A stretch of DNA of 64,000 nt from Methylotenera sp. (GTDB lineage: Bacteria; Pseudomonadota; Gammaproteobacteria; Burkholderiales; Methylophilaceae): positions 42,250-106,249 of the forward strand of contig DATHWX010000022.1 in assembly GCA_035460225.1 (NCBI GenBank), given 5' to 3'. How positions within the stretch are numbered: position 1 is the stretch's first letter; each line of letters starts with the position of its first letter. Positions 1 to 64,000 of the stretch are shown here, in pieces. Below the pieces are notes generated by a model. That model was not told the origin of the DNA. It made no database searches and was given only the letters and a program-made list of their open reading frames with translations. The translations under genes were made by a program, and so were the position numbers.

Positions 1-63
1 ACCCTAATTTACAGTGTTTAAAGCCTTGATTAAGTATACTTCCACATAGGGGAGAAACTTAGT

Positions 64-1698
64 ATGTTAAGGGGCAATACGCAGTATCAATACCGTGCTT
101 TTTTAATCACGGTTGGGTTTCCTCTTGGTGCGACCGCCGTTCAATGGTTTCTGTGGCCATTCATTAAGCCATTTTCCTGGTTCATTTATTGGCCAGCCAT
201 CTGTTTATGTATTCTTTGCACTAGTTTTGCCGAAGGTGTTTTTGCCATCTTGTTGGCAAGCTTTTGTGCTTGGTGGTTCTTCGTACCTACGCCTTTGTCT
301 TGGATCAAGCAAAGCTCTTTCTCATATATTAGCCTGCTGATATTCATATCTGCGAATGTCCTGGCTAGCCATTTCTATAACCGTACTAAAAAATCGCGCC
401 AGCGGTCTGAAACCAGTTTGTCCAGGGTCAATACTACTTATCAGCAATTACTCGAATCCCTGGCTGATGGCGTATTCGTAGCGCAAGATTATAAGTTCGT
501 GTTTTTCAATCATGCCATGCCTACCATGCTGGGTTATACCTCATTGGAATTCACCCACATATCTTTTGAGAAAGTCGTCGCCCCGGCATATTTAGATCTG
601 TGGAAGCTTAGGTTTGAACAGCGTATAGAAGGCGAAGCACCGGAAAGATGCTACGAAGTGCAGTTTATACATAAGGAAGGCCATTATGTATGGATCGAAC
701 TGCGTGCAAATCGAACATTGTATTTTGATCGTATGGCGGTACTCGGCATTGTCCGCGATATCAGCTTAAGGAAAAAACACCAGGAGAAACTGCATCTCGC
801 TGACGCGGTATTTCAGAATACCCAAGAAGGTATCGTTATCACAGATCTGCAAAGAAACATCGTATTGTCCAATCCTGCATTCAGCACAATTACCGAATAT
901 AGCGCTGAAGAACTGTCAGGCGCTCATCTACACTTTTTGTATGCACAGGACAAAAACCAGTTAGCCATGGCTGAAAAACAACAATCTTTAGATGAGGCCG
1001 GGTCTTGGCAGGGCGCTTTATGGAAGCGCCGTAAAAGCGGTGATGTTTACCGCGAATGGGTTGTGGTCAGTACTATCCGAAATGAGCAGGGTATGCCATT
1101 GCAATATATTGATATCAGCCTGGATATCAGCAAAATGAAGCATGTAGAAACCCATATGGAATACCTGGCACAGCATGATGCTTTGACTGATTTGCCCAAT
1201 CGCCTATTATTGCACTCACGTCTTAATCACACCTTGGAGCGTGCCAAACGTAAAAATGAGAAGTGCGCTGTGATGTTTATGGATATTGACAAGTTCAAAG
1301 TCATCAACGATACCTATGGCCATGCTGCTGGGGATGAAGTGCTTAAGATTGCTGCAAGCCGTATGAAAGCTCGGATACGCGATACCGATACGCTTGCAAG
1401 GCTAAGCGGCGATGAATTCGTACTGGTTTTAGATGCGATCAACAGCATTGAGGCGGCGGCAGAAGTCGCTAAAGCCATCGTAGAAGCTTTGAATGTTCCT
1501 TGTGAGTTGGCTGACGGGACTATCATTCAAACTGGTATAAGCATAGGCATTAGCATATTTCCGGATGATGGAACACATGCAGCATGGCTACTCAATTTGG
1601 CTGACAAGGCTTTGTACACGGCAAAAAATGGTGGTCGTGGCATGTGGCGTTTCTATAAAAACGATAATACGCCCGAGCGTTCAAACTTTAGGCGCTAA
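64..1698 (+). CDS. Membrane-anchored PAS-PAS diguanylate cyclase (N-terminal DUF4118-like TM region, SGDEF variant)
   Basis: Several N-terminal hydrophobic helices, two PAS/PAC segments, HDALTDLPNR, DIDKFKVINDTYGH, RLSGDEF and RxxD I-site (RDTD). Confidence 0.9.
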   Translation: MLRGNTQYQYRAFLITVGFPLGATAVQWFLWPFIKPFSWFIYWPAICLCILCTSFAEGVFAILLASFCAWWFFVPTPLSWIKQSSFSYISLLIFISANVLASHFYNRTKKSRQRSETSLSRVNTTYQQLLESLADGVFVAQDYKFVFFNHAMPTMLGYTSLEFTHISFEKVVAPAYLDLWKLRFEQRIEGEAPERCYEVQFIHKEGHYVWIELRANRTLYFDRMAVLGIVRDISLRKKHQEKLHLADAVFQNTQEGIVITDLQRNIVLSNPAFSTITEYSAEELSGAHLHFLYAQDKNQLAMAEKQQSLDEAGSWQGALWKRRKSGDVYREWVVVSTIRNEQGMPLQYIDISLDISKMKHVETHMEYLAQHDALTDLPNRLLLHSRLNHTLERAKRKNEKCAVMFMDIDKFKVINDTYGHAAGDEVLKIAASRMKARIRDTDTLARLSGDEFVLVLDAINSIEAAAEVAKAIVEALNVPCELADGTIIQTGISIGISIFPDDGTHAAWLLNLADKALYTAKNGGRGMWRFYKNDNTPERSNFRR

Positions 1699-2794
1699 TG
1701 CCATGCTGTGCCAACGCCCACATAACATGTTCACGTAATACTGTCGATGCATCATTGCTACGCTTTTGCAATGCGTTAATAACCTGTTCAGAAGTTATAG
1801 CATTGCCTAATCCTATTGCAATGTTCCGCAGCCATTGTGTATAGCCGATACGGTAGATCGCACTTCCAGCCATCTTTTGCTTGAACATTTCCTCTGACCA
1901 GCTGAAGCATTCAACCAGGCTAATATTATCCAGCCCATGTTTAACCTGGAAGTCCGGTTCTTTAGTGATTTCAGCAAATTTGTTCCAAGGACAGGTTAAC
2001 TGGCAGTCATCGCAGCCATACACGCGGTTACCTATGAGTGGCCGGAATTCAACAGGAATGCTGTCTTTAAGCTCAATAGTCAGATATGAGATGCAGCGTC
2101 GTGCATCGACTTCATACGGCGCGGTGATGGCTTTAGTAGGGCAGATATCGATACAGCTTGTGCAAGTGCCACAATGCGATGATGTAGGGGCATCAATAGT
2201 GAGCGGTAGGTTGGTATATATCTCCCCTAAAAAGAACCAGGAACCGCGGTTTTTATTGATGAGCAGCGTATGTTTACCGCGCCATCCCAGGCCAGCTTTT
2301 TCTGCTAGGGCTACTTCTAACACCGGTGCGCTATCGGTAAACACCCGGTATTCAAATGTGCTATTAGATATGAACTGATTTTCCTGCAGTAATTTGAGTT
2401 CAGACTGTATTTTTTCACTGAGCTTTTGCAGTTTGTTGCGCATCACTTTGTGATAATCCCGGCCCAAAGCGTAACGCGAAATAAAGGCTCTTCCGCTATC
2501 TTGCATGACCTCTTCACTATCAGCCGCATTAGGTGGCAAGTAATCCAGACGGGCCGAAATCACACGTAGCGTATTAGGCACCAATTCTTCAGGGCGGGTA
2601 CGCTTCACGCCATGTTTTGCCATATAATCCATTTCACCATGAAAACCTTTAGCGATCCAGGCTTGATGTTCAACCTCAGCATGCTGCAAATCAGTATCGG
2701 TGATACCTATCTGGTCAAAACCCAATTCAAGACCCCAGCGCTTGATATCAGCGCTGAGCTTGCTAAAGTCGTTATTGTCTGTAGAGATCGCCAT
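1688..2794 (-). CDS. queG: tRNA epoxyqueuosine(34) reductase QueG
   Basis: ISRYALGRDYH, CGTCTSCIDICPT and YGCDDCQLTCPWN Fe-S motifs. Start moved to Met44 of the ORF (ATG at 2794). Confidence 0.95.
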   Translation of the reverse strand: MAISTDNNDFSKLSADIKRWGLELGFDQIGITDTDLQHAEVEHQAWIAKGFHGEMDYMAKHGVKRTRPEELVPNTLRVISARLDYLPPNAADSEEVMQDSGRAFISRYALGRDYHKVMRNKLQKLSEKIQSELKLLQENQFISNSTFEYRVFTDSAPVLEVALAEKAGLGWRGKHTLLINKNRGSWFFLGEIYTNLPLTIDAPTSSHCGTCTSCIDICPTKAITAPYEVDARRCISYLTIELKDSIPVEFRPLIGNRVYGCDDCQLTCPWNKFAEITKEPDFQVKHGLDNISLVECFSWSEEMFKQKMAGSAIYRIGYTQWLRNIAIGLGNAITSEQVINALQKRSNDASTVLREHVMWALAQHGISA

Positions 2795-3284
2795 GAGTGA
2801 TAATTTTACACTTGATTTAGCCGATGAAGCGGCAACGCTGGATTTTGGCGGTGCATTGGCAAAGGCATTGCAGCCAGGTTTGATCATGTATCTGCATGGG
2901 AATTTAGGCGCAGGTAAAACCACGCTGGTACGCGGCTTGTTGCATGCGGCAGGGCATCCCGGTAAGGTAAAAAGCCCGACCTATACCTTGGTAGAGCCTT
3001 ATTTGCTGGGCGCTTACAATATTTACCATTTTGATTTATACCGTTTTACGGATGATGAAGAATGGGAAGCTGCAGGTTTCAGGGATTACTTTAATCCGCA
3101 AAGTGTGTGTATCATTGAGTGGCCTGAAAAAGCAGAGAATGTATTGCCGGTTCCGGATGTTAATATTACTTTTACAATCAAGGAATCAGGCCGCACAGTA
3201 CGTTTATATGCACACTCCGAGTCTGGGCAGCGGTATTTGGATATCATTAGCAAAAACTACAATAACAAAGCTAAAAATAGCTAG
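2793..3284 (+). CDS. tsaE: tRNA threonylcarbamoyladenosine biosynthesis ATPase TsaE
   Basis: GNLGAGKTT P-loop, VKSPTYTLVE, HFDLYR, IIEWPE. Start at Met32 of the ORF. Confidence 0.95.
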   Translation: MSDNFTLDLADEAATLDFGGALAKALQPGLIMYLHGNLGAGKTTLVRGLLHAAGHPGKVKSPTYTLVEPYLLGAYNIYHFDLYRFTDDEEWEAAGFRDYFNPQSVCIIEWPEKAENVLPVPDVNITFTIKESGRTVRLYAHSESGQRYLDIISKNYNNKAKNS

Positions 3285-3327
3285 GTTTAATATCTAGATT
3301 AAATATTAGTATAACTAGATTTAATAT
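3281..3327. repeat. Three imperfect 13-bp direct repeats between tsaE and amiC
   Basis: ctaggtttaatat 3281-3293, ctagattaaatat 3294-3306, ctagatttaatat 3315-3327. Confidence 0.7.
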
Positions 3328-4834
3328 GAGGCATATGCAATTGTTTAAAAGCTTAATTTCTTGTATTGCCATTCTGGCCCTTGGCCTGTTTTCCAGTTCA
3401 ATATTTGCAGCCAATAGTGTGACTGCTGCCCGGGTATGGCCAGCTCAGGACTACACCCGTATCACGCTGGAAGCCAATAGTCCTATCACTTATAAAATGT
3501 CCATCATTAAGGATCCGGATAGGATTGTAATTGACATCAATGATATCGATTTGAACACGGCGTTAAAGACCTTAACCGATAAGATTCTATCCAGCGATCC
3601 TTATATCAAGCAGGTGCGTGTCGGTAAATTCAAGCCTGGCGTAGTGCGCCTAGTTGTAGACCTCAAAACGGAAGTCAAGCCAAATGCCTTTACTTTGCCG
3701 CCAGCGGGTGAGTACAAGAATCGGCTAGTGCTGGATATTTATCCTGTAAAAGACCCACTGATGGCAATGCTGGAACAGCGCGAAACGCCAAGCACTAATC
3801 AAGCAGGCATCAATAATCCAAGCGGTACGAATCCAGGGTCTACTAATCCCGGATCTAATAATCCAAATTCCACAAATTCAAATTCCACAAATTCAAATTC
3901 GGCAACTTCCCCAAACAGCGTACATGGTCAAGGCTATTCTATTAGCGCCTCTGAACCTAAAGCGGTAGTTGAGCCACTGCCGACACCAGATGCGGATACT
4001 GCAGATGAAATAGCCATTTCAGAATTACCTAAACCTGAAATAGTAAAACCTGAAGCTAATAAACCCACAGAAGTTATCAAATCGCCGGAAAACGTAAAAC
4101 CGCTGACTAAAGAAAGTCTGCGTGAGATCGTGATTGCCATCGATGCGGGTCATGGCGGTGAGGACCCTGGTGCCCGTGGCGCGAATGGTAGCCATGAAAA
4201 AGATATCACACTAATGGTAGCAAAACGCTTAAAGGCCAAAATCGACAGCGAACCTGGCATGCGCGGAGTGTTGACTCGAGATGGCGATTACTTTATTCCC
4301 TTGCATGGCCGCGTGGTTAAAGCGCGTAAATTGCAGGCGGACCTATTCGTATCTATCCATGCTGATGCCTTTACCAACCAGGCAGCACGTGGATCATCTG
4401 TGTTTGCATTGTCCGAACGCGGCGCTACCAGTGCCAGTGCGCGTTATCTGGCTAAAAAGGAAAATGAATCTGATTTAATCGGTGGCGTAAGCCTCGATGA
4501 TAAAGACCCCGTGCTGGCAAGAACCTTGCTGGACCTTTCTCAAACTGCCACAATTAATGACAGCTTGAAACTAGGCAAGGCCGTACTCGGACATATAGGC
4601 GAGATCAATACATTGCATAAAAATCATGTAGAGCAAGCTGGCTTTGCAGTGCTGAAATCACCGGATATCCCTTCTATCCTGGTGGAAACTGCGTTTATCA
4701 GCAATCCGGAAGAAGAGCGTAAATTAAATGACGAGGCTTACCAAGATAAATTGGTCAATTCGATTCTATCTGGTATCAAAAAATACTTTGCGACCAATCC
4801 GGCTCTTGCGCGCACCAAAGTCGCCAAAGAATAA
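3326..4834 (+). CDS. amiC: N-acetylmuramoyl-L-alanine amidase (AMIN + Amidase_3)
   Basis: Signal peptide, AMIN domain (RVWPAQDYTRITLE), IAIDAGHGGEDPGA, SIHADA, SILVETAFISN; sits in the tsaE-ami-mutL-miaA gene order. Confidence 0.9.
   Translation: MRHMQLFKSLISCIAILALGLFSSSIFAANSVTAARVWPAQDYTRITLEANSPITYKMSIIKDPDRIVIDINDIDLNTALKTLTDKILSSDPYIKQVRVGKFKPGVVRLVVDLKTEVKPNAFTLPPAGEYKNRLVLDIYPVKDPLMAMLEQRETPSTNQAGINNPSGTNPGSTNPGSNNPNSTNSNSTNSNSATSPNSVHGQGYSISASEPKAVVEPLPTPDADTADEIAISELPKPEIVKPEANKPTEVIKSPENVKPLTKESLREIVIAIDAGHGGEDPGARGANGSHEKDITLMVAKRLKAKIDSEPGMRGVLTRDGDYFIPLHGRVVKARKLQADLFVSIHADAFTNQAARGSSVFALSERGATSASARYLAKKENESDLIGGVSLDDKDPVLARTLLDLSQTATINDSLKLGKAVLGHIGEINTLHKNHVEQAGFAVLKSPDIPSILVETAFISNPEEERKLNDEAYQDKLVNSILSGIKKYFATNPALARTKVAKE
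3812..3915 (+). repeat. Imperfect 15-bp (5-codon) tandem repeat in the amidase linker
   Basis: Encodes NNPSG-TNPGS-TNPGS-NNPNS-TNSNS-TNSNS-ATSPN; aaattccacaaattc is repeated exactly. Confidence 0.8.
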
Positions 4835-4857
4835 TTTAAGGGAGAAAATAGTTAAAG

Positions 4858-6405
4858 CTATTTTCTTTTCCTCACTAAGTAATCCTGCTCTCTGGCAGTA
4901 TCCCCATATCCAGCCTGGGTAAGTAGGGCGCCTTCAATATAGCGGCTCACCAGCTGCCGCAACGCTACGACCTTATCACCATCTATAAAAATCTTAGGAA
5001 ATTTAAAGCTCAGCCAGGCATATAGGCTAAGATTATGGGAAAGCAATTCCGCCACTTCCAGATGTTTAGGGCTTTTTGACTCAAGCCAGACAGGCGCAAT
5101 AGGAAGGTGACGTATCTGCGAAGCGGCAACGCTTTTAAGGCAAAGCAGGTAATAGTCTTTTTCATAGGCTACATTCAAGGCAATCGGTGCGCAGACAAAA
5201 ATGTATTTATCTTTCAGTGACATATCAGGCGCAAACTCATCTACTAATATGCCTTGTGAAATCTGCGTGCCTATAGGTGCAGAAACAAATAAATCGTCAT
5301 TGAATTTCTGCCTGTCATGCATATAGGCCAGCACTTCTGAAATCTTGCGGGTATGCAATTTGCGCCCTAACTTTTCCGCATCGCCAAAAGTAATGCCAAT
5401 CGGCAGCTTTGTTAAATCCGAGCGGTCATCAGTGGTCAGCATGTGCTCAATATGAATGAGTTCATCATCTTCCAGCACGCTCACATACCCAGTCGGGTAA
5501 ATGCCAAAGCGGCCTGCACGTCCGGCAATCTGCCGTACTTCTGTTGCATTCAGTAAGCGTGAAGCAACGCCGTCAAACTTATGTGTGGCGGAAAATATCA
5601 CGCGGCGAATGGTCAAGTTCAAGCCCATTCCTATCGCGTCGGTTGCTACCAGGATGTCAGCATCGTCATTGCAGAACCGCTTAGACTCCGTACGTCGCAC
5701 TTCAGGCGCTAATGCACCATAGATGCTAGCTACACTAAAACCCCATTGCCGAAAGCGTGCGGATAAAGTCAGCACATCCTTGCGGCTAAATGCAATCACC
5801 GCGTCCCCTTTTTGCAGTTTGGGTTTCAGCTTTTGCTTACTGTAATGCTTACCGCACAGGCTTTCATGCTCAACGACCAGGGGTGTGAGGCGCTCGGTGC
5901 GGGTAATCTCATAAGATTCATTTAAGGCCTCTATAGCTTTAATACAGGGTTTTGTGACAGCATTCGAACCGCAATTGAATACTTGGCTAGCAGGCGCGCC
6001 AATCAAGGCGTTAGTCCAAGCCGAGCCGCGATCAGGGTCTTGCAGCATCTGTATCTCATCGATCACAGCAACTTCAACTTGTTTAGATGGGTTCATCATC
6101 TCAATGGTAGAAGCGGTATGCTGCGCGCCTTGCATTAATACACGCTCTTCACCAGTAATGAGATTACAGGGCACACCGGCGGCAACCAAGCGATCGCGAA
6201 TCTCCATGGCAAGCAGACGTAAAGGCGCCAAGTAAATGCCCGAACTTGCGTTTTCCAGTGCGACTAAAGCATGGTGTGTTTTGCCGGAATTAGTAGGCCC
6301 CAGGTAAAAATGATGGTGGCGTTTTAAGCTGCGAGCCAGCGGGAATTGTTGGGAATAGGCGCTGCTATATTGATTATTGGTTTGTTCGTGAGAGCCATTC
6401 TGCAT
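4858..6405 (-). CDS. SUV3-family SF2 RNA/DNA helicase
   Basis: LGPTNSGKT, YLAPLRLLA, LITGEE, VIDEIQ, ATDAIGMGLNL and QIAGRAGR are SUV3-type motifs. Start uncertain (6405 or 6435). Confidence 0.85.
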   Translation of the reverse strand: MQNGSHEQTNNQYSSAYSQQFPLARSLKRHHHFYLGPTNSGKTHHALVALENASSGIYLAPLRLLAMEIRDRLVAAGVPCNLITGEERVLMQGAQHTASTIEMMNPSKQVEVAVIDEIQMLQDPDRGSAWTNALIGAPASQVFNCGSNAVTKPCIKAIEALNESYEITRTERLTPLVVEHESLCGKHYSKQKLKPKLQKGDAVIAFSRKDVLTLSARFRQWGFSVASIYGALAPEVRRTESKRFCNDDADILVATDAIGMGLNLTIRRVIFSATHKFDGVASRLLNATEVRQIAGRAGRFGIYPTGYVSVLEDDELIHIEHMLTTDDRSDLTKLPIGITFGDAEKLGRKLHTRKISEVLAYMHDRQKFNDDLFVSAPIGTQISQGILVDEFAPDMSLKDKYIFVCAPIALNVAYEKDYYLLCLKSVAASQIRHLPIAPVWLESKSPKHLEVAELLSHNLSLYAWLSFKFPKIFIDGDKVVALRQLVSRYIEGALLTQAGYGDTAREQDYLVRKRK

Positions 6406-6512
6406 AGCGCTGAATGTAACGCAAGATGCCAACATTGGCTATAAAATATTGTGTATATTAGTGTCATACTTATCCCAAACTATTCGTATTAAGTGCTAGA
6501 AGGATTCCGCAT

Positions 6513-7535
6513 ATGAAAGCTATCGGTCTGACTCGTTACCTGCCCATTGAAGATGTTGCATCGCTAATGGATCTAGAACTGGAAATCCCTAAACCCATCG
6601 GTCGGGACCTGCTTGTTAATATCCAAGCGATTGCCGTGAACCCGATTGATACCAAGATTCGTAAACCTAAAGATAAAGTTGAAGAGTCTCCCAAAATCTT
6701 GGGTTGGGATGCTGCAGGTATCGTTGTAGATACGGGTTCAGAAGCCAGCTTGTTCAATGTGGGCGATAAAGTGTTTTATGCAGGGGAATTGAATCGTAGC
6801 GGCACCAATGCTGAATACCAGCTCGTAGATGAGCGCTTGGTCGGACATATGCCGCAAACGCTGACGATGGAGCAGGGTGCTGCGTTGCCATTGACGTCGG
6901 TAACGGCTTGGGAGTGCTTATTTGATAGGCTGGGGATCGTTGAAGACCCTGCCAAGAATCATGGTAAAAGTATCCTGATAATCGGTGGCGCTGGCGGTGT
7001 AGGTTCTATTGCGATACAGCTCGCTAAAAAAGTAGCCGGGCTGCAGGTAGTTACTACTGCATCACGTCCGGAAACTATTCAATGGGTTAAGGAACTGGGT
7101 GCGGATGAAGTCATTAACCATCGTCAGGACCTTATCCCTCAAATGAATGCGCATCAAATACCGCTTGTGGATTACATTCTGTGCAATAGCAGTACCGATG
7201 AGTATTACCAAACGATGGTGCAATTAATCAAACCACAGGGAAAGATATGCGCGCTAGTCGACGCTGAAAAGTCTCTGAACCTTACGTTGTTGAAAGGTAA
7301 AAGCGCGACTTTCGTTTGGGAATCGATGTTTACCCGTTCAACTTATAAAACGGATGACATGATAGCGCAGCATCAAATCCTCGAACGCATTTCCAGGTTG
7401 GTAGACCATGGCACATTAAAAACTACGGTCAATGAAATCAAGAAGCCTATTAATGCTGAAAACTTGCGTGCAGCCCACGCCCAGCTTGAATCTGGCAGTA
7501 CGATTGGGAAAATCGTTCTATCTGGTTGGATTTAA
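6513..7535 (+). CDS. Zinc-binding alcohol dehydrogenase/quinone oxidoreductase family (MDR) protein
   Basis: AVNPIDTK, ILGWDAAG, IIGGAGGVGS, GKIVL C-terminus. Confidence 0.9.
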   Translation: MKAIGLTRYLPIEDVASLMDLELEIPKPIGRDLLVNIQAIAVNPIDTKIRKPKDKVEESPKILGWDAAGIVVDTGSEASLFNVGDKVFYAGELNRSGTNAEYQLVDERLVGHMPQTLTMEQGAALPLTSVTAWECLFDRLGIVEDPAKNHGKSILIIGGAGGVGSIAIQLAKKVAGLQVVTTASRPETIQWVKELGADEVINHRQDLIPQMNAHQIPLVDYILCNSSTDEYYQTMVQLIKPQGKICALVDAEKSLNLTLLKGKSATFVWESMFTRSTYKTDDMIAQHQILERISRLVDHGTLKTTVNEIKKPINAENLRAAHAQLESGSTIGKIVLSGWI

Positions 7536-7632
7536 TATAATTCGTTACCGTAAGGGGTGATGCAGGTAAAATGCGAATGTATTAATACTCAATAGCCGTA
7601 TAAAAATAAACCCGAAACGAACCTAGAAAGTT

Positions 7633-9486
7633 ATGCAAATACGCCTGAACGCTATTCGATTACTACCTGACCAGCTTATCAGCCAAATTGCCGCAGGTGA
7701 GGTAGTAGAACGTCCGGCCTCTGCGCTTAAAGAATTGCTGGAAAACAGCCTGGATGCCGGTAGCACCGATATCCAGGTGTCGCTATTACAAGGCGGTGTT
7801 AAACAATTAAGGGTAGCTGATAATGGCAGCGGTATCGCGCAAGATGATTTAGCGATGGCGCTCACTAGGCATGCCACCAGCAAGATTGCCACATTAGAAG
7901 ATTTGGAAGCAGTAGGCAGTCTCGGTTTCCGCGGTGAAGCGCTCGCTAGCATCGCTTCGGTCTCACGTACACAAATCAGCAGCAGAGGGTTAGAAACCAA
8001 ACATGCCTGGCGTATCAGCTCTAATGGTAGCGAGATATCTCCTATTGAACCCGCCGCGTTAGACGGCGGCACTGTCATTGAAGTGAATGACCTATATTTC
8101 AATACACCAGCACGACGCAAATTCCTGAAAACAGAAGGTACGGAGTTCGGCCATTGCGAAGAGGCGTTTCATCGTGTTGCGCTCTCAAGGCCAGATGTAG
8201 CTTTTATGCTGCAACACAATGGCAGGGCATTAAGCCGTTATGCTATCAGCCCGCCGGAAAAACGCTTTAGTGAAGTATTAGGCGCAGAGTTTGCCGCAGA
8301 ATCCATCGCCCTGGATGAATCTGCCGCTGGTTTGCGCTTATGGGGCATTGCTGCCAAACCCACTTACAACCGCAATAGCCGCGATACGCAATATGTCTAT
8401 GTAAACGGGCGTTTTGTGCGTGACAAGCTCTTGGCGCATGCTATACGCCAGGCTTATCAGGATGTGCTGCATCATGATCGCCATCCGGCTTTCGTGCTGT
8501 TCCTTGAGCTAGACCCAAATCTGGTCGATGTGAATGTACATCCCAGCAAAACAGAAGTCAGGTTTAGGGATGGTCAAGCTATTCACCGTTTCATATTCCA
8601 TTCGTTACATAAAGCGTTGGCCACACCAACTGGTGTTTCCAATGCGGTAACGGCAAGTCAGGCGGCACATAATCCATTCAGTAATGGATCGTTTCAAAAC
8701 GGCCAGACTCAAAATTATCCTACTTACCAATCGCAGATTAATTTGGCTGCAAATGAACCCAGCAATTTTTACCAAACCTTATTTGGTGCTAATGCTAATG
8801 CTAATGCTTCAAGCAATAGCTTGAACAATGAGCGCCAGTTTGCCAGCCCAGTATGCTATGCCGAAGAATTTAAAAGCCAAACTCCGGAAGACTTTCCGTT
8901 AGGCTTTGCCGTGGCACAAATTCATGGCGTCTACGTGCTGGCGCAAAACAAACTGGGTTTGGTGGTGGTGGATATGCACGCAGCACATGAGCGCATCATG
9001 TACGAAAAGCTCAAGAATGCTCTCGACCATAAAACCGTGCCTATGCAGCCGTTATTGATACCTGTTAGCTTCAATGCAGATAGGTTAGAAGTGGCAACCG
9101 TGCAGGAAGCACTGGCAAGTAATGACAGCAGCCTGCAGCAGCTAGGCTTTGATATTGCCGTATTGTCGCCCACTACGTTGGCTGTGCGTGCCGTTCCTAC
9201 TATGCTGCAAGATGCCGATGCAGTCACTTTAGCCCGTGACGTTCTCAAAGACCTGCGAGAATACGGTGCCAGCCGCGCATTGACCGAGCGCCGTAATGAG
9301 CTGCTAGGCACTATGGCTTGTCACGCTGCTGTACGTGCGAATCGTATCCTCACAATCCCTGAAATGAATGCTCTGTTACGCGATATGGAAGCTACGGAAC
9401 GAAGTGGTATGTGCAATCATGGCCGTCCAACTTGGTTTCAAGTAGCTATGAGCGATCTAGATAAGATGTTCATGCGAGGGAAGTAA
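7633..9486 (+). CDS. mutL: DNA mismatch repair endonuclease MutL
   Basis: IAAGEVVERPASALKELLENSLDAG, GFRGEALASI, DMHAAHER endonuclease motif, ACH, CNHGRP. Confidence 0.98.
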   Translation: MQIRLNAIRLLPDQLISQIAAGEVVERPASALKELLENSLDAGSTDIQVSLLQGGVKQLRVADNGSGIAQDDLAMALTRHATSKIATLEDLEAVGSLGFRGEALASIASVSRTQISSRGLETKHAWRISSNGSEISPIEPAALDGGTVIEVNDLYFNTPARRKFLKTEGTEFGHCEEAFHRVALSRPDVAFMLQHNGRALSRYAISPPEKRFSEVLGAEFAAESIALDESAAGLRLWGIAAKPTYNRNSRDTQYVYVNGRFVRDKLLAHAIRQAYQDVLHHDRHPAFVLFLELDPNLVDVNVHPSKTEVRFRDGQAIHRFIFHSLHKALATPTGVSNAVTASQAAHNPFSNGSFQNGQTQNYPTYQSQINLAANEPSNFYQTLFGANANANASSNSLNNERQFASPVCYAEEFKSQTPEDFPLGFAVAQIHGVYVLAQNKLGLVVVDMHAAHERIMYEKLKNALDHKTVPMQPLLIPVSFNADRLEVATVQEALASNDSSLQQLGFDIAVLSPTTLAVRAVPTMLQDADAVTLARDVLKDLREYGASRALTERRNELLGTMACHAAVRANRILTIPEMNALLRDMEATERSGMCNHGRPTWFQVAMSDLDKMFMRGK

Positions 9487-10040
9487 TGCGTCAAGAAGGT
9501 AAAATTATTAAATGGTTTGATGACAAAGGTTATGGGTTTATTTGTCCTAAAGATAGCAATGAGCAAATTTTTGCCCATATCAGTGCTTTCCCAAAATTAG
9601 AAAAACGACCAGAAATTGATGAGGCAGTTACTTATCAAATAATAAAAGATACTAAAAAGGGATTTCAGGCACAAAATGTTTTATACATTAATCGACCTAC
9701 TAGTAACAAAATTCAACGCGGTTCGAAAATAACAAATAAAAAAAATCATAATCTTGTATTTATTTTGTCTCTAGCCATTTTTGTAACTTTTATCTTTCTT
9801 AAAGATATGAGTTTTACTAGTAATAGACTACAAGCATCGTCTTCTTCCATAGATGCAACAAATTCTATCGAAGCTCATAATGGAGTTGATAGCCATCGAT
9901 ATCGTTGTGCCAATAAAACGAGTTGTTCGCAAATGGCATCATGCGAAGAAGCTAAATATTATCTAAATAATTGTCCTGGAACAATTATGGACGGTGATGG
10001 CGATGGTTTGCCATGTGAAGATCAATGGTGCGGGCATTAA
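9486..10040 (+). CDS. Cold-shock domain / TM helix / Excalibur Ca-binding domain protein
   Basis: GKIIKWFDDKGYGFI and IFAHISAF (RNP1/RNP2), one TM helix, C-terminal CSQMASCEEA...MDGDGDGLPCE. Confidence 0.85.
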   Translation: MRQEGKIIKWFDDKGYGFICPKDSNEQIFAHISAFPKLEKRPEIDEAVTYQIIKDTKKGFQAQNVLYINRPTSNKIQRGSKITNKKNHNLVFILSLAIFVTFIFLKDMSFTSNRLQASSSSIDATNSIEAHNGVDSHRYRCANKTSCSQMASCEEAKYYLNNCPGTIMDGDGDGLPCEDQWCGH

Positions 10041-10973
10041 TTGGTAAAAGCTATTTTTCTCATGGGTCCAACTGCCAGCGGGAAGACTGGTGCGGCTATA
10101 GAGCTTTATACAAGACTTCCTATAGAAATCATCAGTGTTGATTCAGCGCTGGTATTCAAAGATATGGATATCGGCACAGCCAAGCCTGACACGCCAATCT
10201 TGGCGAAAGCACCGCATCACCTGATTGATATCATCGACCCAACACGTGCATATTCAGCGGCGAATTTCAGAACGGATGCTTTACGCTTAATGGGTGAGAT
10301 TACCGCACGCGGAAAAATCCCGTTATTGGTAGGCGGGACCATGCTGTACTTCAAAGCATTACAAGAAGGACTAAGCGGTTTGCCGGAAGCAAATCAAGAA
10401 GTGCGTACCAGGCTGGATGCAAGAGCTGCGCTGATCGGCTGGCCAGGCATGCATGAAAAATTAGCATTGGTAGACCCCGAAACAGCGGCACGTTTGCAAC
10501 CTAATGATGCGCAGCGCATTCAACGTGCTCTGGAAGTGTTTGAACTCACTGGCGAGAGCATGACTGCCTTATATGCTAAGCAGACCAGCGAGGCCTTACC
10601 GTACGAGTTATTGAAAATCGCACTGATTCCAAGTGACCGTATGGTTTTGCATGAACGGATTGCATTACGTTTTGACCAGATGCTGGCAGCAGGATTTGTG
10701 GATGAAGTTAAAACATTAATTGCCAAATATCCGCAACTGTCAGCTGAATCAACATCCATGCGTTGCGTAGGTTATCGCCAAGCGCTGGAGCATTTAACAG
10801 GTGAATACGATGCTGCTGAACTGCGCGACCGCGGAATTTTTGCTACACGTCAATTGGCAAAACGCCAGCTTACCTGGTTGCGTGGTATGGATGATGTAGT
10901 GGAATTGGATTGCCTGGATGCTGCGTTAAATGAATTAGTATTTGATAAAGTAAGAGAATTCATTCAAAAATAA
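10041..10973 (+). CDS. miaA: tRNA (adenosine(37)-N6)-dimethylallyltransferase MiaA
   Basis: [39 protein letters not shown]; TTG start. Confidence 0.97.
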
Positions 10974-10992
10974 AATAATAAGGGATTTCAAT

Positions 10993-11580
10993 ATGGCGAT
11001 TAAAAGATTCATAAAAGAAAATCTGGTCTTGGTTATTGGCTTGAGCTTACCGCTGTTATTGATCGTTCTGTTTTTTGTAGCGACCGTGATCCCCAAATCC
11101 ATGGCTACGCCGCCGCAGTATGAAATGTTATTTACCGTAACGAAATATGACTATCAAAATGCGCCTGACTATTTGCTGAGCTATGCGGTAAAGGATAAAC
11201 ATTTGGTTGTTAAAGCCAAGAAAAATGAAGAGAAACCTAGAAACTCCAATATCAATACATTGTTAGCTTATGACGCCAAGACTGAAACCGTGCGGGAAAT
11301 CAATATAGATACTTCAAAGCTTACCGAAACCAATAGTGAGATGGTGGTAGAAGAAACCAAAAATTATGTAATTGACAACTCGACTGTTTCACCGGATGGC
11401 TACAAACTGGAAGGACCGAACTACAGCGGTGGTGGCTTAATGGGCAGCCTGTTTGGTGGTGGTTACCGTAATACCGGCTTTCGTATTACCAAAGGCAACG
11501 TAGGCTATAAGTTACCGGAAACCCAACAGGACTTTTACTACAACCAGGTTAAATTTATCGGCTGGATCATCAAAAAATAA
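10993..11580 (+). CDS. Hypothetical single-TM membrane-anchored protein
   Basis: RBS (aggg), N-terminal TM helix followed by a soluble domain; co-oriented with its neighbours. Confidence 0.75.
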   Translation: MAIKRFIKENLVLVIGLSLPLLLIVLFFVATVIPKSMATPPQYEMLFTVTKYDYQNAPDYLLSYAVKDKHLVVKAKKNEEKPRNSNINTLLAYDAKTETVREINIDTSKLTETNSEMVVEETKNYVIDNSTVSPDGYKLEGPNYSGGGLMGSLFGGGYRNTGFRITKGNVGYKLPETQQDFYYNQVKFIGWIIKK

Positions 11581-11586
11581 GGAGCG

Positions 11587-12531
11587 ATGTCTATGTTGCA
11601 AAAAGAAGAAGCTTTGCAAGACATTGTCTTACTTGCCAAACATCACGATATTACCCTGGAAGACATCGCTAATGCGCTTACGAACAGCCAGCAGCAAGTC
11701 AATGACCAAGCCTCCGGTATCTTATCTAAACTATTCGGTTACATAGGTGGGATTTTCGTATTCGCCGGCATAGGTGTATTTATCTCCATGTACTGGGCAG
11801 ATTTCGGCTCCGCTCAACGAGTCATTACTACGTTGGGAACTGGCCTGATTACGTTCTTTATGGGCGTTGCCTGTTTGACTGATAAGAGATATGAGCGTGC
11901 GGCGACGCCCTTATTCTTAATGTCGTCTTTATTACAGCCCACTGGTATTTTGGTGATGTTGCAAGAGTACTCATCTGGCGGCGATCCGCGCCATGGGTTA
12001 CTTTTTATGTCAATTTATATGCTCATTCAGCAGGGCGCTACCTTCTGGTCAAAAGGGCGTTCGGTATTGGCATTCAGCGCAATCTTATTTGGCTGTATTT
12101 TCTTTGCTAATCTATTCGACATTTGGGATATGAATGAAAAGCTGATCGGTACCGTTATTGGTATTTCGCTCATGTGTATCGCTTATGCTTTAAATCAGTC
12201 GCGCCATTTGGCCATTGCGCCATTTTGGTATTTTGTCGGGTCGATGATACTTATGTGGTCAGTCTTTGAAGGCGTAAGAAATACACCGTTTGAATTGGTT
12301 TATCTGGGCCTTTCGGCATTCATTGTGTTTTTGAGTACGTATGTACGCAGCAGGACTTTATTGCTGGTAGGTACGTTAGCGATGCTGGTATATATTGGCT
12401 ATTACACCGCTAAGCATTTTGCACATACAGTGGGTTGGCCGATAGCATTAGTAATGATTGGTATCGCTCTAATTGCGCTAAGTACGTTGGCAGTAAGATT
12501 GAATAATAAATACATTAAATCAAACAATTAA
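11587..12531 (+). CDS. Polytopic membrane protein, DUF2157-like
   Basis: aaggag RBS, about 9 TM helices, LFGYIGGIFVFAGIGVFISMYW pattern. Confidence 0.7.
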   Translation: MSMLQKEEALQDIVLLAKHHDITLEDIANALTNSQQQVNDQASGILSKLFGYIGGIFVFAGIGVFISMYWADFGSAQRVITTLGTGLITFFMGVACLTDKRYERAATPLFLMSSLLQPTGILVMLQEYSSGGDPRHGLLFMSIYMLIQQGATFWSKGRSVLAFSAILFGCIFFANLFDIWDMNEKLIGTVIGISLMCIAYALNQSRHLAIAPFWYFVGSMILMWSVFEGVRNTPFELVYLGLSAFIVFLSTYVRSRTLLLVGTLAMLVYIGYYTAKHFAHTVGWPIALVMIGIALIALSTLAVRLNNKYIKSNN

Positions 12532-12562
12532 AATTTATACTTAATGTGAATTATGATATTTT

Positions 12563-13741
12563 CTACATAGAGTTAATGCGTTTAGCTGCTTCTATGCATT
12601 CGTCCAAGCTTGCAACTAAGGCTAAGCGTACGAAATTCTTACCTGGATTTGCTCCATGTGCATCCCTAGCCAAATAACTACCAGGCAAAACCGTTACATT
12701 GAAATCTCGGTAGAGTTTTAATGCAAAATCGGTATCGCTTTCTTTAGTTCTTGCCCACAGATAGAACGCTGCATCTGGCATTTCAACTTCAAGCTTATCA
12801 CCCAGCATATTGGTCACAGTATTGAATTTTTCCGCATATAATCTGCGGTTTTCAATCACATGCGCCTCATCGTTCCAGGCGGTTAAACTGGCAGCTTGCA
12901 CGGCCGGGTTCATGGCGCAGCCATGATACGTCCGGAATAGCGCGAATTTCTCAATGATTGTTTCATCACCAGCCACAAAGCCAGAGCGCATGCCGGGTAC
13001 GTTTGAGCGTTTAGACAGAGAACTAAAAATCACTAGGTTTTTATAATCCCGACCTAATTGTTGTGCGGCTTGCAAGGCACCCAAAGGAGGTGTCGCTTCA
13101 TCAAAGTAAATCTCTGAATAGCACTCATCAGCTGCGATGACAAATCCATATTGGTCTGATAGCTCGAATATTTCTTTCCATTGTGCCAAGCTCATGACCT
13201 TGCCGGAAGGGTTGCCTGGGCTGCATACATAAACCAATTGCGTGCGTTTTAACACTTCAACCGGCACGCTGGCAAAATCCATTGCGTGATTATTTTCTGG
13301 CAGAGTATTCAAGAAGTAAGGTTCAGCACCCGCTAGAAATGCTGCGCCTTCGTAAATCTGGTAGAACGGATTAGGTGAGATGACTACAGGCTTGGTTTTA
13401 GAACCATCTATGATCACTTGCGCAAACGCAAACAAGGCTTCGCGACTGCCAGTGACAGGCAATATCGCTTTATCCGGGTTCAAGGCTGGTACATTGTAAC
13501 GGCGTGAAATCCAGCTTGAAATCGCTTGTCTTAATTCTACCGAGCCCAGAGTCGTGGGATAATTAGCCAACCCTCCTAGATTATCGATCAGGGCATCTTT
13601 AATGAGCTGCGGTGTCGCATGTTTAGGCTCGCCAATCGATAGATTAATTGGTGCGAAAGCGGGATTCGGTGTTGTGCCTTTGAACAGATCGCGTAAACGT
13701 TGAAAAGGATAGGGCTGGAGTAGGTTTAGGTTTGGATTCAT
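12563..13741 (-). CDS. dapC: Succinyldiaminopimelate transaminase DapC
   Basis: MNPNLNLLQPYPF start, LSIGEPKH, PNPFYQIYEGA, DECYSE, SLSKRSNVPGMRSG (PLP Lys). Confidence 0.92.
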   Translation of the reverse strand: MNPNLNLLQPYPFQRLRDLFKGTTPNPAFAPINLSIGEPKHATPQLIKDALIDNLGGLANYPTTLGSVELRQAISSWISRRYNVPALNPDKAILPVTGSREALFAFAQVIIDGSKTKPVVISPNPFYQIYEGAAFLAGAEPYFLNTLPENNHAMDFASVPVEVLKRTQLVYVCSPGNPSGKVMSLAQWKEIFELSDQYGFVIAADECYSEIYFDEATPPLGALQAAQQLGRDYKNLVIFSSLSKRSNVPGMRSGFVAGDETIIEKFALFRTYHGCAMNPAVQAASLTAWNDEAHVIENRRLYAEKFNTVTNMLGDKLEVEMPDAAFYLWARTKESDTDFALKLYRDFNVTVLPGSYLARDAHGANPGKNFVRLALVASLDECIEAAKRINSM

Positions 13742-13817
13742 AGGCTGAATTATAGATAGCCTGCATTCAATAGAGCAAGAATTCATTCAATAAAGCAGAT
13801 AGTAAGCAAGGATTACA

Positions 13818-14756
13818 GTGAGCCCCATTAAAAAAGATATCAAAAACGATAGCAATAAAAATAATAGCAATTTGAATAATAAAAACTACTTTGCAATCTT
13901 CGGGCTGCTGTTTGGTGCACTGTGCTGGGGGATTATCTGGTATCCGTATCGGATCATGTCTGAAGCCGGCGTATCCGGCGTTGCCTCAAGTTTTTATACC
14001 TATTGCATCGCAACGTTAATCGCCGGTACGTATTTTATTAAATACTGGCGCGGCATATTTAAATTACCCTTCAGTATCATTTGGCTGAGCTTGATTGCCG
14101 GTTGGACTAATCTAAGTTACGTACTCGCTGTGATCGATGGCGAAGTCATGCGGGTGATGCTGTTGTTTTACCTGTCACCACTATGGACATTGATACTGGC
14201 ACATTTCTGGCTAAAAGAGAAAACCCAGCTTACCGGCTATATAGCGATAGCAATCTCCCTAATAGGAGCATTCATCATGCTATATGATTTTTCCAGCCCG
14301 GTGATTGCTTTCCCCATGCCTAGCAGCGATTCCGATTGGTTCGCATTGTCTGCGGGTATAGGGTTTTCGCTGACTAACGTCATTACCCGCAAATCTAGTC
14401 ATCTAACCATACGCGCCAAGTCGTTTGCGGTATGGGTAGGGGTAATACTCGCCTCGCTGTTATTTATACTTTTTACCAACGAAAAGTTTCCGAGCCCTCA
14501 TTTTTTGACTCCTGAACATTGGCTAATCCTGACAGTAATTGCCTTACTGTTGATCGCTGCGACGGGCTTTGTGCAATATGGCGTGACCAAGATCACAGCT
14601 ACGCGGGCTTCGGTGCTGTTCTTGTTTGAGCTGGTGGTTGCAGCTATTGCTTCCTACTTTTTAGCGCATGAAGTGATGGCGTGGAATGAATGGCTCGGCG
14701 GCATGCTGATTATCTCTGCAGCGGTATTCGCTGCATTGAATAATAATACGCACTAA
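13818..14756 (+). CDS. DMT/EamA family transporter
   Basis: About 10 TM helices in two EamA repeats; LFYLSPLWT, LFELVVAAI. Confidence 0.85.
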   Translation: MSPIKKDIKNDSNKNNSNLNNKNYFAIFGLLFGALCWGIIWYPYRIMSEAGVSGVASSFYTYCIATLIAGTYFIKYWRGIFKLPFSIIWLSLIAGWTNLSYVLAVIDGEVMRVMLLFYLSPLWTLILAHFWLKEKTQLTGYIAIAISLIGAFIMLYDFSSPVIAFPMPSSDSDWFALSAGIGFSLTNVITRKSSHLTIRAKSFAVWVGVILASLLFILFTNEKFPSPHFLTPEHWLILTVIALLLIAATGFVQYGVTKITATRASVLFLFELVVAAIASYFLAHEVMAWNEWLGGMLIISAAVFAALNNNTH

Positions 14757-14764
14757 TCAGTAAG

Positions 14765-15859
14765 TTAGCTAAAGCTTGAATTACGGTTACCTTCAGCCGC
14801 AAAGCGGATTTTGAGTGATAAATCATTACGTGAATCGGCATTCGCCAATGCATTCTCTTCATCAATTTTGCCGTTAGCAAATAGCTTGAATAAGGACTGG
14901 TCGAAAGTCATCATGCCGATATCATTGTTATCCGCCATGATTTCTTTCATATCGTTCATTTTTTGTTTCTCGATCAGTTCCGCCATATAAGGCGTATTGA
15001 TCATCACTTCAATGGCGGCGACGCGTTTGCTTTGTTTGCCCGGAATCAAGCGCTGCGAAATGATGGCCACGAGGTTCATTGACATACCCAATAGCAAACC
15101 GGCTTTGGCTTCTTCCGGGAAGAAAGAGATCACCCGCTCAAGCGCCTGGTTGGCATTGTTCGCATGCAGGGTGGCCAGGCATAGATGGCCGGTTTCAGCG
15201 TAAGCCAAGGCATTTTTCATCCCATCCATATCACGGACTTCACCAATCAGAATAACGTCAGGCGCTTGGCGCATGGCGTTTTTAAGGCCATTTTCAAAAG
15301 ACAGGGTATCGATACCTACTTCGCGTTGGTCTACGATAGATTTTTTGTGTGGATGCACGAATTCAATCGGGTCTTCCAGCGTCAGGATATGCCCAGTAGT
15401 GGTTTCGTTGCGGTGGTCTATCATCGCGGCGAGAGAAGTCGATTTACCTGAGCCTGTAGCGCCTACCATTAGGATCAAGCCACGCTTACGGTTAATGAGC
15501 TCTTTAAGAATGGGTGGCAAGCCTAATGTCTCGATCGAAGGGATATCAGTTTTAATATGGCGGATCACCATGCCAACTTCGCCGCGCTGCTTGAATACAT
15601 TGATACGGAAGCGGCCGATATCTTTTTTCCCAATCGCAAAGTTGCATTCGAGTGTGGTTTCGAACTCTTTGATCTGCTCGGGACTCATGATGGAATAAGC
15701 AATTTCCTTGATAACGCCAGGTGCCATGATCTGCGAATTGATAGGCAGCGTATCGCCTTCTACTTCGATATGAATCGCCGCGCCAGTGCTAAAAAACAGA
15801 TCAGAACCACCTTTATCCAGCATGAATTTTAAGATAGGGGTGATGTCGATAGCTGCCAT
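14765..15859 (-). CDS. pilU: Type IV pilus retraction ATPase, PilU-type
   Basis: GATGSGKSTSLAAMIDHRN, EDPIE, QREVG, PDVILIGEVRD, AETGHLCLATLHANNANQA. Confidence 0.88.
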   Translation of the reverse strand: MAAIDITPILKFMLDKGGSDLFFSTGAAIHIEVEGDTLPINSQIMAPGVIKEIAYSIMSPEQIKEFETTLECNFAIGKKDIGRFRINVFKQRGEVGMVIRHIKTDIPSIETLGLPPILKELINRKRGLILMVGATGSGKSTSLAAMIDHRNETTTGHILTLEDPIEFVHPHKKSIVDQREVGIDTLSFENGLKNAMRQAPDVILIGEVRDMDGMKNALAYAETGHLCLATLHANNANQALERVISFFPEEAKAGLLLGMSMNLVAIISQRLIPGKQSKRVAAIEVMINTPYMAELIEKQKMNDMKEIMADNNDIGMMTFDQSLFKLFANGKIDEENALANADSRNDLSLKIRFAAEGNRNSSFS

Positions 15860-15913
15860 GTTTATTAGTCCTGTTACTTATTTTTTATTATGTTGGGTAG
15901 GTGAAACAAATTT

Positions 15914-18034
15914 TTATGACTTTAGCATAATTTTTTGTTTCCACATGTCTTGGTACGTCTCTTCCAGGGATTTAGCAAAACGTGTGGTATCAAACAATTT
16001 TGAGTTGCTTTTGTTATTGTTCAATTTTTCTTTTATGTTTTGCAGTTGCGCAGCATCCTTGGCTAGTTCTAGCGCTTTTGCTTCGTAATCATGCAAATTA
16101 TAAGTAATCAATTCAGGACAATCTATTGCAGTTAATAAACTACCAGCGACCCTGGATGCGAAAGTCTCGCCGGCACAGGTCAATACAGGCAAGCTCATCC
16201 ATAGCGCGTCGCTGCAAGTAGTATGGGCATTGTAAGGCAGGGTATCCAGGAATAGATCCGCATGGACATGTCGGGCAAGATGGTCGGCAATTGCTACACG
16301 TGATGCAAAAATGATTCGATCACTCGCTATGCCTGATTTGGCGGCTTCTTTAAGCAGGTTATGTTTCGCCCATTCATTACAATCTAGCAGCCATAACACA
16401 CTATCCGGTACGGTTTTTAATAAGCGCATCCACACTGCAAAGACATTCGGCGTGATTTTGAAGGTCTGGTTAAAGCTGCAGAATACAAAAGCGTTATCAG
16501 GTAATCCGCATGCTTGTCGGCTTGGGATGTTGCCTATAGGCCGCTGCCTATCATTTGGCTGATAACAGTCCTGCAGCGCAGCTACGCTTTCTGCATAATG
16601 AACTGCTTGCTCAGGCGGGCAAATGAAGCTGTCAGCTAGTATATAGTCGAATAAAGGCTTGCCATCTAGGCTACCCATGGTGCCAGGAAAGCCCAACCAA
16701 TTTACATTGATTGGCGCAGGGCGTAAGGCTGCGATGCCGCTACGACTGGTTTGGGTAAAGCCGGTTAAATCAACGAGGATATCGATTTCATTCGCATGTA
16801 TCTTTTTAGCTGCGTCAATATCGAACAGGTTGCGAATATCGTGAAAATGATCCACAGCCTTTTCCAACCGGGCTCTGGCGCCGGATTTATCATTGAGGCC
16901 ATAGGAAAAAGCGTGGATTTCGAATTCAGCTCGGTCATGCAATTCTATGAGTTCACTGATTAAAAATGCCAATGGATGTAAACGGAAGTCGGCAGACAAA
17001 TAACCGATTCGCAACTTTCCATGTGAGTCTGATTTATGAAAATGTAACGCAGCACCATGTTGGATCAACTCTGTATAGCGACTCTTTACCCAATTATCCG
17101 CGCATCGCTTTTGTTCTTCCAGTGTCGTTCCCGGCATGGCCAATAACGCAAAAGGAGAAACCTGAGCCTGCGGCTGTGTCCTTACCCATTCGCGCACTTG
17201 CTGGACATCGTTTTCGAGATTATCCCAATCGCAGATATGCTGTTTCTGGTGAATTAAATGGACCTTTGCATGATAAAGCTGTGGATTGATCCGCAAGGCT
17301 TGCTCATAGCTGGCAATAGCTAGATCAAGTTGTCCCAATTCACGCTGAACATTACCTAAATTGTTGTAAGCATCCGCATCATCTGGCGCGTATTGTATGG
17401 CCTTTGTATATTGATTTGCAGCTTCGGCAGGTTTACCTAACTCCCGTTGCGCGTTACCTAAGTTGTAATAAAAAGCCGCATCATTATTGACAAGGCTAAT
17501 GGCTTCCACAAAGCAGAACTCAGCTTTCGCATATTGCGCTGCAGCATGTGCATGATTACCCATATTGGATAGGCAGTGCGCCAAAGCGCCACGCAAGTCT
17601 TCTCTATTGTTTGCTTTAAGCACACGGCGATAATAATTTGCGGCTTCTTCAAACCTTTGCAATTCGAGCAAGGTATTCGCCAAATTAAGTTGTACATCCA
17701 AGTCTTTAGGCTGCAGTAAAATTGCCTGCTGAAAGGTTTTTAATGCAGCTTCATGCTGATTATCGGCGCGCAGTGCCAGCCCAAGGTTATTCAAATAATC
17801 AGGATTGCGAGGCGCTATAGATAAAGCCTGTGAAATATGTGCAATCGCTTCGGCAGGGCGATTTGTCTGGTAACACACTAAGCCTAACATATGGTGCGCA
17901 TCGGCATGATTTGCTTGCAGTGCGATGACCTGTTGATACGAAGATGCAGCTTCCGCAAACTGGCCATTGCAATGGAATGTATAAGCCTGCTGGTAAAGCG
18001 AAGCGATAGATGAAGAAGGAGGTTTGTTTTGCAT
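15914..18034 (-). CDS. TPR-containing O-GlcNAc transferase-like glycosyltransferase (GT41/SPINDLY)
   Basis: Multiple TPRs, RIGYLSADFRLHP, DILVDLTGFT, WLGFPGT, FCSFNQTFKI, DLFLDTLPYNAHTT. Confidence 0.9.
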   Translation of the reverse strand: MQNKPPSSSIASLYQQAYTFHCNGQFAEAASSYQQVIALQANHADAHHMLGLVCYQTNRPAEAIAHISQALSIAPRNPDYLNNLGLALRADNQHEAALKTFQQAILLQPKDLDVQLNLANTLLELQRFEEAANYYRRVLKANNREDLRGALAHCLSNMGNHAHAAAQYAKAEFCFVEAISLVNNDAAFYYNLGNAQRELGKPAEAANQYTKAIQYAPDDADAYNNLGNVQRELGQLDLAIASYEQALRINPQLYHAKVHLIHQKQHICDWDNLENDVQQVREWVRTQPQAQVSPFALLAMPGTTLEEQKRCADNWVKSRYTELIQHGAALHFHKSDSHGKLRIGYLSADFRLHPLAFLISELIELHDRAEFEIHAFSYGLNDKSGARARLEKAVDHFHDIRNLFDIDAAKKIHANEIDILVDLTGFTQTSRSGIAALRPAPINVNWLGFPGTMGSLDGKPLFDYILADSFICPPEQAVHYAESVAALQDCYQPNDRQRPIGNIPSRQACGLPDNAFVFCSFNQTFKITPNVFAVWMRLLKTVPDSVLWLLDCNEWAKHNLLKEAAKSGIASDRIIFASRVAIADHLARHVHADLFLDTLPYNAHTTCSDALWMSLPVLTCAGETFASRVAGSLLTAIDCPELITYNLHDYEAKALELAKDAAQLQNIKEKLNNNKSNSKLFDTTRFAKSLEETYQDMWKQKIMLKS

Positions 18035-18072
18035 GATTCGATTTTACATCAGGCGGTCTTCTTATGCGGAAA

Positions 18073-19296
18073 TCAGGTGCTAATCAGGTTTTGCGCCAGT
18101 AACTTTAATCCCATCTTGCGCAGGATAAAACGGTTTGGCTGCAATGCGTTACGTAGTTCAATAGGCGCTAGCGAGTTTTCATGAGCGGCATGTGTGGCAA
18201 TGATCTCTGCAGACAATGGCGCACTTAAAAAACCTTTGGCACCATGACCGATATTGGCATACAAGCCTTTTGAGAAGGGTAATTTACCCGGCGTATCATT
18301 ATAAAAGTACTGATTCGCTCGCAATATATCTGTATCCAGCAATTGGCCTGCGGCGGGTAGGTAATCAGGAGTTTGGCTGCGCCATGAAACCCGACCGGAA
18401 ACAATATTGTTTTGCAGGTCTTCATATAGCTGCGGAGACATTTTTTTAAGAAGCTGCAAATTTTCTTTATGGTCGCTAGCGCGGATAGTAGTGTCATCAT
18501 CCTGCTTGTTGAAAGTGGCTCCCAGACAATGCAAGCCATTTTCTACCGGACTCATATAACCTTCGCCGCATAATATCGTCTTCAGCATGCTACTTTGTTG
18601 AGTAGCCTGCAGATTAGTTATCTGACCGCGGGTAGCGACTAATGGAATATGCGCACTTTGAGAGAACTGCATAGCATCATGCGCATTAGCGATGACGACG
18701 ATATCTGAGCTAGCAATAGTTTGATCGCCAGCCTCAACCATCCAGCTTACACTATCTCCTTCATTGAATTTTTTGATGCTTATAGCCTGCGTATTGATAA
18801 GCGTGCGGATGTTAGTATGTTCTGTTAATACCTTACATAGATGCGCCAGGTTAATACCTCCCGCTTCAGGGAAATACAAGCCAGAATAATCTACAGAAAT
18901 TCCGGCTACCTCACTTAATTGAGCCGCATCCATACCGAGAAAAAAATCATCATGATATTTATCTTTTAGCAGACTATTTTTTAGCTGTTGCTTATTATCG
19001 ATGGCAAGCTGTATCACGCCGCAAGGCCTGTAATTGCAGCGCTCAAAGCCTAATTCATTTAGTAGCTGCAGGGTGAATTCATAACCGTATAGGTTAAGCT
19101 TTTCTAAAGCGGTGTCCTGTCCGCTAAGGCGTGGATATAACACGGCAACAGGATTGCCCGAAGCTTCCAACGCCAAGCCTGGATTCCGCTCAATTAGGGT
19201 CACCTGGATATCGCGTTTAGCTAGCATATAGGCTGTGCTGCAACCAGCAATGCCGCCACCTATTACGATGGCGGTTTTTGGTCTTTGGTCATTCAT
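18073..19296 (-). CDS. mnmC: FAD-dependent cmnm5s2U34 oxidoreductase (C-terminal half of MnmC, stand-alone)
   Basis: IGGGIAG Rossmann motif, EASGNP, RGQIT, GATF, GHGAKG; translationally coupled to mnmD. Confidence 0.88.
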   Translation of the reverse strand: MNDQRPKTAIVIGGGIAGCSTAYMLAKRDIQVTLIERNPGLALEASGNPVAVLYPRLSGQDTALEKLNLYGYEFTLQLLNELGFERCNYRPCGVIQLAIDNKQQLKNSLLKDKYHDDFFLGMDAAQLSEVAGISVDYSGLYFPEAGGINLAHLCKVLTEHTNIRTLINTQAISIKKFNEGDSVSWMVEAGDQTIASSDIVVIANAHDAMQFSQSAHIPLVATRGQITNLQATQQSSMLKTILCGEGYMSPVENGLHCLGATFNKQDDDTTIRASDHKENLQLLKKMSPQLYEDLQNNIVSGRVSWRSQTPDYLPAAGQLLDTDILRANQYFYNDTPGKLPFSKGLYANIGHGAKGFLSAPLSAEIIATHAAHENSLAPIELRNALQPNRFILRKMGLKLLAQNLIST

Positions 19297-20027
19297 CGCG
19301 TATCCAGACCTATGTATTGTCCGATAAGCATTTCACGTTTTTTGCCAAAACCTGGCTGTTTGGTGACACTGAAGCCTGCAGCTTGCAATCCTCTACGCAC
19401 AGTTCCAGCACTGGTGAAAGTTGCAAAGGTAGTTCCAGGATTGGATAGCCTGGCCATTTGTGAAAACAGCTCAGCTTGCCACATATCCGGATTTTTGACA
19501 GGAGCGAACCCGTCCAGAAACCACGCATCGGCTTTAATAGCTAAGTCCTTTAAAGTAATGTTCGCATCACCTATCAATAAAGTAAGCTGTACGCGATCAT
19601 CAAATAAAGATGCGGTTTGGTTGGCATCTAACAGTGTTGGATATGAAAGCAGAAATTCTTGGCTTAGGACTTTTAAACCACACCACAAGGCGTGAGCAGC
19701 AGCAACATCTGATAGTGACAACGGGTATTTCTCTGTGCTGATAAAATGCAATCTGGCGTTTACAGGTGCTAATTCTAACCATAGCTTGGCAACACAAAGA
19801 AAGTTAAGCCCTGTGCCAAAGCCGGTTTCAATGATGATGAATTCGCTAGAATTCAAGTCTAGTTGCTGGAATCGCTTGGGTAAGTCATTGCCTTGCAGGA
19901 ATACATAATCGGTTTCTGCCAGGCCGTCATCGCTAGAGAAATAGATATCCTGGAATTGCGTAGAATAAGGCTGGCCATCGCGCCATTCCAAAGCCTGATT
20001 CAATGCATTTTGCTGAGCTGTTTTCAT
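19293..20027 (-). CDS. mnmD: tRNA mnm5s2U34 methyltransferase (N-terminal half of MnmC, MnmD)
   Basis: FQDIYFS, ETGFGTGLNF, DAWFLDGFAP-KNPDMW, PGFGKKREML. Start 20027 or 20036. Confidence 0.9.
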   Translation of the reverse strand: MKTAQQNALNQALEWRDGQPYSTQFQDIYFSSDDGLAETDYVFLQGNDLPKRFQQLDLNSSEFIIIETGFGTGLNFLCVAKLWLELAPVNARLHFISTEKYPLSLSDVAAAHALWCGLKVLSQEFLLSYPTLLDANQTASLFDDRVQLTLLIGDANITLKDLAIKADAWFLDGFAPVKNPDMWQAELFSQMARLSNPGTTFATFTSAGTVRRGLQAAGFSVTKQPGFGKKREMLIGQYIGLDTR

Positions 20028-20073
20028 GTAGCGCAATGGTACATGAGGATGCAGCCCTAACTCAAATGTCGCC

Positions 20074-20118
20074 TTAAATTAACGCTCTTTAAATTAATGC
20101 GCTTTTAGATTAACGCGG
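20074..20118. repeat. Triplicated 3' end of the upstream methyltransferase gene (three Ala-Leu-Ile-stop copies)
   Basis: Minus strand reads GCG TTA ATC TAA aagc GCA TTA ATT TAA aga GCG TTA ATT TAA. Confidence 0.75.
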
Positions 20119-21385
20119 CTCTGCGATTCTCTGGTTTCGCGAGTAGCAAGTGAACATCACCTAAAGCGCGTTCGGCAAATCCGCCTTCGCAATAGCACAA
20201 ATAGAACTCCCACATCTTGATGAACTCTTCGGAATAGCCAAGCTTGCGAACCGCTTCAATATTGACAAAGAAGTTCTCACGCCAGATTCTTAGCGTGGTT
20301 GCGTAATGCGGACCGATATCTTCAAGGTCAAATAAACGCAAATCGCTGGTTTTAGTGATGCTATTCAACATGGCAGTATTCGATGGGATACATGAACCGG
20401 GAAAGATATAGCGCTGGATGAAATCTACCGATTTCTTTGCGCTTTCATAGCGTTGGTCCGCAATGGTGATGGCTTGGATTAGCGCAAGTCCATTAGGCTT
20501 TAGAAGGGTGCCTACTTTAGCGAAATAAGTATCATAGAACTGGTAACCGACCGCCTCAATCATCTCAATCGATACCAGCTTGTCATAATGGCCTTGCAGA
20601 TTGCGATAGTCTTCCAGCAGTAAAGTAATTTTGTCCTGCAAGCCCGATTCAATCACACGCTGCTTGGCTAATTCATACTGCTGTTTTGATATCGTAGTTG
20701 TGGTGACTTTGCAGCCATAGTGGGTGGCGGCATAAATAGCAAAACCGCCCCAGCCTGTGCCGATCTCGATGACATGGTCAGTAGGTTTTAGCTGCAACTT
20801 ATCGCAAATAGTTTTAAGTTTGAGTTCAGACGCGGCGCGCAGAGTATGTGTGTAGCCATTAAAAATGGCGCTGGAATACATCATGGTCGAATCAAGAAAT
20901 AATCCGAACATGTCATTGCCGAGGTCATAATGTGCAGCGATATTCTTGCGGCTACCTTCTGCGGTATTGCTGTTAAGCCAGTGCAATACTTTCATGAGTG
21001 GCTTGGTGAGCCATTGGTAGCCACCTTCCAGGCTATCCATCACGCTTTGGTTGAGGCACATCAGGCGGATGACATCAGTCAAGTTACTCGCGCTCCAATA
21101 ACCCAGCATATAAGCTTCGCCAGCGCCTATGCTGCCACCGAATGCGATTTCTCCATAAAAGCGCGGGTCATGCACGGTGATAGTCGCACTTATATTGCCT
21201 TCTGAACCAAATGAATACCTTTCCATACCTTCAATCAAGACTAAGTGCCCGGTGTGAAGCAGCCTCAAGCGCTTTAGAATCTGTGTTTTAGCGAAATCAG
21301 CGACCCATTTCGATCGACTTTTTTGCCTGAGGTTAAGCGTCAGCGTTTCTGCAGATAGGTTGGAATTGATCATAGATGCACTCAA
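20105..21385 (-). CDS. CMAS/Cfa-family SAM-dependent fatty-acyl methyltransferase (UfaM-like)
   Basis: NIAAHYDLGN, MMYSSA, EIGTGWG, SIEMIEAVG, FIQRYIFPG, WEFYLCYCEGGF; TTG start overlaps the upstream stop. Confidence 0.9.
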   Translation of the reverse strand: MSASMINSNLSAETLTLNLRQKSRSKWVADFAKTQILKRLRLLHTGHLVLIEGMERYSFGSEGNISATITVHDPRFYGEIAFGGSIGAGEAYMLGYWSASNLTDVIRLMCLNQSVMDSLEGGYQWLTKPLMKVLHWLNSNTAEGSRKNIAAHYDLGNDMFGLFLDSTMMYSSAIFNGYTHTLRAASELKLKTICDKLQLKPTDHVIEIGTGWGGFAIYAATHYGCKVTTTTISKQQYELAKQRVIESGLQDKITLLLEDYRNLQGHYDKLVSIEMIEAVGYQFYDTYFAKVGTLLKPNGLALIQAITIADQRYESAKKSVDFIQRYIFPGSCIPSNTAMLNSITKTSDLRLFDLEDIGPHYATTLRIWRENFFVNIEAVRKLGYSEEFIKMWEFYLCYCEGGFAERALGDVHLLLAKPENRRAALI

Positions 21386-22176
21386 TTTGCGTTAGTAGGG
21401 TAAGAGTAAAATGGGGTGCGTTTAAGCCATAGCTGTAGCGCCTGCCAATAGATCGCGGCGATGACTTTGATGGTCATGAATGGATACTTAAGTAGCATAC
21501 GGTTTAAGGTTTTTGGGCTTAATTCCAGACGTTGTAAGGTAAGTGTGGCGTCAAACATCTTTTCGCCAGGCACTTTCTTCCCAGCTATTTTTTTATGGCT
21601 GCTTTTATTTTCCTGGCGGTTTTGCATATACACACTTAAGTGCTCACCTGGCCGTGAGAACTGCCATATATATTCAATATTCATAGGCATGAAAGGCGAA
21701 ACATGAAATGATTTCTGGAAATTGAATCCTAGGTTCAAGCTTGAGTTTTCATTGGCACAATCGTGCACATAAGCATGATCCTTACCCCAGGGAGTATTGG
21801 TGATGTGCGTGACGATCGCTTCCAGCGTCGTGTTATCAGCCGCGTAACAATAGTAAAAACTGACGGGGTTAAAGCAATAACCAAAGTAGCGCAGATTGGT
21901 GAGCAGGCAGACTTTTCCTGCAGGGCTCTTATTAATCTCCTGTTTTACTTTGGCAAGTATCTCTTCTTTTAAAGGTTTATTTGCATCGCCAAAGTAGTCA
22001 GCCCGCTTGAAATAAGCCAAGTTCGGCTTATCGTTAGACCAGGCTGAACTGCCATTAAATACGGTAGGGAGCTCATCAAGATCTAGGTACATCATGAAAG
22101 CCTGATATTGAAATTGATGCGCTTTCGGTAAAAAGCGGCGGTGCTGCACCAAGCCTGTGTAAATAGCGCTATTCAT
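21382..22176 (-). CDS. DUF1365 protein (UfaO-like)
   Basis: HRRFLPKAHQF, FNPVSFYYC, NTPW, KSFHVSPFM, IYWQALQLW. Confidence 0.9.
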   Translation of the reverse strand: MNSAIYTGLVQHRRFLPKAHQFQYQAFMMYLDLDELPTVFNGSSAWSNDKPNLAYFKRADYFGDANKPLKEEILAKVKQEINKSPAGKVCLLTNLRYFGYCFNPVSFYYCYAADNTTLEAIVTHITNTPWGKDHAYVHDCANENSSLNLGFNFQKSFHVSPFMPMNIEYIWQFSRPGEHLSVYMQNRQENKSSHKKIAGKKVPGEKMFDATLTLQRLELSPKTLNRMLLKYPFMTIKVIAAIYWQALQLWLKRTPFYSYPTNAN

Positions 22177-22191
22177 TGTGATAGCTCAGTT

Positions 22192-23439
22192 TCACTCTGA
22201 TTGCGCTCGCTCAAAATGCTTAAGGGCTTCTAAAGCGCTCACGACGCCATCTTCATGGAAGCCATTGCGCCAATAAGCGCCAGCATAAGCTGTACGATTG
22301 ACGCCGCTGATCTCGCTGTGCCTTGCCTGCGCCTTAGTACCGGCAACGGTATAAACCGGATGCATATACTTAATGCGCTTATACACTTTAGCCGGGTTAA
22401 TTAAATTGGTATGGTTAAGCGTGACGAGCAACGGCTCTTCCGATTGCAGGTTTTGTAGGATGTTCATGTTGTAAGTCACGGACACACGACCAGTAGGGAT
22501 AGGCGTGAGATGATAGTTCCAGGCTGCCCAGACCAGCTTCCGTTTAGGCATAAGCGATACGTCATGATGCAGATACACGGTATTTTCCTGGTAGGGAATC
22601 GCGCCTAAGATCTCTGTTTCATGCGGAGAAGCATCGCTTAACATTTTCAGGGCCTGGTCGCTATGACAGGCAAAGAATACGTAATCGAATTTTTCTTCTT
22701 CGCCAAATAAAGGTTTCACGCGCACTGAAGTTTTGAGGCGGCGCACACTTTCTATCGGTGTATTCAAACGTATCTTATACTTGAAATTTTCGGTTAGCGC
22801 TTTAACGTAACTGGCTGAACCACCAACAATGGTGCGCCATTCAGGCCGGTTATTCACCGTGAGCATGCCATGGTGATGGAAAAAGCGCACAAAGAAACGT
22901 GCCGGAAATTCCAGCATCTGCTTGGCTTCGGTTGACCAAATAGCTGAGCCCATCGGGATGATGTATTGATCGATAAATTGCTGGCTATATTGGCCTTGCC
23001 TTAGGTAGTCGCCCAGCCTGATTTCACTGCCATCATCCAGCAGCTCCAAAGCGCTTTTGTTAAAACGCAGAATGTCTCTAATCATCCTATGGAATGAGGG
23101 TTTGAACAGGTTGCTGCGTTGTGCGAACAAGCTATTTAAACTAGTTCCGTTGTATTCTAGGCCGCTCAATTCATCCCTAACGCTAAAGCTCATGTTACTT
23201 GGCTGCCAGGCGACTTTAAGCTCATCTAGCAAATGGATGAAGTTTGGGTAGGTGCGGTTATTAAACACAATGAAGCCGGTATCGACCGAAACATTTTTGT
23301 CCTCATGATTTATTTCGTGGGTATGCGTATGGCCGCCAATATGGCTTTCAGCCTCGAATACAGTAATGTCATGTTTTTGGTATAAATGGTACGCAAGTGT
23401 ATTACCTGCAATCCCGCTGCCGATGATAGCGATTTTCAA
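22192..23439 (-). CDS. FAD-dependent oxidoreductase (UfaD/Rv0449c-like)
   Basis: IAIIGSGIAG, GGHTHT, VDTGFIVFNNRTYPNF, WAAWNY, GFHEDG; TTG start. Confidence 0.9.
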   Translation of the reverse strand: MKIAIIGSGIAGNTLAYHLYQKHDITVFEAESHIGGHTHTHEINHEDKNVSVDTGFIVFNNRTYPNFIHLLDELKVAWQPSNMSFSVRDELSGLEYNGTSLNSLFAQRSNLFKPSFHRMIRDILRFNKSALELLDDGSEIRLGDYLRQGQYSQQFIDQYIIPMGSAIWSTEAKQMLEFPARFFVRFFHHHGMLTVNNRPEWRTIVGGSASYVKALTENFKYKIRLNTPIESVRRLKTSVRVKPLFGEEEKFDYVFFACHSDQALKMLSDASPHETEILGAIPYQENTVYLHHDVSLMPKRKLVWAAWNYHLTPIPTGRVSVTYNMNILQNLQSEEPLLVTLNHTNLINPAKVYKRIKYMHPVYTVAGTKAQARHSEISGVNRTAYAGAYWRNGFHEDGVVSALEALKHFERAQSE

Positions 23440-23463
23440 ACTGATGCTTCCCTTAGTATTCTT

Positions 23464-24387
23464 TTAATATTTTATTTTTCTGGATTCGCGGATTTCCGTT
23501 GGCACGGTGCGCAAGTCCCATATTAAGCCTAATGCGGCGAGTACTTTCAAGCCGTAATAAGTAAAATCGATCTCCCACCAATAAAAACCTTGTCGGGCTG
23601 AGCCAGGAAAATGGTGATGATTGTTATGCCAGCCTTCGCCCAGTGTCACGAGTGCAATCCATAGATTGTTACGGCTATGGTCGCTAGTGGCATAGCGACG
23701 GTGGCCCCATACATGAGCAAGTGAATTGACGGTAAAAGTGGCGTGGTAAAGCACCACGGTAGAGATGGCGAAACCCCATACCAGCAACTGCCAGCCATTG
23801 GTATTCAGGTGCGGTGCAGTGCTTTCCAGAAAGCTACCGAGCAAGTAAATACTGATCGCCAGCAACAGTGGTACGATGACATCAAAACGGTCTAGTAAGC
23901 GCAATTCTAAATACTTGGCTAATTCTTTTACGCGCTCGGTTTTAGTCGCAAAGTGCCTGTTAGATAAAAACCAGCCAAGATGACTCCATAAGAAACCATG
24001 CTGAACAGGGGAATGAGCGTCTTCATATTCGTCTGAGTTCACATGGTGATCGCGGTGGTGAGATGCCCACCACAATGGGCCTCTTTGTACCGCTGAGGCG
24101 CCAAGTACGGCTAAAACAAATTGAATAAAACGTGAAGTACGGAAAGCCTTATGCGAAAAATAACGGTGGTAGAAACCAGTTACGGCAAACATACGGATAG
24201 CATAGAGGCTAATGGCAAAAATCACTGCAAACCAGCTGGCGCCTACCCAAAACACGGCAAAGCACGCTAAATGCATTGCAATAAAGGGAATGACGCGCAG
24301 CCAGTCGACATCAGCCCAGCCTTCTACTGAGAGATCGTCTGGGGTTGCCGCTTCGTTATCAAACCAGTGAATCAGTTTTTTCAACAT
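23464..24387 (-). CDS. Acyl-CoA/acyl-lipid delta-9-type desaturase
   Basis: His boxes HRYFSH, HRDHH and HNNHH, plus TM helices. Confidence 0.9.
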   Translation of the reverse strand: MLKKLIHWFDNEAATPDDLSVEGWADVDWLRVIPFIAMHLACFAVFWVGASWFAVIFAISLYAIRMFAVTGFYHRYFSHKAFRTSRFIQFVLAVLGASAVQRGPLWWASHHRDHHVNSDEYEDAHSPVQHGFLWSHLGWFLSNRHFATKTERVKELAKYLELRLLDRFDVIVPLLLAISIYLLGSFLESTAPHLNTNGWQLLVWGFAISTVVLYHATFTVNSLAHVWGHRRYATSDHSRNNLWIALVTLGEGWHNNHHHFPGSARQGFYWWEIDFTYYGLKVLAALGLIWDLRTVPTEIRESRKIKY

Positions 24388-24448
24388 GTGAATGTAATAT
24401 CCTGTATATGCTTGGTCGCTGTATCAATATTTCCTATTAGGAAATGTT

Positions 24449-24976
24449 CTATTTGTTACTTTGTGGCACCTTACGCAATTTGCTTAAGTCGTAGCCCAAT
24501 TTGCCAACAATGCTGGTTAGTTCTGCGTATTCTTCATTGCTCAATACAGGTTTCCTAGCCATGATCCACACGTAATCACGGGCATTTCGGGCAATAATGG
24601 TTTTGCTATAGGCTGGGTCGAGGTAAGCGATACGGTATTCAGCTTTGATTGGCCATATGAACTGCATGCCCCAAAGTGCATTACCGCTGTTTTCTACAAC
24701 AAAACCTTTAGGGTGGTAGGCCTTTAATTTGCCATCAAAAGCACCTTTATTGAATGTGAAGGTGGTTGCGATAGTACCGTCAGCATTGAGTTTGTAATTC
24801 TCAATCGCGTTATAAGCTTCGGTTTCAATTGCAGTCGGTATGGCTGCGATGACGTACCAGTCGCCCATGAATCTTGGCAAATCTACCGATGGCACAGTAG
24901 CGATTGACGACTGGTTTGTGCTGGCGCAAGCAGCTAACAGAGCGGAAAAAATGGACATGATAATTATATTTTTCAT
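24449..24976 (-). CDS. blc: Bacterial lipocalin lipoprotein (Blc-like)
   Basis: Lipobox LAAC, VDLPRFMGDWYVIA, YVWIMARKP. Confidence 0.85.
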   Translation of the reverse strand: MKNIIIMSIFSALLAACASTNQSSIATVPSVDLPRFMGDWYVIAAIPTAIETEAYNAIENYKLNADGTIATTFTFNKGAFDGKLKAYHPKGFVVENSGNALWGMQFIWPIKAEYRIAYLDPAYSKTIIARNARDYVWIMARKPVLSNEEYAELTSIVGKLGYDLSKLRKVPQSNK

Positions 24977-25004
24977 ATTATATTCAATAGTATAAGAGGT
25001 TAAA

Positions 25005-25682
25005 TTAACGTAATTTATAATTAACGGTATAACCTTCAGGTGTGATCGATTTGAGCGCCACCCAATCGTTATTGGCGGTGTCGTACCAAAGATCGATTTT
25101 TAATTTACTTTTTCCGTCTAGGCTGCCATCAAGTTTGTAATGCGTGGTTTCTGTTTTTTTGCCTTTGACCTCGATTGTTTCAACGCCAATTTTGCTGACT
25201 TTAGTATCTAGCCACTCTGCGTTCTGCGGGTTCAGGAGTTTGTTTTGCTCAAGTATTTTGGGGTTCCAATAAGCGAATGTCATGACACAGGCTGGTAAAC
25301 TTTGCTTATTCTTGCCGTCTTCAACCACAAAATTCCCATCGGTTGTTTTGCCTTTAACGTCAGTGGTGACTTTGTTTTCCACCGTATGTGAGCTAAGGGT
25401 TGCCAAACAGTCGCCTTGCCATTTTTCCACCGCTTTATGGTCATACTGGTAAGCGTTTACGAATAGCACTTTTACATTGAATTTGGCCGCGCTTGTGACT
25501 TGGTTAGCTTCATTCAGGGTAAAGGTATGCTGGCCCATTTTGCTTTTATCCAGGTATACGTCAAAAGCCCATTCTTTAGCCATAGCAACAGATGAAACCA
25601 TGCTGATACCGCTTGCCGCGATACTCAGGATTAAGGTTTTCATCACATTCATGATTGGTTCGCTGGCTTTTATATGGGTCAT
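25005..25682 (-). CDS. Exported protein, DUF6134-like
   Basis: Signal peptide, FDVYLD..G.H.F, CVMTFAYWN, LLNPQN. The true start may be a later Met. Confidence 0.7.
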   Translation of the reverse strand: MTHIKASEPIMNVMKTLILSIAASGISMVSSVAMAKEWAFDVYLDKSKMGQHTFTLNEANQVTSAAKFNVKVLFVNAYQYDHKAVEKWQGDCLATLSSHTVENKVTTDVKGKTTDGNFVVEDGKNKQSLPACVMTFAYWNPKILEQNKLLNPQNAEWLDTKVSKIGVETIEVKGKKTETTHYKLDGSLDGKSKLKIDLWYDTANNDWVALKSITPEGYTVNYKLR

Positions 25683-25732
25683 GATCTCGCTACTTATTTC
25701 CTTGAGTATTTCGGTTCGTTTATTTTGGTTCT

Positions 25733-26506
25733 TTAGTATTTTGGATTGCCAGGAAAGAACGCATTGGTGCGTTTGATATATTCAGCATATTCAGGTCTTC
25801 TATCGCCGATGTCTTTTTCCAGCAAGGCAACGCCGCTTACTTTAAGCAACAACAATGTCATCAGCAGGGGGGATATAAGGCTCCACCAGGCACCACCTGC
25901 ATAGGCGATCAGGTAAAAGCCCCACCATACGCAGCATTCGCCAAAATAGTTAGGATGACGGCTGTAGCGCCACAAACCGGTATCTAACACTTTGCCTTTA
26001 TTTGCTTCATTGGCTTTAAATGCGGTCAATTGCCAATCGGCAACAGTTTCCCAAACGAAGCCAAATATCACGATAGCCGCACCCAAAAAGTCCAATTGAT
26101 TCAATGCAGATTTGGATTCGATCGCGCCAAACAGAGACATAGAGATGATCCAAGCCAGCACTGCCTGTAAACCGAATACGATATAAAAACTTTTAAGCCA
26201 GAAATGCGGTTCGTTATTTTTGCGGATTTCCGCATAACGGTGATCCTCATGCGGAGACCAGTTACGCCAGGTTAAATAAGCAGATAGTCGGACTGACCAA
26301 ATGGTGACTAGCCATAGCACCATGGTTGTACGCGGACTTAGTTCAAAAAAGAAGAGGGTATAGGTGTAGGCTGACATGCCGATGAAAAGGCTCCACATGC
26401 TATCAACGTGGGTGACATTATCGCGTGCCAGGCTGATAAGCCAGCCACAAAAAGCGAACAAGCCAATCGCCATTAAACCTGCGGAATAGATATGCCAATG
26501 TATCAT
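25733..26506 (-). CDS. DUF1295 / steroid 5-alpha-reductase-like membrane protein
   Basis: EDHRY, ETVADWQL, GLWRYSRHPNYFGE, RTNAFFP. Start at Met23 of the ORF, preceded by an aagga RBS. Confidence 0.88.
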   Translation of the reverse strand: MIHWHIYSAGLMAIGLFAFCGWLISLARDNVTHVDSMWSLFIGMSAYTYTLFFFELSPRTTMVLWLVTIWSVRLSAYLTWRNWSPHEDHRYAEIRKNNEPHFWLKSFYIVFGLQAVLAWIISMSLFGAIESKSALNQLDFLGAAIVIFGFVWETVADWQLTAFKANEANKGKVLDTGLWRYSRHPNYFGECCVWWGFYLIAYAGGAWWSLISPLLMTLLLLKVSGVALLEKDIGDRRPEYAEYIKRTNAFFPGNPKY

Positions 26507-26519
26507 ATTACGGATTCCT

Positions 26520-27059
26520 TTAACGCATCGCTTGCTGTGCTGAGCTGGCAAAGCCATCAAAGCGGGCGGCAATATTTAGTAACAAGGGCGTAAGAATTGC
26601 CCAGCCTAGCGATAGGACGAGATAACTGCTATTACCGTGAAGGATGACTGCGCCTAGTTTTTCTGCGCCGATGTAAGCGAGCGGGCCGCCTATGGCACCG
26701 AACAGGATTGCGACAACATAGCGACCACGCATCCAGCGCAGGCCTACATTTAAAATCGTCGAAAAGGCAAGCCATAGGCCCAATATCCATGCGGGTACCA
26801 GGGCAGTGCTCCAGCCATGGTGCATATAGGTGATGAGTTCGAAGGACACGATGGCTTGGTCAAATAGCGCACCGATTATCAGGCAATTCAGCATGAGCAG
26901 AACTTCAGGTTTTTTATGTTGCGCCTGGGCTATATGCCAAGCGACTACAATAGCCGTGACCGCTAACCCGAGCCAAGGCAAGCCTTTACTGGCACCCATC
27001 ACGCAAGCAAACCACGCAAGCTGGAACAAAATAAAATTACTGACAAGTTTGATGTTCAT
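26520..27059 (-). CDS. DUF2878 membrane protein
   Basis: NFILFQLAWFACV, PAWILGLW, GAIGGPLAY..AEKLGA. Confidence 0.85.
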   Translation of the reverse strand: MNIKLVSNFILFQLAWFACVMGASKGLPWLGLAVTAIVVAWHIAQAQHKKPEVLLMLNCLIIGALFDQAIVSFELITYMHHGWSTALVPAWILGLWLAFSTILNVGLRWMRGRYVVAILFGAIGGPLAYIGAEKLGAVILHGNSSYLVLSLGWAILTPLLLNIAARFDGFASSAQQAMR

Positions 27060-28115
27060 TTATAAAGGTCGCTCAAACTGGTAGTGGGAAACCCACCACT
27101 CCTGGCCATTGTTAAAACCAAATAACTCAGCACAAGCCATGTAGAAAATGCGCCAGCGGTTACGCCATTTGGTTATATTTTCTTCTCCATAGGTTTCCCT
27201 CAAAACTGGCGTAATAGCATGATGAAATTCATCCATGTTTTTCAGCCAGGCATTGGCGGTTTTCTCGTAATGAGTGCCATCCCAACGCCAGCGTTGGTTT
27301 AACTTTAATTTTTCCTGGAAATGTAGCGGCAGGTCATCGCTAGGCATCATGCCGCCGGAAAAGAAGAACTGGCTCATCCAGTCGTCATCGCCTTGTACTT
27401 CAAAAGCATAAGGCGTAGAGCGGTGTACGAAGATATGCATAAAGAATTTACCGCCTGGTACTAACCAGTCATGCACTTTGCCGTAAAGCAGGCGATGATT
27501 GCGCATATGTTCGAACATCTCTACGGAAACGACACGATCAAATCTTTGGCCTGTTTGCTGAGCAGCATCAAAATTATTCATGTCACAGGTGATTACCGTG
27601 ACATTGTTCAGGCCGCGCTCTTTAGCAGTTTGAGTGATGTATTCACGCTGTGAATTTGAATTTGAAACAGCGGTAATCTTGCTATTCGGGTAATGAGCTG
27701 CCATCCATAAAGTTAATGAACCCCAGCCACAGCCTAGCTCCAGTATGTTTTGGCCATCATGCAAATCGGCGTGTTCGCAGCTCAATTGCAAAGCGTTGGC
27801 TTCAGCTTCATCAAGATTTTTGGTGTCCGGCAACCAGAAGCAACTGCTGTATTTACGATGTTGGCCCAGACATAGCTGAAAGAATTTAGCCGGTACTTCA
27901 TAGTGCTGTGCATTGGCAAGTTCGGGCACCAGGGCAATAGGTGCGGTATTCATGGCTGCGATAAAATCTGCTTCAATACGTGCGCCGCTTTCGCAGTTGT
28001 CGGCACAAATTTCTTGCAAGCGTGTTTGCGACAAACGTCTGATACCTTGCCTGATGACGCTGTCCGGTACTAGGCCTTTTTCTGCCAGGTTGATGGCTAA
28101 ACTCGTAAACTGCAT
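27060..28115 (-). CDS. Second CMAS-family SAM-dependent methyltransferase
   Basis: ANAQHYEVP, RKYSSC, LELGCGWGS, SVEMFEHMRN, WRIFYMACAELFG. Confidence 0.88.
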   Translation of the reverse strand: MQFTSLAINLAEKGLVPDSVIRQGIRRLSQTRLQEICADNCESGARIEADFIAAMNTAPIALVPELANAQHYEVPAKFFQLCLGQHRKYSSCFWLPDTKNLDEAEANALQLSCEHADLHDGQNILELGCGWGSLTLWMAAHYPNSKITAVSNSNSQREYITQTAKERGLNNVTVITCDMNNFDAAQQTGQRFDRVVSVEMFEHMRNHRLLYGKVHDWLVPGGKFFMHIFVHRSTPYAFEVQGDDDWMSQFFFSGGMMPSDDLPLHFQEKLKLNQRWRWDGTHYEKTANAWLKNMDEFHHAITPVLRETYGEENITKWRNRWRIFYMACAELFGFNNGQEWWVSHYQFERPL

Positions 28116-28357
28116 ACTTTCCTTTGTTATTGTTTGCTAAATTGCATTACTACAAGTCTTTATTTCAGAAGGTTTGCTTTTGATCACGATTCTCAAAAAC
28201 CTTTGAATATAGAGAATTGTCAGGTGAACTAAATTACACTTTAAAAAAAGATTTCAAAGTCTGTTACCGCGTTAAAACTACGGATAATCCGCATTTGCAA
28301 TTAGTATACGCATCTGTATACTTTGCCATTGTAAATTATTATTAACTAAGGATTTCG

Positions 28358-30130
28358 ATGGCTAATCCCTTAAAATTAATCGCATTATTGGGTTGTTTGA
28401 TTATTACGGCTTGTGCAAGTACCGGTAAGCAGCAACTTGCGTCTAACAAAGACTGGCCTAGTTTTGGCCGCGATTACACTAATCAGCGTTTGTCTCCATT
28501 AACACAAGTTAACCAGCAAAATGTAAAAGACTTACAGTTAGCTTGGCAATTCAAAAGCGGCATATCTGCCACTTTCCAAGCCACGCCGATTGTGACGAAT
28601 GGCGTGATGTATGTGTCTTTGCCATACAACAGCGTTGTAGCTTTAGATGCGAAGACTGGGAAAGAATTGTGGCGTTATAAGCATGAGCGCAGAGCCAATT
28701 GGAAGCTTTGCTGCGGTCCGACTAATCGTGGCGTAGCAGTTAGCAATGGCAAAGTGTTTATTGGTACCGTAGACGCCCGTCTGATCGCATTGAATGCAGA
28801 GAATGGCGCAAAGATTTGGGATATCGACGTAGCGGATGACACGGCCCTCAGCGAAAACACCAACTCACTGAATAAGTCAGATAGCAATAAAGAAGCTTAT
28901 GGTGGTACGGGCGTAGGCATTGCCATGGCACCGGTGGTCTATCACGGTAAAGTGCTGATAGGTGTAACTGGCGTTGGCTATGGCTTGCATTTGGATAAAC
29001 CAACAGCGGATGCACCTTTAGGCGCGGTGGTCGGCGTGGATGGCCGCTATGGTAGACCTGGCTTTTTAGCCGCTTTCGATGTGAATAGCGGTAAACGCAT
29101 ATGGCAATTCGATACGATTCCGGCCCAAGGCTGGGAAGGCATTTTTGCCCAAACGACTGATGATGGTATTTCTTTGCACCGCGATGTAGCTGCAGAAAAA
29201 GCGAGCCTTGCGGAAAACAAAGAAGCCTGGCGTTATGGCGGTGGCTCTGCCTGGAGTACACCGGCAATTGATGTCAAAACCAATACGCTTTATTTTGGCA
29301 CCGGTAATCCAAGCCCGCAGATGAACGACATTTCCCGTCCTGGCGATAATCTTTACACCGTTTCATTGGTCGCATTGGATACAGAAACCGGCAAGCTCAA
29401 ATGGTATTACCAGCAAGTTCCGCATGATTTATGGGGTTACGACTTAGCTAGCCCCCCGGTATTGTTTGATTATAAAAAAGATGGCAAAACAATCCCTGCT
29501 GTAGGCCAAGCCAGCAAAACCGGCTGGTTTTATGTGCATAACCGCAATACCGGCGAGCTAATCATCAAGTCTGATGCTTTCGTACCGCAAAAGAACCTGT
29601 TCGCGAAACCTACCAAGGAAGGCACAGTGCTTTATCCTGGCATACTAGGTGGCGCCAACTGGAGTCCAGCCGCTGTCGATGAAGCGAGCCAAACGAGCTT
29701 CGTCGCAGCCATTCATGCGCCTATCAATTACCGATTGGTGGACGAGCCGGCTAAAAATGATACACCGGCGATTCGTTATGCATCTTCCGAACCTACCAAA
29801 GATCCGCGTTGGGGCCTATTGTCTGCCATTAACCTGACAACCGGTAAAATGAACTGGCAGATAAAAACCGAGCAGCCATTGATAGGCGGCGTATTGGCTA
29901 CACGTGGCGATTTACTGTTTATGGGCGAGGGTAATGGTAACTTCAATGCTTACAACAGCAATACCGGCGATTTACTGTGGCAAGATAAGCTGGATGCTGG
30001 CGTAAATGCACCGCCTATCAGTTACGAGATTGATGGCGTGCAATATATTGCCGTAGCAGCGGGTGGTAACTCTATCTTCGGATATAAAACCGGTGATAGC
30101 GTTGTGGTGTATGCCTTAAGCAAAAAGTAA
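28358..30130 (+). CDS. PQQ-binding beta-propeller dehydrogenase (type I ADH-like lipoprotein) with an atypical active site
   Basis: Lipobox ITAC, WPSFGRD, repeated ALDAKTGKELW Trp-docking motifs, vicinal CCG..NRG, GTGNPSP, PHDLWGYD. Confidence 0.85.
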   Translation: MANPLKLIALLGCLIITACASTGKQQLASNKDWPSFGRDYTNQRLSPLTQVNQQNVKDLQLAWQFKSGISATFQATPIVTNGVMYVSLPYNSVVALDAKTGKELWRYKHERRANWKLCCGPTNRGVAVSNGKVFIGTVDARLIALNAENGAKIWDIDVADDTALSENTNSLNKSDSNKEAYGGTGVGIAMAPVVYHGKVLIGVTGVGYGLHLDKPTADAPLGAVVGVDGRYGRPGFLAAFDVNSGKRIWQFDTIPAQGWEGIFAQTTDDGISLHRDVAAEKASLAENKEAWRYGGGSAWSTPAIDVKTNTLYFGTGNPSPQMNDISRPGDNLYTVSLVALDTETGKLKWYYQQVPHDLWGYDLASPPVLFDYKKDGKTIPAVGQASKTGWFYVHNRNTGELIIKSDAFVPQKNLFAKPTKEGTVLYPGILGGANWSPAAVDEASQTSFVAAIHAPINYRLVDEPAKNDTPAIRYASSEPTKDPRWGLLSAINLTTGKMNWQIKTEQPLIGGVLATRGDLLFMGEGNGNFNAYNSNTGDLLWQDKLDAGVNAPPISYEIDGVQYIAVAAGGNSIFGYKTGDSVVVYALSKK

Positions 30131-30140
30131 TATTGAATCT

Positions 30141-30179
30141 GCAATAAAAAGCCCGCGTGTTGCGGGCTTTTTTTATTGC
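30141..30179. terminator. Bidirectional intrinsic terminator
   Basis: gcaataaaaaGCCCGC gtgtt GCGGGCtttttttattgc between convergent genes. Confidence 0.9.
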
Positions 30180-30204
30180 TGGTCTTTTATTGTGGATGAG
30201 TGTG

Positions 30205-30459
30205 CTAACGATGCTGTATTTTGAGCATGAGCACAGTAGAAGCTAGAACCAATGTAACGCCATTGGCAATGATAACCGGCCAGCTGGTGATCATTAACCC
30301 ATAGGCAAACCAGAAGGCCACTCCTAAGCTGAACAGGCTATACATGGGCAAGGAGATTCCAGAAAGATCTCGCGTCTTCCATGAATGTAATGCTTGCGGC
30401 AGAAAGGCAATCGTAGTGAGTACTGCAGCGATACTGCCGATGATGTTGGGATTGAGCAT
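30205..30459 (-). CDS. SemiSWEET (PQ-loop) transporter
   Basis: 84 aa, 3 TM helices, LTTIAFLPQ, W..YG, WPVIIAN. Confidence 0.88.
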   Translation of the reverse strand: MLNPNIIGSIAAVLTTIAFLPQALHSWKTRDLSGISLPMYSLFSLGVAFWFAYGLMITSWPVIIANGVTLVLASTVLMLKIQHR

Positions 30460-30474
30460 AGTAATTGGAGGCCG

Positions 30475-31407
30475 TTATTTCTGCGTGAAACGTTTTTTTA
30501 TATTGGTTACGAGGGTCACCAGAATTAAAGCAGCGATACCAGCCAAAACACCGAATATTCCGTTGATGATTGCCGGTAGTAGGGCGGACAGGAAGCCTAA
30601 AGTAATTCCAGCAGAAATGTGTTCTATCCAGTGATGAAAAGCTGGAATGCCATGCGTAAGGATCGCGCCACCTACTAAAAACATCGCAATGGTGCCTACA
30701 ACGGATAACGTTTTCATCATATATGGAGCAAATGCCAGAATCGCAAATCCTAGCTTGCGCGTCAGCACATTGAACGCACTGTTACCTTTGTTTTGTGTAA
30801 GGTAAAGACCTGCATCATCTAGCTTAACGATACCTGCTACTAAGCCATAAACGCCTATCGTCATGATGACCGCAATGCCAAACAATACTACGACTTGTTG
30901 AGTAAAAGCGGCTGTAGCAACGGTACCTAATGTAATCACGATGATTTCTGCAGAGAGTACAAAGTCGGTACGCACCGCGCCTGCGATCTTTTCTTTTTCG
31001 GATGTTTCTACTGTGAGGCTTTCATCCTTGCCGACGAGGTCTTTAGGCTCATGACGATTGATTTCTTCACGATGAAGGTATTTATGGAAAAGCTTTTCTA
31101 CGCCTTCGTAGCATAAAAACAAACCGCCGAGCATGAGCAAGGGAATAATCGCCCATGGCGCGAAGGCGCTAATAAGTAGGGCTGTAGGCACAAGAATCAG
31201 TTTGTTGAGTGCAGAGCCTTTTGCTACCGCCCACACCACTGGTAACTCACGGTCAGCATTTACTCCGCTGACTTGCTGTGCATTCAATGCCAGGTCATCT
31301 CCCAAAACACCTGCGGTTTTTTTTGCTGCTACTTTGGTTAATACTGAAACATCATCCAAAATCGTCGCGATATCATCTATAAGGGTTAAGAGGCTGGCAC
31401 CGGCCAT
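30475..31407 (-). CDS. DUF808 / YedI family inner-membrane protein
   Basis: LLTLIDDIA..LDDV, KKTAGVLGDDLALNAQQV, RTDFVLSAEI. Confidence 0.9.
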   Translation of the reverse strand: MAGASLLTLIDDIATILDDVSVLTKVAAKKTAGVLGDDLALNAQQVSGVNADRELPVVWAVAKGSALNKLILVPTALLISAFAPWAIIPLLMLGGLFLCYEGVEKLFHKYLHREEINRHEPKDLVGKDESLTVETSEKEKIAGAVRTDFVLSAEIIVITLGTVATAAFTQQVVVLFGIAVIMTIGVYGLVAGIVKLDDAGLYLTQNKGNSAFNVLTRKLGFAILAFAPYMMKTLSVVGTIAMFLVGGAILTHGIPAFHHWIEHISAGITLGFLSALLPAIINGIFGVLAGIAALILVTLVTNIKKRFTQK

Positions 31408-31512
31408 AGTGTGTCCTGAGGTTAACGGAAGTTGCCAAAATTATAGCTGAACATCGCATACAACCTTATCCTTTTGTAGAGTTTCCAAAATTTAATCAAA
31501 TTAATCACCCAA

Positions 31513-31552
31513 TATAGGAATATTCCTACAAAGAAATAGGCTTACTTTCGAT
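31513..31552 (+). promoter_or_regulatory. Tandem palindromic boxes upstream of csbD
   Basis: TATAGG-AATATT-CCTACA (31513-31530, containing the perfect palindrome TAGGAATATTCCTA); second left half-site AATAGG 22 bp later. Confidence 0.65.
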
Positions 31553-31617
31553 ACGTAAAAACGCTGAGTTATGAGGTAATTGTGGAAAACTAAATCTGTT
31601 ATTTTAGGGAGATGCAA

Positions 31618-31821
31618 ATGAATCTGTATCAGATCGTTGGTAATTGGAATCAACTTAAAGGCGCAGTTCGTGAAGAATGGGGGACAATTACACATAATCA
31701 ATTTAATGTGATTATGGGTAAACGCGACCAATCAATCGGTAAACTCCAATCGGAATACGGTATTACTAAAGCCCAAGCAGAACGCCAGTTATATGGCTGG
31801 TCATCCAGGAATTATTATTAA
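31618..31821 (+). CDS. CsbD/YjbJ-family general stress protein
   Basis: GNWNQLKGAVREEWG...GKLQSEYGITKAQAE; agggag RBS favours the ATG at 31618. Confidence 0.88.
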   Translation: MNLYQIVGNWNQLKGAVREEWGTITHNQFNVIMGKRDQSIGKLQSEYGITKAQAERQLYGWSSRNYY

Positions 31822-31853
31822 TTCAAAGTTATCCTTAATTTCGAAGCTATTTG

Positions 31854-32177
31854 ATGATGAATTGGAATGATGTTGCGGGTGATTGGGCGGAATATAGCAA
31901 AAAAGCCCATAGTAACTGGAACAAACTTTCGCTGGAACAAGTGCAAAAAACTGACGGCAGCCGTGATGCATTGTCCAAACTTATCCAGGCTGGCTACCAA
32001 TGTAATACGCAAGAAGCTGAAAGCCAAATTGATGATTGGCTAAATAATCTCATGGGCCACACCCAAACGTACGATGAAAGTATTGATGAAAAATTAAAAG
32101 AAAATCAGGATACTGCAGAAACTATCGAAGAGCAGAATGAAGTAATGGGTTCGCCTTACCATAGAGGAATCTATTGA
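31854..32177 (+). CDS. CsbD-like protein with an acidic C-terminal extension
   Basis: MNWNDVAGDW...WNKLS...IQAGY...AESQIDDW matches the CsbD pattern. Confidence 0.75.
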   Translation: MMNWNDVAGDWAEYSKKAHSNWNKLSLEQVQKTDGSRDALSKLIQAGYQCNTQEAESQIDDWLNNLMGHTQTYDESIDEKLKENQDTAETIEEQNEVMGSPYHRGIY

Positions 32178-32193
32178 GTGAATAGTTATTGGT

Positions 32194-32232
32194 AAATAAA
32201 AAGGCCACACTCTTTGTCTGGCCTTTTTATTT
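32194..32232. terminator. Bidirectional intrinsic terminator
   Basis: aaataaaaaGGCCA-N11-TGGCCtttttattt between convergent genes. Confidence 0.8.
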
Positions 32233-32247
32233 TATGTAATTACTTTA

Positions 32248-33138
32248 CTAATGACGTTGATCAAGACCATAGATACGGCCTGTCGCGCCAGGGTCATATA
32301 GAGCGCCTTCAGGATTGTATGGCGTTCCTTCATGTTGCTGGCGGCTTACTTGTTTAGCCGCAATCTTATCAGCGAGGCTAGGCAATACTTTGGATAAGAT
32401 GCTATTCATCACGGCCATGCCACCGATTCGCACGTCTCGGCCACCTTCTTCAGCGGCTTTCAATATCGCTTCTGCCACCTGTTGCGGATCTATCATAGGC
32501 GTCGGTAGTTTAGGTTCTTTATCCATGTAGTTTCTTGCGTGTTCTGGATAAGGCGTATCTACGGCCGTAGGTTGGATTAAAGTGATCGTTAGGTCAGAGT
32601 CATCTATGTTTTCCACTTCTACCCGTAGTGCATCAGTAAAGCCTTTAACTGCATGTTTGGATGCGCTATACATGCCTTGTAACGGGATGACAGCATCAGA
32701 TACTTCAGAGCCTACATTGATAAGTGCACCACCTGATTCTCTTAGATAAGGTAAAGCTGCCAGAGAACCATTCACTACACCCCAGAAGTTCGTATCGAAC
32801 AATTTACGGCTGTCTTGCTCACTCACTTCATCCAAACGGCCATAGATTGAAACGCCTGCGTCGTTCACCCAGGTATCGATCCTGCCGTATGTGCCAATAG
32901 CCGCATCGGCAATAGCATCGACTTGGTCACGGATGCCCACGTCAGCGACTACGGAAATCGCTTGACCATCCATGAATTCGATTTCATCTACAATGTTATC
33001 CAATATTTCCTGGCTGCGCGCTGCCAAGACCAGTTTTGCACCTCGCTCAGCCGCCAGCAATGCGGTACACAAGCCAATACCGCTGGAAGCACCGGTAATC
33101 ACGATGACTTGCTCAGATAAGTTTTTATGCGTTGCCAT
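32248..33138 (-). CDS. SDR family oxidoreductase
   Basis: ITGASSGIG, DTWVNDAG, YSASKH (YxxxK). Confidence 0.92.
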   Translation of the reverse strand: MATHKNLSEQVIVITGASSGIGLCTALLAAERGAKLVLAARSQEILDNIVDEIEFMDGQAISVVADVGIRDQVDAIADAAIGTYGRIDTWVNDAGVSIYGRLDEVSEQDSRKLFDTNFWGVVNGSLAALPYLRESGGALINVGSEVSDAVIPLQGMYSASKHAVKGFTDALRVEVENIDDSDLTITLIQPTAVDTPYPEHARNYMDKEPKLPTPMIDPQQVAEAILKAAEEGGRDVRIGGMAVMNSILSKVLPSLADKIAAKQVSRQQHEGTPYNPEGALYDPGATGRIYGLDQRH

Positions 33139-33169
33139 GATGTTTTCCTTTCATGAAAAATGACATGAC

Positions 33170-33236
33170 ACTCTATTTTTCTGTGGGTTAGTCAACAATC
33201 GGCTGATTCTTAAAAAGCTGTAAGAATTATTTGCTT
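33170..33236 (-). promoter_or_regulatory. Tandem boxes plus -10 element upstream of the SDR gene
   Basis: AATCGG-N6-CTTAAA (33197-33214) and TGTAAG-N6 (33219-33236) are 22 bp apart; TAGAGT on the minus strand (33175-33170) lies 21 nt downstream. Confidence 0.55.
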
Positions 33237-33262
33237 TTAGACTTTCGTGTATGTTTACAAAT

Positions 33263-33291
33263 AAAAAGGGCCTGCGAACAGGCCCTTTTTT
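33263..33291 (-). terminator. Intrinsic terminator downstream of fpr
   Basis: aaaaaGGGCCTG cgaa CAGGCCCtttttt. Confidence 0.9.
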
Positions 33292-33308
33292 AATTGATTC
33301 TAGTGACT

Positions 33309-34085
33309 TTATTTTTCTACGAAAGCACGCTCGATCACGTAATCACCTGGTTCACCGATGCGTGGCGAGACTTGGAAACCTCTATCATCCAGCAGCTTAG
33401 CAGTGTCATCCAGCATACGTTGACTACCGCATAACATGGCGCGGTCATTCGCCGGATCCAATGGCGGCAAGCCGATATCTTCGAATAATTTACCGGAATT
33501 GATCAAATCAGTCAGGCGGCCCTGGTTACGGAAAGGCTCGCGTGTCACAGTTGGGTAATAGATTAACTTGTTACGTACTTCTTCCCCGAAGAACTCGTTG
33601 TTCGGTAACTCTTTTTCGATGAAATCCTGGTAAGCCAAATCGCTCACATGACGCACGCCATGTATCAACACGATTTTTTCAAAGCGGTCATAGGCTTCAA
33701 TATCCTGGATCACGCTCATAAATGCCGCCAGACCTGTGCCGGTCGAAAGCAGGTATAAGTTCTTAGCTGGTTTCAAATCATGAATGATCAAAGTGCCAGT
33801 CGGTTTGCGGCCTACCAAAATATCGTCGCCCACTTTTAAATGCTGCAAGCGTGAGGTGAGCGGGCCATTCGGAACCTTGATACTGAAAAACTCTAAAGTT
33901 TCTTCGTAGTTCGGGCTGGCGATACTGTATGCGCGCGCCAAAGGGCGGCCTTCAACTTCCAGGCCGATCATGACGAACTGGCCGTTTTCAAAACGCAAAC
34001 CAGGGTCGCGCGTGGTTTTGAAACTGAATAGCGTTTCATTCCAATGATGAACGCTCAATACGCGTTCGGTAGAGTATTTGCTCAT
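33309..34085 (-). CDS. fpr: Ferredoxin--NADP(+) reductase, subclass I
   Basis: RAYSIAS, GPLTSRL, STGTGLA, YYPTVTRE, MLCGS, ERAFVEK C-terminus. Confidence 0.95.
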   Translation of the reverse strand: MSKYSTERVLSVHHWNETLFSFKTTRDPGLRFENGQFVMIGLEVEGRPLARAYSIASPNYEETLEFFSIKVPNGPLTSRLQHLKVGDDILVGRKPTGTLIIHDLKPAKNLYLLSTGTGLAAFMSVIQDIEAYDRFEKIVLIHGVRHVSDLAYQDFIEKELPNNEFFGEEVRNKLIYYPTVTREPFRNQGRLTDLINSGKLFEDIGLPPLDPANDRAMLCGSQRMLDDTAKLLDDRGFQVSPRIGEPGDYVIERAFVEK

Positions 34086-34115
34086 AAGTTATTTTCTATT
34101 AAATCTGCTGTTGAA

Positions 34116-35045
34116 TTAATTAAGCGCGGCCGTCAGGGTAGGTACCGCCTGGAACAGGTCTGCCACTAAACCGTAATCGGCAACCTGGAAAATTGGCGCA
34201 TCGGGGTCTTGGTTAATCGCGACCACGATTTTACTATCTTTCATGCCATATGTGTGCTGAACCGCACCGGAAACGCCGACGGCGATATAAAGCTCAGGTG
34301 CTACCACCACACCGGTTTGGCCTACTTGAATGTCATTCGGCGCATATCCTGCATCAACCGCTGCACGGGTTGCTCCAAGAGCCGCACCCAGCTTGGCTGC
34401 CAGAGGCGCCAATACTTCTTCGAATTTCTCGGCACTGCCTAATGACCTGCCACCGGATACCACGATTTTGGCCGAACTCAATGCAGGGCGGTCTGACAGG
34501 TTATGTGTTTCCGATATCCAACGGGTTTTAGTAAATGGCGCAGGCGCATCGATATTAATTATTTCTGCAGAGCCGCCCAAACTGGCTGCAGCAAAACTGC
34601 TGCCATGGATCGTCAGGATCTGCACGCTGTCAGTGCTTTGGACCAGATTATGCACATTACCGGCGTAGCCAGAACGTGTATAAGTATTGTCTGCCTGAAT
34701 GGTCAATGCGTCAGAGATCATCGCAACATCCAATAGGGCACTTACGCGCGGCAAGATATTACGGCTAAACGAAGAGTGCGCTGCAAGGATGACCTGGTAA
34801 TCACCAGCGATAGACAAGATCAGATTTGCTACATCTTCTGCCAATGGATGCGCTAGATGTGCTGCATTCGCGTGAAGCACACGATTGACACCGCTAATGG
34901 ATGCTGCAGCCTGGACGATGCTGTCGTTGCCGCCAGCAACTAATAAATCGATTGGTGCTCGCCAGAATTGCGCTGCAGTCACCGCTTGTTGTACTGCCGG
35001 GCTTAATTGCTTGCCGTTATGTTCGGCTATTATTAATGTTTTCAT
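34116..35045 (-). CDS. etfA: Electron transfer flavoprotein alpha subunit
   Basis: VVSGGRSLG, ATRAAVDAG, QVGQTG, GVSGAVQH, AINQDPDAPIF. Confidence 0.95.
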   Translation of the reverse strand: MKTLIIAEHNGKQLSPAVQQAVTAAQFWRAPIDLLVAGGNDSIVQAAASISGVNRVLHANAAHLAHPLAEDVANLILSIAGDYQVILAAHSSFSRNILPRVSALLDVAMISDALTIQADNTYTRSGYAGNVHNLVQSTDSVQILTIHGSSFAAASLGGSAEIINIDAPAPFTKTRWISETHNLSDRPALSSAKIVVSGGRSLGSAEKFEEVLAPLAAKLGAALGATRAAVDAGYAPNDIQVGQTGVVVAPELYIAVGVSGAVQHTYGMKDSKIVVAINQDPDAPIFQVADYGLVADLFQAVPTLTAALN

Positions 35046-35794
35046 AGTGTTATACCTTCTTCAGCACGCAGTTTGCTCAATAGTTCTTCTACGCTGTTCA
35101 CGCGTATACCTGGCTTCCTCGCAGGTGGTTCATTGACTTTTAACAGTTTCAGGCGTGGTTCGAGTTGAATGCCTAATTCATCTGCATTGATAGTTTCGAT
35201 GGGTTTTTTGCGGGCCATCATAAGGTTAGGCAATTTGACGAAACGTGGTTCGTTCAAGCGCAAGTCTGCGGTAATCACAGCAGGTAAATCCATGGATAAT
35301 GTTTCTGTTCCGCCATCGACTTCACGCGTTACGGTGACTTCATTGCCTTCAACCTTAACAGATGAAGCAAAAGTGGCTTGCGGGTAATTTAAAAGACCTG
35401 CCAGCATTTGGCCCATTTGTCCGGCATCGTCGTCAATAGATTGCTTACCTAACAGGATAATATTCGGCTGTTCGCGCTCAACCACGGCTTTGAGCAACTT
35501 AGCTACGCTTAATGATTGTAGTTTAGCGGTACTTTCAACCAAAATCGCACGATCAGCACCCATGGCTAATGCATGTCTTAATACATCCTGGTTGACTTGT
35601 GTGCCAAAAGAAACGGCCACCACTTCAGTAGCTTTGCCTTGTTCTTTCAAACGCAGCGCTTCTTCAATGGCGTTCTCATCGAAGGGATTGACACCCATTT
35701 TTACGCCATCGATATCGACATCAGAACCATCGGGTTTAACTCGGACTTTGATGTTGTAATCAACAACCCGTTTAACCGCTACCAATATTTTCAT
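35042..35794 (-). CDS. etfB: Electron transfer flavoprotein beta subunit
   Basis: MKILVAVKRVVD, NPFDE.A.EEA, GKQSIDDD, REVDGG, LNEPR. Start at Met21 of the ORF. Confidence 0.95.
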   Translation of the reverse strand: MKILVAVKRVVDYNIKVRVKPDGSDVDIDGVKMGVNPFDENAIEEALRLKEQGKATEVVAVSFGTQVNQDVLRHALAMGADRAILVESTAKLQSLSVAKLLKAVVEREQPNIILLGKQSIDDDAGQMGQMLAGLLNYPQATFASSVKVEGNEVTVTREVDGGTETLSMDLPAVITADLRLNEPRFVKLPNLMMARKKPIETINADELGIQLEPRLKLLKVNEPPARKPGIRVNSVEELLSKLRAEEGITL

Positions 35795-35885
35795 TATTGC
35801 TTCCTCTGCAATTGCTATTTCCTCAATTGCCGCGTATTTTATAGTAAAGTACAATATATGTTAAATGGATTATAAAGATAATATA

Positions 35886-35902
35886 TATCTATTTGGCGGA
35901 TG
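35886..35902. promoter_or_regulatory. Possible LysR (FinR-type) operator, ATC-N9-GAT dyad containing T-N11-A
   Basis: tATCtatttggcgGATg in the divergent etfB/LysR intergenic region. Confidence 0.35.
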
Positions 35903-35947
35903 CATTCTGCACCCTTTATAGGTTGAAGTGATAGTTAGAATCCATAT

Positions 35948-36874
35948 ATGAAATATAGTTTGAGACAACTCGAGATATTTGTGGCTATCAGCCGCACCGC
36001 CAGTGTATCCCGGGCTGCCGAAGACCTCTCATTATCCCAATCCGCAACCAGTACCGCATTAGGCGAATTCGAAAAACAATTCGATTTGCAGTTATTCGAC
36101 CGCGTTGGGAAATCTTTACGCATCAACGAGACTGGCCAGCAATTACTTCCTCGTGCAGTGGAATTGATCGATCGGGCAAAAGAGATTGAAGCCATGCTGC
36201 AGGGCCATATCAGCTTCGGCCACATGAAAATCGGTGCAACGCTTACGGTCGGTAATTATCTCGCGACGATATTAGTAGCGCGATTTTTACAGGAGCATCC
36301 CGAAAGCCGTATTCAACTGCAGGTACACAATACCGCTAGTGTTGTACAAAAAATCGCTAACCATGAATTGGATTTGGGCTTGATCGAAGGGGATTGCCAT
36401 CACCCGGATATCGAAGTGCAGCCATGGATTGCTGATGAATTGGTAGTGTTTACTGCGCCAGGCCATCCATTGGCGAAGTTGGCAAAAGTTTCGATTGAAC
36501 AGCTATTACATGAACCATGGATCGTACGAGAAAAAGGCTCTGGCACGCGAGAGACTTTTGATAGGGCTTTTCATGGCTATAATGCGGCACTTAATATCCG
36601 GCTGGAGCTCGAACATACGGAAGCGATCAAACGCGCGGTAGAATCTGGCTTAGGCATAGGTTGTATATCACGCTTAGCGCTTAAAGATGCCTTCCGCAGG
36701 GGCAGCTTAGTACCGCTTTCAACACCTAAGTTGGAGTTAGGCAGGTTCTTTTATTTCTTATGGCATAAACAGAAATACCAGACCGCAGGTATACGCGAGT
36801 TTTTGATCTTGTGCCGTGAACTTACAGCAGGTATTAAAAGAAGTGATTTGGTAAACTTGCCGGAAATAGCCTAA
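35948..36874 (+). CDS. finR: LysR regulator, FinR/YeiE-like
   Basis: MKYSLRQLEIF..., LSQSATS HTH, REKGSGTR, LEHTEAIKRAVESGLG; divergent from the operon that ends in fpr. Confidence 0.75.
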   Translation: MKYSLRQLEIFVAISRTASVSRAAEDLSLSQSATSTALGEFEKQFDLQLFDRVGKSLRINETGQQLLPRAVELIDRAKEIEAMLQGHISFGHMKIGATLTVGNYLATILVARFLQEHPESRIQLQVHNTASVVQKIANHELDLGLIEGDCHHPDIEVQPWIADELVVFTAPGHPLAKLAKVSIEQLLHEPWIVREKGSGTRETFDRAFHGYNAALNIRLELEHTEAIKRAVESGLGIGCISRLALKDAFRRGSLVPLSTPKLELGRFFYFLWHKQKYQTAGIREFLILCRELTAGIKRSDLVNLPEIA

Positions 36875-36914
36875 AGTTTGGTTAAATCGCTAAAAGTAAA
36901 ATCGTTAGAGGAAA

Positions 36915-38567
36915 ATGATGCAACGTGATGTAATGAATTATGACGTATTGATTGTAGGCGGCGGCCCAGCAGGCCTGGCAGCTGCAATTCGTATCAAGCA
37001 ATTGGCACAGGCAGCAAGCCGTGAATTGAGCGTTTGTGTATTGGAAAAGGGCGCTGAAATCGGTGCACATATTCTTTCCGGCGCTATCATCGATCCGATT
37101 GCGATTAATGAATTGTTCCCAAACTGGCAAGAGCTTAAAGCGCCATTGAACACGCCGGTTACTGAAGACGGCTTTTTGTTACTCAGTAAGGAAAAATCCT
37201 GGAATATTCCGCATTGGGTCTTGCCGCCCATCATGCGTAACAAGGGTAACTATATCGCGAGTTTAAGCGACGTGTGTAAATGGCTGGCAGAGCAGGCAGA
37301 AGCTTTAGGTGTAGAAATATACGCAGGTTTTTCTGCACAGGAAATGCTTTACGATGAATCCGGCAAGGTCATTGGAATCATCACGGGTGATATGGGCCGA
37401 GCAGCCAATGGTGAACCTACCGCGCAGTTTGTGCAAGGGATCGAAATCCGTGCGCCTTATACCCTAATTGCGGAAGGTACGCGCGGCTCATTGACTCGCC
37501 AGTTAGAAAGTCAATATAACTTACGTACGACCCCCCAAAAATATGGCTTAGGTATCAAGGAAGTATGGCGTGTAACGCCGGAAAAGCATCGGCCGGGTTA
37601 TGCCGAGCATAGCTTGGGCTGGCCGTTGGATGCACAAACCGGTGGTGGTTCGTTCATTTATCATTATGGCGAGCAATTGGTATCTATCGGTTACGTGATT
37701 CACTTGGATTATGCCAATCCGCATCTATCGCCATTTGACGAATTCCAGCGCTTTAAAACGCACCCGACGATTAAGGCATTACTAAAAGACGGCAAACGTT
37801 TAAGTTATGGCGCCAAGACCATTAGCGAAGGCGGGCTGCAATCATGGCCGGAAATGATATTCCCTGGAGGTGCTTTAATTGGCTGTAGCGCCGGCATGGT
37901 AAACGTGCCGCGTATCAAAGGTAGTCATAATGCCATGAAATCCGGCATGCTGGCAGCCGAAGCTGTATTTGAGGCTTTAGGTAGTGAGGGCGAACCTCAG
38001 CCATTATTGACCGCTTACCCGCAAGCGCTTCGAAATTCATGGGTATGGCAGGACTTACACGCGGTACGTAATATCAAGCCTTTCCTATCCAGATTCGGCA
38101 CTTGGGCAGGCACGATGCTGGGCGGAATGGAGATGTGGCTGGGTGCATTCAATATTAAAACGCCTTGGACTTTGCAGCACCAGAAAGCTGACAACGAATG
38201 CCTTAAACCAGCCAATGAGATGCCAAAGATTCAATACCCAAAACCGGATGGCATTTATAGCTTCGATCGTCTGAATTCAATCAGTTTTAGCAATATTGCG
38301 CATGATGCAGATCAGCCATGTCATTTGCGCTTAAAGGACCAAACGATTCCTATCAGGGTAAATCTTGCAGAATTTGATGCTCCTGAGCAGCGCTATTGCC
38401 CGGCGGCGGTGTACGAGATTGTAAATAATGAGGCAAATGAACCTTACTTGCAAATTAATGCGCAGAATTGCATTCATTGTAAAACTTGCGATATTAAAGA
38501 CCCATTACAAAATATTGTTTGGGTTCCGCCTGAAGGTGGCAGTGGTCCGGTATTTACGGGAATGTAA
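36915..38567 (+). CDS. Electron transfer flavoprotein-ubiquinone oxidoreductase
   Basis: IVGGGPAG, GAHILSG, RIKGSHNAMKSG, YCPAAVYE, NCIHCKTCDIKDP. Confidence 0.95.
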   Translation: MMQRDVMNYDVLIVGGGPAGLAAAIRIKQLAQAASRELSVCVLEKGAEIGAHILSGAIIDPIAINELFPNWQELKAPLNTPVTEDGFLLLSKEKSWNIPHWVLPPIMRNKGNYIASLSDVCKWLAEQAEALGVEIYAGFSAQEMLYDESGKVIGIITGDMGRAANGEPTAQFVQGIEIRAPYTLIAEGTRGSLTRQLESQYNLRTTPQKYGLGIKEVWRVTPEKHRPGYAEHSLGWPLDAQTGGGSFIYHYGEQLVSIGYVIHLDYANPHLSPFDEFQRFKTHPTIKALLKDGKRLSYGAKTISEGGLQSWPEMIFPGGALIGCSAGMVNVPRIKGSHNAMKSGMLAAEAVFEALGSEGEPQPLLTAYPQALRNSWVWQDLHAVRNIKPFLSRFGTWAGTMLGGMEMWLGAFNIKTPWTLQHQKADNECLKPANEMPKIQYPKPDGIYSFDRLNSISFSNIAHDADQPCHLRLKDQTIPIRVNLAEFDAPEQRYCPAAVYEIVNNEANEPYLQINAQNCIHCKTCDIKDPLQNIVWVPPEGGSGPVFTGM

Positions 38568-38585
38568 TGGGTTGAAACGTAAAAT

Positions 38586-38629
38586 TATGCACCAAAGTAG
38601 AACGGAAGTTCATCCCACTTTGGTGCATA
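38586..38629. terminator. Long hairpin between convergent genes (terminator-like, no clear U tract)
   Basis: TATGCACCAAAGT (38586-38598) and ACTTTGGTGCATA (38617-38629) form a perfect 13-bp inverted repeat. Confidence 0.5.
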
Positions 38630-38631
38630 TG

Positions 38632-38997
38632 CTATCTTAATCCGCCAATATATTTGCTTGGATCTAAAGCACCATCGTCTTCTACCTCTTCGACTTCCGG
38701 TCCCGCTTCTTTTAACCAGTCATGGATATCGGCTTTTGCAGTTTCTTCCATCGATTTAGCAGGTACAGGAGCTATAACAGGCTTGACTACTGGTTTAGCC
38801 TCACCTGAAATAAGCTGCTCTAGGTGATCGGCATATTCGTTCAAGTCTTCCAACTTCTGTTCACGGCTGATCTTAATGATCTCGCGTGCGTAAGCATCAT
38901 TTTCGACCAGCCATTTAACATCGATGGTGCGGTTAATGCGGCGTCTTAATATCACGCCGATCAGCGCCGCAACGGACAATTTCTCGGTTGCACTCAT
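38632..38997 (-). CDS. Hypothetical protein abutting the amt stop codon
   Basis: 121-aa ORF whose ATG directly follows the amt TAA; no recognisable family. Confidence 0.7.
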   Translation of the reverse strand: MSATEKLSVAALIGVILRRRINRTIDVKWLVENDAYAREIIKISREQKLEDLNEYADHLEQLISGEAKPVVKPVIAPVPAKSMEETAKADIHDWLKEAGPEVEEVEDDGALDPSKYIGGLR

Positions 38998-40536
38998 TTA
39001 CATCACTCTTTCTGCATGCTGTGTTAAGTCTAGCCCGTCATGCTCTTCTTCAGCGTCTATGCGTAAACCAACAAACATATTCACCACAGTTAATATGATC
39101 AAGGTCATGATCGCGCTGTAAATCAGTGTGCCAAAGGCTGCCACCGTTTGCAGCATCAGGTTGGCATCAACACCGCTAATGGCTTTGTCTGCGAATACAC
39201 CAGTCAAGATAGCGCCTACCAGGCCACCTATGCCATGAATGCCGAACACATCCAGCGCATCATCTGCGCCTAATAAGCGTTTCAAGGCAGTAGCACCCCA
39301 GTAGCAGAATAAGCCGGCAGCTAAACCGATTGCCAGCGCACCATTTACATTCACGAAACCAGACGCCGGGGTAATCGCTACCAAACCTGCAACTGCGCCA
39401 GAAGCGAAGCCCAGCATGGTGATACGCGATTTGATGAAATATTCGATACCGATCCAGGTTAGCGCGGCAACTGCTGTAGCTACTTGCGTCACCAGCATCG
39501 CCATACCGGCACGGCCATCTGCTGCAACAGCAGAACCGGCATTGAAACCGAACCAGCCTACCCATAGCAAGGACGCACCTACTAAGGTATAAACAAGGTT
39601 ATAAGGGATGAAAGGGACTTTACCGAAACCTGCTCTAGGCCCAAGCATATAAGCGCATACTAGCCCAGCTGCACCAGCATTGATGTGCACTACGGTACCG
39701 CCGGCAAAGTCCAGCACGCCTTTTGAAGCGAGTAAACCTGATGGTTCCCACACCCAGTGAGCGACTGGTGCATAAACTAATATAGACCAAAGGCTCATGA
39801 ACATTAGCATTGCGGTAAAGCGCATGCGCTCAGCAAAAGCACCTACGATCAAAGCCGGTGTGATGATGGCGAATGTCATTTGGAACATGACAAAAACTGA
39901 TTCAGGAATAGTAGGTGCGATATGGCTCACGCTCAGCATGCTGGTAGCTTTAATATAGCTCAAGCCATTGAGTAATATGCGGTCAAAACTTCCTAGAAAG
40001 GGCGTAGAACCTGGAGTAAATGCCAGGCTATAGCCCAACACTACCCAGATCACTGTTACCAGGCAACAGATCGCAAAACTCTGTAACGCAGTAGAAAGCA
40101 CATTTTTCTTACGCACCATACCTGCATAAAACAGCACCAGACCAGGGATTGTCATGAGTAACACCAATGCCGTGGAAGTCAGCATCCATGCGGTGTCACC
40201 AGAGCTGATCTTGTCAAATCCCACTTCAAAAGGCGCTGTTGGCGGGGGTGGGGGCGGTGCTTCTACAACCGGCGCCGGTGCTGGAACAGGGGCTACCACA
40301 GCGGGCGGTGGCACTACTGCATCTACCGGTGTCGCAGTCATATCCGTTGGGGTAGCGGCTACATCACTAGCGGGCGCCGGAGAATTAGGGTCTGCTGCTG
40401 TAGGAGTTGGATTGGCGGGTACCGTTACTGCGCTTGGAGTCGCGGTGGTAGTGTCCGCTAGCGCTGGTACGGTTGCAGATAACATAACAGCAGCAACAAA
40501 AAGCCAGCGTGTAAGAGTGTTTTTTCTGCGATTCAT
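38998..40536 (-). CDS. amt: Ammonium transporter with signal peptide and long Pro/Thr/Ala-rich N-terminal extension
   Basis: GDTAWML, FQMTFAIIT, DFAGGTVVH, WFGFNAGS, DDALDVFGIHG (twin-His intact). Confidence 0.95.
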   Translation of the reverse strand: MNRRKNTLTRWLFVAAVMLSATVPALADTTTATPSAVTVPANPTPTAADPNSPAPASDVAATPTDMTATPVDAVVPPPAVVAPVPAPAPVVEAPPPPPPTAPFEVGFDKISSGDTAWMLTSTALVLLMTIPGLVLFYAGMVRKKNVLSTALQSFAICCLVTVIWVVLGYSLAFTPGSTPFLGSFDRILLNGLSYIKATSMLSVSHIAPTIPESVFVMFQMTFAIITPALIVGAFAERMRFTAMLMFMSLWSILVYAPVAHWVWEPSGLLASKGVLDFAGGTVVHINAGAAGLVCAYMLGPRAGFGKVPFIPYNLVYTLVGASLLWVGWFGFNAGSAVAADGRAGMAMLVTQVATAVAALTWIGIEYFIKSRITMLGFASGAVAGLVAITPASGFVNVNGALAIGLAAGLFCYWGATALKRLLGADDALDVFGIHGIGGLVGAILTGVFADKAISGVDANLMLQTVAAFGTLIYSAIMTLIILTVVNMFVGLRIDAEEEHDGLDLTQHAERVM

Positions 40537-40636
40537 ATATTCCCTTATTTAAGTAATATTTTGTTTGTATAGGCTCAGCAATAGGTCGCTGTATACAGTT
40601 TTTTCTCTTTGTTATAAGTCTTTGCAATTAATATTT

Positions 40637-40652
40637 AGCAAAAACTGTGCCC
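40637..40652 (-). promoter_or_regulatory. Sigma-54 -24/-12 promoter for amt
   Basis: Minus strand gGGCACAGTTTTTGCT (GG-N10-GC), about 100 bp upstream of the amt start. Confidence 0.75.
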
Positions 40653-40667
40653 TTTATGAAGATTGAC

Positions 40668-41387
40668 CTAAACGAAATTCAACGGCGAGTATTTAGCACT
40701 CACATTTTGCTGTTCCGTTTCCTTAATGGCTTGTATCAAAAGAGCTTCTGCCTCATTTTTACCGATCTCATCCACCAACCACGAACGCAAGTGTTTCAAG
40801 AAAGTTTTTAACTGATCCGGCCTATAACTGCGCATTTGCGTAGTGGTGCCGGAATCAATCAGGATAATGATCTGCTGCTGCTGGGTTTCTGACCACGGCA
40901 TGCTCTCTATCAGCTCATTCAGGAACGGATGCATGGCTTGGCTCGTTTCTGTGCTGTAAGCCTTTACCAGCTTCAATATTTTGACGAACAGGTATTCAAA
41001 GGTCTGGAAATCCGGAGTGCTAATTGGCTGATCCATTAAAATCGATTGGTCTGGCTCAGGCGTAGATTCCACCGCATTTACAGGCTTTTTCGGCTCTTCT
41101 TTGCCGGCTGGCATTTTATCTTTGTAGAACAGTGCCCGATTGAGTGCCCTGACCAAATCACGTTGTTTATCATCCTTATCGTAATTTTTACAAACATCAC
41201 GTGCAAAGCTGTTTAATCCATTGAAAGCAGAGCCTGTCTCATTGATAAATGTAGACCATTTTTCAAGCGCCTCAGTAGCTTGGGCTTCTGTCAAAATGCT
41301 CGTTAACCCAATGAAAAACGCCTTACGCTGGATTTGCTGGGATGATGTGAGTGAATCTGCGGAATTAGCGTCTAAAGTATTCGCCAT
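40668..41387 (-). CDS. Hypothetical soluble protein
   Basis: 239-aa ORF with a gaggag RBS upstream; no recognisable motif. Confidence 0.75.
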   Translation of the reverse strand: MANTLDANSADSLTSSQQIQRKAFFIGLTSILTEAQATEALEKWSTFINETGSAFNGLNSFARDVCKNYDKDDKQRDLVRALNRALFYKDKMPAGKEEPKKPVNAVESTPEPDQSILMDQPISTPDFQTFEYLFVKILKLVKAYSTETSQAMHPFLNELIESMPWSETQQQQIIILIDSGTTTQMRSYRPDQLKTFLKHLRSWLVDEIGKNEAEALLIQAIKETEQQNVSAKYSPLNFV

Positions 41388-41605
41388 GATGTAAAAATAT
41401 TCTCCTCGTTAAAAATATTTACTTAGCTTGATTTATTATTTCTATAATCATAAAAAAGCAAAATGCATACCACACTTAATAATTAAGACCGAATAACTAG
41501 ACGGACCTAATTAGATAAAACTAAAAGTGGGTATGTAACATCCAATGAAATTACCGATAAATTCTTGGTGAACATAACAACCATAAAAACTGCGAGGAGA
41601 AAGCA

Positions 41606-42049
41606 ATGATTACTTGGAAAGAAGTATTGGAATTTGCAAGGAACGGCAATCCTAAACCAGATCAAAAAGTGGTGAAGACTGATCAAGAATGGCATCAGCA
41701 ATTATCGGATGAGCAATACAGGGTGACACGACAAGCTGGTACTGAGCGCGCTTTCAGTTCAGCCTTATGTAACCTGTTCGAGCCAGGCATCTATAGCTGT
41801 CTATGCTGCGGTACTTTGTTATTCGACGCGACAGAGAAATTTGATTCTGGTACTGGCTGGCCTTCCTTCTCCCAACCTATCAAAGAGAACGCAATTGCTT
41901 ACCGCCTGGATAATGCGCATGGCATGGCAAGGGTGGAAACCGTTTGCAATACCTGCGATGCGCATCTAGGACATGTGTTTCCGGATGGACCAGGCAGGAG
42001 TGGCCTGCGTTACTGTATGAATGCAGTCGCCTTACAAAAAAACAAATAG
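41606..42049 (+). CDS. msrB: Peptide-methionine (R)-S-oxide reductase MsrB
   Basis: GTERAF, CLCC, KFDSGTGWPSF, CDAHLGHVFPDGP, RYCMN. Confidence 0.96.
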   Translation: MITWKEVLEFARNGNPKPDQKVVKTDQEWHQQLSDEQYRVTRQAGTERAFSSALCNLFEPGIYSCLCCGTLLFDATEKFDSGTGWPSFSQPIKENAIAYRLDNAHGMARVETVCNTCDAHLGHVFPDGPGRSGLRYCMNAVALQKNK

Positions 42050-42072
42050 GACTTGCTTGCCTCGAGTAAGAG

Positions 42073-43455
42073 TTATTCTTTACTGAATATCTTGTAATTA
42101 TTCCTGCCGCTGGCTTTTACGTCATATAAAGCCATATCAGCTTCCTTCATCAGGCTTTTCACGGTGCCCGGTGTTTGCGGTGCATGGATAGAAATTCCGA
42201 TGCTGATGCCGATGAGGGTATCCATACCCATAATGGCAACCGGATGTTCAAAACTAGCAAATATCTTTTTAGCGACCAGTTCAATATCGTTCTTATAGGC
42301 CAAATGCTCGATCAGGATCACAAACTCATCACCGCCTATGCGGCTTAATGTATCGACATCACGAATGCTGTCCAATAATTTAGCCGCAACGGTTTTAAGT
42401 AGTTCGTCACCGAAATCGTGTCCGTAAGTATCATTTATTTTTTTAAAGTGATCGATATCAATAAACATGATGCCAAAAAAGCGGTCCAGTCGCTTGCTCT
42501 GCGCCAGGGCTTGATCCATGCGGTCATACAGCAGGCGTCGGTTAGCAAGCCCTGTGAGGCTGTCATACATGGCATGGGAGGCTAATGTGGTTCTTTCTTT
42601 AAGGAAGAAGAACACGATATAAGCGAATAAAATGCTGAAGCCTAGGACTAAGCCCTTGATGACGTTAGGCATTACGGCGTCTTTCTCAGAAGAATCCAGC
42701 AGCGCCCATTCCCATTCGCCATTGGGGACAACACCGATTGTGATATAAGCTTTCGGATTACGGAATAGCCCGTCATCTCCGTAAAAAGCTTTGTTCACTT
42801 GGTCAGTGGTTTGTTTTATGCGGATAGCAAATTGGTAGCGGTTTCCAGCATCGCTGAATGCTGATTGCAAAAACGAAGGTGTATCAATGACTGTAGATAA
42901 CAATCCCCAGTACTCGCCATCGACAAATACAGGATAGCGGTAGATCAATCCTTTGCCGCCTTGGATTAAATCCAGCGGCCCAGCTAATACGCCTTCCTTG
43001 GTATCAATCGCCTTTTCAACTTGCGGCCATTGTTTGGGCAAGTTATGGTAATCCACGCCAATAATCTGCCTATTGGTTTCAATGGGATACACATAAGTAA
43101 TGCGCGTTTTAACTGCCACAGCGAAGTTACGTACATGTTTGGTACGAGAATACAAATCCGCAAGGATCGCTTGCATCTTGTCTGTTTCAATATTGGGGTA
43201 ATAAACCGTGATGTAACTTGATAGCCCTGATGACATGAATAATATCGAATTCAGGTCTCGATCGATTTTCGATTTAAGGATATTGGCAAAGTTGTTAGCT
43301 TCTATTCTTTGCTGGGCTTGTATCTTGGTGGATTGGGCGGCGATGAGGTAATCAAAGATAATCACGAATAAAAAGAAAGTAACGACTGCATAACCTAGTG
43401 GAGCCAGGTTTCTTTTCAACGTAATACGAAATTTTCCAAAATTATAATAATTCAT
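42073..43455 (-). CDS. CHASE-sensor diguanylate cyclase
   Basis: Two TM helices flank a periplasmic CHASE-like domain (AGPLDLIQGG); DSLTGLANR, RIGGDEF. Confidence 0.9.
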   Translation of the reverse strand: MNYYNFGKFRITLKRNLAPLGYAVVTFFLFVIIFDYLIAAQSTKIQAQQRIEANNFANILKSKIDRDLNSILFMSSGLSSYITVYYPNIETDKMQAILADLYSRTKHVRNFAVAVKTRITYVYPIETNRQIIGVDYHNLPKQWPQVEKAIDTKEGVLAGPLDLIQGGKGLIYRYPVFVDGEYWGLLSTVIDTPSFLQSAFSDAGNRYQFAIRIKQTTDQVNKAFYGDDGLFRNPKAYITIGVVPNGEWEWALLDSSEKDAVMPNVIKGLVLGFSILFAYIVFFFLKERTTLASHAMYDSLTGLANRRLLYDRMDQALAQSKRLDRFFGIMFIDIDHFKKINDTYGHDFGDELLKTVAAKLLDSIRDVDTLSRIGGDEFVILIEHLAYKNDIELVAKKIFASFEHPVAIMGMDTLIGISIGISIHAPQTPGTVKSLMKEADMALYDVKASGRNNYKIFSKE

Positions 43456-43570
43456 CTTATTGCCATTTTAAGCTCATGATAGCTTATATCACTTCAGGAA
43501 TATACGATGCTAGGCGCTGTAACTCAAAAGGGTGACACGAGTGCTTTAAAAAACATAACTTCAGAAACCG

Positions 43571-44872
43571 TTACTCAATGACCTCCCAGGCATTGATCGC
43601 TTTATCTTTAATATTCTCAGGTGGCAAATGCGTGTAGTGATAATGCCTGCCGCCTAGCCATAGCCCTAAACCAATTAGGGCAAAGCTCAATTGGCCGATG
43701 GCTAACCATAATACTGAGTGCACAAGAAAAGGCGCAATGAGCCCTGAAACTACCGCACCTAGCATGGTCTGCGTGAATGATTGGCAAGAGGCTACCGTGC
43801 CACGTATCTTAGGGAAAAGATCCATCACTAATAAGGTCAATATTGGCGCAATCAACGACATGCCTAAAGTATAGAAAAACAAAGGGATCACTGACCACGG
43901 AATGGCAGGGGGAAAGAAGGCGTGGTACACCACATTAGCCAACGATGCGCCTATTAACAACGAATAGCCCATAAACATCAATTTACCTATGGAGACCTTA
44001 CCCGCAAGGCGATTGGCAGTTAAAGCGCCTAAAAAGATACCGCCCACTGCCGGAATGAACTGCCAAGCGAATTGTTCAGGGCCTAAGCCCAAATGTTTGG
44101 TAATAAAAACCGGGGCTGCGGCCACATATAAAAACAAGCCAGCGAAATTGAATGCGATTGCACCTGCTTTTAATTGAAATAATGGCGAGCGGAATATCTG
44201 CTTATAACTAAAGGCCAGGAAATGCGGGTTAAATGGCGTTCGTTTATTGGCGGGCAATGTCTCCGGCAGTTTTTTATAACAATACCAAAGTAGCAGCGAG
44301 GTGTAGACAAACAGGATCAGGAAAATAGTGCGCCAGTCATATAGCTTGACGATCCAGCCACCGAGAATAGGTGCAATGGCTGGGGCGATAGAAAATATCA
44401 TGGTTACCAGCGATAACAGGCGCGCCGCAGGCACGTCGGAATAGATGTCACGTATAATTGCACGGCCAACTACCACACCAGCACCAGCTGACAAGCCTTG
44501 CAGCATTCGGAATGCCCATAGGTACTCCACGCTATGTGCCGCAGCACAGCCCAGGGTGGCAACGGCAAAGACAGCTAAAGAAACCAAGATGATATTCCGC
44601 CTGCCAAATGCATCCGCTAACGAGCCATGCCATAAAATCATGATGGCGAACGAAAACATATAGGCTGTAAGCGTCTGCTGGACTTCTACCAGGGTTGCTC
44701 CTAATGAAGCCTCAATATTTGGGAAAGCGGGCAGGTAAGTATCTACCGAAAATGGCCCGAGCATGGCCAATGCGGCTAGCATTAATGCAAGCATATTGCT
44801 GGAAGGCAGTGGAATAACGCTAGGTGGCACTGTTGGTAATGCTGACGAGTTTTTTTTGGTTTCTATGGACAT
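43571..44872 (-). CDS. Bcr/CflA-family MFS efflux transporter
   Basis: GPFSVDTYLPAFP, DAFGRR, RAIIRD, APAIAPILGG; about 12 TM helices. Confidence 0.9.
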   Translation of the reverse strand: MSIETKKNSSALPTVPPSVIPLPSSNMLALMLAALAMLGPFSVDTYLPAFPNIEASLGATLVEVQQTLTAYMFSFAIMILWHGSLADAFGRRNIILVSLAVFAVATLGCAAAHSVEYLWAFRMLQGLSAGAGVVVGRAIIRDIYSDVPAARLLSLVTMIFSIAPAIAPILGGWIVKLYDWRTIFLILFVYTSLLLWYCYKKLPETLPANKRTPFNPHFLAFSYKQIFRSPLFQLKAGAIAFNFAGLFLYVAAAPVFITKHLGLGPEQFAWQFIPAVGGIFLGALTANRLAGKVSIGKLMFMGYSLLIGASLANVVYHAFFPPAIPWSVIPLFFYTLGMSLIAPILTLLVMDLFPKIRGTVASCQSFTQTMLGAVVSGLIAPFLVHSVLWLAIGQLSFALIGLGLWLGGRHYHYTHLPPENIKDKAINAWEVIE

Positions 44873-45017
44873 AATTATTGTTATTACTGTTTGTCTCTTG
44901 GCTTAGGCTCGTTGTTTTAAGTCTCGTTAGGCTTAGATAATCTTATGCTTGAATTTGTTTTGAATTTTTATATTACTACTAGATGTGATTGTTAATTATC
45001 CAAATAGTTTGCGAACA

Positions 45018-46217
45018 TTAATGGTGATGTGTCCTACCAATTAATCCTAAACCGAATTTATATAAGCCATAAGCGACCCAGGAAAGTATGCGCTTGGTTG
45101 TATGCCCACTCATCCATCGGTAAGGATTCACGCGATGTGCACTGTCAGTAATACATGTGAGCAAATCATTTCTCAGTATATTTGCAAAGTTTGAGTCGCG
45201 AATAACGACATTGGCTTCCTGTGCAAGCAGCAAGCTAAATGGATCAATATTAGAGGACCCCACAGTAGCCCAATAACTATCAATCACGGCGACTTTGCTA
45301 TGCATGAAGCCTTGGCGGTATTCATAGATCTCGATGCCATTTTTTAACAGGATGTTATAAAAAGCATGGGTTGCGAACATCATGAAATATTCCATGCGGC
45401 CTTGCAGCAGTAATACTACTTTTACATTACGTTTGGCTGCCGCAATCAAAGCATGACGAAATCGGCGTCCCGGCATGAAGTAAGCATTGGCGATAATGAT
45501 CTCGGTTTTAGCTTCACGGATCGCCTGCAAGTAAGTTTGTTCGATATCATGCTTATGGAAAATATTATCCCTGATCACAAATGCAGCTTCGATACCGTCT
45601 TCCATGGTCTCGGTTACATGCGGTTGTACCTGTTTTTGCCGGAACTGGTTTGGGTTTAACTTTGAAGATAATTCTGACGCCCAATCGGCACTCCAGTTAG
45701 GTCTCCAATAAGTACGCTGCCACATTTTTTTCACGCTGACCGTTAACTGGGTCAGTAAATTGCCTTCGATGCGCAATGCATAATCCAGGCGCGGCGGGGT
45801 TTTATCGGGTGTTTCACAATCGTTGATAATATTGATACCACCTACAAACCCGATTTTCCCATCTATTACCGTTACCTTGCGATGTAGCCGGCGCAGCCGG
45901 TTTCTTTTAAACGTCCAAGGCGATACCTGAGGTCGGTAAAACCTGACTTGGACGCCTGCATCTTTAAGTTCCTGTATAAAGCTGCGCGATAGCTCTTTGC
46001 TGCCAAATCCATCGATCAATAGGTAGGCTTTAATGCCGCGCTGTGCTGCTTGCTTTAGTGTATCGCCAATCATCCTGCCGGTTTCATCGTCGGCGTAGAT
46101 ATAAGTCTGGATATAGATTTCCTGCTGCGCCTGATTGATCGCATTAACCAAAGCAGGGAAGAAATCGCTGCCATTCCTTAGCAGCTCAATGTGGTTACCT
46201 TTTACAAAATGAATCAT
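45018..46217 (-). CDS. clsB: Cardiolipin synthase ClsB
   Basis: Two HKD motifs (HRKVTVID, HSKVAVID), no N-terminal TM; coupled to the ybhP-like gene. Confidence 0.9.
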   Translation of the reverse strand: MIHFVKGNHIELLRNGSDFFPALVNAINQAQQEIYIQTYIYADDETGRMIGDTLKQAAQRGIKAYLLIDGFGSKELSRSFIQELKDAGVQVRFYRPQVSPWTFKRNRLRRLHRKVTVIDGKIGFVGGINIINDCETPDKTPPRLDYALRIEGNLLTQLTVSVKKMWQRTYWRPNWSADWASELSSKLNPNQFRQKQVQPHVTETMEDGIEAAFVIRDNIFHKHDIEQTYLQAIREAKTEIIIANAYFMPGRRFRHALIAAAKRNVKVVLLLQGRMEYFMMFATHAFYNILLKNGIEIYEYRQGFMHSKVAVIDSYWATVGSSNIDPFSLLLAQEANVVIRDSNFANILRNDLLTCITDSAHRVNPYRWMSGHTTKRILSWVAYGLYKFGLGLIGRTHHH

Positions 46218-46984
46218 TTGGATAATGTTTCAGCAGGCTTAACGAGCTTTGTGGTGAGCACGGCATGGTCAGAAAGCTTAAGAAATCGCGGCCCTGAATG
46301 CACTTCAGCATGCTCGATTTCTAGCCCACGCACGTAAATACGATCTAAAGTCAGCATTGGTAACCATGACGGAAAACTTTTGGCGACTCTGCCGGTGTGA
46401 CGCTCAAATACCTCATGTAGATGCAAGCGCGAGGCAAAGATCTTCCCGCCACGTGTATTCCAATCGTTGAAATCGCCTGCTATCACCAATGGCGCTGTGA
46501 GCGGAATATGTTTCTCAATGTAAGAAGCAACGGTGAACAGTTGCTGTTTACGCCAATGTGCGAATAAACCCAGGTGCAAGCAAATGGCATGCAGCGGTTT
46601 ATCCCAACCAGGGACTTCAAGTTCGCAATGCAACATTCCGCGCTGTTCAGAAGTATGGGCGGAAATATTAACATTATGTGTTTTGATGATAGGGAATTTA
46701 GAGAGCAGGGCGTTACCGTGATGCCCTGCTGGATACACCGCATTTTTTCCGTATACATATTGGCCCCAGCTCTCATTCGCCAGAAACTCAGTCTGGCCCG
46801 CGGCCGGCCACGAGCCAAAGCGTTTGCTATGCGGTAAATGCGCATCACGGACTTCCTGCAAGAAGACCACATCTACATTGAGGGTGCGCAATAATTCACG
46901 CTGATTTTCCAGTGAAAACTTTGCACTGAAGTGGGTGACGCCTTTGTGGATGTTGAAGGTGGCGACGTGTAAGGTGTTTTGCAT
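46214..46984 (-). CDS. EEP-family phosphatase/nuclease (YbhP-like)
   Basis: TFNIHKG, FLQEV, HHGNALLS, AGDFND, LDRIYVR, LSDH. Start at Met17 of the ORF. Confidence 0.88.
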   Translation of the reverse strand: MQNTLHVATFNIHKGVTHFSAKFSLENQRELLRTLNVDVVFLQEVRDAHLPHSKRFGSWPAAGQTEFLANESWGQYVYGKNAVYPAGHHGNALLSKFPIIKTHNVNISAHTSEQRGMLHCELEVPGWDKPLHAICLHLGLFAHWRKQQLFTVASYIEKHIPLTAPLVIAGDFNDWNTRGGKIFASRLHLHEVFERHTGRVAKSFPSWLPMLTLDRIYVRGLEIEHAEVHSGPRFLKLSDHAVLTTKLVKPAETLSK

Positions 46985-47065
46985 TTTTTTCCCGTGCTTT
47001 AAACAACTGAAAGCTAAGGTAACACGAAGCATCCATTTGTTGAATGATAAAAAGTCCTCTTTGAC

Positions 47066-47132
47066 TGTAAGAAAGAACTGACATGAAATTAAGAAATTTC
47101 CTAGTTTTATTGCGATTCAATTCTTTTACCAT
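47066..47132 (+). promoter_or_regulatory. Tandem boxes plus -10 element in the ybhP / DUF4142 divergent region
   Basis: TGTAAG-AAAGAA-CTGACA (47066-47083) and ATTAAG-AAATTT-CCTAGT (47088-47105); TACCAT at 47127 is 21 nt downstream. Confidence 0.65.
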
Positions 47133-47161
47133 ATTCAAAATCGTTAAAAAGGAAACTAATC

Positions 47162-47683
47162 ATGAAAACAAAAAACTTCTTAAAAGTATCAATCATGACT
47201 GCAGCTATTTGCTGTGCCTTACCCGCTTGGGCAGATGTATCCATGTCTGACTCGCATTTTTTGCAAAAAGCTGCACAGGCAGGTAATTATGAGATTAAAG
47301 GCAGTGAGTTAGCGCTTAAGAAATCTAAAGATGCTGAAGTGCAAAACTTCGCTAAGCAGATGGTCGATGACCATACTAAGGCCGGTGAAGAAGTTAAAGC
47401 CTTGGCTGCCAAGAAAAATGTAAAAGTATCTGCTGAGCCTAGTTTCACACAAAAAACATCATTGATGCTGCTTGAGAAAAAAGATGGCCATGATTTTGAT
47501 GAGAGCTATGCCGATAATGTCGGTGTAGATGCACATAAATCTACAGTTAAGCTTTTTGAAAAAGCCGCTAAATCAGCCGATGATCCTGAGATCAAAGCAT
47601 TTGCGAATAAAACACTGCCAACATTGAATCACCATTTGGAAATGGCAAAAGCACTTGATGAAAAAGTAGATAAAAAGGATTAG
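47162..47683 (+). CDS. DUF4142 exported ferritin-like stress protein
   Basis: Signal peptide, FLQKAAQ..E, FAKQMVDDH, FDESY, TLPTLNHHLEMA. Confidence 0.9.
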   Translation: MKTKNFLKVSIMTAAICCALPAWADVSMSDSHFLQKAAQAGNYEIKGSELALKKSKDAEVQNFAKQMVDDHTKAGEEVKALAAKKNVKVSAEPSFTQKTSLMLLEKKDGHDFDESYADNVGVDAHKSTVKLFEKAAKSADDPEIKAFANKTLPTLNHHLEMAKALDEKVDKKD

Positions 47684-47719
47684 TCTAAAAAATAGACGGA
47701 GCTATAAATAGCAGTAACC

Positions 47720-47747
47720 AAAAAGCCTGATCATTTCAGGCTTTTTT
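47720..47747. terminator. Bidirectional intrinsic terminator
   Basis: aaaaaGCCTGA tcatt TCAGGCtttttt between convergent genes. Confidence 0.88.
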
Positions 47748-47765
47748 CATATTTAAACCATTGAT

Positions 47766-50024
47766 TTATACTGCCAGACCAGTCACTTGCTCGACCGGAT
47801 TCTCTTGTTCCGCTTGCTGAAATAATCGTACATAGCGTTGCAATGCATTCTCCAATGTCGGCATAAACAACCCTCTTTCGCTGGACAGTGCGCTGTACAA
47901 AGGCCGTGGTGCGCTGAGATTGAGTGCGGTATGTGGCATTGACTCTAATCTACTTGCGTCAAGCCCCGACATTTCACAAGCTTTGCTAGCCAAATCGATC
48001 CAGGAAATAGCTTGTGCATTAGATAAATGCCAAATTCCTTTTTCCTTATCGATCAGCAGATCCAACGAGGTATGCACTAAATCAGGCACATAGGTAGGCG
48101 AAACAACAATGTCGTTCGCAGCTGCAAATGAAGCGCCACTGCGCAATGTGTTCAGGGCTAGCGTTACAAAATTATGACTATCCCAAGGGCCGAAGAAAGC
48201 GCTGGTGCGTATTACCATCGCTTCAGGGTAAATATCCAGCACTCGGTACTCGGCGTCAGCCTTGCTTTTGCCGTATACGTTCAGAGGTGAGACAGCATCA
48301 CTTTCTACATAAGGCGTGTCTTTCGTTCCGTCAAACACCAAGTCGCTGGAAAACGTCATAAACTGGATCTTATGTCGTACACAGGCAATCGCCAGTACGG
48401 ACGCGCCTAATGTATTCTCACGGAAGCAACGTTCAGCTTCTTTTTCAGCATCATCGACCCGAACATAACCACCGGTATTGATGATTGCCCAAGGTTGGTA
48501 ACGCGCAATTGCTCGTTCTACAGAATTGAGGTCAGCGATATCCATATCTTTGCGGTTTAGTATTTGATAGGCCAAATTACGAGATTCACAGATACGGGCG
48601 AAAGCCTGGCCAAGCGTGCCGGTTGCACCCGTGATCAAGATTGGCTGGACATGATGGTTTTTTGCAAAGCGTTCCACAGAAATCGATGCCACCACATCAT
48701 TGGTCGCAACGGGCGGACAATCGAAGCGGCCGGGCCGGCGCCACCATCCATGCCCTTGCAGCACAGGGTGATCAAGCGCGGCGCCAACCGATAATTCGCG
48801 CATGAGACTCGCTAGTGCAGTAGGTCGTGGCAGCGGTGAACGGATATCAAATGGGCCGGGTTCATAGTAACCCCTACATTCAGTGATTAGACAATTCCAG
48901 TCGTAAGAACCGAGCAGTGCCCACACGGTGACGGCGCGAATATCGACACCATTTTCTCGCGCTGCTTTTGCCGCATCCCAAATTTCAAGGAGCCAGCGCA
49001 GTTGGTCCTCACGACAGGCATCGATATGAGCTTCGGTAACGGCGATTGGCAAGCCATAACGCTCCCAGGTTTCGTCCAGTAGCGGGCCAATCCCAGGGGT
49101 AGGGGTCGCTAATGCACGGGAAGCGTGAATATCAGCATGTTTTATCCCACCGTAGTCGTTGCAACACCCCGGATGATAACGGTCTGTGCGGTGGTCCAGC
49201 CAGCGCTCGCTGGTAATGTAATAATTGACGCCAATGATGTCAGGCTGGCAGATATTATCTTGAAACCAGGCTAGCTCATCCGGTTCGATTCCTGAATCAA
49301 GCATGTAATTCCACAAGGCATGCTCTGCATCAACTTTTCCGCATAACAAATCCCAAGCTAGCCAGCGCCGTTCGTTATAAAAATTCGCAAGTTCCGCCAT
49401 CTCTGATTTCGTGCTGTAGGTTTTGCTGATGTCGTCGGTTTGTACCAATTTGGCATTGGGATTGATTTTCCTGATGGCTTGCATGGACAAGACCACGGCA
49501 CGGCACTGATTAATCAGGGTACGAAGGAAGGTTCGGTCATCTTTGCCATGCGGGTACCACACGCCATACAGCCCTGAGAAGCGCGCCGTGGTTAAGGGCT
49601 CATTGACAGGAGTGTAATATTCAACCCACGGATAACGCTGGGCAACAGCGCCCGCAAACTCTGCCAATTGTTCAGCGAATGCCGGATCAGTAAGGTTGGT
49701 ATGCTGTGGGCCGCTGCCATGATGGATCAATCCTACAATTGGCGTAATTCCTAAGGCTCGCAAGCCAGATAAGCGCTCATCAGGCCATGACCAGTCAGCA
49801 GTGTTTATTCCCTCTGGCGCTGTTCTTTCCCAAAGTATGGGATAACGGATTGCGCGAATGCCTAATGAGGCAAAACGCTCTAAATCATCTTTGCGGATAG
49901 CGTGACCGTTTCTATCCATCTGGCTAAAGTATTCATCTCTTACGCGATTAACCGTGCATTCCAAGCCGCCCCACAATTCAATCAGTTTACTATGATTCTG
50001 ATCTAGTTCATTGTTTTTAATCAT
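47766..50024 (-). CDS. GH1-like glycoside hydrolase fused to a dTDP-4-dehydrorhamnose reductase (RmlD)-like domain
   Basis: N-domain WGGLEC, TPVNEP (acid/base), VTEAH (nucleophile); C-domain ITGATGTLG, SSDLVFDG, YGKSK, SPTYVPDL. Confidence 0.85.
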   Translation of the reverse strand: MIKNNELDQNHSKLIELWGGLECTVNRVRDEYFSQMDRNGHAIRKDDLERFASLGIRAIRYPILWERTAPEGINTADWSWPDERLSGLRALGITPIVGLIHHGSGPQHTNLTDPAFAEQLAEFAGAVAQRYPWVEYYTPVNEPLTTARFSGLYGVWYPHGKDDRTFLRTLINQCRAVVLSMQAIRKINPNAKLVQTDDISKTYSTKSEMAELANFYNERRWLAWDLLCGKVDAEHALWNYMLDSGIEPDELAWFQDNICQPDIIGVNYYITSERWLDHRTDRYHPGCCNDYGGIKHADIHASRALATPTPGIGPLLDETWERYGLPIAVTEAHIDACREDQLRWLLEIWDAAKAARENGVDIRAVTVWALLGSYDWNCLITECRGYYEPGPFDIRSPLPRPTALASLMRELSVGAALDHPVLQGHGWWRRPGRFDCPPVATNDVVASISVERFAKNHHVQPILITGATGTLGQAFARICESRNLAYQILNRKDMDIADLNSVERAIARYQPWAIINTGGYVRVDDAEKEAERCFRENTLGASVLAIACVRHKIQFMTFSSDLVFDGTKDTPYVESDAVSPLNVYGKSKADAEYRVLDIYPEAMVIRTSAFFGPWDSHNFVTLALNTLRSGASFAAANDIVVSPTYVPDLVHTSLDLLIDKEKGIWHLSNAQAISWIDLASKACEMSGLDASRLESMPHTALNLSAPRPLYSALSSERGLFMPTLENALQRYVRLFQQAEQENPVEQVTGLAV

Positions 50025-50086
50025 TAATATTTTCCATATTTGTCTTTATTAAGCGTTAGGGCAACTTCAAAACACAAAGCCTGAAT

Positions 50087-50104
50087 TGTCAGGGTTTACT
50101 GATG
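50087..50104. promoter_or_regulatory. Single palindromic box upstream of the GH1-RmlD gene
   Basis: TGTCAG-GGTTTA-CTGATG; no clear partner box at 22 bp. Confidence 0.45.
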
Positions 50105-50138
50105 TGAATGATGAAACCAACGCCAATATTACAAATGT

Positions 50139-50459
50139 CTACCCGTTATAACCTATATTCATCTCGTCTTCGTCCAATTCCATTGACTCCTCAATCTGGT
50201 CATCTTCTTCGGTTAGTGCTTCATCCTCAAGTCGATAAGCAAGCCCATCCAAACGTTCTTGCAAAGTAAGTTCCCCCAGAACTTCTTCCCACATTTCATC
50301 TTGCAGGTTAGTCACTTCCTGAGCGTTTTCTACATGGTCAAGTACTTCCTGAGATTCAGGGTCTAACTCACTGATATAATTTAAATATTCATCATACAAA
50401 GTCGCAAAATTTTCATCATTTCTAGTGTATGTCACTAGGTAACCGCTAGTAAGTCCCAT
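50139..50459 (-). CDS. Small, highly acidic hypothetical protein
   Basis: aaggag RBS before ATG 50459; Asp/Glu-rich; directly downstream of the dehydrogenase gene. Confidence 0.7.
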   Translation of the reverse strand: MGLTSGYLVTYTRNDENFATLYDEYLNYISELDPESQEVLDHVENAQEVTNLQDEMWEEVLGELTLQERLDGLAYRLEDEALTEEDDQIEESMELDEDEMNIGYNG

Positions 50460-50505
50460 AAATTTCTCCTTAGATAAAATTAACAAATCGCAATCGCACA
50501 TAACA

Positions 50506-51672
50506 TCAGCCTGGGGTCAAAACTACCTTGCGGCAGTACTCTTCTTTGTTATTGAAAATTTCATAACCTCTAGGCGCATCTTCCAGAGACATGCGATGCG
50601 TAATGATGTCTGCGGGTGTCAAGTCGCCGTTTTCGATAAACTCAAATAGCTCAGGTAAGTAGCGCTGCACATGGGTTTGGCCCATCTTGAAAGTGATGCT
50701 TTTATCAAACGCATCACCAAAAAGAAACGCATGAATAAATCCCGCATATACGCCGGGCACGCTGACAATACCGCCTCGCCTGACCGCCGCGATACACTGG
50801 CGTAAGGCTTCGCCGCTGCTACCTTCCATTTTTAGATTGGTCAGCACAGTTTCCACAGTGCTTCCTTTGGCTTCAAAGCCCACTGCATCAATCACTGCAT
50901 CAACCCCGCGGAATTGGGTATTTTCCAAAATGGTATGGGCAGGGTCATCGTCTACATCGAAATTGATGCTGATAGTGTTGTATTCTTTGTGAGCAAAATC
51001 CAGGCGATATTCGTGATGATCGACCATGAATATTGTCTCGGCGCCGCGCATTCTGGCACACGCTGCAGCCATTAAACCCACTGGTCCGGCACCGTAAATA
51101 GCCACCGTAGAGCCAGCCTGTACTTCGGCATTCAATACTGCCTGATAGCCGGTAGGCAGGATATCCGTGAGGAATAACACCTGTTCATCGGACAAACTGC
51201 CGTTGATAGGAAAGGGCCCAACGTTACCTTTGGGCACACGTACTAATTCAGCCTGTCCGCCAGGCACGCCGCCATATAAATGGCTATAACCGAATAAGGC
51301 GGCAGAGGGTCTTATGTCTTTTTTATTCATGATCGCGCCGCGGCCGCTATTGGTGGTTTCGCAGGCTGAAAAAAGACTCTTTTGACAGAAAAAACATTGC
51401 CCACAGGCAATCACAAAAGGAATGATCACTCGATCGCCTTTTCTTACGCGGGTCACAGCGCTACCGGTGTCTTCCACGATTCCCATGAATTCATGGCCCA
51501 AAATATCACCGTCTTTTACCAGGGGAATCTTGCCACGATACAAATGCAAGTCAGAGCCGCAAATCGCAGTGGCTGTGACTCTTAGGAGCACATCGTCATC
51601 TTCCAGCAATACGGGATCAGGCACGGTTTCGATACGAACGTCTTTAGCACCATGGTAGGTAAGGGCGCGCAT
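50506..51672 (-). CDS. Zinc-dependent dehydrogenase, glutathione-dependent formaldehyde dehydrogenase-like (YbdR family)
   Basis: ICGSDLH, GHEFMG, CGQCFFC...C, DILPTG, GAGPVG, DAVGFEA. Start at Met6 of the ORF with an aggag RBS. Confidence 0.9.
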
Positions 51673-51712
51673 ACTCACTCCTAACAATCAGTGACAAAAC
51701 AATAACTAAAGC

Positions 51713-51779
51713 ATTTTAGAAATGCCGCTGCATGTTATCTGTAGGCGCGCCCTGATTCGACTGTAGGATTTAACCTATT
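51713..51779 (-). promoter_or_regulatory. Tandem boxes plus -10 element upstream of the YbdR-like gene
   Basis: TGTAGG-N6-CTGATT (51740-51757) and TGTAGG-N6-CCTATT (51762-51779); minus-strand TAAAAT (51718-51713) is 21 nt downstream. Confidence 0.7.
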
Positions 51780-52452
51780 TAAAGTTTTTACTTGAAATTT
51801 TTACTGGCCAGACAAAGCTGCCATCCGTAACAAAGATTTTTTGGGCTTGATCGGTATCGATTACATACCCGCCAGTAAAATCGCCGAATGAAGGCAGAAG
51901 GGTATACGTGGCTTCGTGATAGAAACAAGGCAGATGCAGCCGCTGGCGGCCTTTGCCCTGCAATACGAATACCGGGTGAATATGTCCGGCAATCACGTGG
52001 TGAGTAGGATGCGGCTTGGGAGTGTGCTGTAAGGAAAGATGATGAAATAGGTAAGGCTCGGTAACGACCTTGATGTTGAGGTAATCTGGCGGATCGCCGG
52101 CTTTAAGGTCATGATTACCACGTACCAGCGCGCATTGAATATCCGGGTGCTTCTGCCGCCACCGCTGTAAGGCAGCTAGCGTGGAAGGAGCATGCGATTT
52201 AGGCGCATGTAAAAAATCCCCCAGAAAAATAATACGGTCAGTCGGATATTTCTCTATTAAAGCATCCAAGCGGTCCAGGTTCTTTTGTGTGGTACCGCGC
52301 GGTACCGGCTGGCCTAGCGCCCGGTAAGCAGCTGCCTTACCGAAATGAATATCCGCTATCAGCAATGTGCGCTGCTGCGGCCAGTAAATGGCTTTGTCTG
52401 CTAGTAGCCACAGGGTTTCGCCGCCGATGATTAAAGGCTGTTCTGTCTGCAT
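51775..52452 (-). CDS. pdeM: Ligase-associated metallophosphoesterase endonuclease (MPE/PdeM)
   Basis: ADIHFGK, LGDFLH, RGNHD, AGHIHP, LPSFGDFTGG; downstream of Lhr. Confidence 0.93.
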   Translation of the reverse strand: MQTEQPLIIGGETLWLLADKAIYWPQQRTLLIADIHFGKAAAYRALGQPVPRGTTQKNLDRLDALIEKYPTDRIIFLGDFLHAPKSHAPSTLAALQRWRQKHPDIQCALVRGNHDLKAGDPPDYLNIKVVTEPYLFHHLSLQHTPKPHPTHHVIAGHIHPVFVLQGKGRQRLHLPCFYHEATYTLLPSFGDFTGGYVIDTDQAQKIFVTDGSFVWPVKISSKNFK

Positions 52453-52461
52453 AAGGTTGAA

Positions 52462-55137
52462 TTAGAAACCGTGCCTGGGTTTTGGCAGCTTGATGCGCGG
52501 TAATCCGGTTTTGCGTACACGCTCTCGTTTGCGGCTTGCTGGTTCTGCCGCATTGAACTTGGTCTGTTCTTGTACGCTTTCTGCTGGGCTAAAACCTCCT
52601 TCGCCTGCAGCTTTCTCCAGGTCTGCGACCATACGAGCAATACGGTCAGCCAGCTTTTCGGAGCTGGAGCTTTCACGAAAACGCTCGACAAGTAAAGGAA
52701 AAGCAAATGGCGTGGGGCGTTTTACTTGCATCATATGCAAAGTTTTTTTCTGAAGATTAAGCAAAGTTTCCGAGAGTCTTTCTATTTCTAACTCCTGTCT
52801 TAAAACTTCTTGCTGGGCTTGGGTGAGCAAAAGATTACCAGGGTCATACTTCTGGAACACGTCATAAAATAAACTGGAAGAAGCCTGCAATTGTTTGGAG
52901 CTTTTAGGCGCGCCAGGAAAACCGGCAAAAACCAGTCCGGAGATGCGGGCAATTTCCCTAAACCTTCGCTGCGCCATTTGGCTCGCATTCAAACTGCCAA
53001 TCACGTCCTCTAATAAATTTTCAGTGCTAAAAATGTCAGGCGTGAACTGGCTTGCCCAGTCGATCTCAGTGGCAGAAAGTAGCTCGAATCCATAGTCATT
53101 TACAGCAATAGAAAAGGTATTCGCCTGGTGCTTACCGATACGCCATGCGAGTAGGCTAGCCAAACCCAGGTGTACGCTGCGACCTGCATATGGATAAAGG
53201 AACAAATGCCAGCCTTCGCGCGAATGCAAAGCTTCAGCAAGCAGAGTATCGTTGGTGGGCAGGGCAGACCAATCGGTTTGTACGTCGAGCAATGGCTTCA
53301 CGAGTTGCATTTCAGGGCCATCAAAATGCCCATGCGCTGCGGCATCCATGCGTGCAACGATAGCATTGGATAATTCGGTAGAAAGCGGCATGCGCCCGCC
53401 ATTCCAGCGCGGTACAGCGGCTTTTTTGCTGGTAGCCTTGCGCACATAAGCGGTCATCTCATGCACGCGTACCAGCTCTAATAATCGTCCGCCAAACAGG
53501 AAATGGTCGCCAGGTTTCAACCTTGCTATAAAACTTTCTTCAACGGACCCTAAGCTCTTGCCGGACGTGCCTTTGCTCCAGTATTTAACCGTCATGCTCG
53601 AATCGCTGACGATGGTGCCAATGCTCATGCGATGCCGTCTTGCCAGATGCCCGTCCGGTACATGCCACACGCCTTGCTCATCGGGTATGGCACGGCGGTA
53701 ATCGGGGTAGGCATTAAGCGAATTGCCGCCATGCCGCACGAAAGCCAGCGTCCATAGCCATTCTTCATCTGTAAGGTTACGGTAGGCATAACAGCTGCGG
53801 ACTTCTGCGAGTAATTCATCGGCGACAAAGCCGCCGCCAAGCGCTACCGTCACCAAATGCTGCACTAAAACGTCTAAGGGCTTGTGCGGCGATTCGCGCG
53901 GTTCTACATTACGTGCCGCAATGGCATCCTGTGCCGCGATAGACTCGATCATTTCCAGGCTATGCGTTGGCACCATAGTGAGGCGGGAAGGGCGCCCTGG
54001 CGCGTGCCCGGAACGACCTGCACGTTGCATTAAGCGGGCCACGCCTTTAGGCGAGCCGATCTGCAATACACGTTCTACGGGGAGGAAATCCACACCCAAA
54101 TCCAGACTAGAGGTACAGATCACCGCTTTCAATCGACCTTCCTTCAAGCCTAACTCTACCCATTCGCGTACGTTTCTATCGAGTGATCCGTGATGCAATG
54201 CAATCAAGCCGGCCCAATCTGGGCGTTCTTCCAGAATCGCCTGGTACCATATCTCACATTGTGAGCGGGTATTAGTAAAGACCAGCGCCGTACTGCTCTT
54301 TTCAATTTGCTCAATCACTTGCGGCAGCATGCGCAAGCCTAAATGCCCTGCCCACGGAAAGCGCTCAATGCCGGGCGGTAGCAAGGTGTCGATAAACAGG
54401 TCTTTAGCGACTTTGCCTTGTACGAGTAAAGCATTCTTGGCTGACGGGATAAGTACTTCCATGGCATGGTGCAAGTTACCTAAGGTTGCCGACAAACCCC
54501 AAGTCATAAGCTGCGGTTGCCACACGCGCAAGCGTGCTAACGCAAGCTGCAATTGCACGCCGCGTTTATTGCCAATGAGCTCATGCCATTCATCGACCAC
54601 TACCAATTTAAGCGTGGCGAAAGTCTCGGCAGCATCAGGCCGCGTCAGTAACAAACTCAAGCTTTCCGGTGTGGTAATGAGTGCTGTCGGTAACTGCTTT
54701 GCCTGTTTTGCGCGTTCGCTGCCAGAGGTATCGCCGGTTCGCAATCCTATGGTCCAATCTAATCCCAAGTCAGTCACAGGCGCTGTTAACGCACGTTCGG
54801 TATCCGCTGCCAATGCTCGCATCGGCGTGATCCATAACACCGTGAGAGGTGGTGCTTTGGGTTTGAGTTTGGGTTTTGCGATTACCACGTAATCCGGAGT
54901 AGCTGGCACATGCGGGTCCGCAAACCTGGCTAAGGCGCCAAGCCAGACCGCATAGGTTTTACCGGCACCGGTAGTCGCGTGGAGCATACCGGAGATGCCC
55001 GTGGATATTGCCTCCCAGACCTGCCTTTGAAAGGGGAAAGGCTGCCAGCCATTATGCGTAAACCAGGCTTCTGCAATGCCAGGCGCTTGAATAGGCGAGC
55101 TAGTAGGTGCAATTGGCGACAATTCGGGATATCTCAT
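52462..55137 (-). CDS. lhr: Ligase-associated DEXH helicase (Lhr-Core)
   Basis: [45 protein letters not shown]. Confidence 0.93.
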
Positions 55138-55140
55138 GAC

Positions 55141-56832
55141 TTAAGCCGCCTGCGATTTTATTAACTGCTGCGATGCCGTTGGCAGCAGCTCATGCAAGGT
55201 TTCCAGCGTATCCGCCTCTGCCAATGGCTTATCTTGCCGCCAGCGCAGCATGCGTGGAAAGCGCACGGCGATACCGCTTTTATGCCTGGAACTCAGGGCA
55301 ATACCTTCGAAGCCTAGTTCAAACACCATGGTTGGGGTCACGCTGCGCACCGGGCCGAATTTTTCTACTGTAGTTTTGCGGATGATGGCATCCACTTCGC
55401 GCATCTCGGCATCAGTTAAACCGGAATAAGCCTTGGCGAATGGCACTAGTTTGCGTTCTAGTACATTTTCCGGTGCATCCCATACTGCAAAAGTGAAATC
55501 TGTGTAAAGGCTGGCGCGTCGCCCGTGGCCGCGCTGTGCATAGATCAGCACGGCATCTACCGTGTACGGGTCTATCTTCCATTTCCACCACACACCTACG
55601 TCCTTGGTTCGGCCGACCCCATAACGCGCATCGCGCCGCTTCAGCATCATGCCTTCTACGCCTAAGCTGCGGGACGATTCACGTAATTTATCGAGCTCTA
55701 GCCATGATGCACCTGATAACAAAGGCGATAGCTGCAATTGAGGTTTGTTACATGCAGCCACTACGAATTCCAATTGCGTACGACGCGTAGATTGCGGCTG
55801 GTCGCGCCAATCTATGCCTTGCCATTCCAATAAATCATAAGCCAGCACTGCCACCGGTATATTCTCCAGAATCTTTGCGGTAAGGGTTTTGCGACCGATA
55901 CGCTGTTGCAGTAAAGCGAAAGCCTGTACCTGGCCAATACCGTCCTCACCGGCTTTCCATACTACGATCTCGCCATCGATCACCGTGCCGTCAGGCAACG
56001 TTTCTGCCAATGAAGCAAGCTCCGGAAAACGGTCTGTGACGAGTTCTTCGCCACGCGACCATACCCATAACTGGCCATCCCGCTTCACCAGTTGCGAGCG
56101 TATACCATCCCATTTCCATTCAACTTGCCATTGTGATGGCGGGCCGATCTGCGCTTCAAAATCGGTAGTTGGTAACTGCAAAGGATGCGCCAGAAAAAAG
56201 GGATAAGGCTGGCCTTCCAACCGTTCGTCTTTATCTTCATTGATAGGCGCAATGAGTCGCTGATAATGCTCTGCGCTAGGCCGGGCGGATAGGTCGGTAT
56301 AACCCACTAACCGATGCGCAATGCGTTTGGCGTCGATATTAGCAACGGCGGCTAGGGCACGCGTCACCAATAATCGCGAAACCCCAACGCGGAAGCTGCC
56401 GGTAATAAGCTTGATACACACCAGCTGGCTGCGTTTATCCAGTTCCTGCAATAAAGGTAAAAGCTGCTGCATTAATATTTCCGGCTGCAAGCCTCGCAAG
56501 GGCAGAAGTTTTTGTTCCACCCAAACCGCTAAACCATCTTCTGAGGTATAAGTAGATTCGGGCAACAACAAAGTCATGGTTTCCGCTAGGTCACCCACGG
56601 CTTGGTAGCTTTCTTCAAACAGCCATTCCGGCAAGCCGGAAGCTTGTAAAGTGAGCTCGCGCAATAGTTTAGTTGGAACCAACTGGCGTGGACGGCCACC
56701 GGAAAGGAAATACACCGCCCAAGCTGCATCTTCCGGCGTGCTGTTCCTGAAATAATCCTGTAGTGCCGCAAGTTTGGCGTTGCTGCTTGTAGTGGCGTCT
56801 AAACTGGTATATAAATCTGCAAATTCTTTCAA
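55141..56832 (-). CDS. ATP-dependent DNA ligase of the Exo-Lig-Lhr-MPE operon
   Basis: EWKWDGIR (adenylated Lys), IDGEI, EGMMLK, WWKWK, AVRFPR; TTG start overlaps the exonuclease stop. Confidence 0.93.
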   Translation of the reverse strand: MKEFADLYTSLDATTSSNAKLAALQDYFRNSTPEDAAWAVYFLSGGRPRQLVPTKLLRELTLQASGLPEWLFEESYQAVGDLAETMTLLLPESTYTSEDGLAVWVEQKLLPLRGLQPEILMQQLLPLLQELDKRSQLVCIKLITGSFRVGVSRLLVTRALAAVANIDAKRIAHRLVGYTDLSARPSAEHYQRLIAPINEDKDERLEGQPYPFFLAHPLQLPTTDFEAQIGPPSQWQVEWKWDGIRSQLVKRDGQLWVWSRGEELVTDRFPELASLAETLPDGTVIDGEIVVWKAGEDGIGQVQAFALLQQRIGRKTLTAKILENIPVAVLAYDLLEWQGIDWRDQPQSTRRTQLEFVVAACNKPQLQLSPLLSGASWLELDKLRESSRSLGVEGMMLKRRDARYGVGRTKDVGVWWKWKIDPYTVDAVLIYAQRGHGRRASLYTDFTFAVWDAPENVLERKLVPFAKAYSGLTDAEMREVDAIIRKTTVEKFGPVRSVTPTMVFELGFEGIALSSRHKSGIAVRFPRMLRWRQDKPLAEADTLETLHELLPTASQQLIKSQAA

Positions 56833-57893
56833 ACAGTGGCCTCGTTGATATTCGCATCAGCTTTGATATCAGGTTCAGTGCCAGGCTTAATATCAGCCTC
56901 GGCTTCAGCCGCTTCTTCGCCATATTCAGTAGTGAAACCTTGAGCATCCAAACCCTGTTCGCGCAGCCAGCGCACCATCACGTTTACCTGGCCATGCGTG
57001 ACGAAGACGCGTTCTGCACCTGTAGCCGTGATAGCGCTTTGCAGGCCTGGCCAATCTGCATGGTCTGACATGATAAAACCGCGATCGACACCACGGCGCC
57101 TGCGTGTGCCGCGTAGCTGCATCCAACCGCTGGCAAATGCGTCAGAATAGTCACCAAACCGTTTCATCCAGCTGCTGCCTTGAGCAGAAGGCGGCGCAAG
57201 TACGATGCTTTTGCGAATCTGTGTTGTGTCAGTCATTTCGCTCACATATTGCGTATGCGGCAGCGCTACGCCAGCTTCGCGGTAGACGCGGTTTAATGGT
57301 TCTACCGCACCATGCACTAGTATCGGTCCAATAGCGGGATTCAAGCCGGAGAGCAACCGCTGGGCTTTACCGAATGCATAACAGAACAAAACGCTGGTGC
57401 GGTTGTTATCCGCATTGCTTTGCCACCATTGGTTAATGTCAGCAAAGATTTCCGCTTGCGGACGCCATTTATAGATCGGCAGGCCAAAGGTAGATTCGGT
57501 AATATAGGTATGGCAGGCTACGCTTTCAAAAGGCGCACAAGTGCCATCATCTTCAACTTTATAATCTCCGGAAGCGACCCAGACTTCGCCTTTATACTCC
57601 AGCCGCACCTGGGCAGAACCGAGCACATGGCCGGCTGGGTGCAAGCTTAGTTTGACGCCATGGTGATTGATACTTTCACCGTATTGCAAGGCTGTTAGGT
57701 TGATCTCTGCGCCCAGGCGTTTACGCAAGATGCCTTCACCAGCTGCGGCTGCGAGGTAATGGCTGCTGCCGGTACGGGCGTGATCGCCATGACCGTGTGT
57801 AATGACAGCGCGCTCCACCGGACGCCACGGGTCGATATAGAAATTACCTGGCGGGCAATATAAGCCTTCAGGCCTTGCGATGATTAAATCCAT
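56829..57893 (-). CDS. Ligase-associated metallo-beta-lactamase/beta-CASP exonuclease
   Basis: ITHGHGDH, AGHVLGS, SGDYK, TESTFG, SDHADW, VTHG. Confidence 0.93.
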   Translation of the reverse strand: MDLIIARPEGLYCPPGNFYIDPWRPVERAVITHGHGDHARTGSSHYLAAAAGEGILRKRLGAEINLTALQYGESINHHGVKLSLHPAGHVLGSAQVRLEYKGEVWVASGDYKVEDDGTCAPFESVACHTYITESTFGLPIYKWRPQAEIFADINQWWQSNADNNRTSVLFCYAFGKAQRLLSGLNPAIGPILVHGAVEPLNRVYREAGVALPHTQYVSEMTDTTQIRKSIVLAPPSAQGSSWMKRFGDYSDAFASGWMQLRGTRRRRGVDRGFIMSDHADWPGLQSAITATGAERVFVTHGQVNVMVRWLREQGLDAQGFTTEYGEEAAEAEADIKPGTEPDIKADANINEATV

Positions 57894-57975
57894 AAGAATT
57901 CAAGCTGAGAATGAACTGATGTGACCTGCGGCAAAGTTTCAAGTTCATCGTCATTAAAGGTTGATAAATCAAGCG

Positions 57976-58043
57976 TATAAGAAATTTCTTACATCACAAT
58001 CAGCCCATTCATGACACGTTAAAAATATTCCTAAAACTATAAT
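57976..58043 (+). promoter_or_regulatory. Palindromic boxes plus -10 element in the exonuclease/ku divergent region
   Basis: TATAAG-AAATTT-CTTACA (57976-57993), AATCAG half-site 22 bp later (57998), GTTAAA-AATATT-CCTAAA (58018-58035), TATAAT at 58038. Confidence 0.7.
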
Positions 58044-58071
58044 TATTCAGTTGATTCAATAGGATAAGACT

Positions 58072-58962
58072 ATGCCAAGACCACTGTGGAAAGGGGCGAT
58101 CAGTTTCGGCCTGATTCATATTCCGGTTGATCTGTACGCTGCCGAAAGCTCGCATCAGATTGACTTGGACATGCTGGATAAACGCGACTTTGCACCTATC
58201 GGTTATAAACGCGTGAATAAGAAAACCGGCAAAGAGGTCGAGTGGAAAGATATCGTCAAAGGCTATGAGTTTGAAGATAACCAATATGTTGTGATTAGCG
58301 AAGAAGACATCAAACGGGCGAACCCGGAAGCGACTCAGACCATCGATATTCTGGCTTTTATTGATGCAGACGAAATCTCTCCTATTTATTTTGACCAGCC
58401 TTATTACCTGGCACCTTCCAAGGGTGGAGACAAAGTCTATGCCCTGTTACGTGAGACGCTAAAGAAGTCCGGCAAGATCGCCGTGGCGCAAGTTGTTATC
58501 CGTGTGAAGCAGCACATTGCCGCGCTGATACCGATAGAAGACATGATCGTGCTGAACCTCCTGCGCTACGCCGATGACATGCGGGCGATGGATCAATACA
58601 AAGTGCCAAAGACATTAAGCGGAAAAACTGCGGTATCGGCTAAAGAAGTACAGATGGCTTTGTCTTTGGTAGAAGGCATGACTGAAAAGTGGGATCCAAA
58701 ACTTTACAAAGATAACTACCGCAACGACTTGATGAAGCTGATAGAAAAACGGATCAAATCCAAACAAACCAAAGTACTGGACGAAAGCGAACCGCCTGAA
58801 GCGGCGCCAACATCCAATATCGTCGACATTATGGCTTTGCTGAAACAAAGCATCGAATCTAAAACCAGCAAGGCTAAAGGCAGCAGTAAGGAAAGTAAAA
58901 CTGAAGCGAAAAGCACTAAATCATCGGGTAAAGGAAGCCCTAAACCAAGGAAAGCAGCATGA
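58072..58962 (+). CDS. ku: Non-homologous end joining protein Ku
   Basis: RPLWKGAISFGLIHIPV, IVKGYE, YFDQPYYL, Y.LLRE.L, basic C-terminal tail. Confidence 0.97.
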   Translation: MPRPLWKGAISFGLIHIPVDLYAAESSHQIDLDMLDKRDFAPIGYKRVNKKTGKEVEWKDIVKGYEFEDNQYVVISEEDIKRANPEATQTIDILAFIDADEISPIYFDQPYYLAPSKGGDKVYALLRETLKKSGKIAVAQVVIRVKQHIAALIPIEDMIVLNLLRYADDMRAMDQYKVPKTLSGKTAVSAKEVQMALSLVEGMTEKWDPKLYKDNYRNDLMKLIEKRIKSKQTKVLDESEPPEAAPTSNIVDIMALLKQSIESKTSKAKGSSKESKTEAKSTKSSGKGSPKPRKAA

Positions 58963-61577
58963 GTTTACAAAAATACTGGCTAAAACGTGATTTTAAAGAA
59001 ACGCCGGAGCCACGTGGTGAAGTTACTAAGTCGACCAAGCAATTGGCTTACTATATCCAGCGGCATCATGCCACCCGCTTGCATTATGATTTTCGCCTAG
59101 AACTCAATGGCACTTTAAAAAGCTGGGCTGTGCCCAAAGGACCAAGCCTAGATCCTGCCGACAAGCGCTTGGCTGTGCATGTAGAGGATCATCCGCTAGC
59201 CTATGGAACCTTTGAGGGGCAAATCCCCAAAGGCCAGTACGGAGCAGGGCAGGTGATTTTGTGGGATAGGGGTATCTGGAAGCCGCTAGGTGACCCGGAA
59301 AAAGGCTATCGCGACGGTAATCTAAAGTTCGAACTGCAAGGTGAAAAACTTTCTGGCAAATGGGCGCTAGTGAGGATGAAACCACGGCCAGATGAAGCAG
59401 GCGATAAAGAAAACTGGCTGCTCATTAAAGAAAAAGATGATGAAGCAAAAACAGGTGATGAAAGCCATATTACCGATTTAAGGCCGGAAAGCGTATTACA
59501 CCTAAAAAAGCCCGCAAAAAGTAAAGCTACCCAAGCGACGCAAAACATTGCTAAAACCCACACAGCCACACTAAAACCTATGGCATTACCCGCGCTGATC
59601 AGTCCTGAACTGGCAACGCTTGTAAAAACTGCACCCACAGGCGATGAATGGCTTTCCGAAGTGAAATATGACGGTTACCGCGCTTTAAGCCGTATCGAAA
59701 ATTCACATGCAGTGATTTATAGCCGTAACGGGAATGATTGGACGCGGCATTGGCCGCAGATAGCGGAACTGTTAGCAAAATTACCGGTGGACGAAGCGTG
59801 GCTAGATGGTGAAGTCGTCGCAATCAAAGATGGCAAGATCAATTTTGGCGCGTTGCAGAATTATGATCCTGCGCACAAAGATGCGGATATCGAGCTTAAG
59901 TATTACATCTTTGACCTGATCTATTTGAATGGCCAGGACATCAGCCACTTTCCTTTGCTGGATAGGAAAAGCTTGCTGAAAGAGATACTGTCCTCGCAAC
60001 GCAAAGATTCGATGCTGCAATACAGCGACCATGTGGCGGGTCAGGCAAAGCAGGCGTTTGAGAATGCCTGCGAGCAAGGCATTGAGGGCATCGTCATCAA
60101 ACATAGCAGCTCGCCTTATGTGCAGGCGCGCACCCATAACTGGCTTAAGTTGAAATGTTCACAGCGTCAGGAGTTCGTCATTGGCGGTTATACGGATCCC
60201 GAAGGCAGTAGGCAAGGCTTTGGCGCAATACTCTTAGGCTATTACAACGACAAGAAAGAGCTGTTGTATGCAGGTCGAGTAGGCACTGGTTTTAATGGTG
60301 CAATGATTGATAAGCTTGCCGCGCGCTTTAAACCTCTTACTCAATCTAAGGCAGCCTTTGCAAATCCTCCTAGGGGTTACGAGGCGAAAGGCGTGCATTG
60401 GCTACAGCCAAAATTAGTGGCTGAAGTTAATTTTGCGGAATGGACTTCTGATGGCATCGTGCGCCACGCTTCATTCGTTGAGATGCGTGAAGATAAGCCT
60501 GCCGAACAGATCATCCGTGAAGTTCCGGCTAACGTAAAAGCAATCGAATCTGAGGAAGCATCTGCTATGAAAGAAGCTCAAACAAGTACTCATTCCGAAC
60601 CAAAATCAGTTGCCGCAGATAAAGCCAGTTCAAAGAAAACCAGTTCAAAACAAACCACTGATGTTGGCAAAACTGATACTACAACCGCTGGCAGTAACGT
60701 GATACAAGGCGTGACCATTAGCCATCCGGAACGGGTTATTTACACACCGCAAAAAATCACAAAGCTGAACGTGGCCGAATACTATCAAGCTGCAGAACGC
60801 TGGCTGATGCCCCATTTGATTGGGCGTCCATTGTCTTTACTGCGCTGCCCGGATGGCACCGAAACAGAATGTTTTTTCCAGAAACACCTAGATGAATTTA
60901 AGCTCAAGCATGTGCAGAAAATCGATGTGGATGCTAATGACAAAGGCAAATATCTGGTCGCCAATAACATAGCCAGCGTCATCGAACTGGTGCAGATGGG
61001 TGTGATCGAGCTGCATACCTGGGGCTCAACCACCAAGAATATTCACCAACCTGACCGCTTTATTTTTGACTTGGACCCTGACCCTGCGGTGCCATGGGAA
61101 AAAGTAATTGAAGGCGCAAGTCTAGTAAGGTATCTGCTGGAGAATATGGGGCTGGATTGTTACCTTAAAACTACCGGAGGCAAAGGTTTGCATATCGTGG
61201 TACCTATCAAGCCTGAGCATGAATTCCCCGTCATTAAAGCCTTTACCAAAAGTATCGCCACACACCTTGCCGAAACGATCCCTACGCATTTTGTTGCGGT
61301 GATGAGCAAGGAAAAAAGGAAGAACAAGATATTTATTGATTACCTGCGTAATGGGGAAGAGGCGACTGCGATTGCCGCATATTCATTACGTGCCAGGCCT
61401 GGCGCCGCGATCTCAGTGCCATTGCGGTGGGATGAATTAAATGCGGATATGAAATCTGACAGCTTTAATATGCTGAATATCTATGAGCGTTTGCTGGATT
61501 TAAGGCAGGATCCGTGGGAAAAGTATTACACGTCCAAGCAAGTCATTACACAAGCGATGCTGAAAACTTTTGAATAG
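58959..61577 (+). CDS. ligD: NHEJ DNA ligase D (phosphoesterase-ligase-polymerase order)
   Basis: HHATRLHYDFRLE and SWAVPKGPS (PE); EVKYDGYR (LIG); FFQKH, FDLDP, KTTGGKGLH and IFIDYLRN (POL); ATGA overlap with ku. Confidence 0.97.
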   Translation: MSLQKYWLKRDFKETPEPRGEVTKSTKQLAYYIQRHHATRLHYDFRLELNGTLKSWAVPKGPSLDPADKRLAVHVEDHPLAYGTFEGQIPKGQYGAGQVILWDRGIWKPLGDPEKGYRDGNLKFELQGEKLSGKWALVRMKPRPDEAGDKENWLLIKEKDDEAKTGDESHITDLRPESVLHLKKPAKSKATQATQNIAKTHTATLKPMALPALISPELATLVKTAPTGDEWLSEVKYDGYRALSRIENSHAVIYSRNGNDWTRHWPQIAELLAKLPVDEAWLDGEVVAIKDGKINFGALQNYDPAHKDADIELKYYIFDLIYLNGQDISHFPLLDRKSLLKEILSSQRKDSMLQYSDHVAGQAKQAFENACEQGIEGIVIKHSSSPYVQARTHNWLKLKCSQRQEFVIGGYTDPEGSRQGFGAILLGYYNDKKELLYAGRVGTGFNGAMIDKLAARFKPLTQSKAAFANPPRGYEAKGVHWLQPKLVAEVNFAEWTSDGIVRHASFVEMREDKPAEQIIREVPANVKAIESEEASAMKEAQTSTHSEPKSVAADKASSKKTSSKQTTDVGKTDTTTAGSNVIQGVTISHPERVIYTPQKITKLNVAEYYQAAERWLMPHLIGRPLSLLRCPDGTETECFFQKHLDEFKLKHVQKIDVDANDKGKYLVANNIASVIELVQMGVIELHTWGSTTKNIHQPDRFIFDLDPDPAVPWEKVIEGASLVRYLLENMGLDCYLKTTGGKGLHIVVPIKPEHEFPVIKAFTKSIATHLAETIPTHFVAVMSKEKRKNKIFIDYLRNGEEATAIAAYSLRARPGAAISVPLRWDELNADMKSDSFNMLNIYERLLDLRQDPWEKYYTSKQVITQAMLKTFE

Positions 61578-61638
61578 CCATGCTTAACTCAGCTTCGTTA
61601 AGACAGCATCGTTTGTACTGTTACTGTTAGTGGAAGCG

Positions 61639-62052
61639 TTAAAGCGGGAAGAAATCCTGACCTACGCAACGGCCAATCACGATCTCGTCATTTAATTTTT
61701 TAAAGCTTTTGATGGTTGATAATAGTCGTGGATCATCCATTAACTGATGAAGGCTGTTTGAATCGCTTTCGAAAAGCAATCGTTCCATCGCAGGATTCCA
61801 GTCGAGAAATAGAGATGAAAAATATTGCAAATCCACAATATGGTTATTCATCATCACGCAGATCGCGAAAGCGTTTTTTTGCTGCGTTTGAAATTGAGCA
61901 GGAATCTTAAAAGTATCTTCCCTTAACGCAGGCGGGGAGTAATTGTTTTGAAAGAAACGGCCGAGATGGTCGCTGCAATAATCCCTGCTGAATTCAACCA
62001 AATCAGTAAATTGAATCGATTTGTTCAATGAAATATTTGCCGATGCCCGCAT
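61639..62052 (-). CDS. Hypothetical protein
   Basis: 137-aa ORF with a taagga RBS, filling the gap between ligD and the cco genes; no known motif. Confidence 0.55.
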   Translation of the reverse strand: MRASANISLNKSIQFTDLVEFSRDYCSDHLGRFFQNNYSPPALREDTFKIPAQFQTQQKNAFAICVMMNNHIVDLQYFSSLFLDWNPAMERLLFESDSNSLHQLMDDPRLLSTIKSFKKLNDEIVIGRCVGQDFFPL

Positions 62053-62153
62053 TGCTTGTTCCTTATGATGTACCTATATCAATGGTCCTATATTGATGGC
62101 ATAGGCTTACATGAACCTTACAAAAGCTAAATCAAATATTTTTTGATTAATAA

Positions 62154-62220
62154 CTTCAAAGATTTCCTACAAATTTTTCAGATTTGGCTGATGGAAAATA
62201 ACTGGATTTAATAATAAATT
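62154..62220 (+). promoter_or_regulatory. Tandem boxes plus -10 element upstream of the cbb3-like operon
   Basis: N6-CCTACA half-site (62166-62171) then TTTCAG-ATTTGG-CTGATG (62176-62193) at 22-bp period; TAAATT at 62215 is 21 nt downstream. Confidence 0.55.
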
Positions 62221-62246
62221 CCATCATCTACTAAGGGAGATGGGAA

Positions 62247-62495
62247 TTGCTTACGGATTCTTTTACGCTGATATTGTTAAGCCTTGCAATTAGCTTGCCG
62301 CCACTGATTTTTCTGTTCTTAGCCATCATTAATGGTCAATTTGAACGCCTGGATTCCACCGCCGAATCAATCTTCGAAGAAAATGAACTGCGTTATGCGC
62401 GTCCCTGGGAAAACAGTGCTCAAGCCAGTTCCCGCTTAGCCAAGTATGGCGTGCCCCTTAATAATCCGCTTAAAGAGTGGGAGCACTGGTTATGA
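62247..62495 (+). CDS. Small membrane protein, CcoS-like (cbb3 oxidase maturation)
   Basis: Single TM helix followed by AIINGQFE..D..A.SIF; ATGA overlap with ccoN; TTG start after agggag. Confidence 0.6.
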   Translation: MLTDSFTLILLSLAISLPPLIFLFLAIINGQFERLDSTAESIFEENELRYARPWENSAQASSRLAKYGVPLNNPLKEWEHWL

Positions 62496-63967
62496 GCGAA
62501 GCGGCCGTTCCATCCAATGCGCAAGACGGCGCTATCGACCACAGCAAATTAAAAATAAGCCCGGAAGATATTAAAGAGTACGACGGTTCTAGCAGGACAG
62601 TCGTGTTATTTGGATTTTTCATCGCTATCGTTTGGCTGCTCATCGGCACGATAGCAGGGGATTTAACCAGTTTTAAGTTTGACAAGCCGGACTTCCTTAC
62701 GGAACAGGCCTACCTGACATTTGGCCGAATAAGGCCAGCACATCTGAACATTATGGTGTATGGCTGGGCTTCCACGGCCATGTTCGCCGTCTCACTGTGG
62801 CTGATGCCCAGGCTTTGCCGTACTCGCTTGCGCTGGGGTAGTGTTGCAGTCGTCGGCATGCTGATATGGAACATCGGCCTGATTATAGGCATTGTGCTGA
62901 TGTTGAATGGCACCAATGATGGCATGGAATGGCTAGAGCTGGATAGGTACCGTTCCGACCCGCTTTTAATCGTCGGAGCCGCTTTGGTGGGCGCTTCTAT
63001 CTGGCGTACCTTAGCAGCCCGTAATATCCATCATCTCTACGTGTCGGTCTGGTATGTGGCTGCCTCTTATCCCTGGTTCCTCATTATATTTATTACGGGA
63101 AACCTTCCCATTTATCAAGGTGTCGAATCGGCCGCTGCGAACTGGTTTTATGCCCATAACGCATTGGGCTTATGGCTCACAACGATTAACCTGGGGCTGA
63201 TTTATTATCTCCTGCCAAAAATCATAGGCCGGCCCATATACTCTTATTGGCTTTCCTTGGTAGGTTTCTGGGGCCTAGCGCTGTTTTACGCCTTGAATGG
63301 TATGCATCACCTTATTGGTGGACCTATGCCTTCCTGGATGATCGCTACGTCGATCACAGCTAGTATCTTGATGGTGATTCCTGTTGTCGCGGTAGGCATC
63401 AATCAGCATATGACCGTAGTCGGGCGCTTTGGCGCAATGCGCTATTCGCCTGCATTGACGTTAGCCGTTATTGCCGCGATGGCTTATACCGCAGTTTCGC
63501 TACAAGGCATATTGACCGCGCTGGTGAGCGTAAACCGTATTACCCACTTTACGCATTGGACGATTGCGCATTCGCATTTGGGTTTATATATGTTCGTCAC
63601 TTTGTCTTTATTCGGCGGCATCTATTACATACTTCCCCGTTTGTTGAATAAGGAGTGGCCGAGCACAAGCCTGATTCGGGCGCATATTCTGTTAGCTGGC
63701 GGCGGCATGGTGCTCTATGTGGTTGCCTTAGGTGCCGGCGGCGTATTGCAGGGTTTGGCTTGGTTGGACCCAGCACAAGGCTTTGCAGCATCGGTGAATA
63801 ACGTCAAGCCCTGGCTGTTTGTACGCAGTATTTCCGCGGTGATCATTACCTTGGGCCATTTCGTATTCGCCTATCATTGCTATCTGCTGGCCTTTACGAC
63901 CCGTAGCCATACTTCGCGGCATCCACCGTTCTTTGATATCAAGCCTGTGCTGGTAAGGAAGAAATAA
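62492..63967 (+). CDS. ccoN: cbb3-type (C-family) heme-copper oxidase subunit I, divergent
   Basis: FGRIRPAHLN, NWFYAHN, IYSYWLS, Y-x5-HH (YALNGMHHL), HFTHWTIAHSH; about 12 TM helices. Start at ATG 62492. Confidence 0.85.
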   Translation: MSEAAVPSNAQDGAIDHSKLKISPEDIKEYDGSSRTVVLFGFFIAIVWLLIGTIAGDLTSFKFDKPDFLTEQAYLTFGRIRPAHLNIMVYGWASTAMFAVSLWLMPRLCRTRLRWGSVAVVGMLIWNIGLIIGIVLMLNGTNDGMEWLELDRYRSDPLLIVGAALVGASIWRTLAARNIHHLYVSVWYVAASYPWFLIIFITGNLPIYQGVESAAANWFYAHNALGLWLTTINLGLIYYLLPKIIGRPIYSYWLSLVGFWGLALFYALNGMHHLIGGPMPSWMIATSITASILMVIPVVAVGINQHMTVVGRFGAMRYSPALTLAVIAAMAYTAVSLQGILTALVSVNRITHFTHWTIAHSHLGLYMFVTLSLFGGIYYILPRLLNKEWPSTSLIRAHILLAGGGMVLYVVALGAGGVLQGLAWLDPAQGFAASVNNVKPWLFVRSISAVIITLGHFVFAYHCYLLAFTTRSHTSRHPPFFDIKPVLVRKK

Positions 63968-63969
63968 CC

Positions 63970-64000
63970 ATGACTAGGATACTTATGCTCATCATGGGAG
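63970..64000 (+). CDS. Start of the next gene, probably CcoO-like (truncated by the window end)
   Basis: ATG 2 nt after the ccoN stop, hydrophobic start MTRILMLIMG; identity inferred from position only. Confidence 0.45.
   Translation, partial: MTRILMLIMG

Follow-up and report, generated by a model that had tools for sequence, protein, structure and literature searches.

Tandem 18-bp palindromes form a conserved promoter element of a predicted NarL/FixJ-type stress regulon in Methylotenera

The 18-bp palindromes repeated in the window (the whole 64,000-nucleotide stretch of Methylotenera DNA analysed here) are a genuine conserved control element. They are probably sites for response regulators of the NarL/FixJ family, with RR-A and RR-B as the likely binders, and would govern a stress regulon of about 40 sigma-70-type promoters. 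All 14 boxes listed in an earlier sequence-only reading matched the DNA when it was re-read, and the computational tests run on its interpretation, namely a response regulator acting through tandem boxes on general-stress genes, all came out in its favour (enrichment, orthologue conservation and −10 spacing).

The refined 18-bp dyad consensus is TGTAAGAATATTCTTACA, i.e. TGTAAG-N6-CTTACA, and the strong boxes show dyad symmetry in both halves. A genome scan with a symmetric position weight matrix (PWM) built on 7 seed boxes yielded 25 matches of at least 14 bits, 24 of them intergenic, with intergenic DNA making up 9.5% of the genome at a G+C content of 35%. This composition would suit a by-product of AT-rich intergenic DNA, as would an exhaustive count of perfect palindromes in which no hexamer arm was over-represented; the same reading also allows for an alternative-sigma-factor promoter rather than a transcription factor site. 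Against this reading stand the dinucleotide shuffles, in which 3.6 ± 1.9 intergenic matches of at least 14 bits were found compared to 23 observed, and 0.7 of at least 16 bits compared to 10 observed; the enrichment over an AT-matched background that had been proposed as a check thus amounts to 6- to 14-fold. When the surroundings of 43 primary sites were scored across offsets 10 to 69, nine sites had a second box of at least 9 bits at offset 22 and essentially none lay at any other offset; scores averaged −8.9 at offset 22 versus about −20 elsewhere, so the exact 22-bp tandem spacing noticed earlier stands out. Among 86 oriented sequences, TAnnnT starts 61 nt from the start of box 1 in 11 and 62 nt from it in 9, whereas the other offsets average 2.7 (sd 2.1); this corresponds to a peak 21–22 nt after the proximal box and bears out the fixed box to −10 spacing. 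The exact 22-bp offset, the symmetry of both halves and the architecture kept in diverged orthologous promoters also speak against a by-product or an alternative-sigma-factor promoter, as does the fact that the only sigma factors found were RpoD, RpoH, RpoE and one ECF-like factor. Contradicted already by the shuffles, the offset, the orthologues and the RR-B loci described below, it is considered extremely improbable.

A composite promoter model, trained on the same sequences that it later counted, gave 53 matches of at least 14 bits genome-wide (49 intergenic), representing 43 non-redundant promoters, 16 of which lie within C22:73–166 kb. The genome is a Methylotenera MAG with 80.9% completeness, so another regulator may be unassembled. 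Target genes code for CsbD, DUF1328, DUF883, BON, MscS, Ku-LigD, TopIB, hemerythrins, KaiC and hydrophilins, a set which looks like a general-stress regulon. No composite matches were detected across positions 1–31 kb of the window, in agreement with the reported lack of the motif before the housekeeping genes at 1–20 kb.

Six of the seven regions originally assigned to the motif are supported, and the primary boxes of that assignment score 12.9–22.1 bits with a PWM trained solely on 39 out-of-window sites. The csbD promoter (31513..31552, plus strand) consists of a strong box 1 (31513–31530; 21.1 bits, or 20.8 with the out-of-window PWM) and a degenerate box 2 (31535–31552), with a composite score of 26.3 and, as already recognized, no TAnnnT hexamer 21–22 nt past box 2. 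It precedes csbD (31612..31821, plus strand; Pfam CsbD, E 1.2e-13), downstream of which a second CsbD-like ORF at about 31857–32042 was matched by the CsbD query. At the four promoters that follow with a 21-nt spacer the −10 hexamer begins exactly 21 nt past the proximal box, and at ku 22 nt past it, as had been claimed. The SDR promoter (33170..33236, minus strand; box 1 33219–33236, box 2 33197–33214, 21 nt, TAGAGT 33170–33175; composite 24.1, coordinates checked) is predicted to drive the short-chain dehydrogenase gene (32248–33138, minus strand; Pfam adh_short). The DUF4142 promoter (47066..47132, plus strand; box 1 47066–47083, box 2 47088–47105, 21 nt, TACCAT 47127–47132; composite 27.0) lies upstream of the DUF4142 gene (47162–47683, plus strand) and shares its boxes with a divergent operon of ybhP-like (Exo_endo_phos) and clsB-like (PLD) genes (45018..47083, minus strand; Pfam). 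The composite score on the operon side, in minus orientation, is 30.6, yet the −10 predicted there lies within the longest ORF and is ambiguous.

The seventh region, a single dyad at 50087..50104 (unstranded) before the GH1-RmlD fusion gene (47766–50024), is not supported as a regulon site: with 7.9 bits and a composite score of −4.3 it is indistinguishable from chance, the other composite value being −10.3. The promoter of the Zn-dependent alcohol dehydrogenase gene (50506–51687, minus strand; Pfam ADH_N/ADH_zinc_N) spans 51713..51779 on the minus strand (box 1 51762–51779, box 2 51740–51757, 21 nt, TAAAAT 51713–51718; composite 32.4, coordinates checked). The ku-ligD promoter (57976..58043, plus strand; box 1 57976–57993, box 2 57998–58015, 22 nt, TATAAT 58038–58043, coordinates checked; composite 30.2) precedes ku (58072–58962) and ligD (58959–61577), both on the plus strand and carrying Pfam Ku and LigD domains. 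Two metatranscriptome contigs begin at 58050, which is a weak hint. RNA contigs cannot define a transcription start, and the first position of contig X1 lies upstream of the predicted −10. A third box noted earlier at 58018 is not kept in the G024 orthologue. The divergent exo operon (51775..57893, minus strand; Pfam), coding for a metallo-beta-lactamase-like exonuclease, an ATP-dependent ligase, an Lhr helicase and a phosphoesterase, has only box 1 in common with ku-ligD, no tandem arrangement of its own and a composite score of −6.1 in its orientation, so its earlier inclusion was not upheld. The ccoS-ccoN promoter (62154..62220, plus strand; box 1 62154–62171 with a conserved right half, box 2 62176–62193, 21 nt, TAAATT 62215–62220; composite 31.2, coordinates checked) is located before ccoS (62247–62495) and ccoN (62477–63967), both on the plus strand (Pfam FixS, weak, and COX1).

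Two related NarL-type response regulators, whose genes lie elsewhere in the genome, are the most likely binders of the boxes; the expected regulator outside the window thus has two concrete NarL/FixJ-type candidates, whose own promoters have the same architecture. RR-B (G000:C10:225854–226486) is a canonical NarL-type regulator adjoining a kinase with CHASE3, HisKA_3 and HATPase domains, and its operon includes DUF1328, DUF883 and related stress genes. Its best NCBIfam match is the UvrY/SirA/GacA model, and DevR (3c3w, E 4.6e-32) is among the closest solved structures. Of 46 loci examined in Methylotenera, Methylobacillus, Methylovorus and Methylophilus, 43 have a full composite promoter facing the RR-B operon, and RR-B appears to autoregulate via promoters of this kind throughout Methylophilaceae. 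RR-A (G000:C22:135340–135969), which possesses REC and GerE domains and lies 29 kb beyond the window end, is an RR-B paralogue with a degenerate receiver pocket: both Mg-binding aspartates are lost (GG in place of DD) and N stands where the Thr/Ser switch residue is expected, changes conserved in three orthologues and similar in a wider clade. It has its own tandem-box promoter (composite 30.5), and boxes also flank its orthologues. No half-site difference separating RR-A from RR-B sites was found between island and non-island boxes (p = 0.75).

Conservation in orthologous promoters, the other check proposed with the motif, was found in two sister species (G006 and G024), with the box-box-(−10) geometry kept and the flanks diverged. 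One or both of them retain the architecture at the ku, DUF4142, C20:3105-type gene, hemerythrin, DUF326 and C9 csbD promoters; the four scored orthologous promoters have composite scores of 23–34, and the geometry of ku and DUF4142 was judged by eye. In both species box 1, box 2 and TATAAT of ku occupy identical offsets between diverged flanks, and DUF4142 shows box-box-21-TAnTAT (TACTAT, TAGTAT), some of the boxes scoring low. In G006 the first island csbD has a 17.8-bit box 87 nt upstream, the distance seen in the window, with a weak composite score of 14.3. Homologues in RR-A-less genomes score below 3 with the composite model, and csbD, KaiC and hemerythrin homologues in genomes with RR-B only are without boxes, which suggests that RR-B alone is insufficient for a large regulon. 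Among the 24 genus genomes sampled, RR-A, Ku, DUF4142 and DUF326 occur only in G000, G006 and G024, which have their closest homologues in one another for every gene compared (about 90% and 65–80% identity) and so may be close kin, in which case the co-occurrence of RR-A and boxed promoters may reflect one or two evolutionary events. The pattern TARG-N6-CYTACA is found 6–17 times per Mb in RR-B-positive genomes versus 2–7 in others. The betaproteobacterial scope first suggested for the regulon should therefore be narrowed to a Methylophilaceae-wide core around RR-B, with boxes at the relatives' promoters tested being confined to the three Methylotenera genomes of the sample that hold RR-A.

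The phyletic pattern of boxed promoters is matched by a quorum-sensing-type LuxR homologue with a GerE HTH (G000:C11:17089–17805), whose orthologues are 90% and 80% identical in G006 and G024 and absent from G008 and G014, and the palindromes recognized by LuxR-type activators are typically centred near −42.5, so the boxes might be lux-box-like elements at that position. However, G017 has a 41% identical homologue while its tested homologues of the boxed genes are without boxes, no box was found near the LuxR gene in genome scans, and the composite promoter of the RR-B operon occurs in genera across the family, which may count against LuxR. Besides, lux-type boxes are CTG-N10-CAG, 2 bp narrower per half-site, and 22-bp-phased arrays are a trait of BvgA. 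Overall, this binder is considered very unlikely.

For the two NarL-type regulators, the following mechanism is proposed. The distal dyad would be centred near −64.5 and a more degenerate proximal one near −42.5, exactly 22 bp or two helical turns apart, with a TAnnnT −10 element 21–22 nt after the proximal 18-mer and no recognizable −35; with this spacing the proximal 14-bp core would abut the −35 position. RNA polymerase would then be recruited by two dimers arranged head to head on the same side of the helix, as happens with BvgA~P in Bordetella. A cascade is the preferred model, in which the CHASE3 kinase would phosphorylate RR-B, RR-B~P would activate its own operon and RR-A, and RR-A would act phosphorylation-independently on the large set of stress promoters, those of the window among them. 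The motif with its spacing and conservation, the candidate regulators and their phyletic patterns are shown by the sequences, while the identity of the binder, the sign of regulation, the order of the cascade and the inducing signal are all inferred. A box reaching the −35 could also repress, with the tandem boxes occluding it until stress lifts the repression: the proximal 18-mer extends to −34, and RR-A with its non-canonical receiver could compete with RR-B as an anti-activator. Nevertheless, the composite consensus contains no conserved −35-like hexamer, so the promoters should need an activator, the boxes are clear of the −10 and the start site, BvgA activates transcription through this geometry, and the presence of the element on the regulators' own operons fits positive feedback. 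Repression is thus unlikely.

The closest described parallels are the BvgA-activated promoters of Bordetella and the GacA/UvrY box rather than the RcsAB box. BvgA occupies its promoters as dimers placed head to head at 22-bp intervals, with the proximal site abutting the −35 (PMC7250471), and its Pfha primary site, TAAGAAATTTCCTA (PMC7250471), is identical to the 14-bp core of DUF4142 box 2, an exact 14-mer at window position 47090. Pfha, Pptx and Pfim3 resemble the promoters described here in inverted heptad half-sites, 22 bp centre-to-centre spacing of dimers on one helical face (here predicted from the boxes), strong distal and weaker proximal sites, the latter abutting a poor or absent −35, a TAAAAT-type −10 (PMC7250471) and a response regulator that belongs to the NarL family and measures about 210 aa. 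They differ in having a BvgS-type hybrid kinase instead of a plain CHASE3/HisKA_3 one, three to six dimers per promoter instead of two, and virulence targets instead of stress genes of a free-living methylotroph, where a second, receiver-degenerate paralogue (RR-A) would also be involved.

The likeness to the GacA UAS pointed out in the sequence-only reading has become an identity, the refined consensus being the same as the published 18-bp box of GacA/UvrY (BarA-UvrY, GacS-GacA). This favours a third NarL-type regulator, RR-C (G000:C10:144905–145543), the most UvrY/GacA-like protein that the genome encodes, as the binder acting on a GacA-type box. Its score of 210 bits with the UvrY/SirA/GacA model tops the 172 and 98 bits of the two candidates, but all three lie under the equivalog cut-off of 280. 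Moreover, putative RR-C orthologues (about 28% identity to RR-A and about 74 bits, as for RR-C itself) are present in most of the genus genomes sampled, including those with box-less csbD, genome scans gave no PWM matches of at least 10 bits near RR-C or its kinase, and neither CsrA nor, in the loci searched at Rfam thresholds, any Csr/Rsm RNA was found. GacA/UvrY sites are also single and located far upstream, at −75 to −196, of a few sRNA genes, whereas Methylotenera has tandem sites against the −35 of about 40 protein-coding promoters. RR-C is therefore quite an unlikely binder.

The resemblance to the RcsAB box proposed earlier holds for the similar core TAAGAAnnTTCCTA and a binder of the NarL/FixJ family, but RcsAB is not the closest parallel. 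It acts at single boxes, and the RcsB model reaches 58 bits or less here against a cut-off of 235. DevR/DosR of Mycobacterium is a NarL-family regulator with palindromic boxes and a stress/dormancy gene set, and the multi-gene survival regulon proposed here would likewise depend on a NarL-type response regulator instead of a sigma factor. The box sequence and sensor kinases are unrelated, no atypical paralogue is known to take part in DosR, and hypoxia or NO sensing is unsupported here. The regulons of RpoS in Gammaproteobacteria, SigB in Firmicutes and EcfG-PhyR in Alphaproteobacteria overlap in gene content (CsbD, DUF1328/YtjA, DUF883/ElaB-type, BON/OsmY-type, hydrophilins, MscS, glycogen or trehalose enzymes and Ku-LigD). 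No RpoS scored above the cut-off in the 24 genomes of the genus or in 120 from Methylophilaceae, and, in contrast to these sigma-driven regulons, the −10 here is sigma-70-like and the specificity would reside in the activator boxes.

The tandem-box element of this Methylotenera sp. genome (1.92 Mb, 25 contigs, 80.9% complete) is real. One protein encoded in the assembly matches a protein from a contig of a Methylotenera sp. MAG with 100% identity and has relatives exclusively in Methylophilaceae. All 14 of the 18-bp dyads (boxes) and all five −10 hexamers that the sequence-only reading had placed in seven intergenic regions of the window were found at their positions, and according to Pfam the flanking genes are those it had named: genes for CsbD, a short-chain dehydrogenase (SDR), a Zn-dependent alcohol dehydrogenase (Zn-ADH), a GH1-RmlD fusion and ccoS-ccoN, and two divergent pairs, one with an Exo_endo_phos protein and a PLD/cardiolipin-synthase-like protein opposite DUF4142 and the other with an exonuclease-ligase-Lhr-phosphoesterase (exo) operon opposite Ku-LigD. 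A count of exact X6-N6-rc(X6) palindromes revealed no over-represented arm, the motif being too degenerate to show up in such a count, and position weight matrices (PWMs) were used instead. The symmetric seed PWM, built from seven of these boxes, finds 25 sites of at least 14 bits in the whole genome, 24 of them in intergenic DNA, which has a G+C content of 35% and makes up 9.5% of the genome by a crude gene model. Intergenic sites of at least 14 bits number 23 versus 3.6 ± 1.9 in dinucleotide-preserving shuffles, and those of at least 16 bits number 10 versus 0.7; with the seeds taken out, about 17 new sites are left versus 3.6 expected. Iteration gave the PWM consensus TGTAAGAATATTCTTACA, and a PWM trained on 39 sites, all outside the window, scores the primary boxes of the window at 12.9–22.1 bits.

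The boxes are phased with a 22-bp period. Around 43 primary sites the mean PWM score is −8.9 at an offset of 22 bp and about −20 at all other offsets from 10 to 69, and a second box of at least 9 bits occurs at offset 22 in nine sites, compared with zero to two at any other offset. New pairs of this kind were found on three other contigs, C9, C18 and C20, and also at later positions of C22, the contig whose positions 42250-106249 form the window. Of 86 oriented sequences, 11 have a TAnnnT hexamer starting 61 nt from the start of the distal box (box 1) and 9 have one starting at 62 nt, versus a mean of 2.7 (s.d. 2.1) at the remaining positions. In the window the distance from the proximal box (box 2) to the hexamer is exactly 21 nt at the promoters of SDR, DUF4142, Zn-ADH and ccoS, and it is 22 nt at that of ku. 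Alignment of the oriented promoters followed by iteration of a two-part model resulted in a composite consensus consisting of box 1 atgTAAGnaaATTCCTACA, 4 nt, box 2 aATCAGAaTtntCCTAaT, 21/22 nt and TAaAAT, in which conservation is highest in the right half of box 1 and in the left half (often AATCAG) of box 2, and no −35-like hexamer was detected in it. There are 53 composite matches of at least 14 bits in the genome, 49 of which are intergenic. On extended intergenic DNA the model gives 46, 41, 35 and 27 matches at thresholds of at least 14, 18, 22 and 26 bits versus 0.8, 0.1, 0 and 0 in shuffles, a comparison that is circular since these sequences had also served to train the model. Once overlapping registers were removed, there were 43 candidate promoters, with 16 in C22:73-166 kb (the island) and 27 elsewhere.

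Of the seven window regions proposed as members, six hold up (composite scores 24–32), leaving out the single GH1-RmlD site (−4.3). The exo operon, counted together with ku in the sequence-only reading, possesses no tandem arrangement in its own orientation (−6.1). The first 31 kb of the window (1-31 kb) contain zero composite matches. The third ku box (58018-58035, GTTAAAAATATTCCTAAA, 12.9–13.8 bits) lies within the −35 spacer region; one sister genome, G006, retains it, but in the other, G024, unrelated G+C-rich sequence takes its place, which makes a separate binding site improbable.

The arrangement resembles that of promoters activated by BvgA. Phosphorylated BvgA binds as head-to-head dimers with 22-bp spacing on one helical face, and its promoters have a distal high-affinity site followed by weaker ones, the most proximal of which abuts a poor −35 element (PMC7250471). 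Likewise, the boxes described here are composed of inverted heptad half-sites of the TTTCCTA type, the second box is found at 22 bp centre to centre and at no other offset, and the proximal box would abut the predicted −35 position, which lacks a −35 consensus: when 21 nt separate the 18-mer from the −10 hexamer, the 14-bp core of box 2 ends exactly at the start of a 17-bp-spaced −35. The primary site of Pfha, TAAGAAATTTCCTA (PMC7250471), is even present verbatim in box 47088, at window position 47090. Repression by the regulator is unlikely, fitting poorly with promoters that have no −35 element and boxes that lie wholly upstream of the −10. The half-site, on the other hand, is shared with another system, as the 18-bp consensus is identical to the GacA/UvrY box TGTAAG-N6-CTTACA; GacA and UvrY, however, use single far-upstream sites at few sRNA genes (PMC4950607, PMC4682653), whereas the genes downstream of the boxes here are protein-coding. 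Thus, the element may be described as a BvgA-type promoter with a GacA-type half-site. The RcsAB box had also been mentioned for comparison, and the RcsB equivalog NF008098 gave 38–75 bits versus a cut-off of 235.

The predicted targets include two CsbD loci, DUF1328 (twice), DUF883, a holin-X/YqjE-like protein, two BON and EF-hand proteins, MscS, DUF2383, DUF4142, two hemerythrin-type and two DUF326 proteins, an entericidin-like and a glycine-zipper lipoprotein, several low-complexity hydrophilic proteins, GlgX, KaiC, a DinG-like helicase, Ku-LigD, topoisomerase IB, an esterase, the SDR, the Zn-ADH, ccoS-ccoN, an EpsA-type regulator and the response regulator RR-A itself. Their shared promoters suggest that these genes may be co-regulated. 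Judged by what is known of the RpoS, SigB and EcfG regulons, the content fits that expected of a general stress or desiccation regulon, and the sequence-only reading of a stress regulon appears largely right given this content, the fixed grammar and the conservation of orthologous promoters.

Several target loci have features of their own. The KaiC homologue (C10:151603-153270, minus strand; L016:3604-5271; Pfam E-value 2.8e-114) is preceded by a 20.5-bit box and is rare in the genus, the sole other homologue found being 50% identical and located in genome G008 without a box. The promoters at C22:109340 (plus strand) and C15:51851 (minus strand) are paralogous, with an identical box 2 (AATCAGCCATAGCGTGAT), and drive the genes of two acidic low-complexity proteins (165 and 133 aa, respectively) that are paralogues of each other and have no Pfam match. 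C19:33857 and C13:5384 are duplicated promoter-plus-DUF326 units with the identical sequence TAATCTGAACT after the spacer. These two promoters and the similar one at C22:114613 were considered as drivers of GacA-style sRNA genes, but the regions behind them have long leaders and code for DUF326 proteins and a small basic protein, and no Csr/Rsm RNA was found by Rfam in 140 kb of target loci, so the idea was dropped. A Methylophilales-1 sRNA (RF03011, 107 bits; C19:30003-30102, minus strand; L024:4-103) lies 3 kb from a DUF326 promoter, with no tie to the boxes seen. At L014 (C20:29920-29981) three phased boxes (29920, 29942, 29964) are located about 250 nt 5′ of the gene for the EpsA-type (XrtB/PEP-CTERM-associated) regulator (C20:30236-31045), and a PEP-CTERM protein (C3:74388-74972) is also behind a regulon promoter, which may point to a connection of the stress regulon with exopolysaccharide/PEP-CTERM export.

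The island, a 90-kb stretch, is syntenic in G024, with DUF4142, Ku and RR-A on one contig at similar spacing. It also harbors two tRNA genes (C22:143383-143632, minus strand; L010:17134-17383) and a c-di-GMP-I riboswitch (C22:132777-132877, minus strand; L010:6528-6628; 63 bits, gathering score 35), the latter positioned 5′ of the gene C22:131429-132646, in the interval from a methyltransferase gene to glgX and at a distance of about 2.5 kb from RR-A.

Orthologous promoters are conserved in the two sister Methylotenera genomes. In G006 and G024, whose Ku proteins are 90% and 77% identical to that of the window, the two boxes and the TATAAT of the ku promoter have unchanged offsets between unalignable flanks, and both genomes retain the box-box-21-TAnTAT arrangement of the DUF4142 promoter. 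Composite scores of 23–34 were obtained in both for the promoters of the C20:3105-type gene, hemerythrin and DUF326, and a score in the same range was found for the C9 csbD promoter in G006; the island csbD of G006 keeps the box (17.8 bits) with a weak composite score (14.3). For csbD, KaiC, the hemerythrin-like protein and DUF326, the more distant homologues in twelve genomes (G008, G009, G014, G022, G011, G017, G018, G030, G031, G033, G035, G040) do not have the architecture, with the best composite scores below 3. The ku 5′ region, and only this part of ku, is covered by contigs from four metatranscriptome runs of two studies, which come from relatives at 90–99% identity, mostly 95–99%; no contig covers the exo side. 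In one study, two samples yielded two 151-nt contigs that begin at 58050, 7 nt past TATAAT, and a further contig begins at 58003; as contigs cannot show starts, the position 58050 is a weak hint compatible with the predicted ku start.

The regulator had been expected outside the window, and two NarL-type paralogues with the same architecture in front of their genes, RR-A and RR-B, are the likely regulators on the sequence evidence. GerE-type regulators over the Pfam cut-off number seven in the assembly, plus one weak sub-threshold match inside the gene for an ECF-like sigma factor. RR-B (C10:225854-226486) aligns full length to the VraR, DevR, NarL and EvgA structures and has a canonical receiver with an intact phospho-acceptor pocket (DD, D, T/S, K). 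Its operon consists of two DUF1328 genes, DUF883, a holin-X-like gene, RR-B and then genes coding for a REC-only protein and an EncFtn-like ferritin, with a CHASE3/HisKA_3 kinase gene and two BON/EF-hand genes oriented divergently. Unlike BvgAS, there is no BvgS-type hybrid kinase with periplasmic VFT domains beside RR-B, the adjoining kinase possessing only CHASE3, HisKA_3 and HATPase_c domains. The RR-B operon promoter is a full composite (35.8), and a composite promoter pointing to RR-B 0.7–1.8 kb upstream was found in 43 of 46 full-length RR-B loci from Methylotenera, Methylobacillus, Methylovorus, Methylophilus and other Methylophilaceae with a G+C content of 38–59%, along with further composite promoters directed at genes beyond the kinase. 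Methylobacillus flagellatus and Methylotenera versatilis are among the species that have the composite RR-B promoter. This family-wide footprint is the strongest argument that a response regulator of this type would bind the element. RR-B has orthologues (75–89% identity) in 41 of 120 genomes and 12 of 29 genera of Methylophilaceae, and TARG-N6-CYTACA is 2–3 times denser in eight RR-B-positive genomes than in the other sixteen sampled genomes of the genus.

It is very unlikely that the binder is instead RR-C, the most GacA-like of the NarL-type regulators: it has no box of its own, its probable orthologues are present in most genomes of the genus, and CsrA (PF02599) was not found in this 80.9% complete assembly. 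Even its score of 210.2 bits is below the cut-off (280) of the UvrY/SirA/GacA equivalog NF007018, as are those of RR-B (171.7) and RR-A (97.8). A quorum-sensing-type LuxR (C11:17089-17805, minus strand; L001:1474-2190) shares the phyletic pattern of RR-A, so this pattern by itself does not speak against it, but it has no box nearby and is a very improbable binder. Its N-terminal region looks autoinducer-binding, and a 195-aa ORF near it (C11:16068-16655) could code for a LuxI-type synthase. G006 and G024 are the only genomes in which orthologues of this LuxR were found, and G017 has a homologue with 41% identity.

RR-A (C22:135340-135969; PF00072 and PF00196), the second preferred candidate, lies 29 kb past the window and is 42% identical to RR-B. 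In its pocket, GG replaces the two Mg-binding aspartates and N the Thr/Ser switch, while acceptor D52 and K102 are kept; with these replacements, also present in its orthologues, RR-A can be classed by sequence as an atypical NarL/FixJ member. No kinase is found among the annotated neighbouring genes. The RR-A promoter is itself a regulon promoter (composite 30.5, TACCAT at 21 nt), and boxes flank its orthologues in G006 and G024. Among 24 genomes of the genus, RR-A, Ku, DUF4142 and DUF326 were found only in this genome, G006 and G024, the same three whose orthologous promoters carry boxes. For every gene compared, these three have their closest homologues in one another. They may be close kin, for which reason the co-occurrence of RR-A with boxes counts as very few independent events. 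A preference of the island promoters for CCTACA and of the other promoters for CTTACA would have told RR-A sites from RR-B sites, but the two groups do not differ (9:7 in the island versus 13:14 elsewhere; p = 0.75).

The sigma factors in the assembly are RpoD, RpoH, RpoE and one ECF-like protein. No match to the RpoS model TIGR02394 above its cut-off was found in 24 genomes of the genus or in 120 of the family (116 at least 90% complete, 29 genera), versus matches in eight of 16 other families of the order and in the E. coli control. It may be suggested that Methylophilaceae run a general stress response via the CHASE3 kinase and RR-B using BvgA-like phased dimer arrays, and that in one Methylotenera lineage RR-A, a phosphorylation-independent paralogue, was inserted below the RR-B system, the regulon then having grown to about 40 promoters including those for NHEJ repair, a divergent cbb3-type oxidase, KaiC and many hydrophilins; an activator-based system would thereby functionally replace a stress sigma factor. 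Taken as a whole, this proposal is tentative, with a chance that we put slightly below even.

As far as our searches go, this regulon with BvgA-like promoter grammar is previously undescribed, a limited full-text literature search having found no stress regulon of this kind in Methylotenera or Betaproteobacteria. How a stress response is organised without RpoS, SigB or EcfG is largely open for Betaproteobacteria, and for an abundant freshwater and soil methylotroph family a concrete, testable answer is offered here, comprising a defined cis-element, base-pair-precise promoter grammar, about 40 predicted targets, candidate regulators and a candidate sensor kinase, with the core module present in the cultured, genetically tractable relatives Methylobacillus, Methylovorus and Methylotenera versatilis. 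The BvgA promoter architecture, which to date has been investigated in a pathogen virulence regulon, would be extended to a free-living organism, and RR-A would provide a natural case of regulon expansion tied to a receiver-degenerate paralogue. Atypical RR-B paralogues may be common in Methylophilaceae: a wider receiver-degenerate clade, with members in Methylophilus, Methylovorus and Methylotenera, has the recognition-helix string VSVFRSKILKKM in common with RR-A and, in the alignment of P0023-P0027, P0036, P0052 and P0073, carries YG or DG in place of DD and NGS at the switch Ser/Thr.
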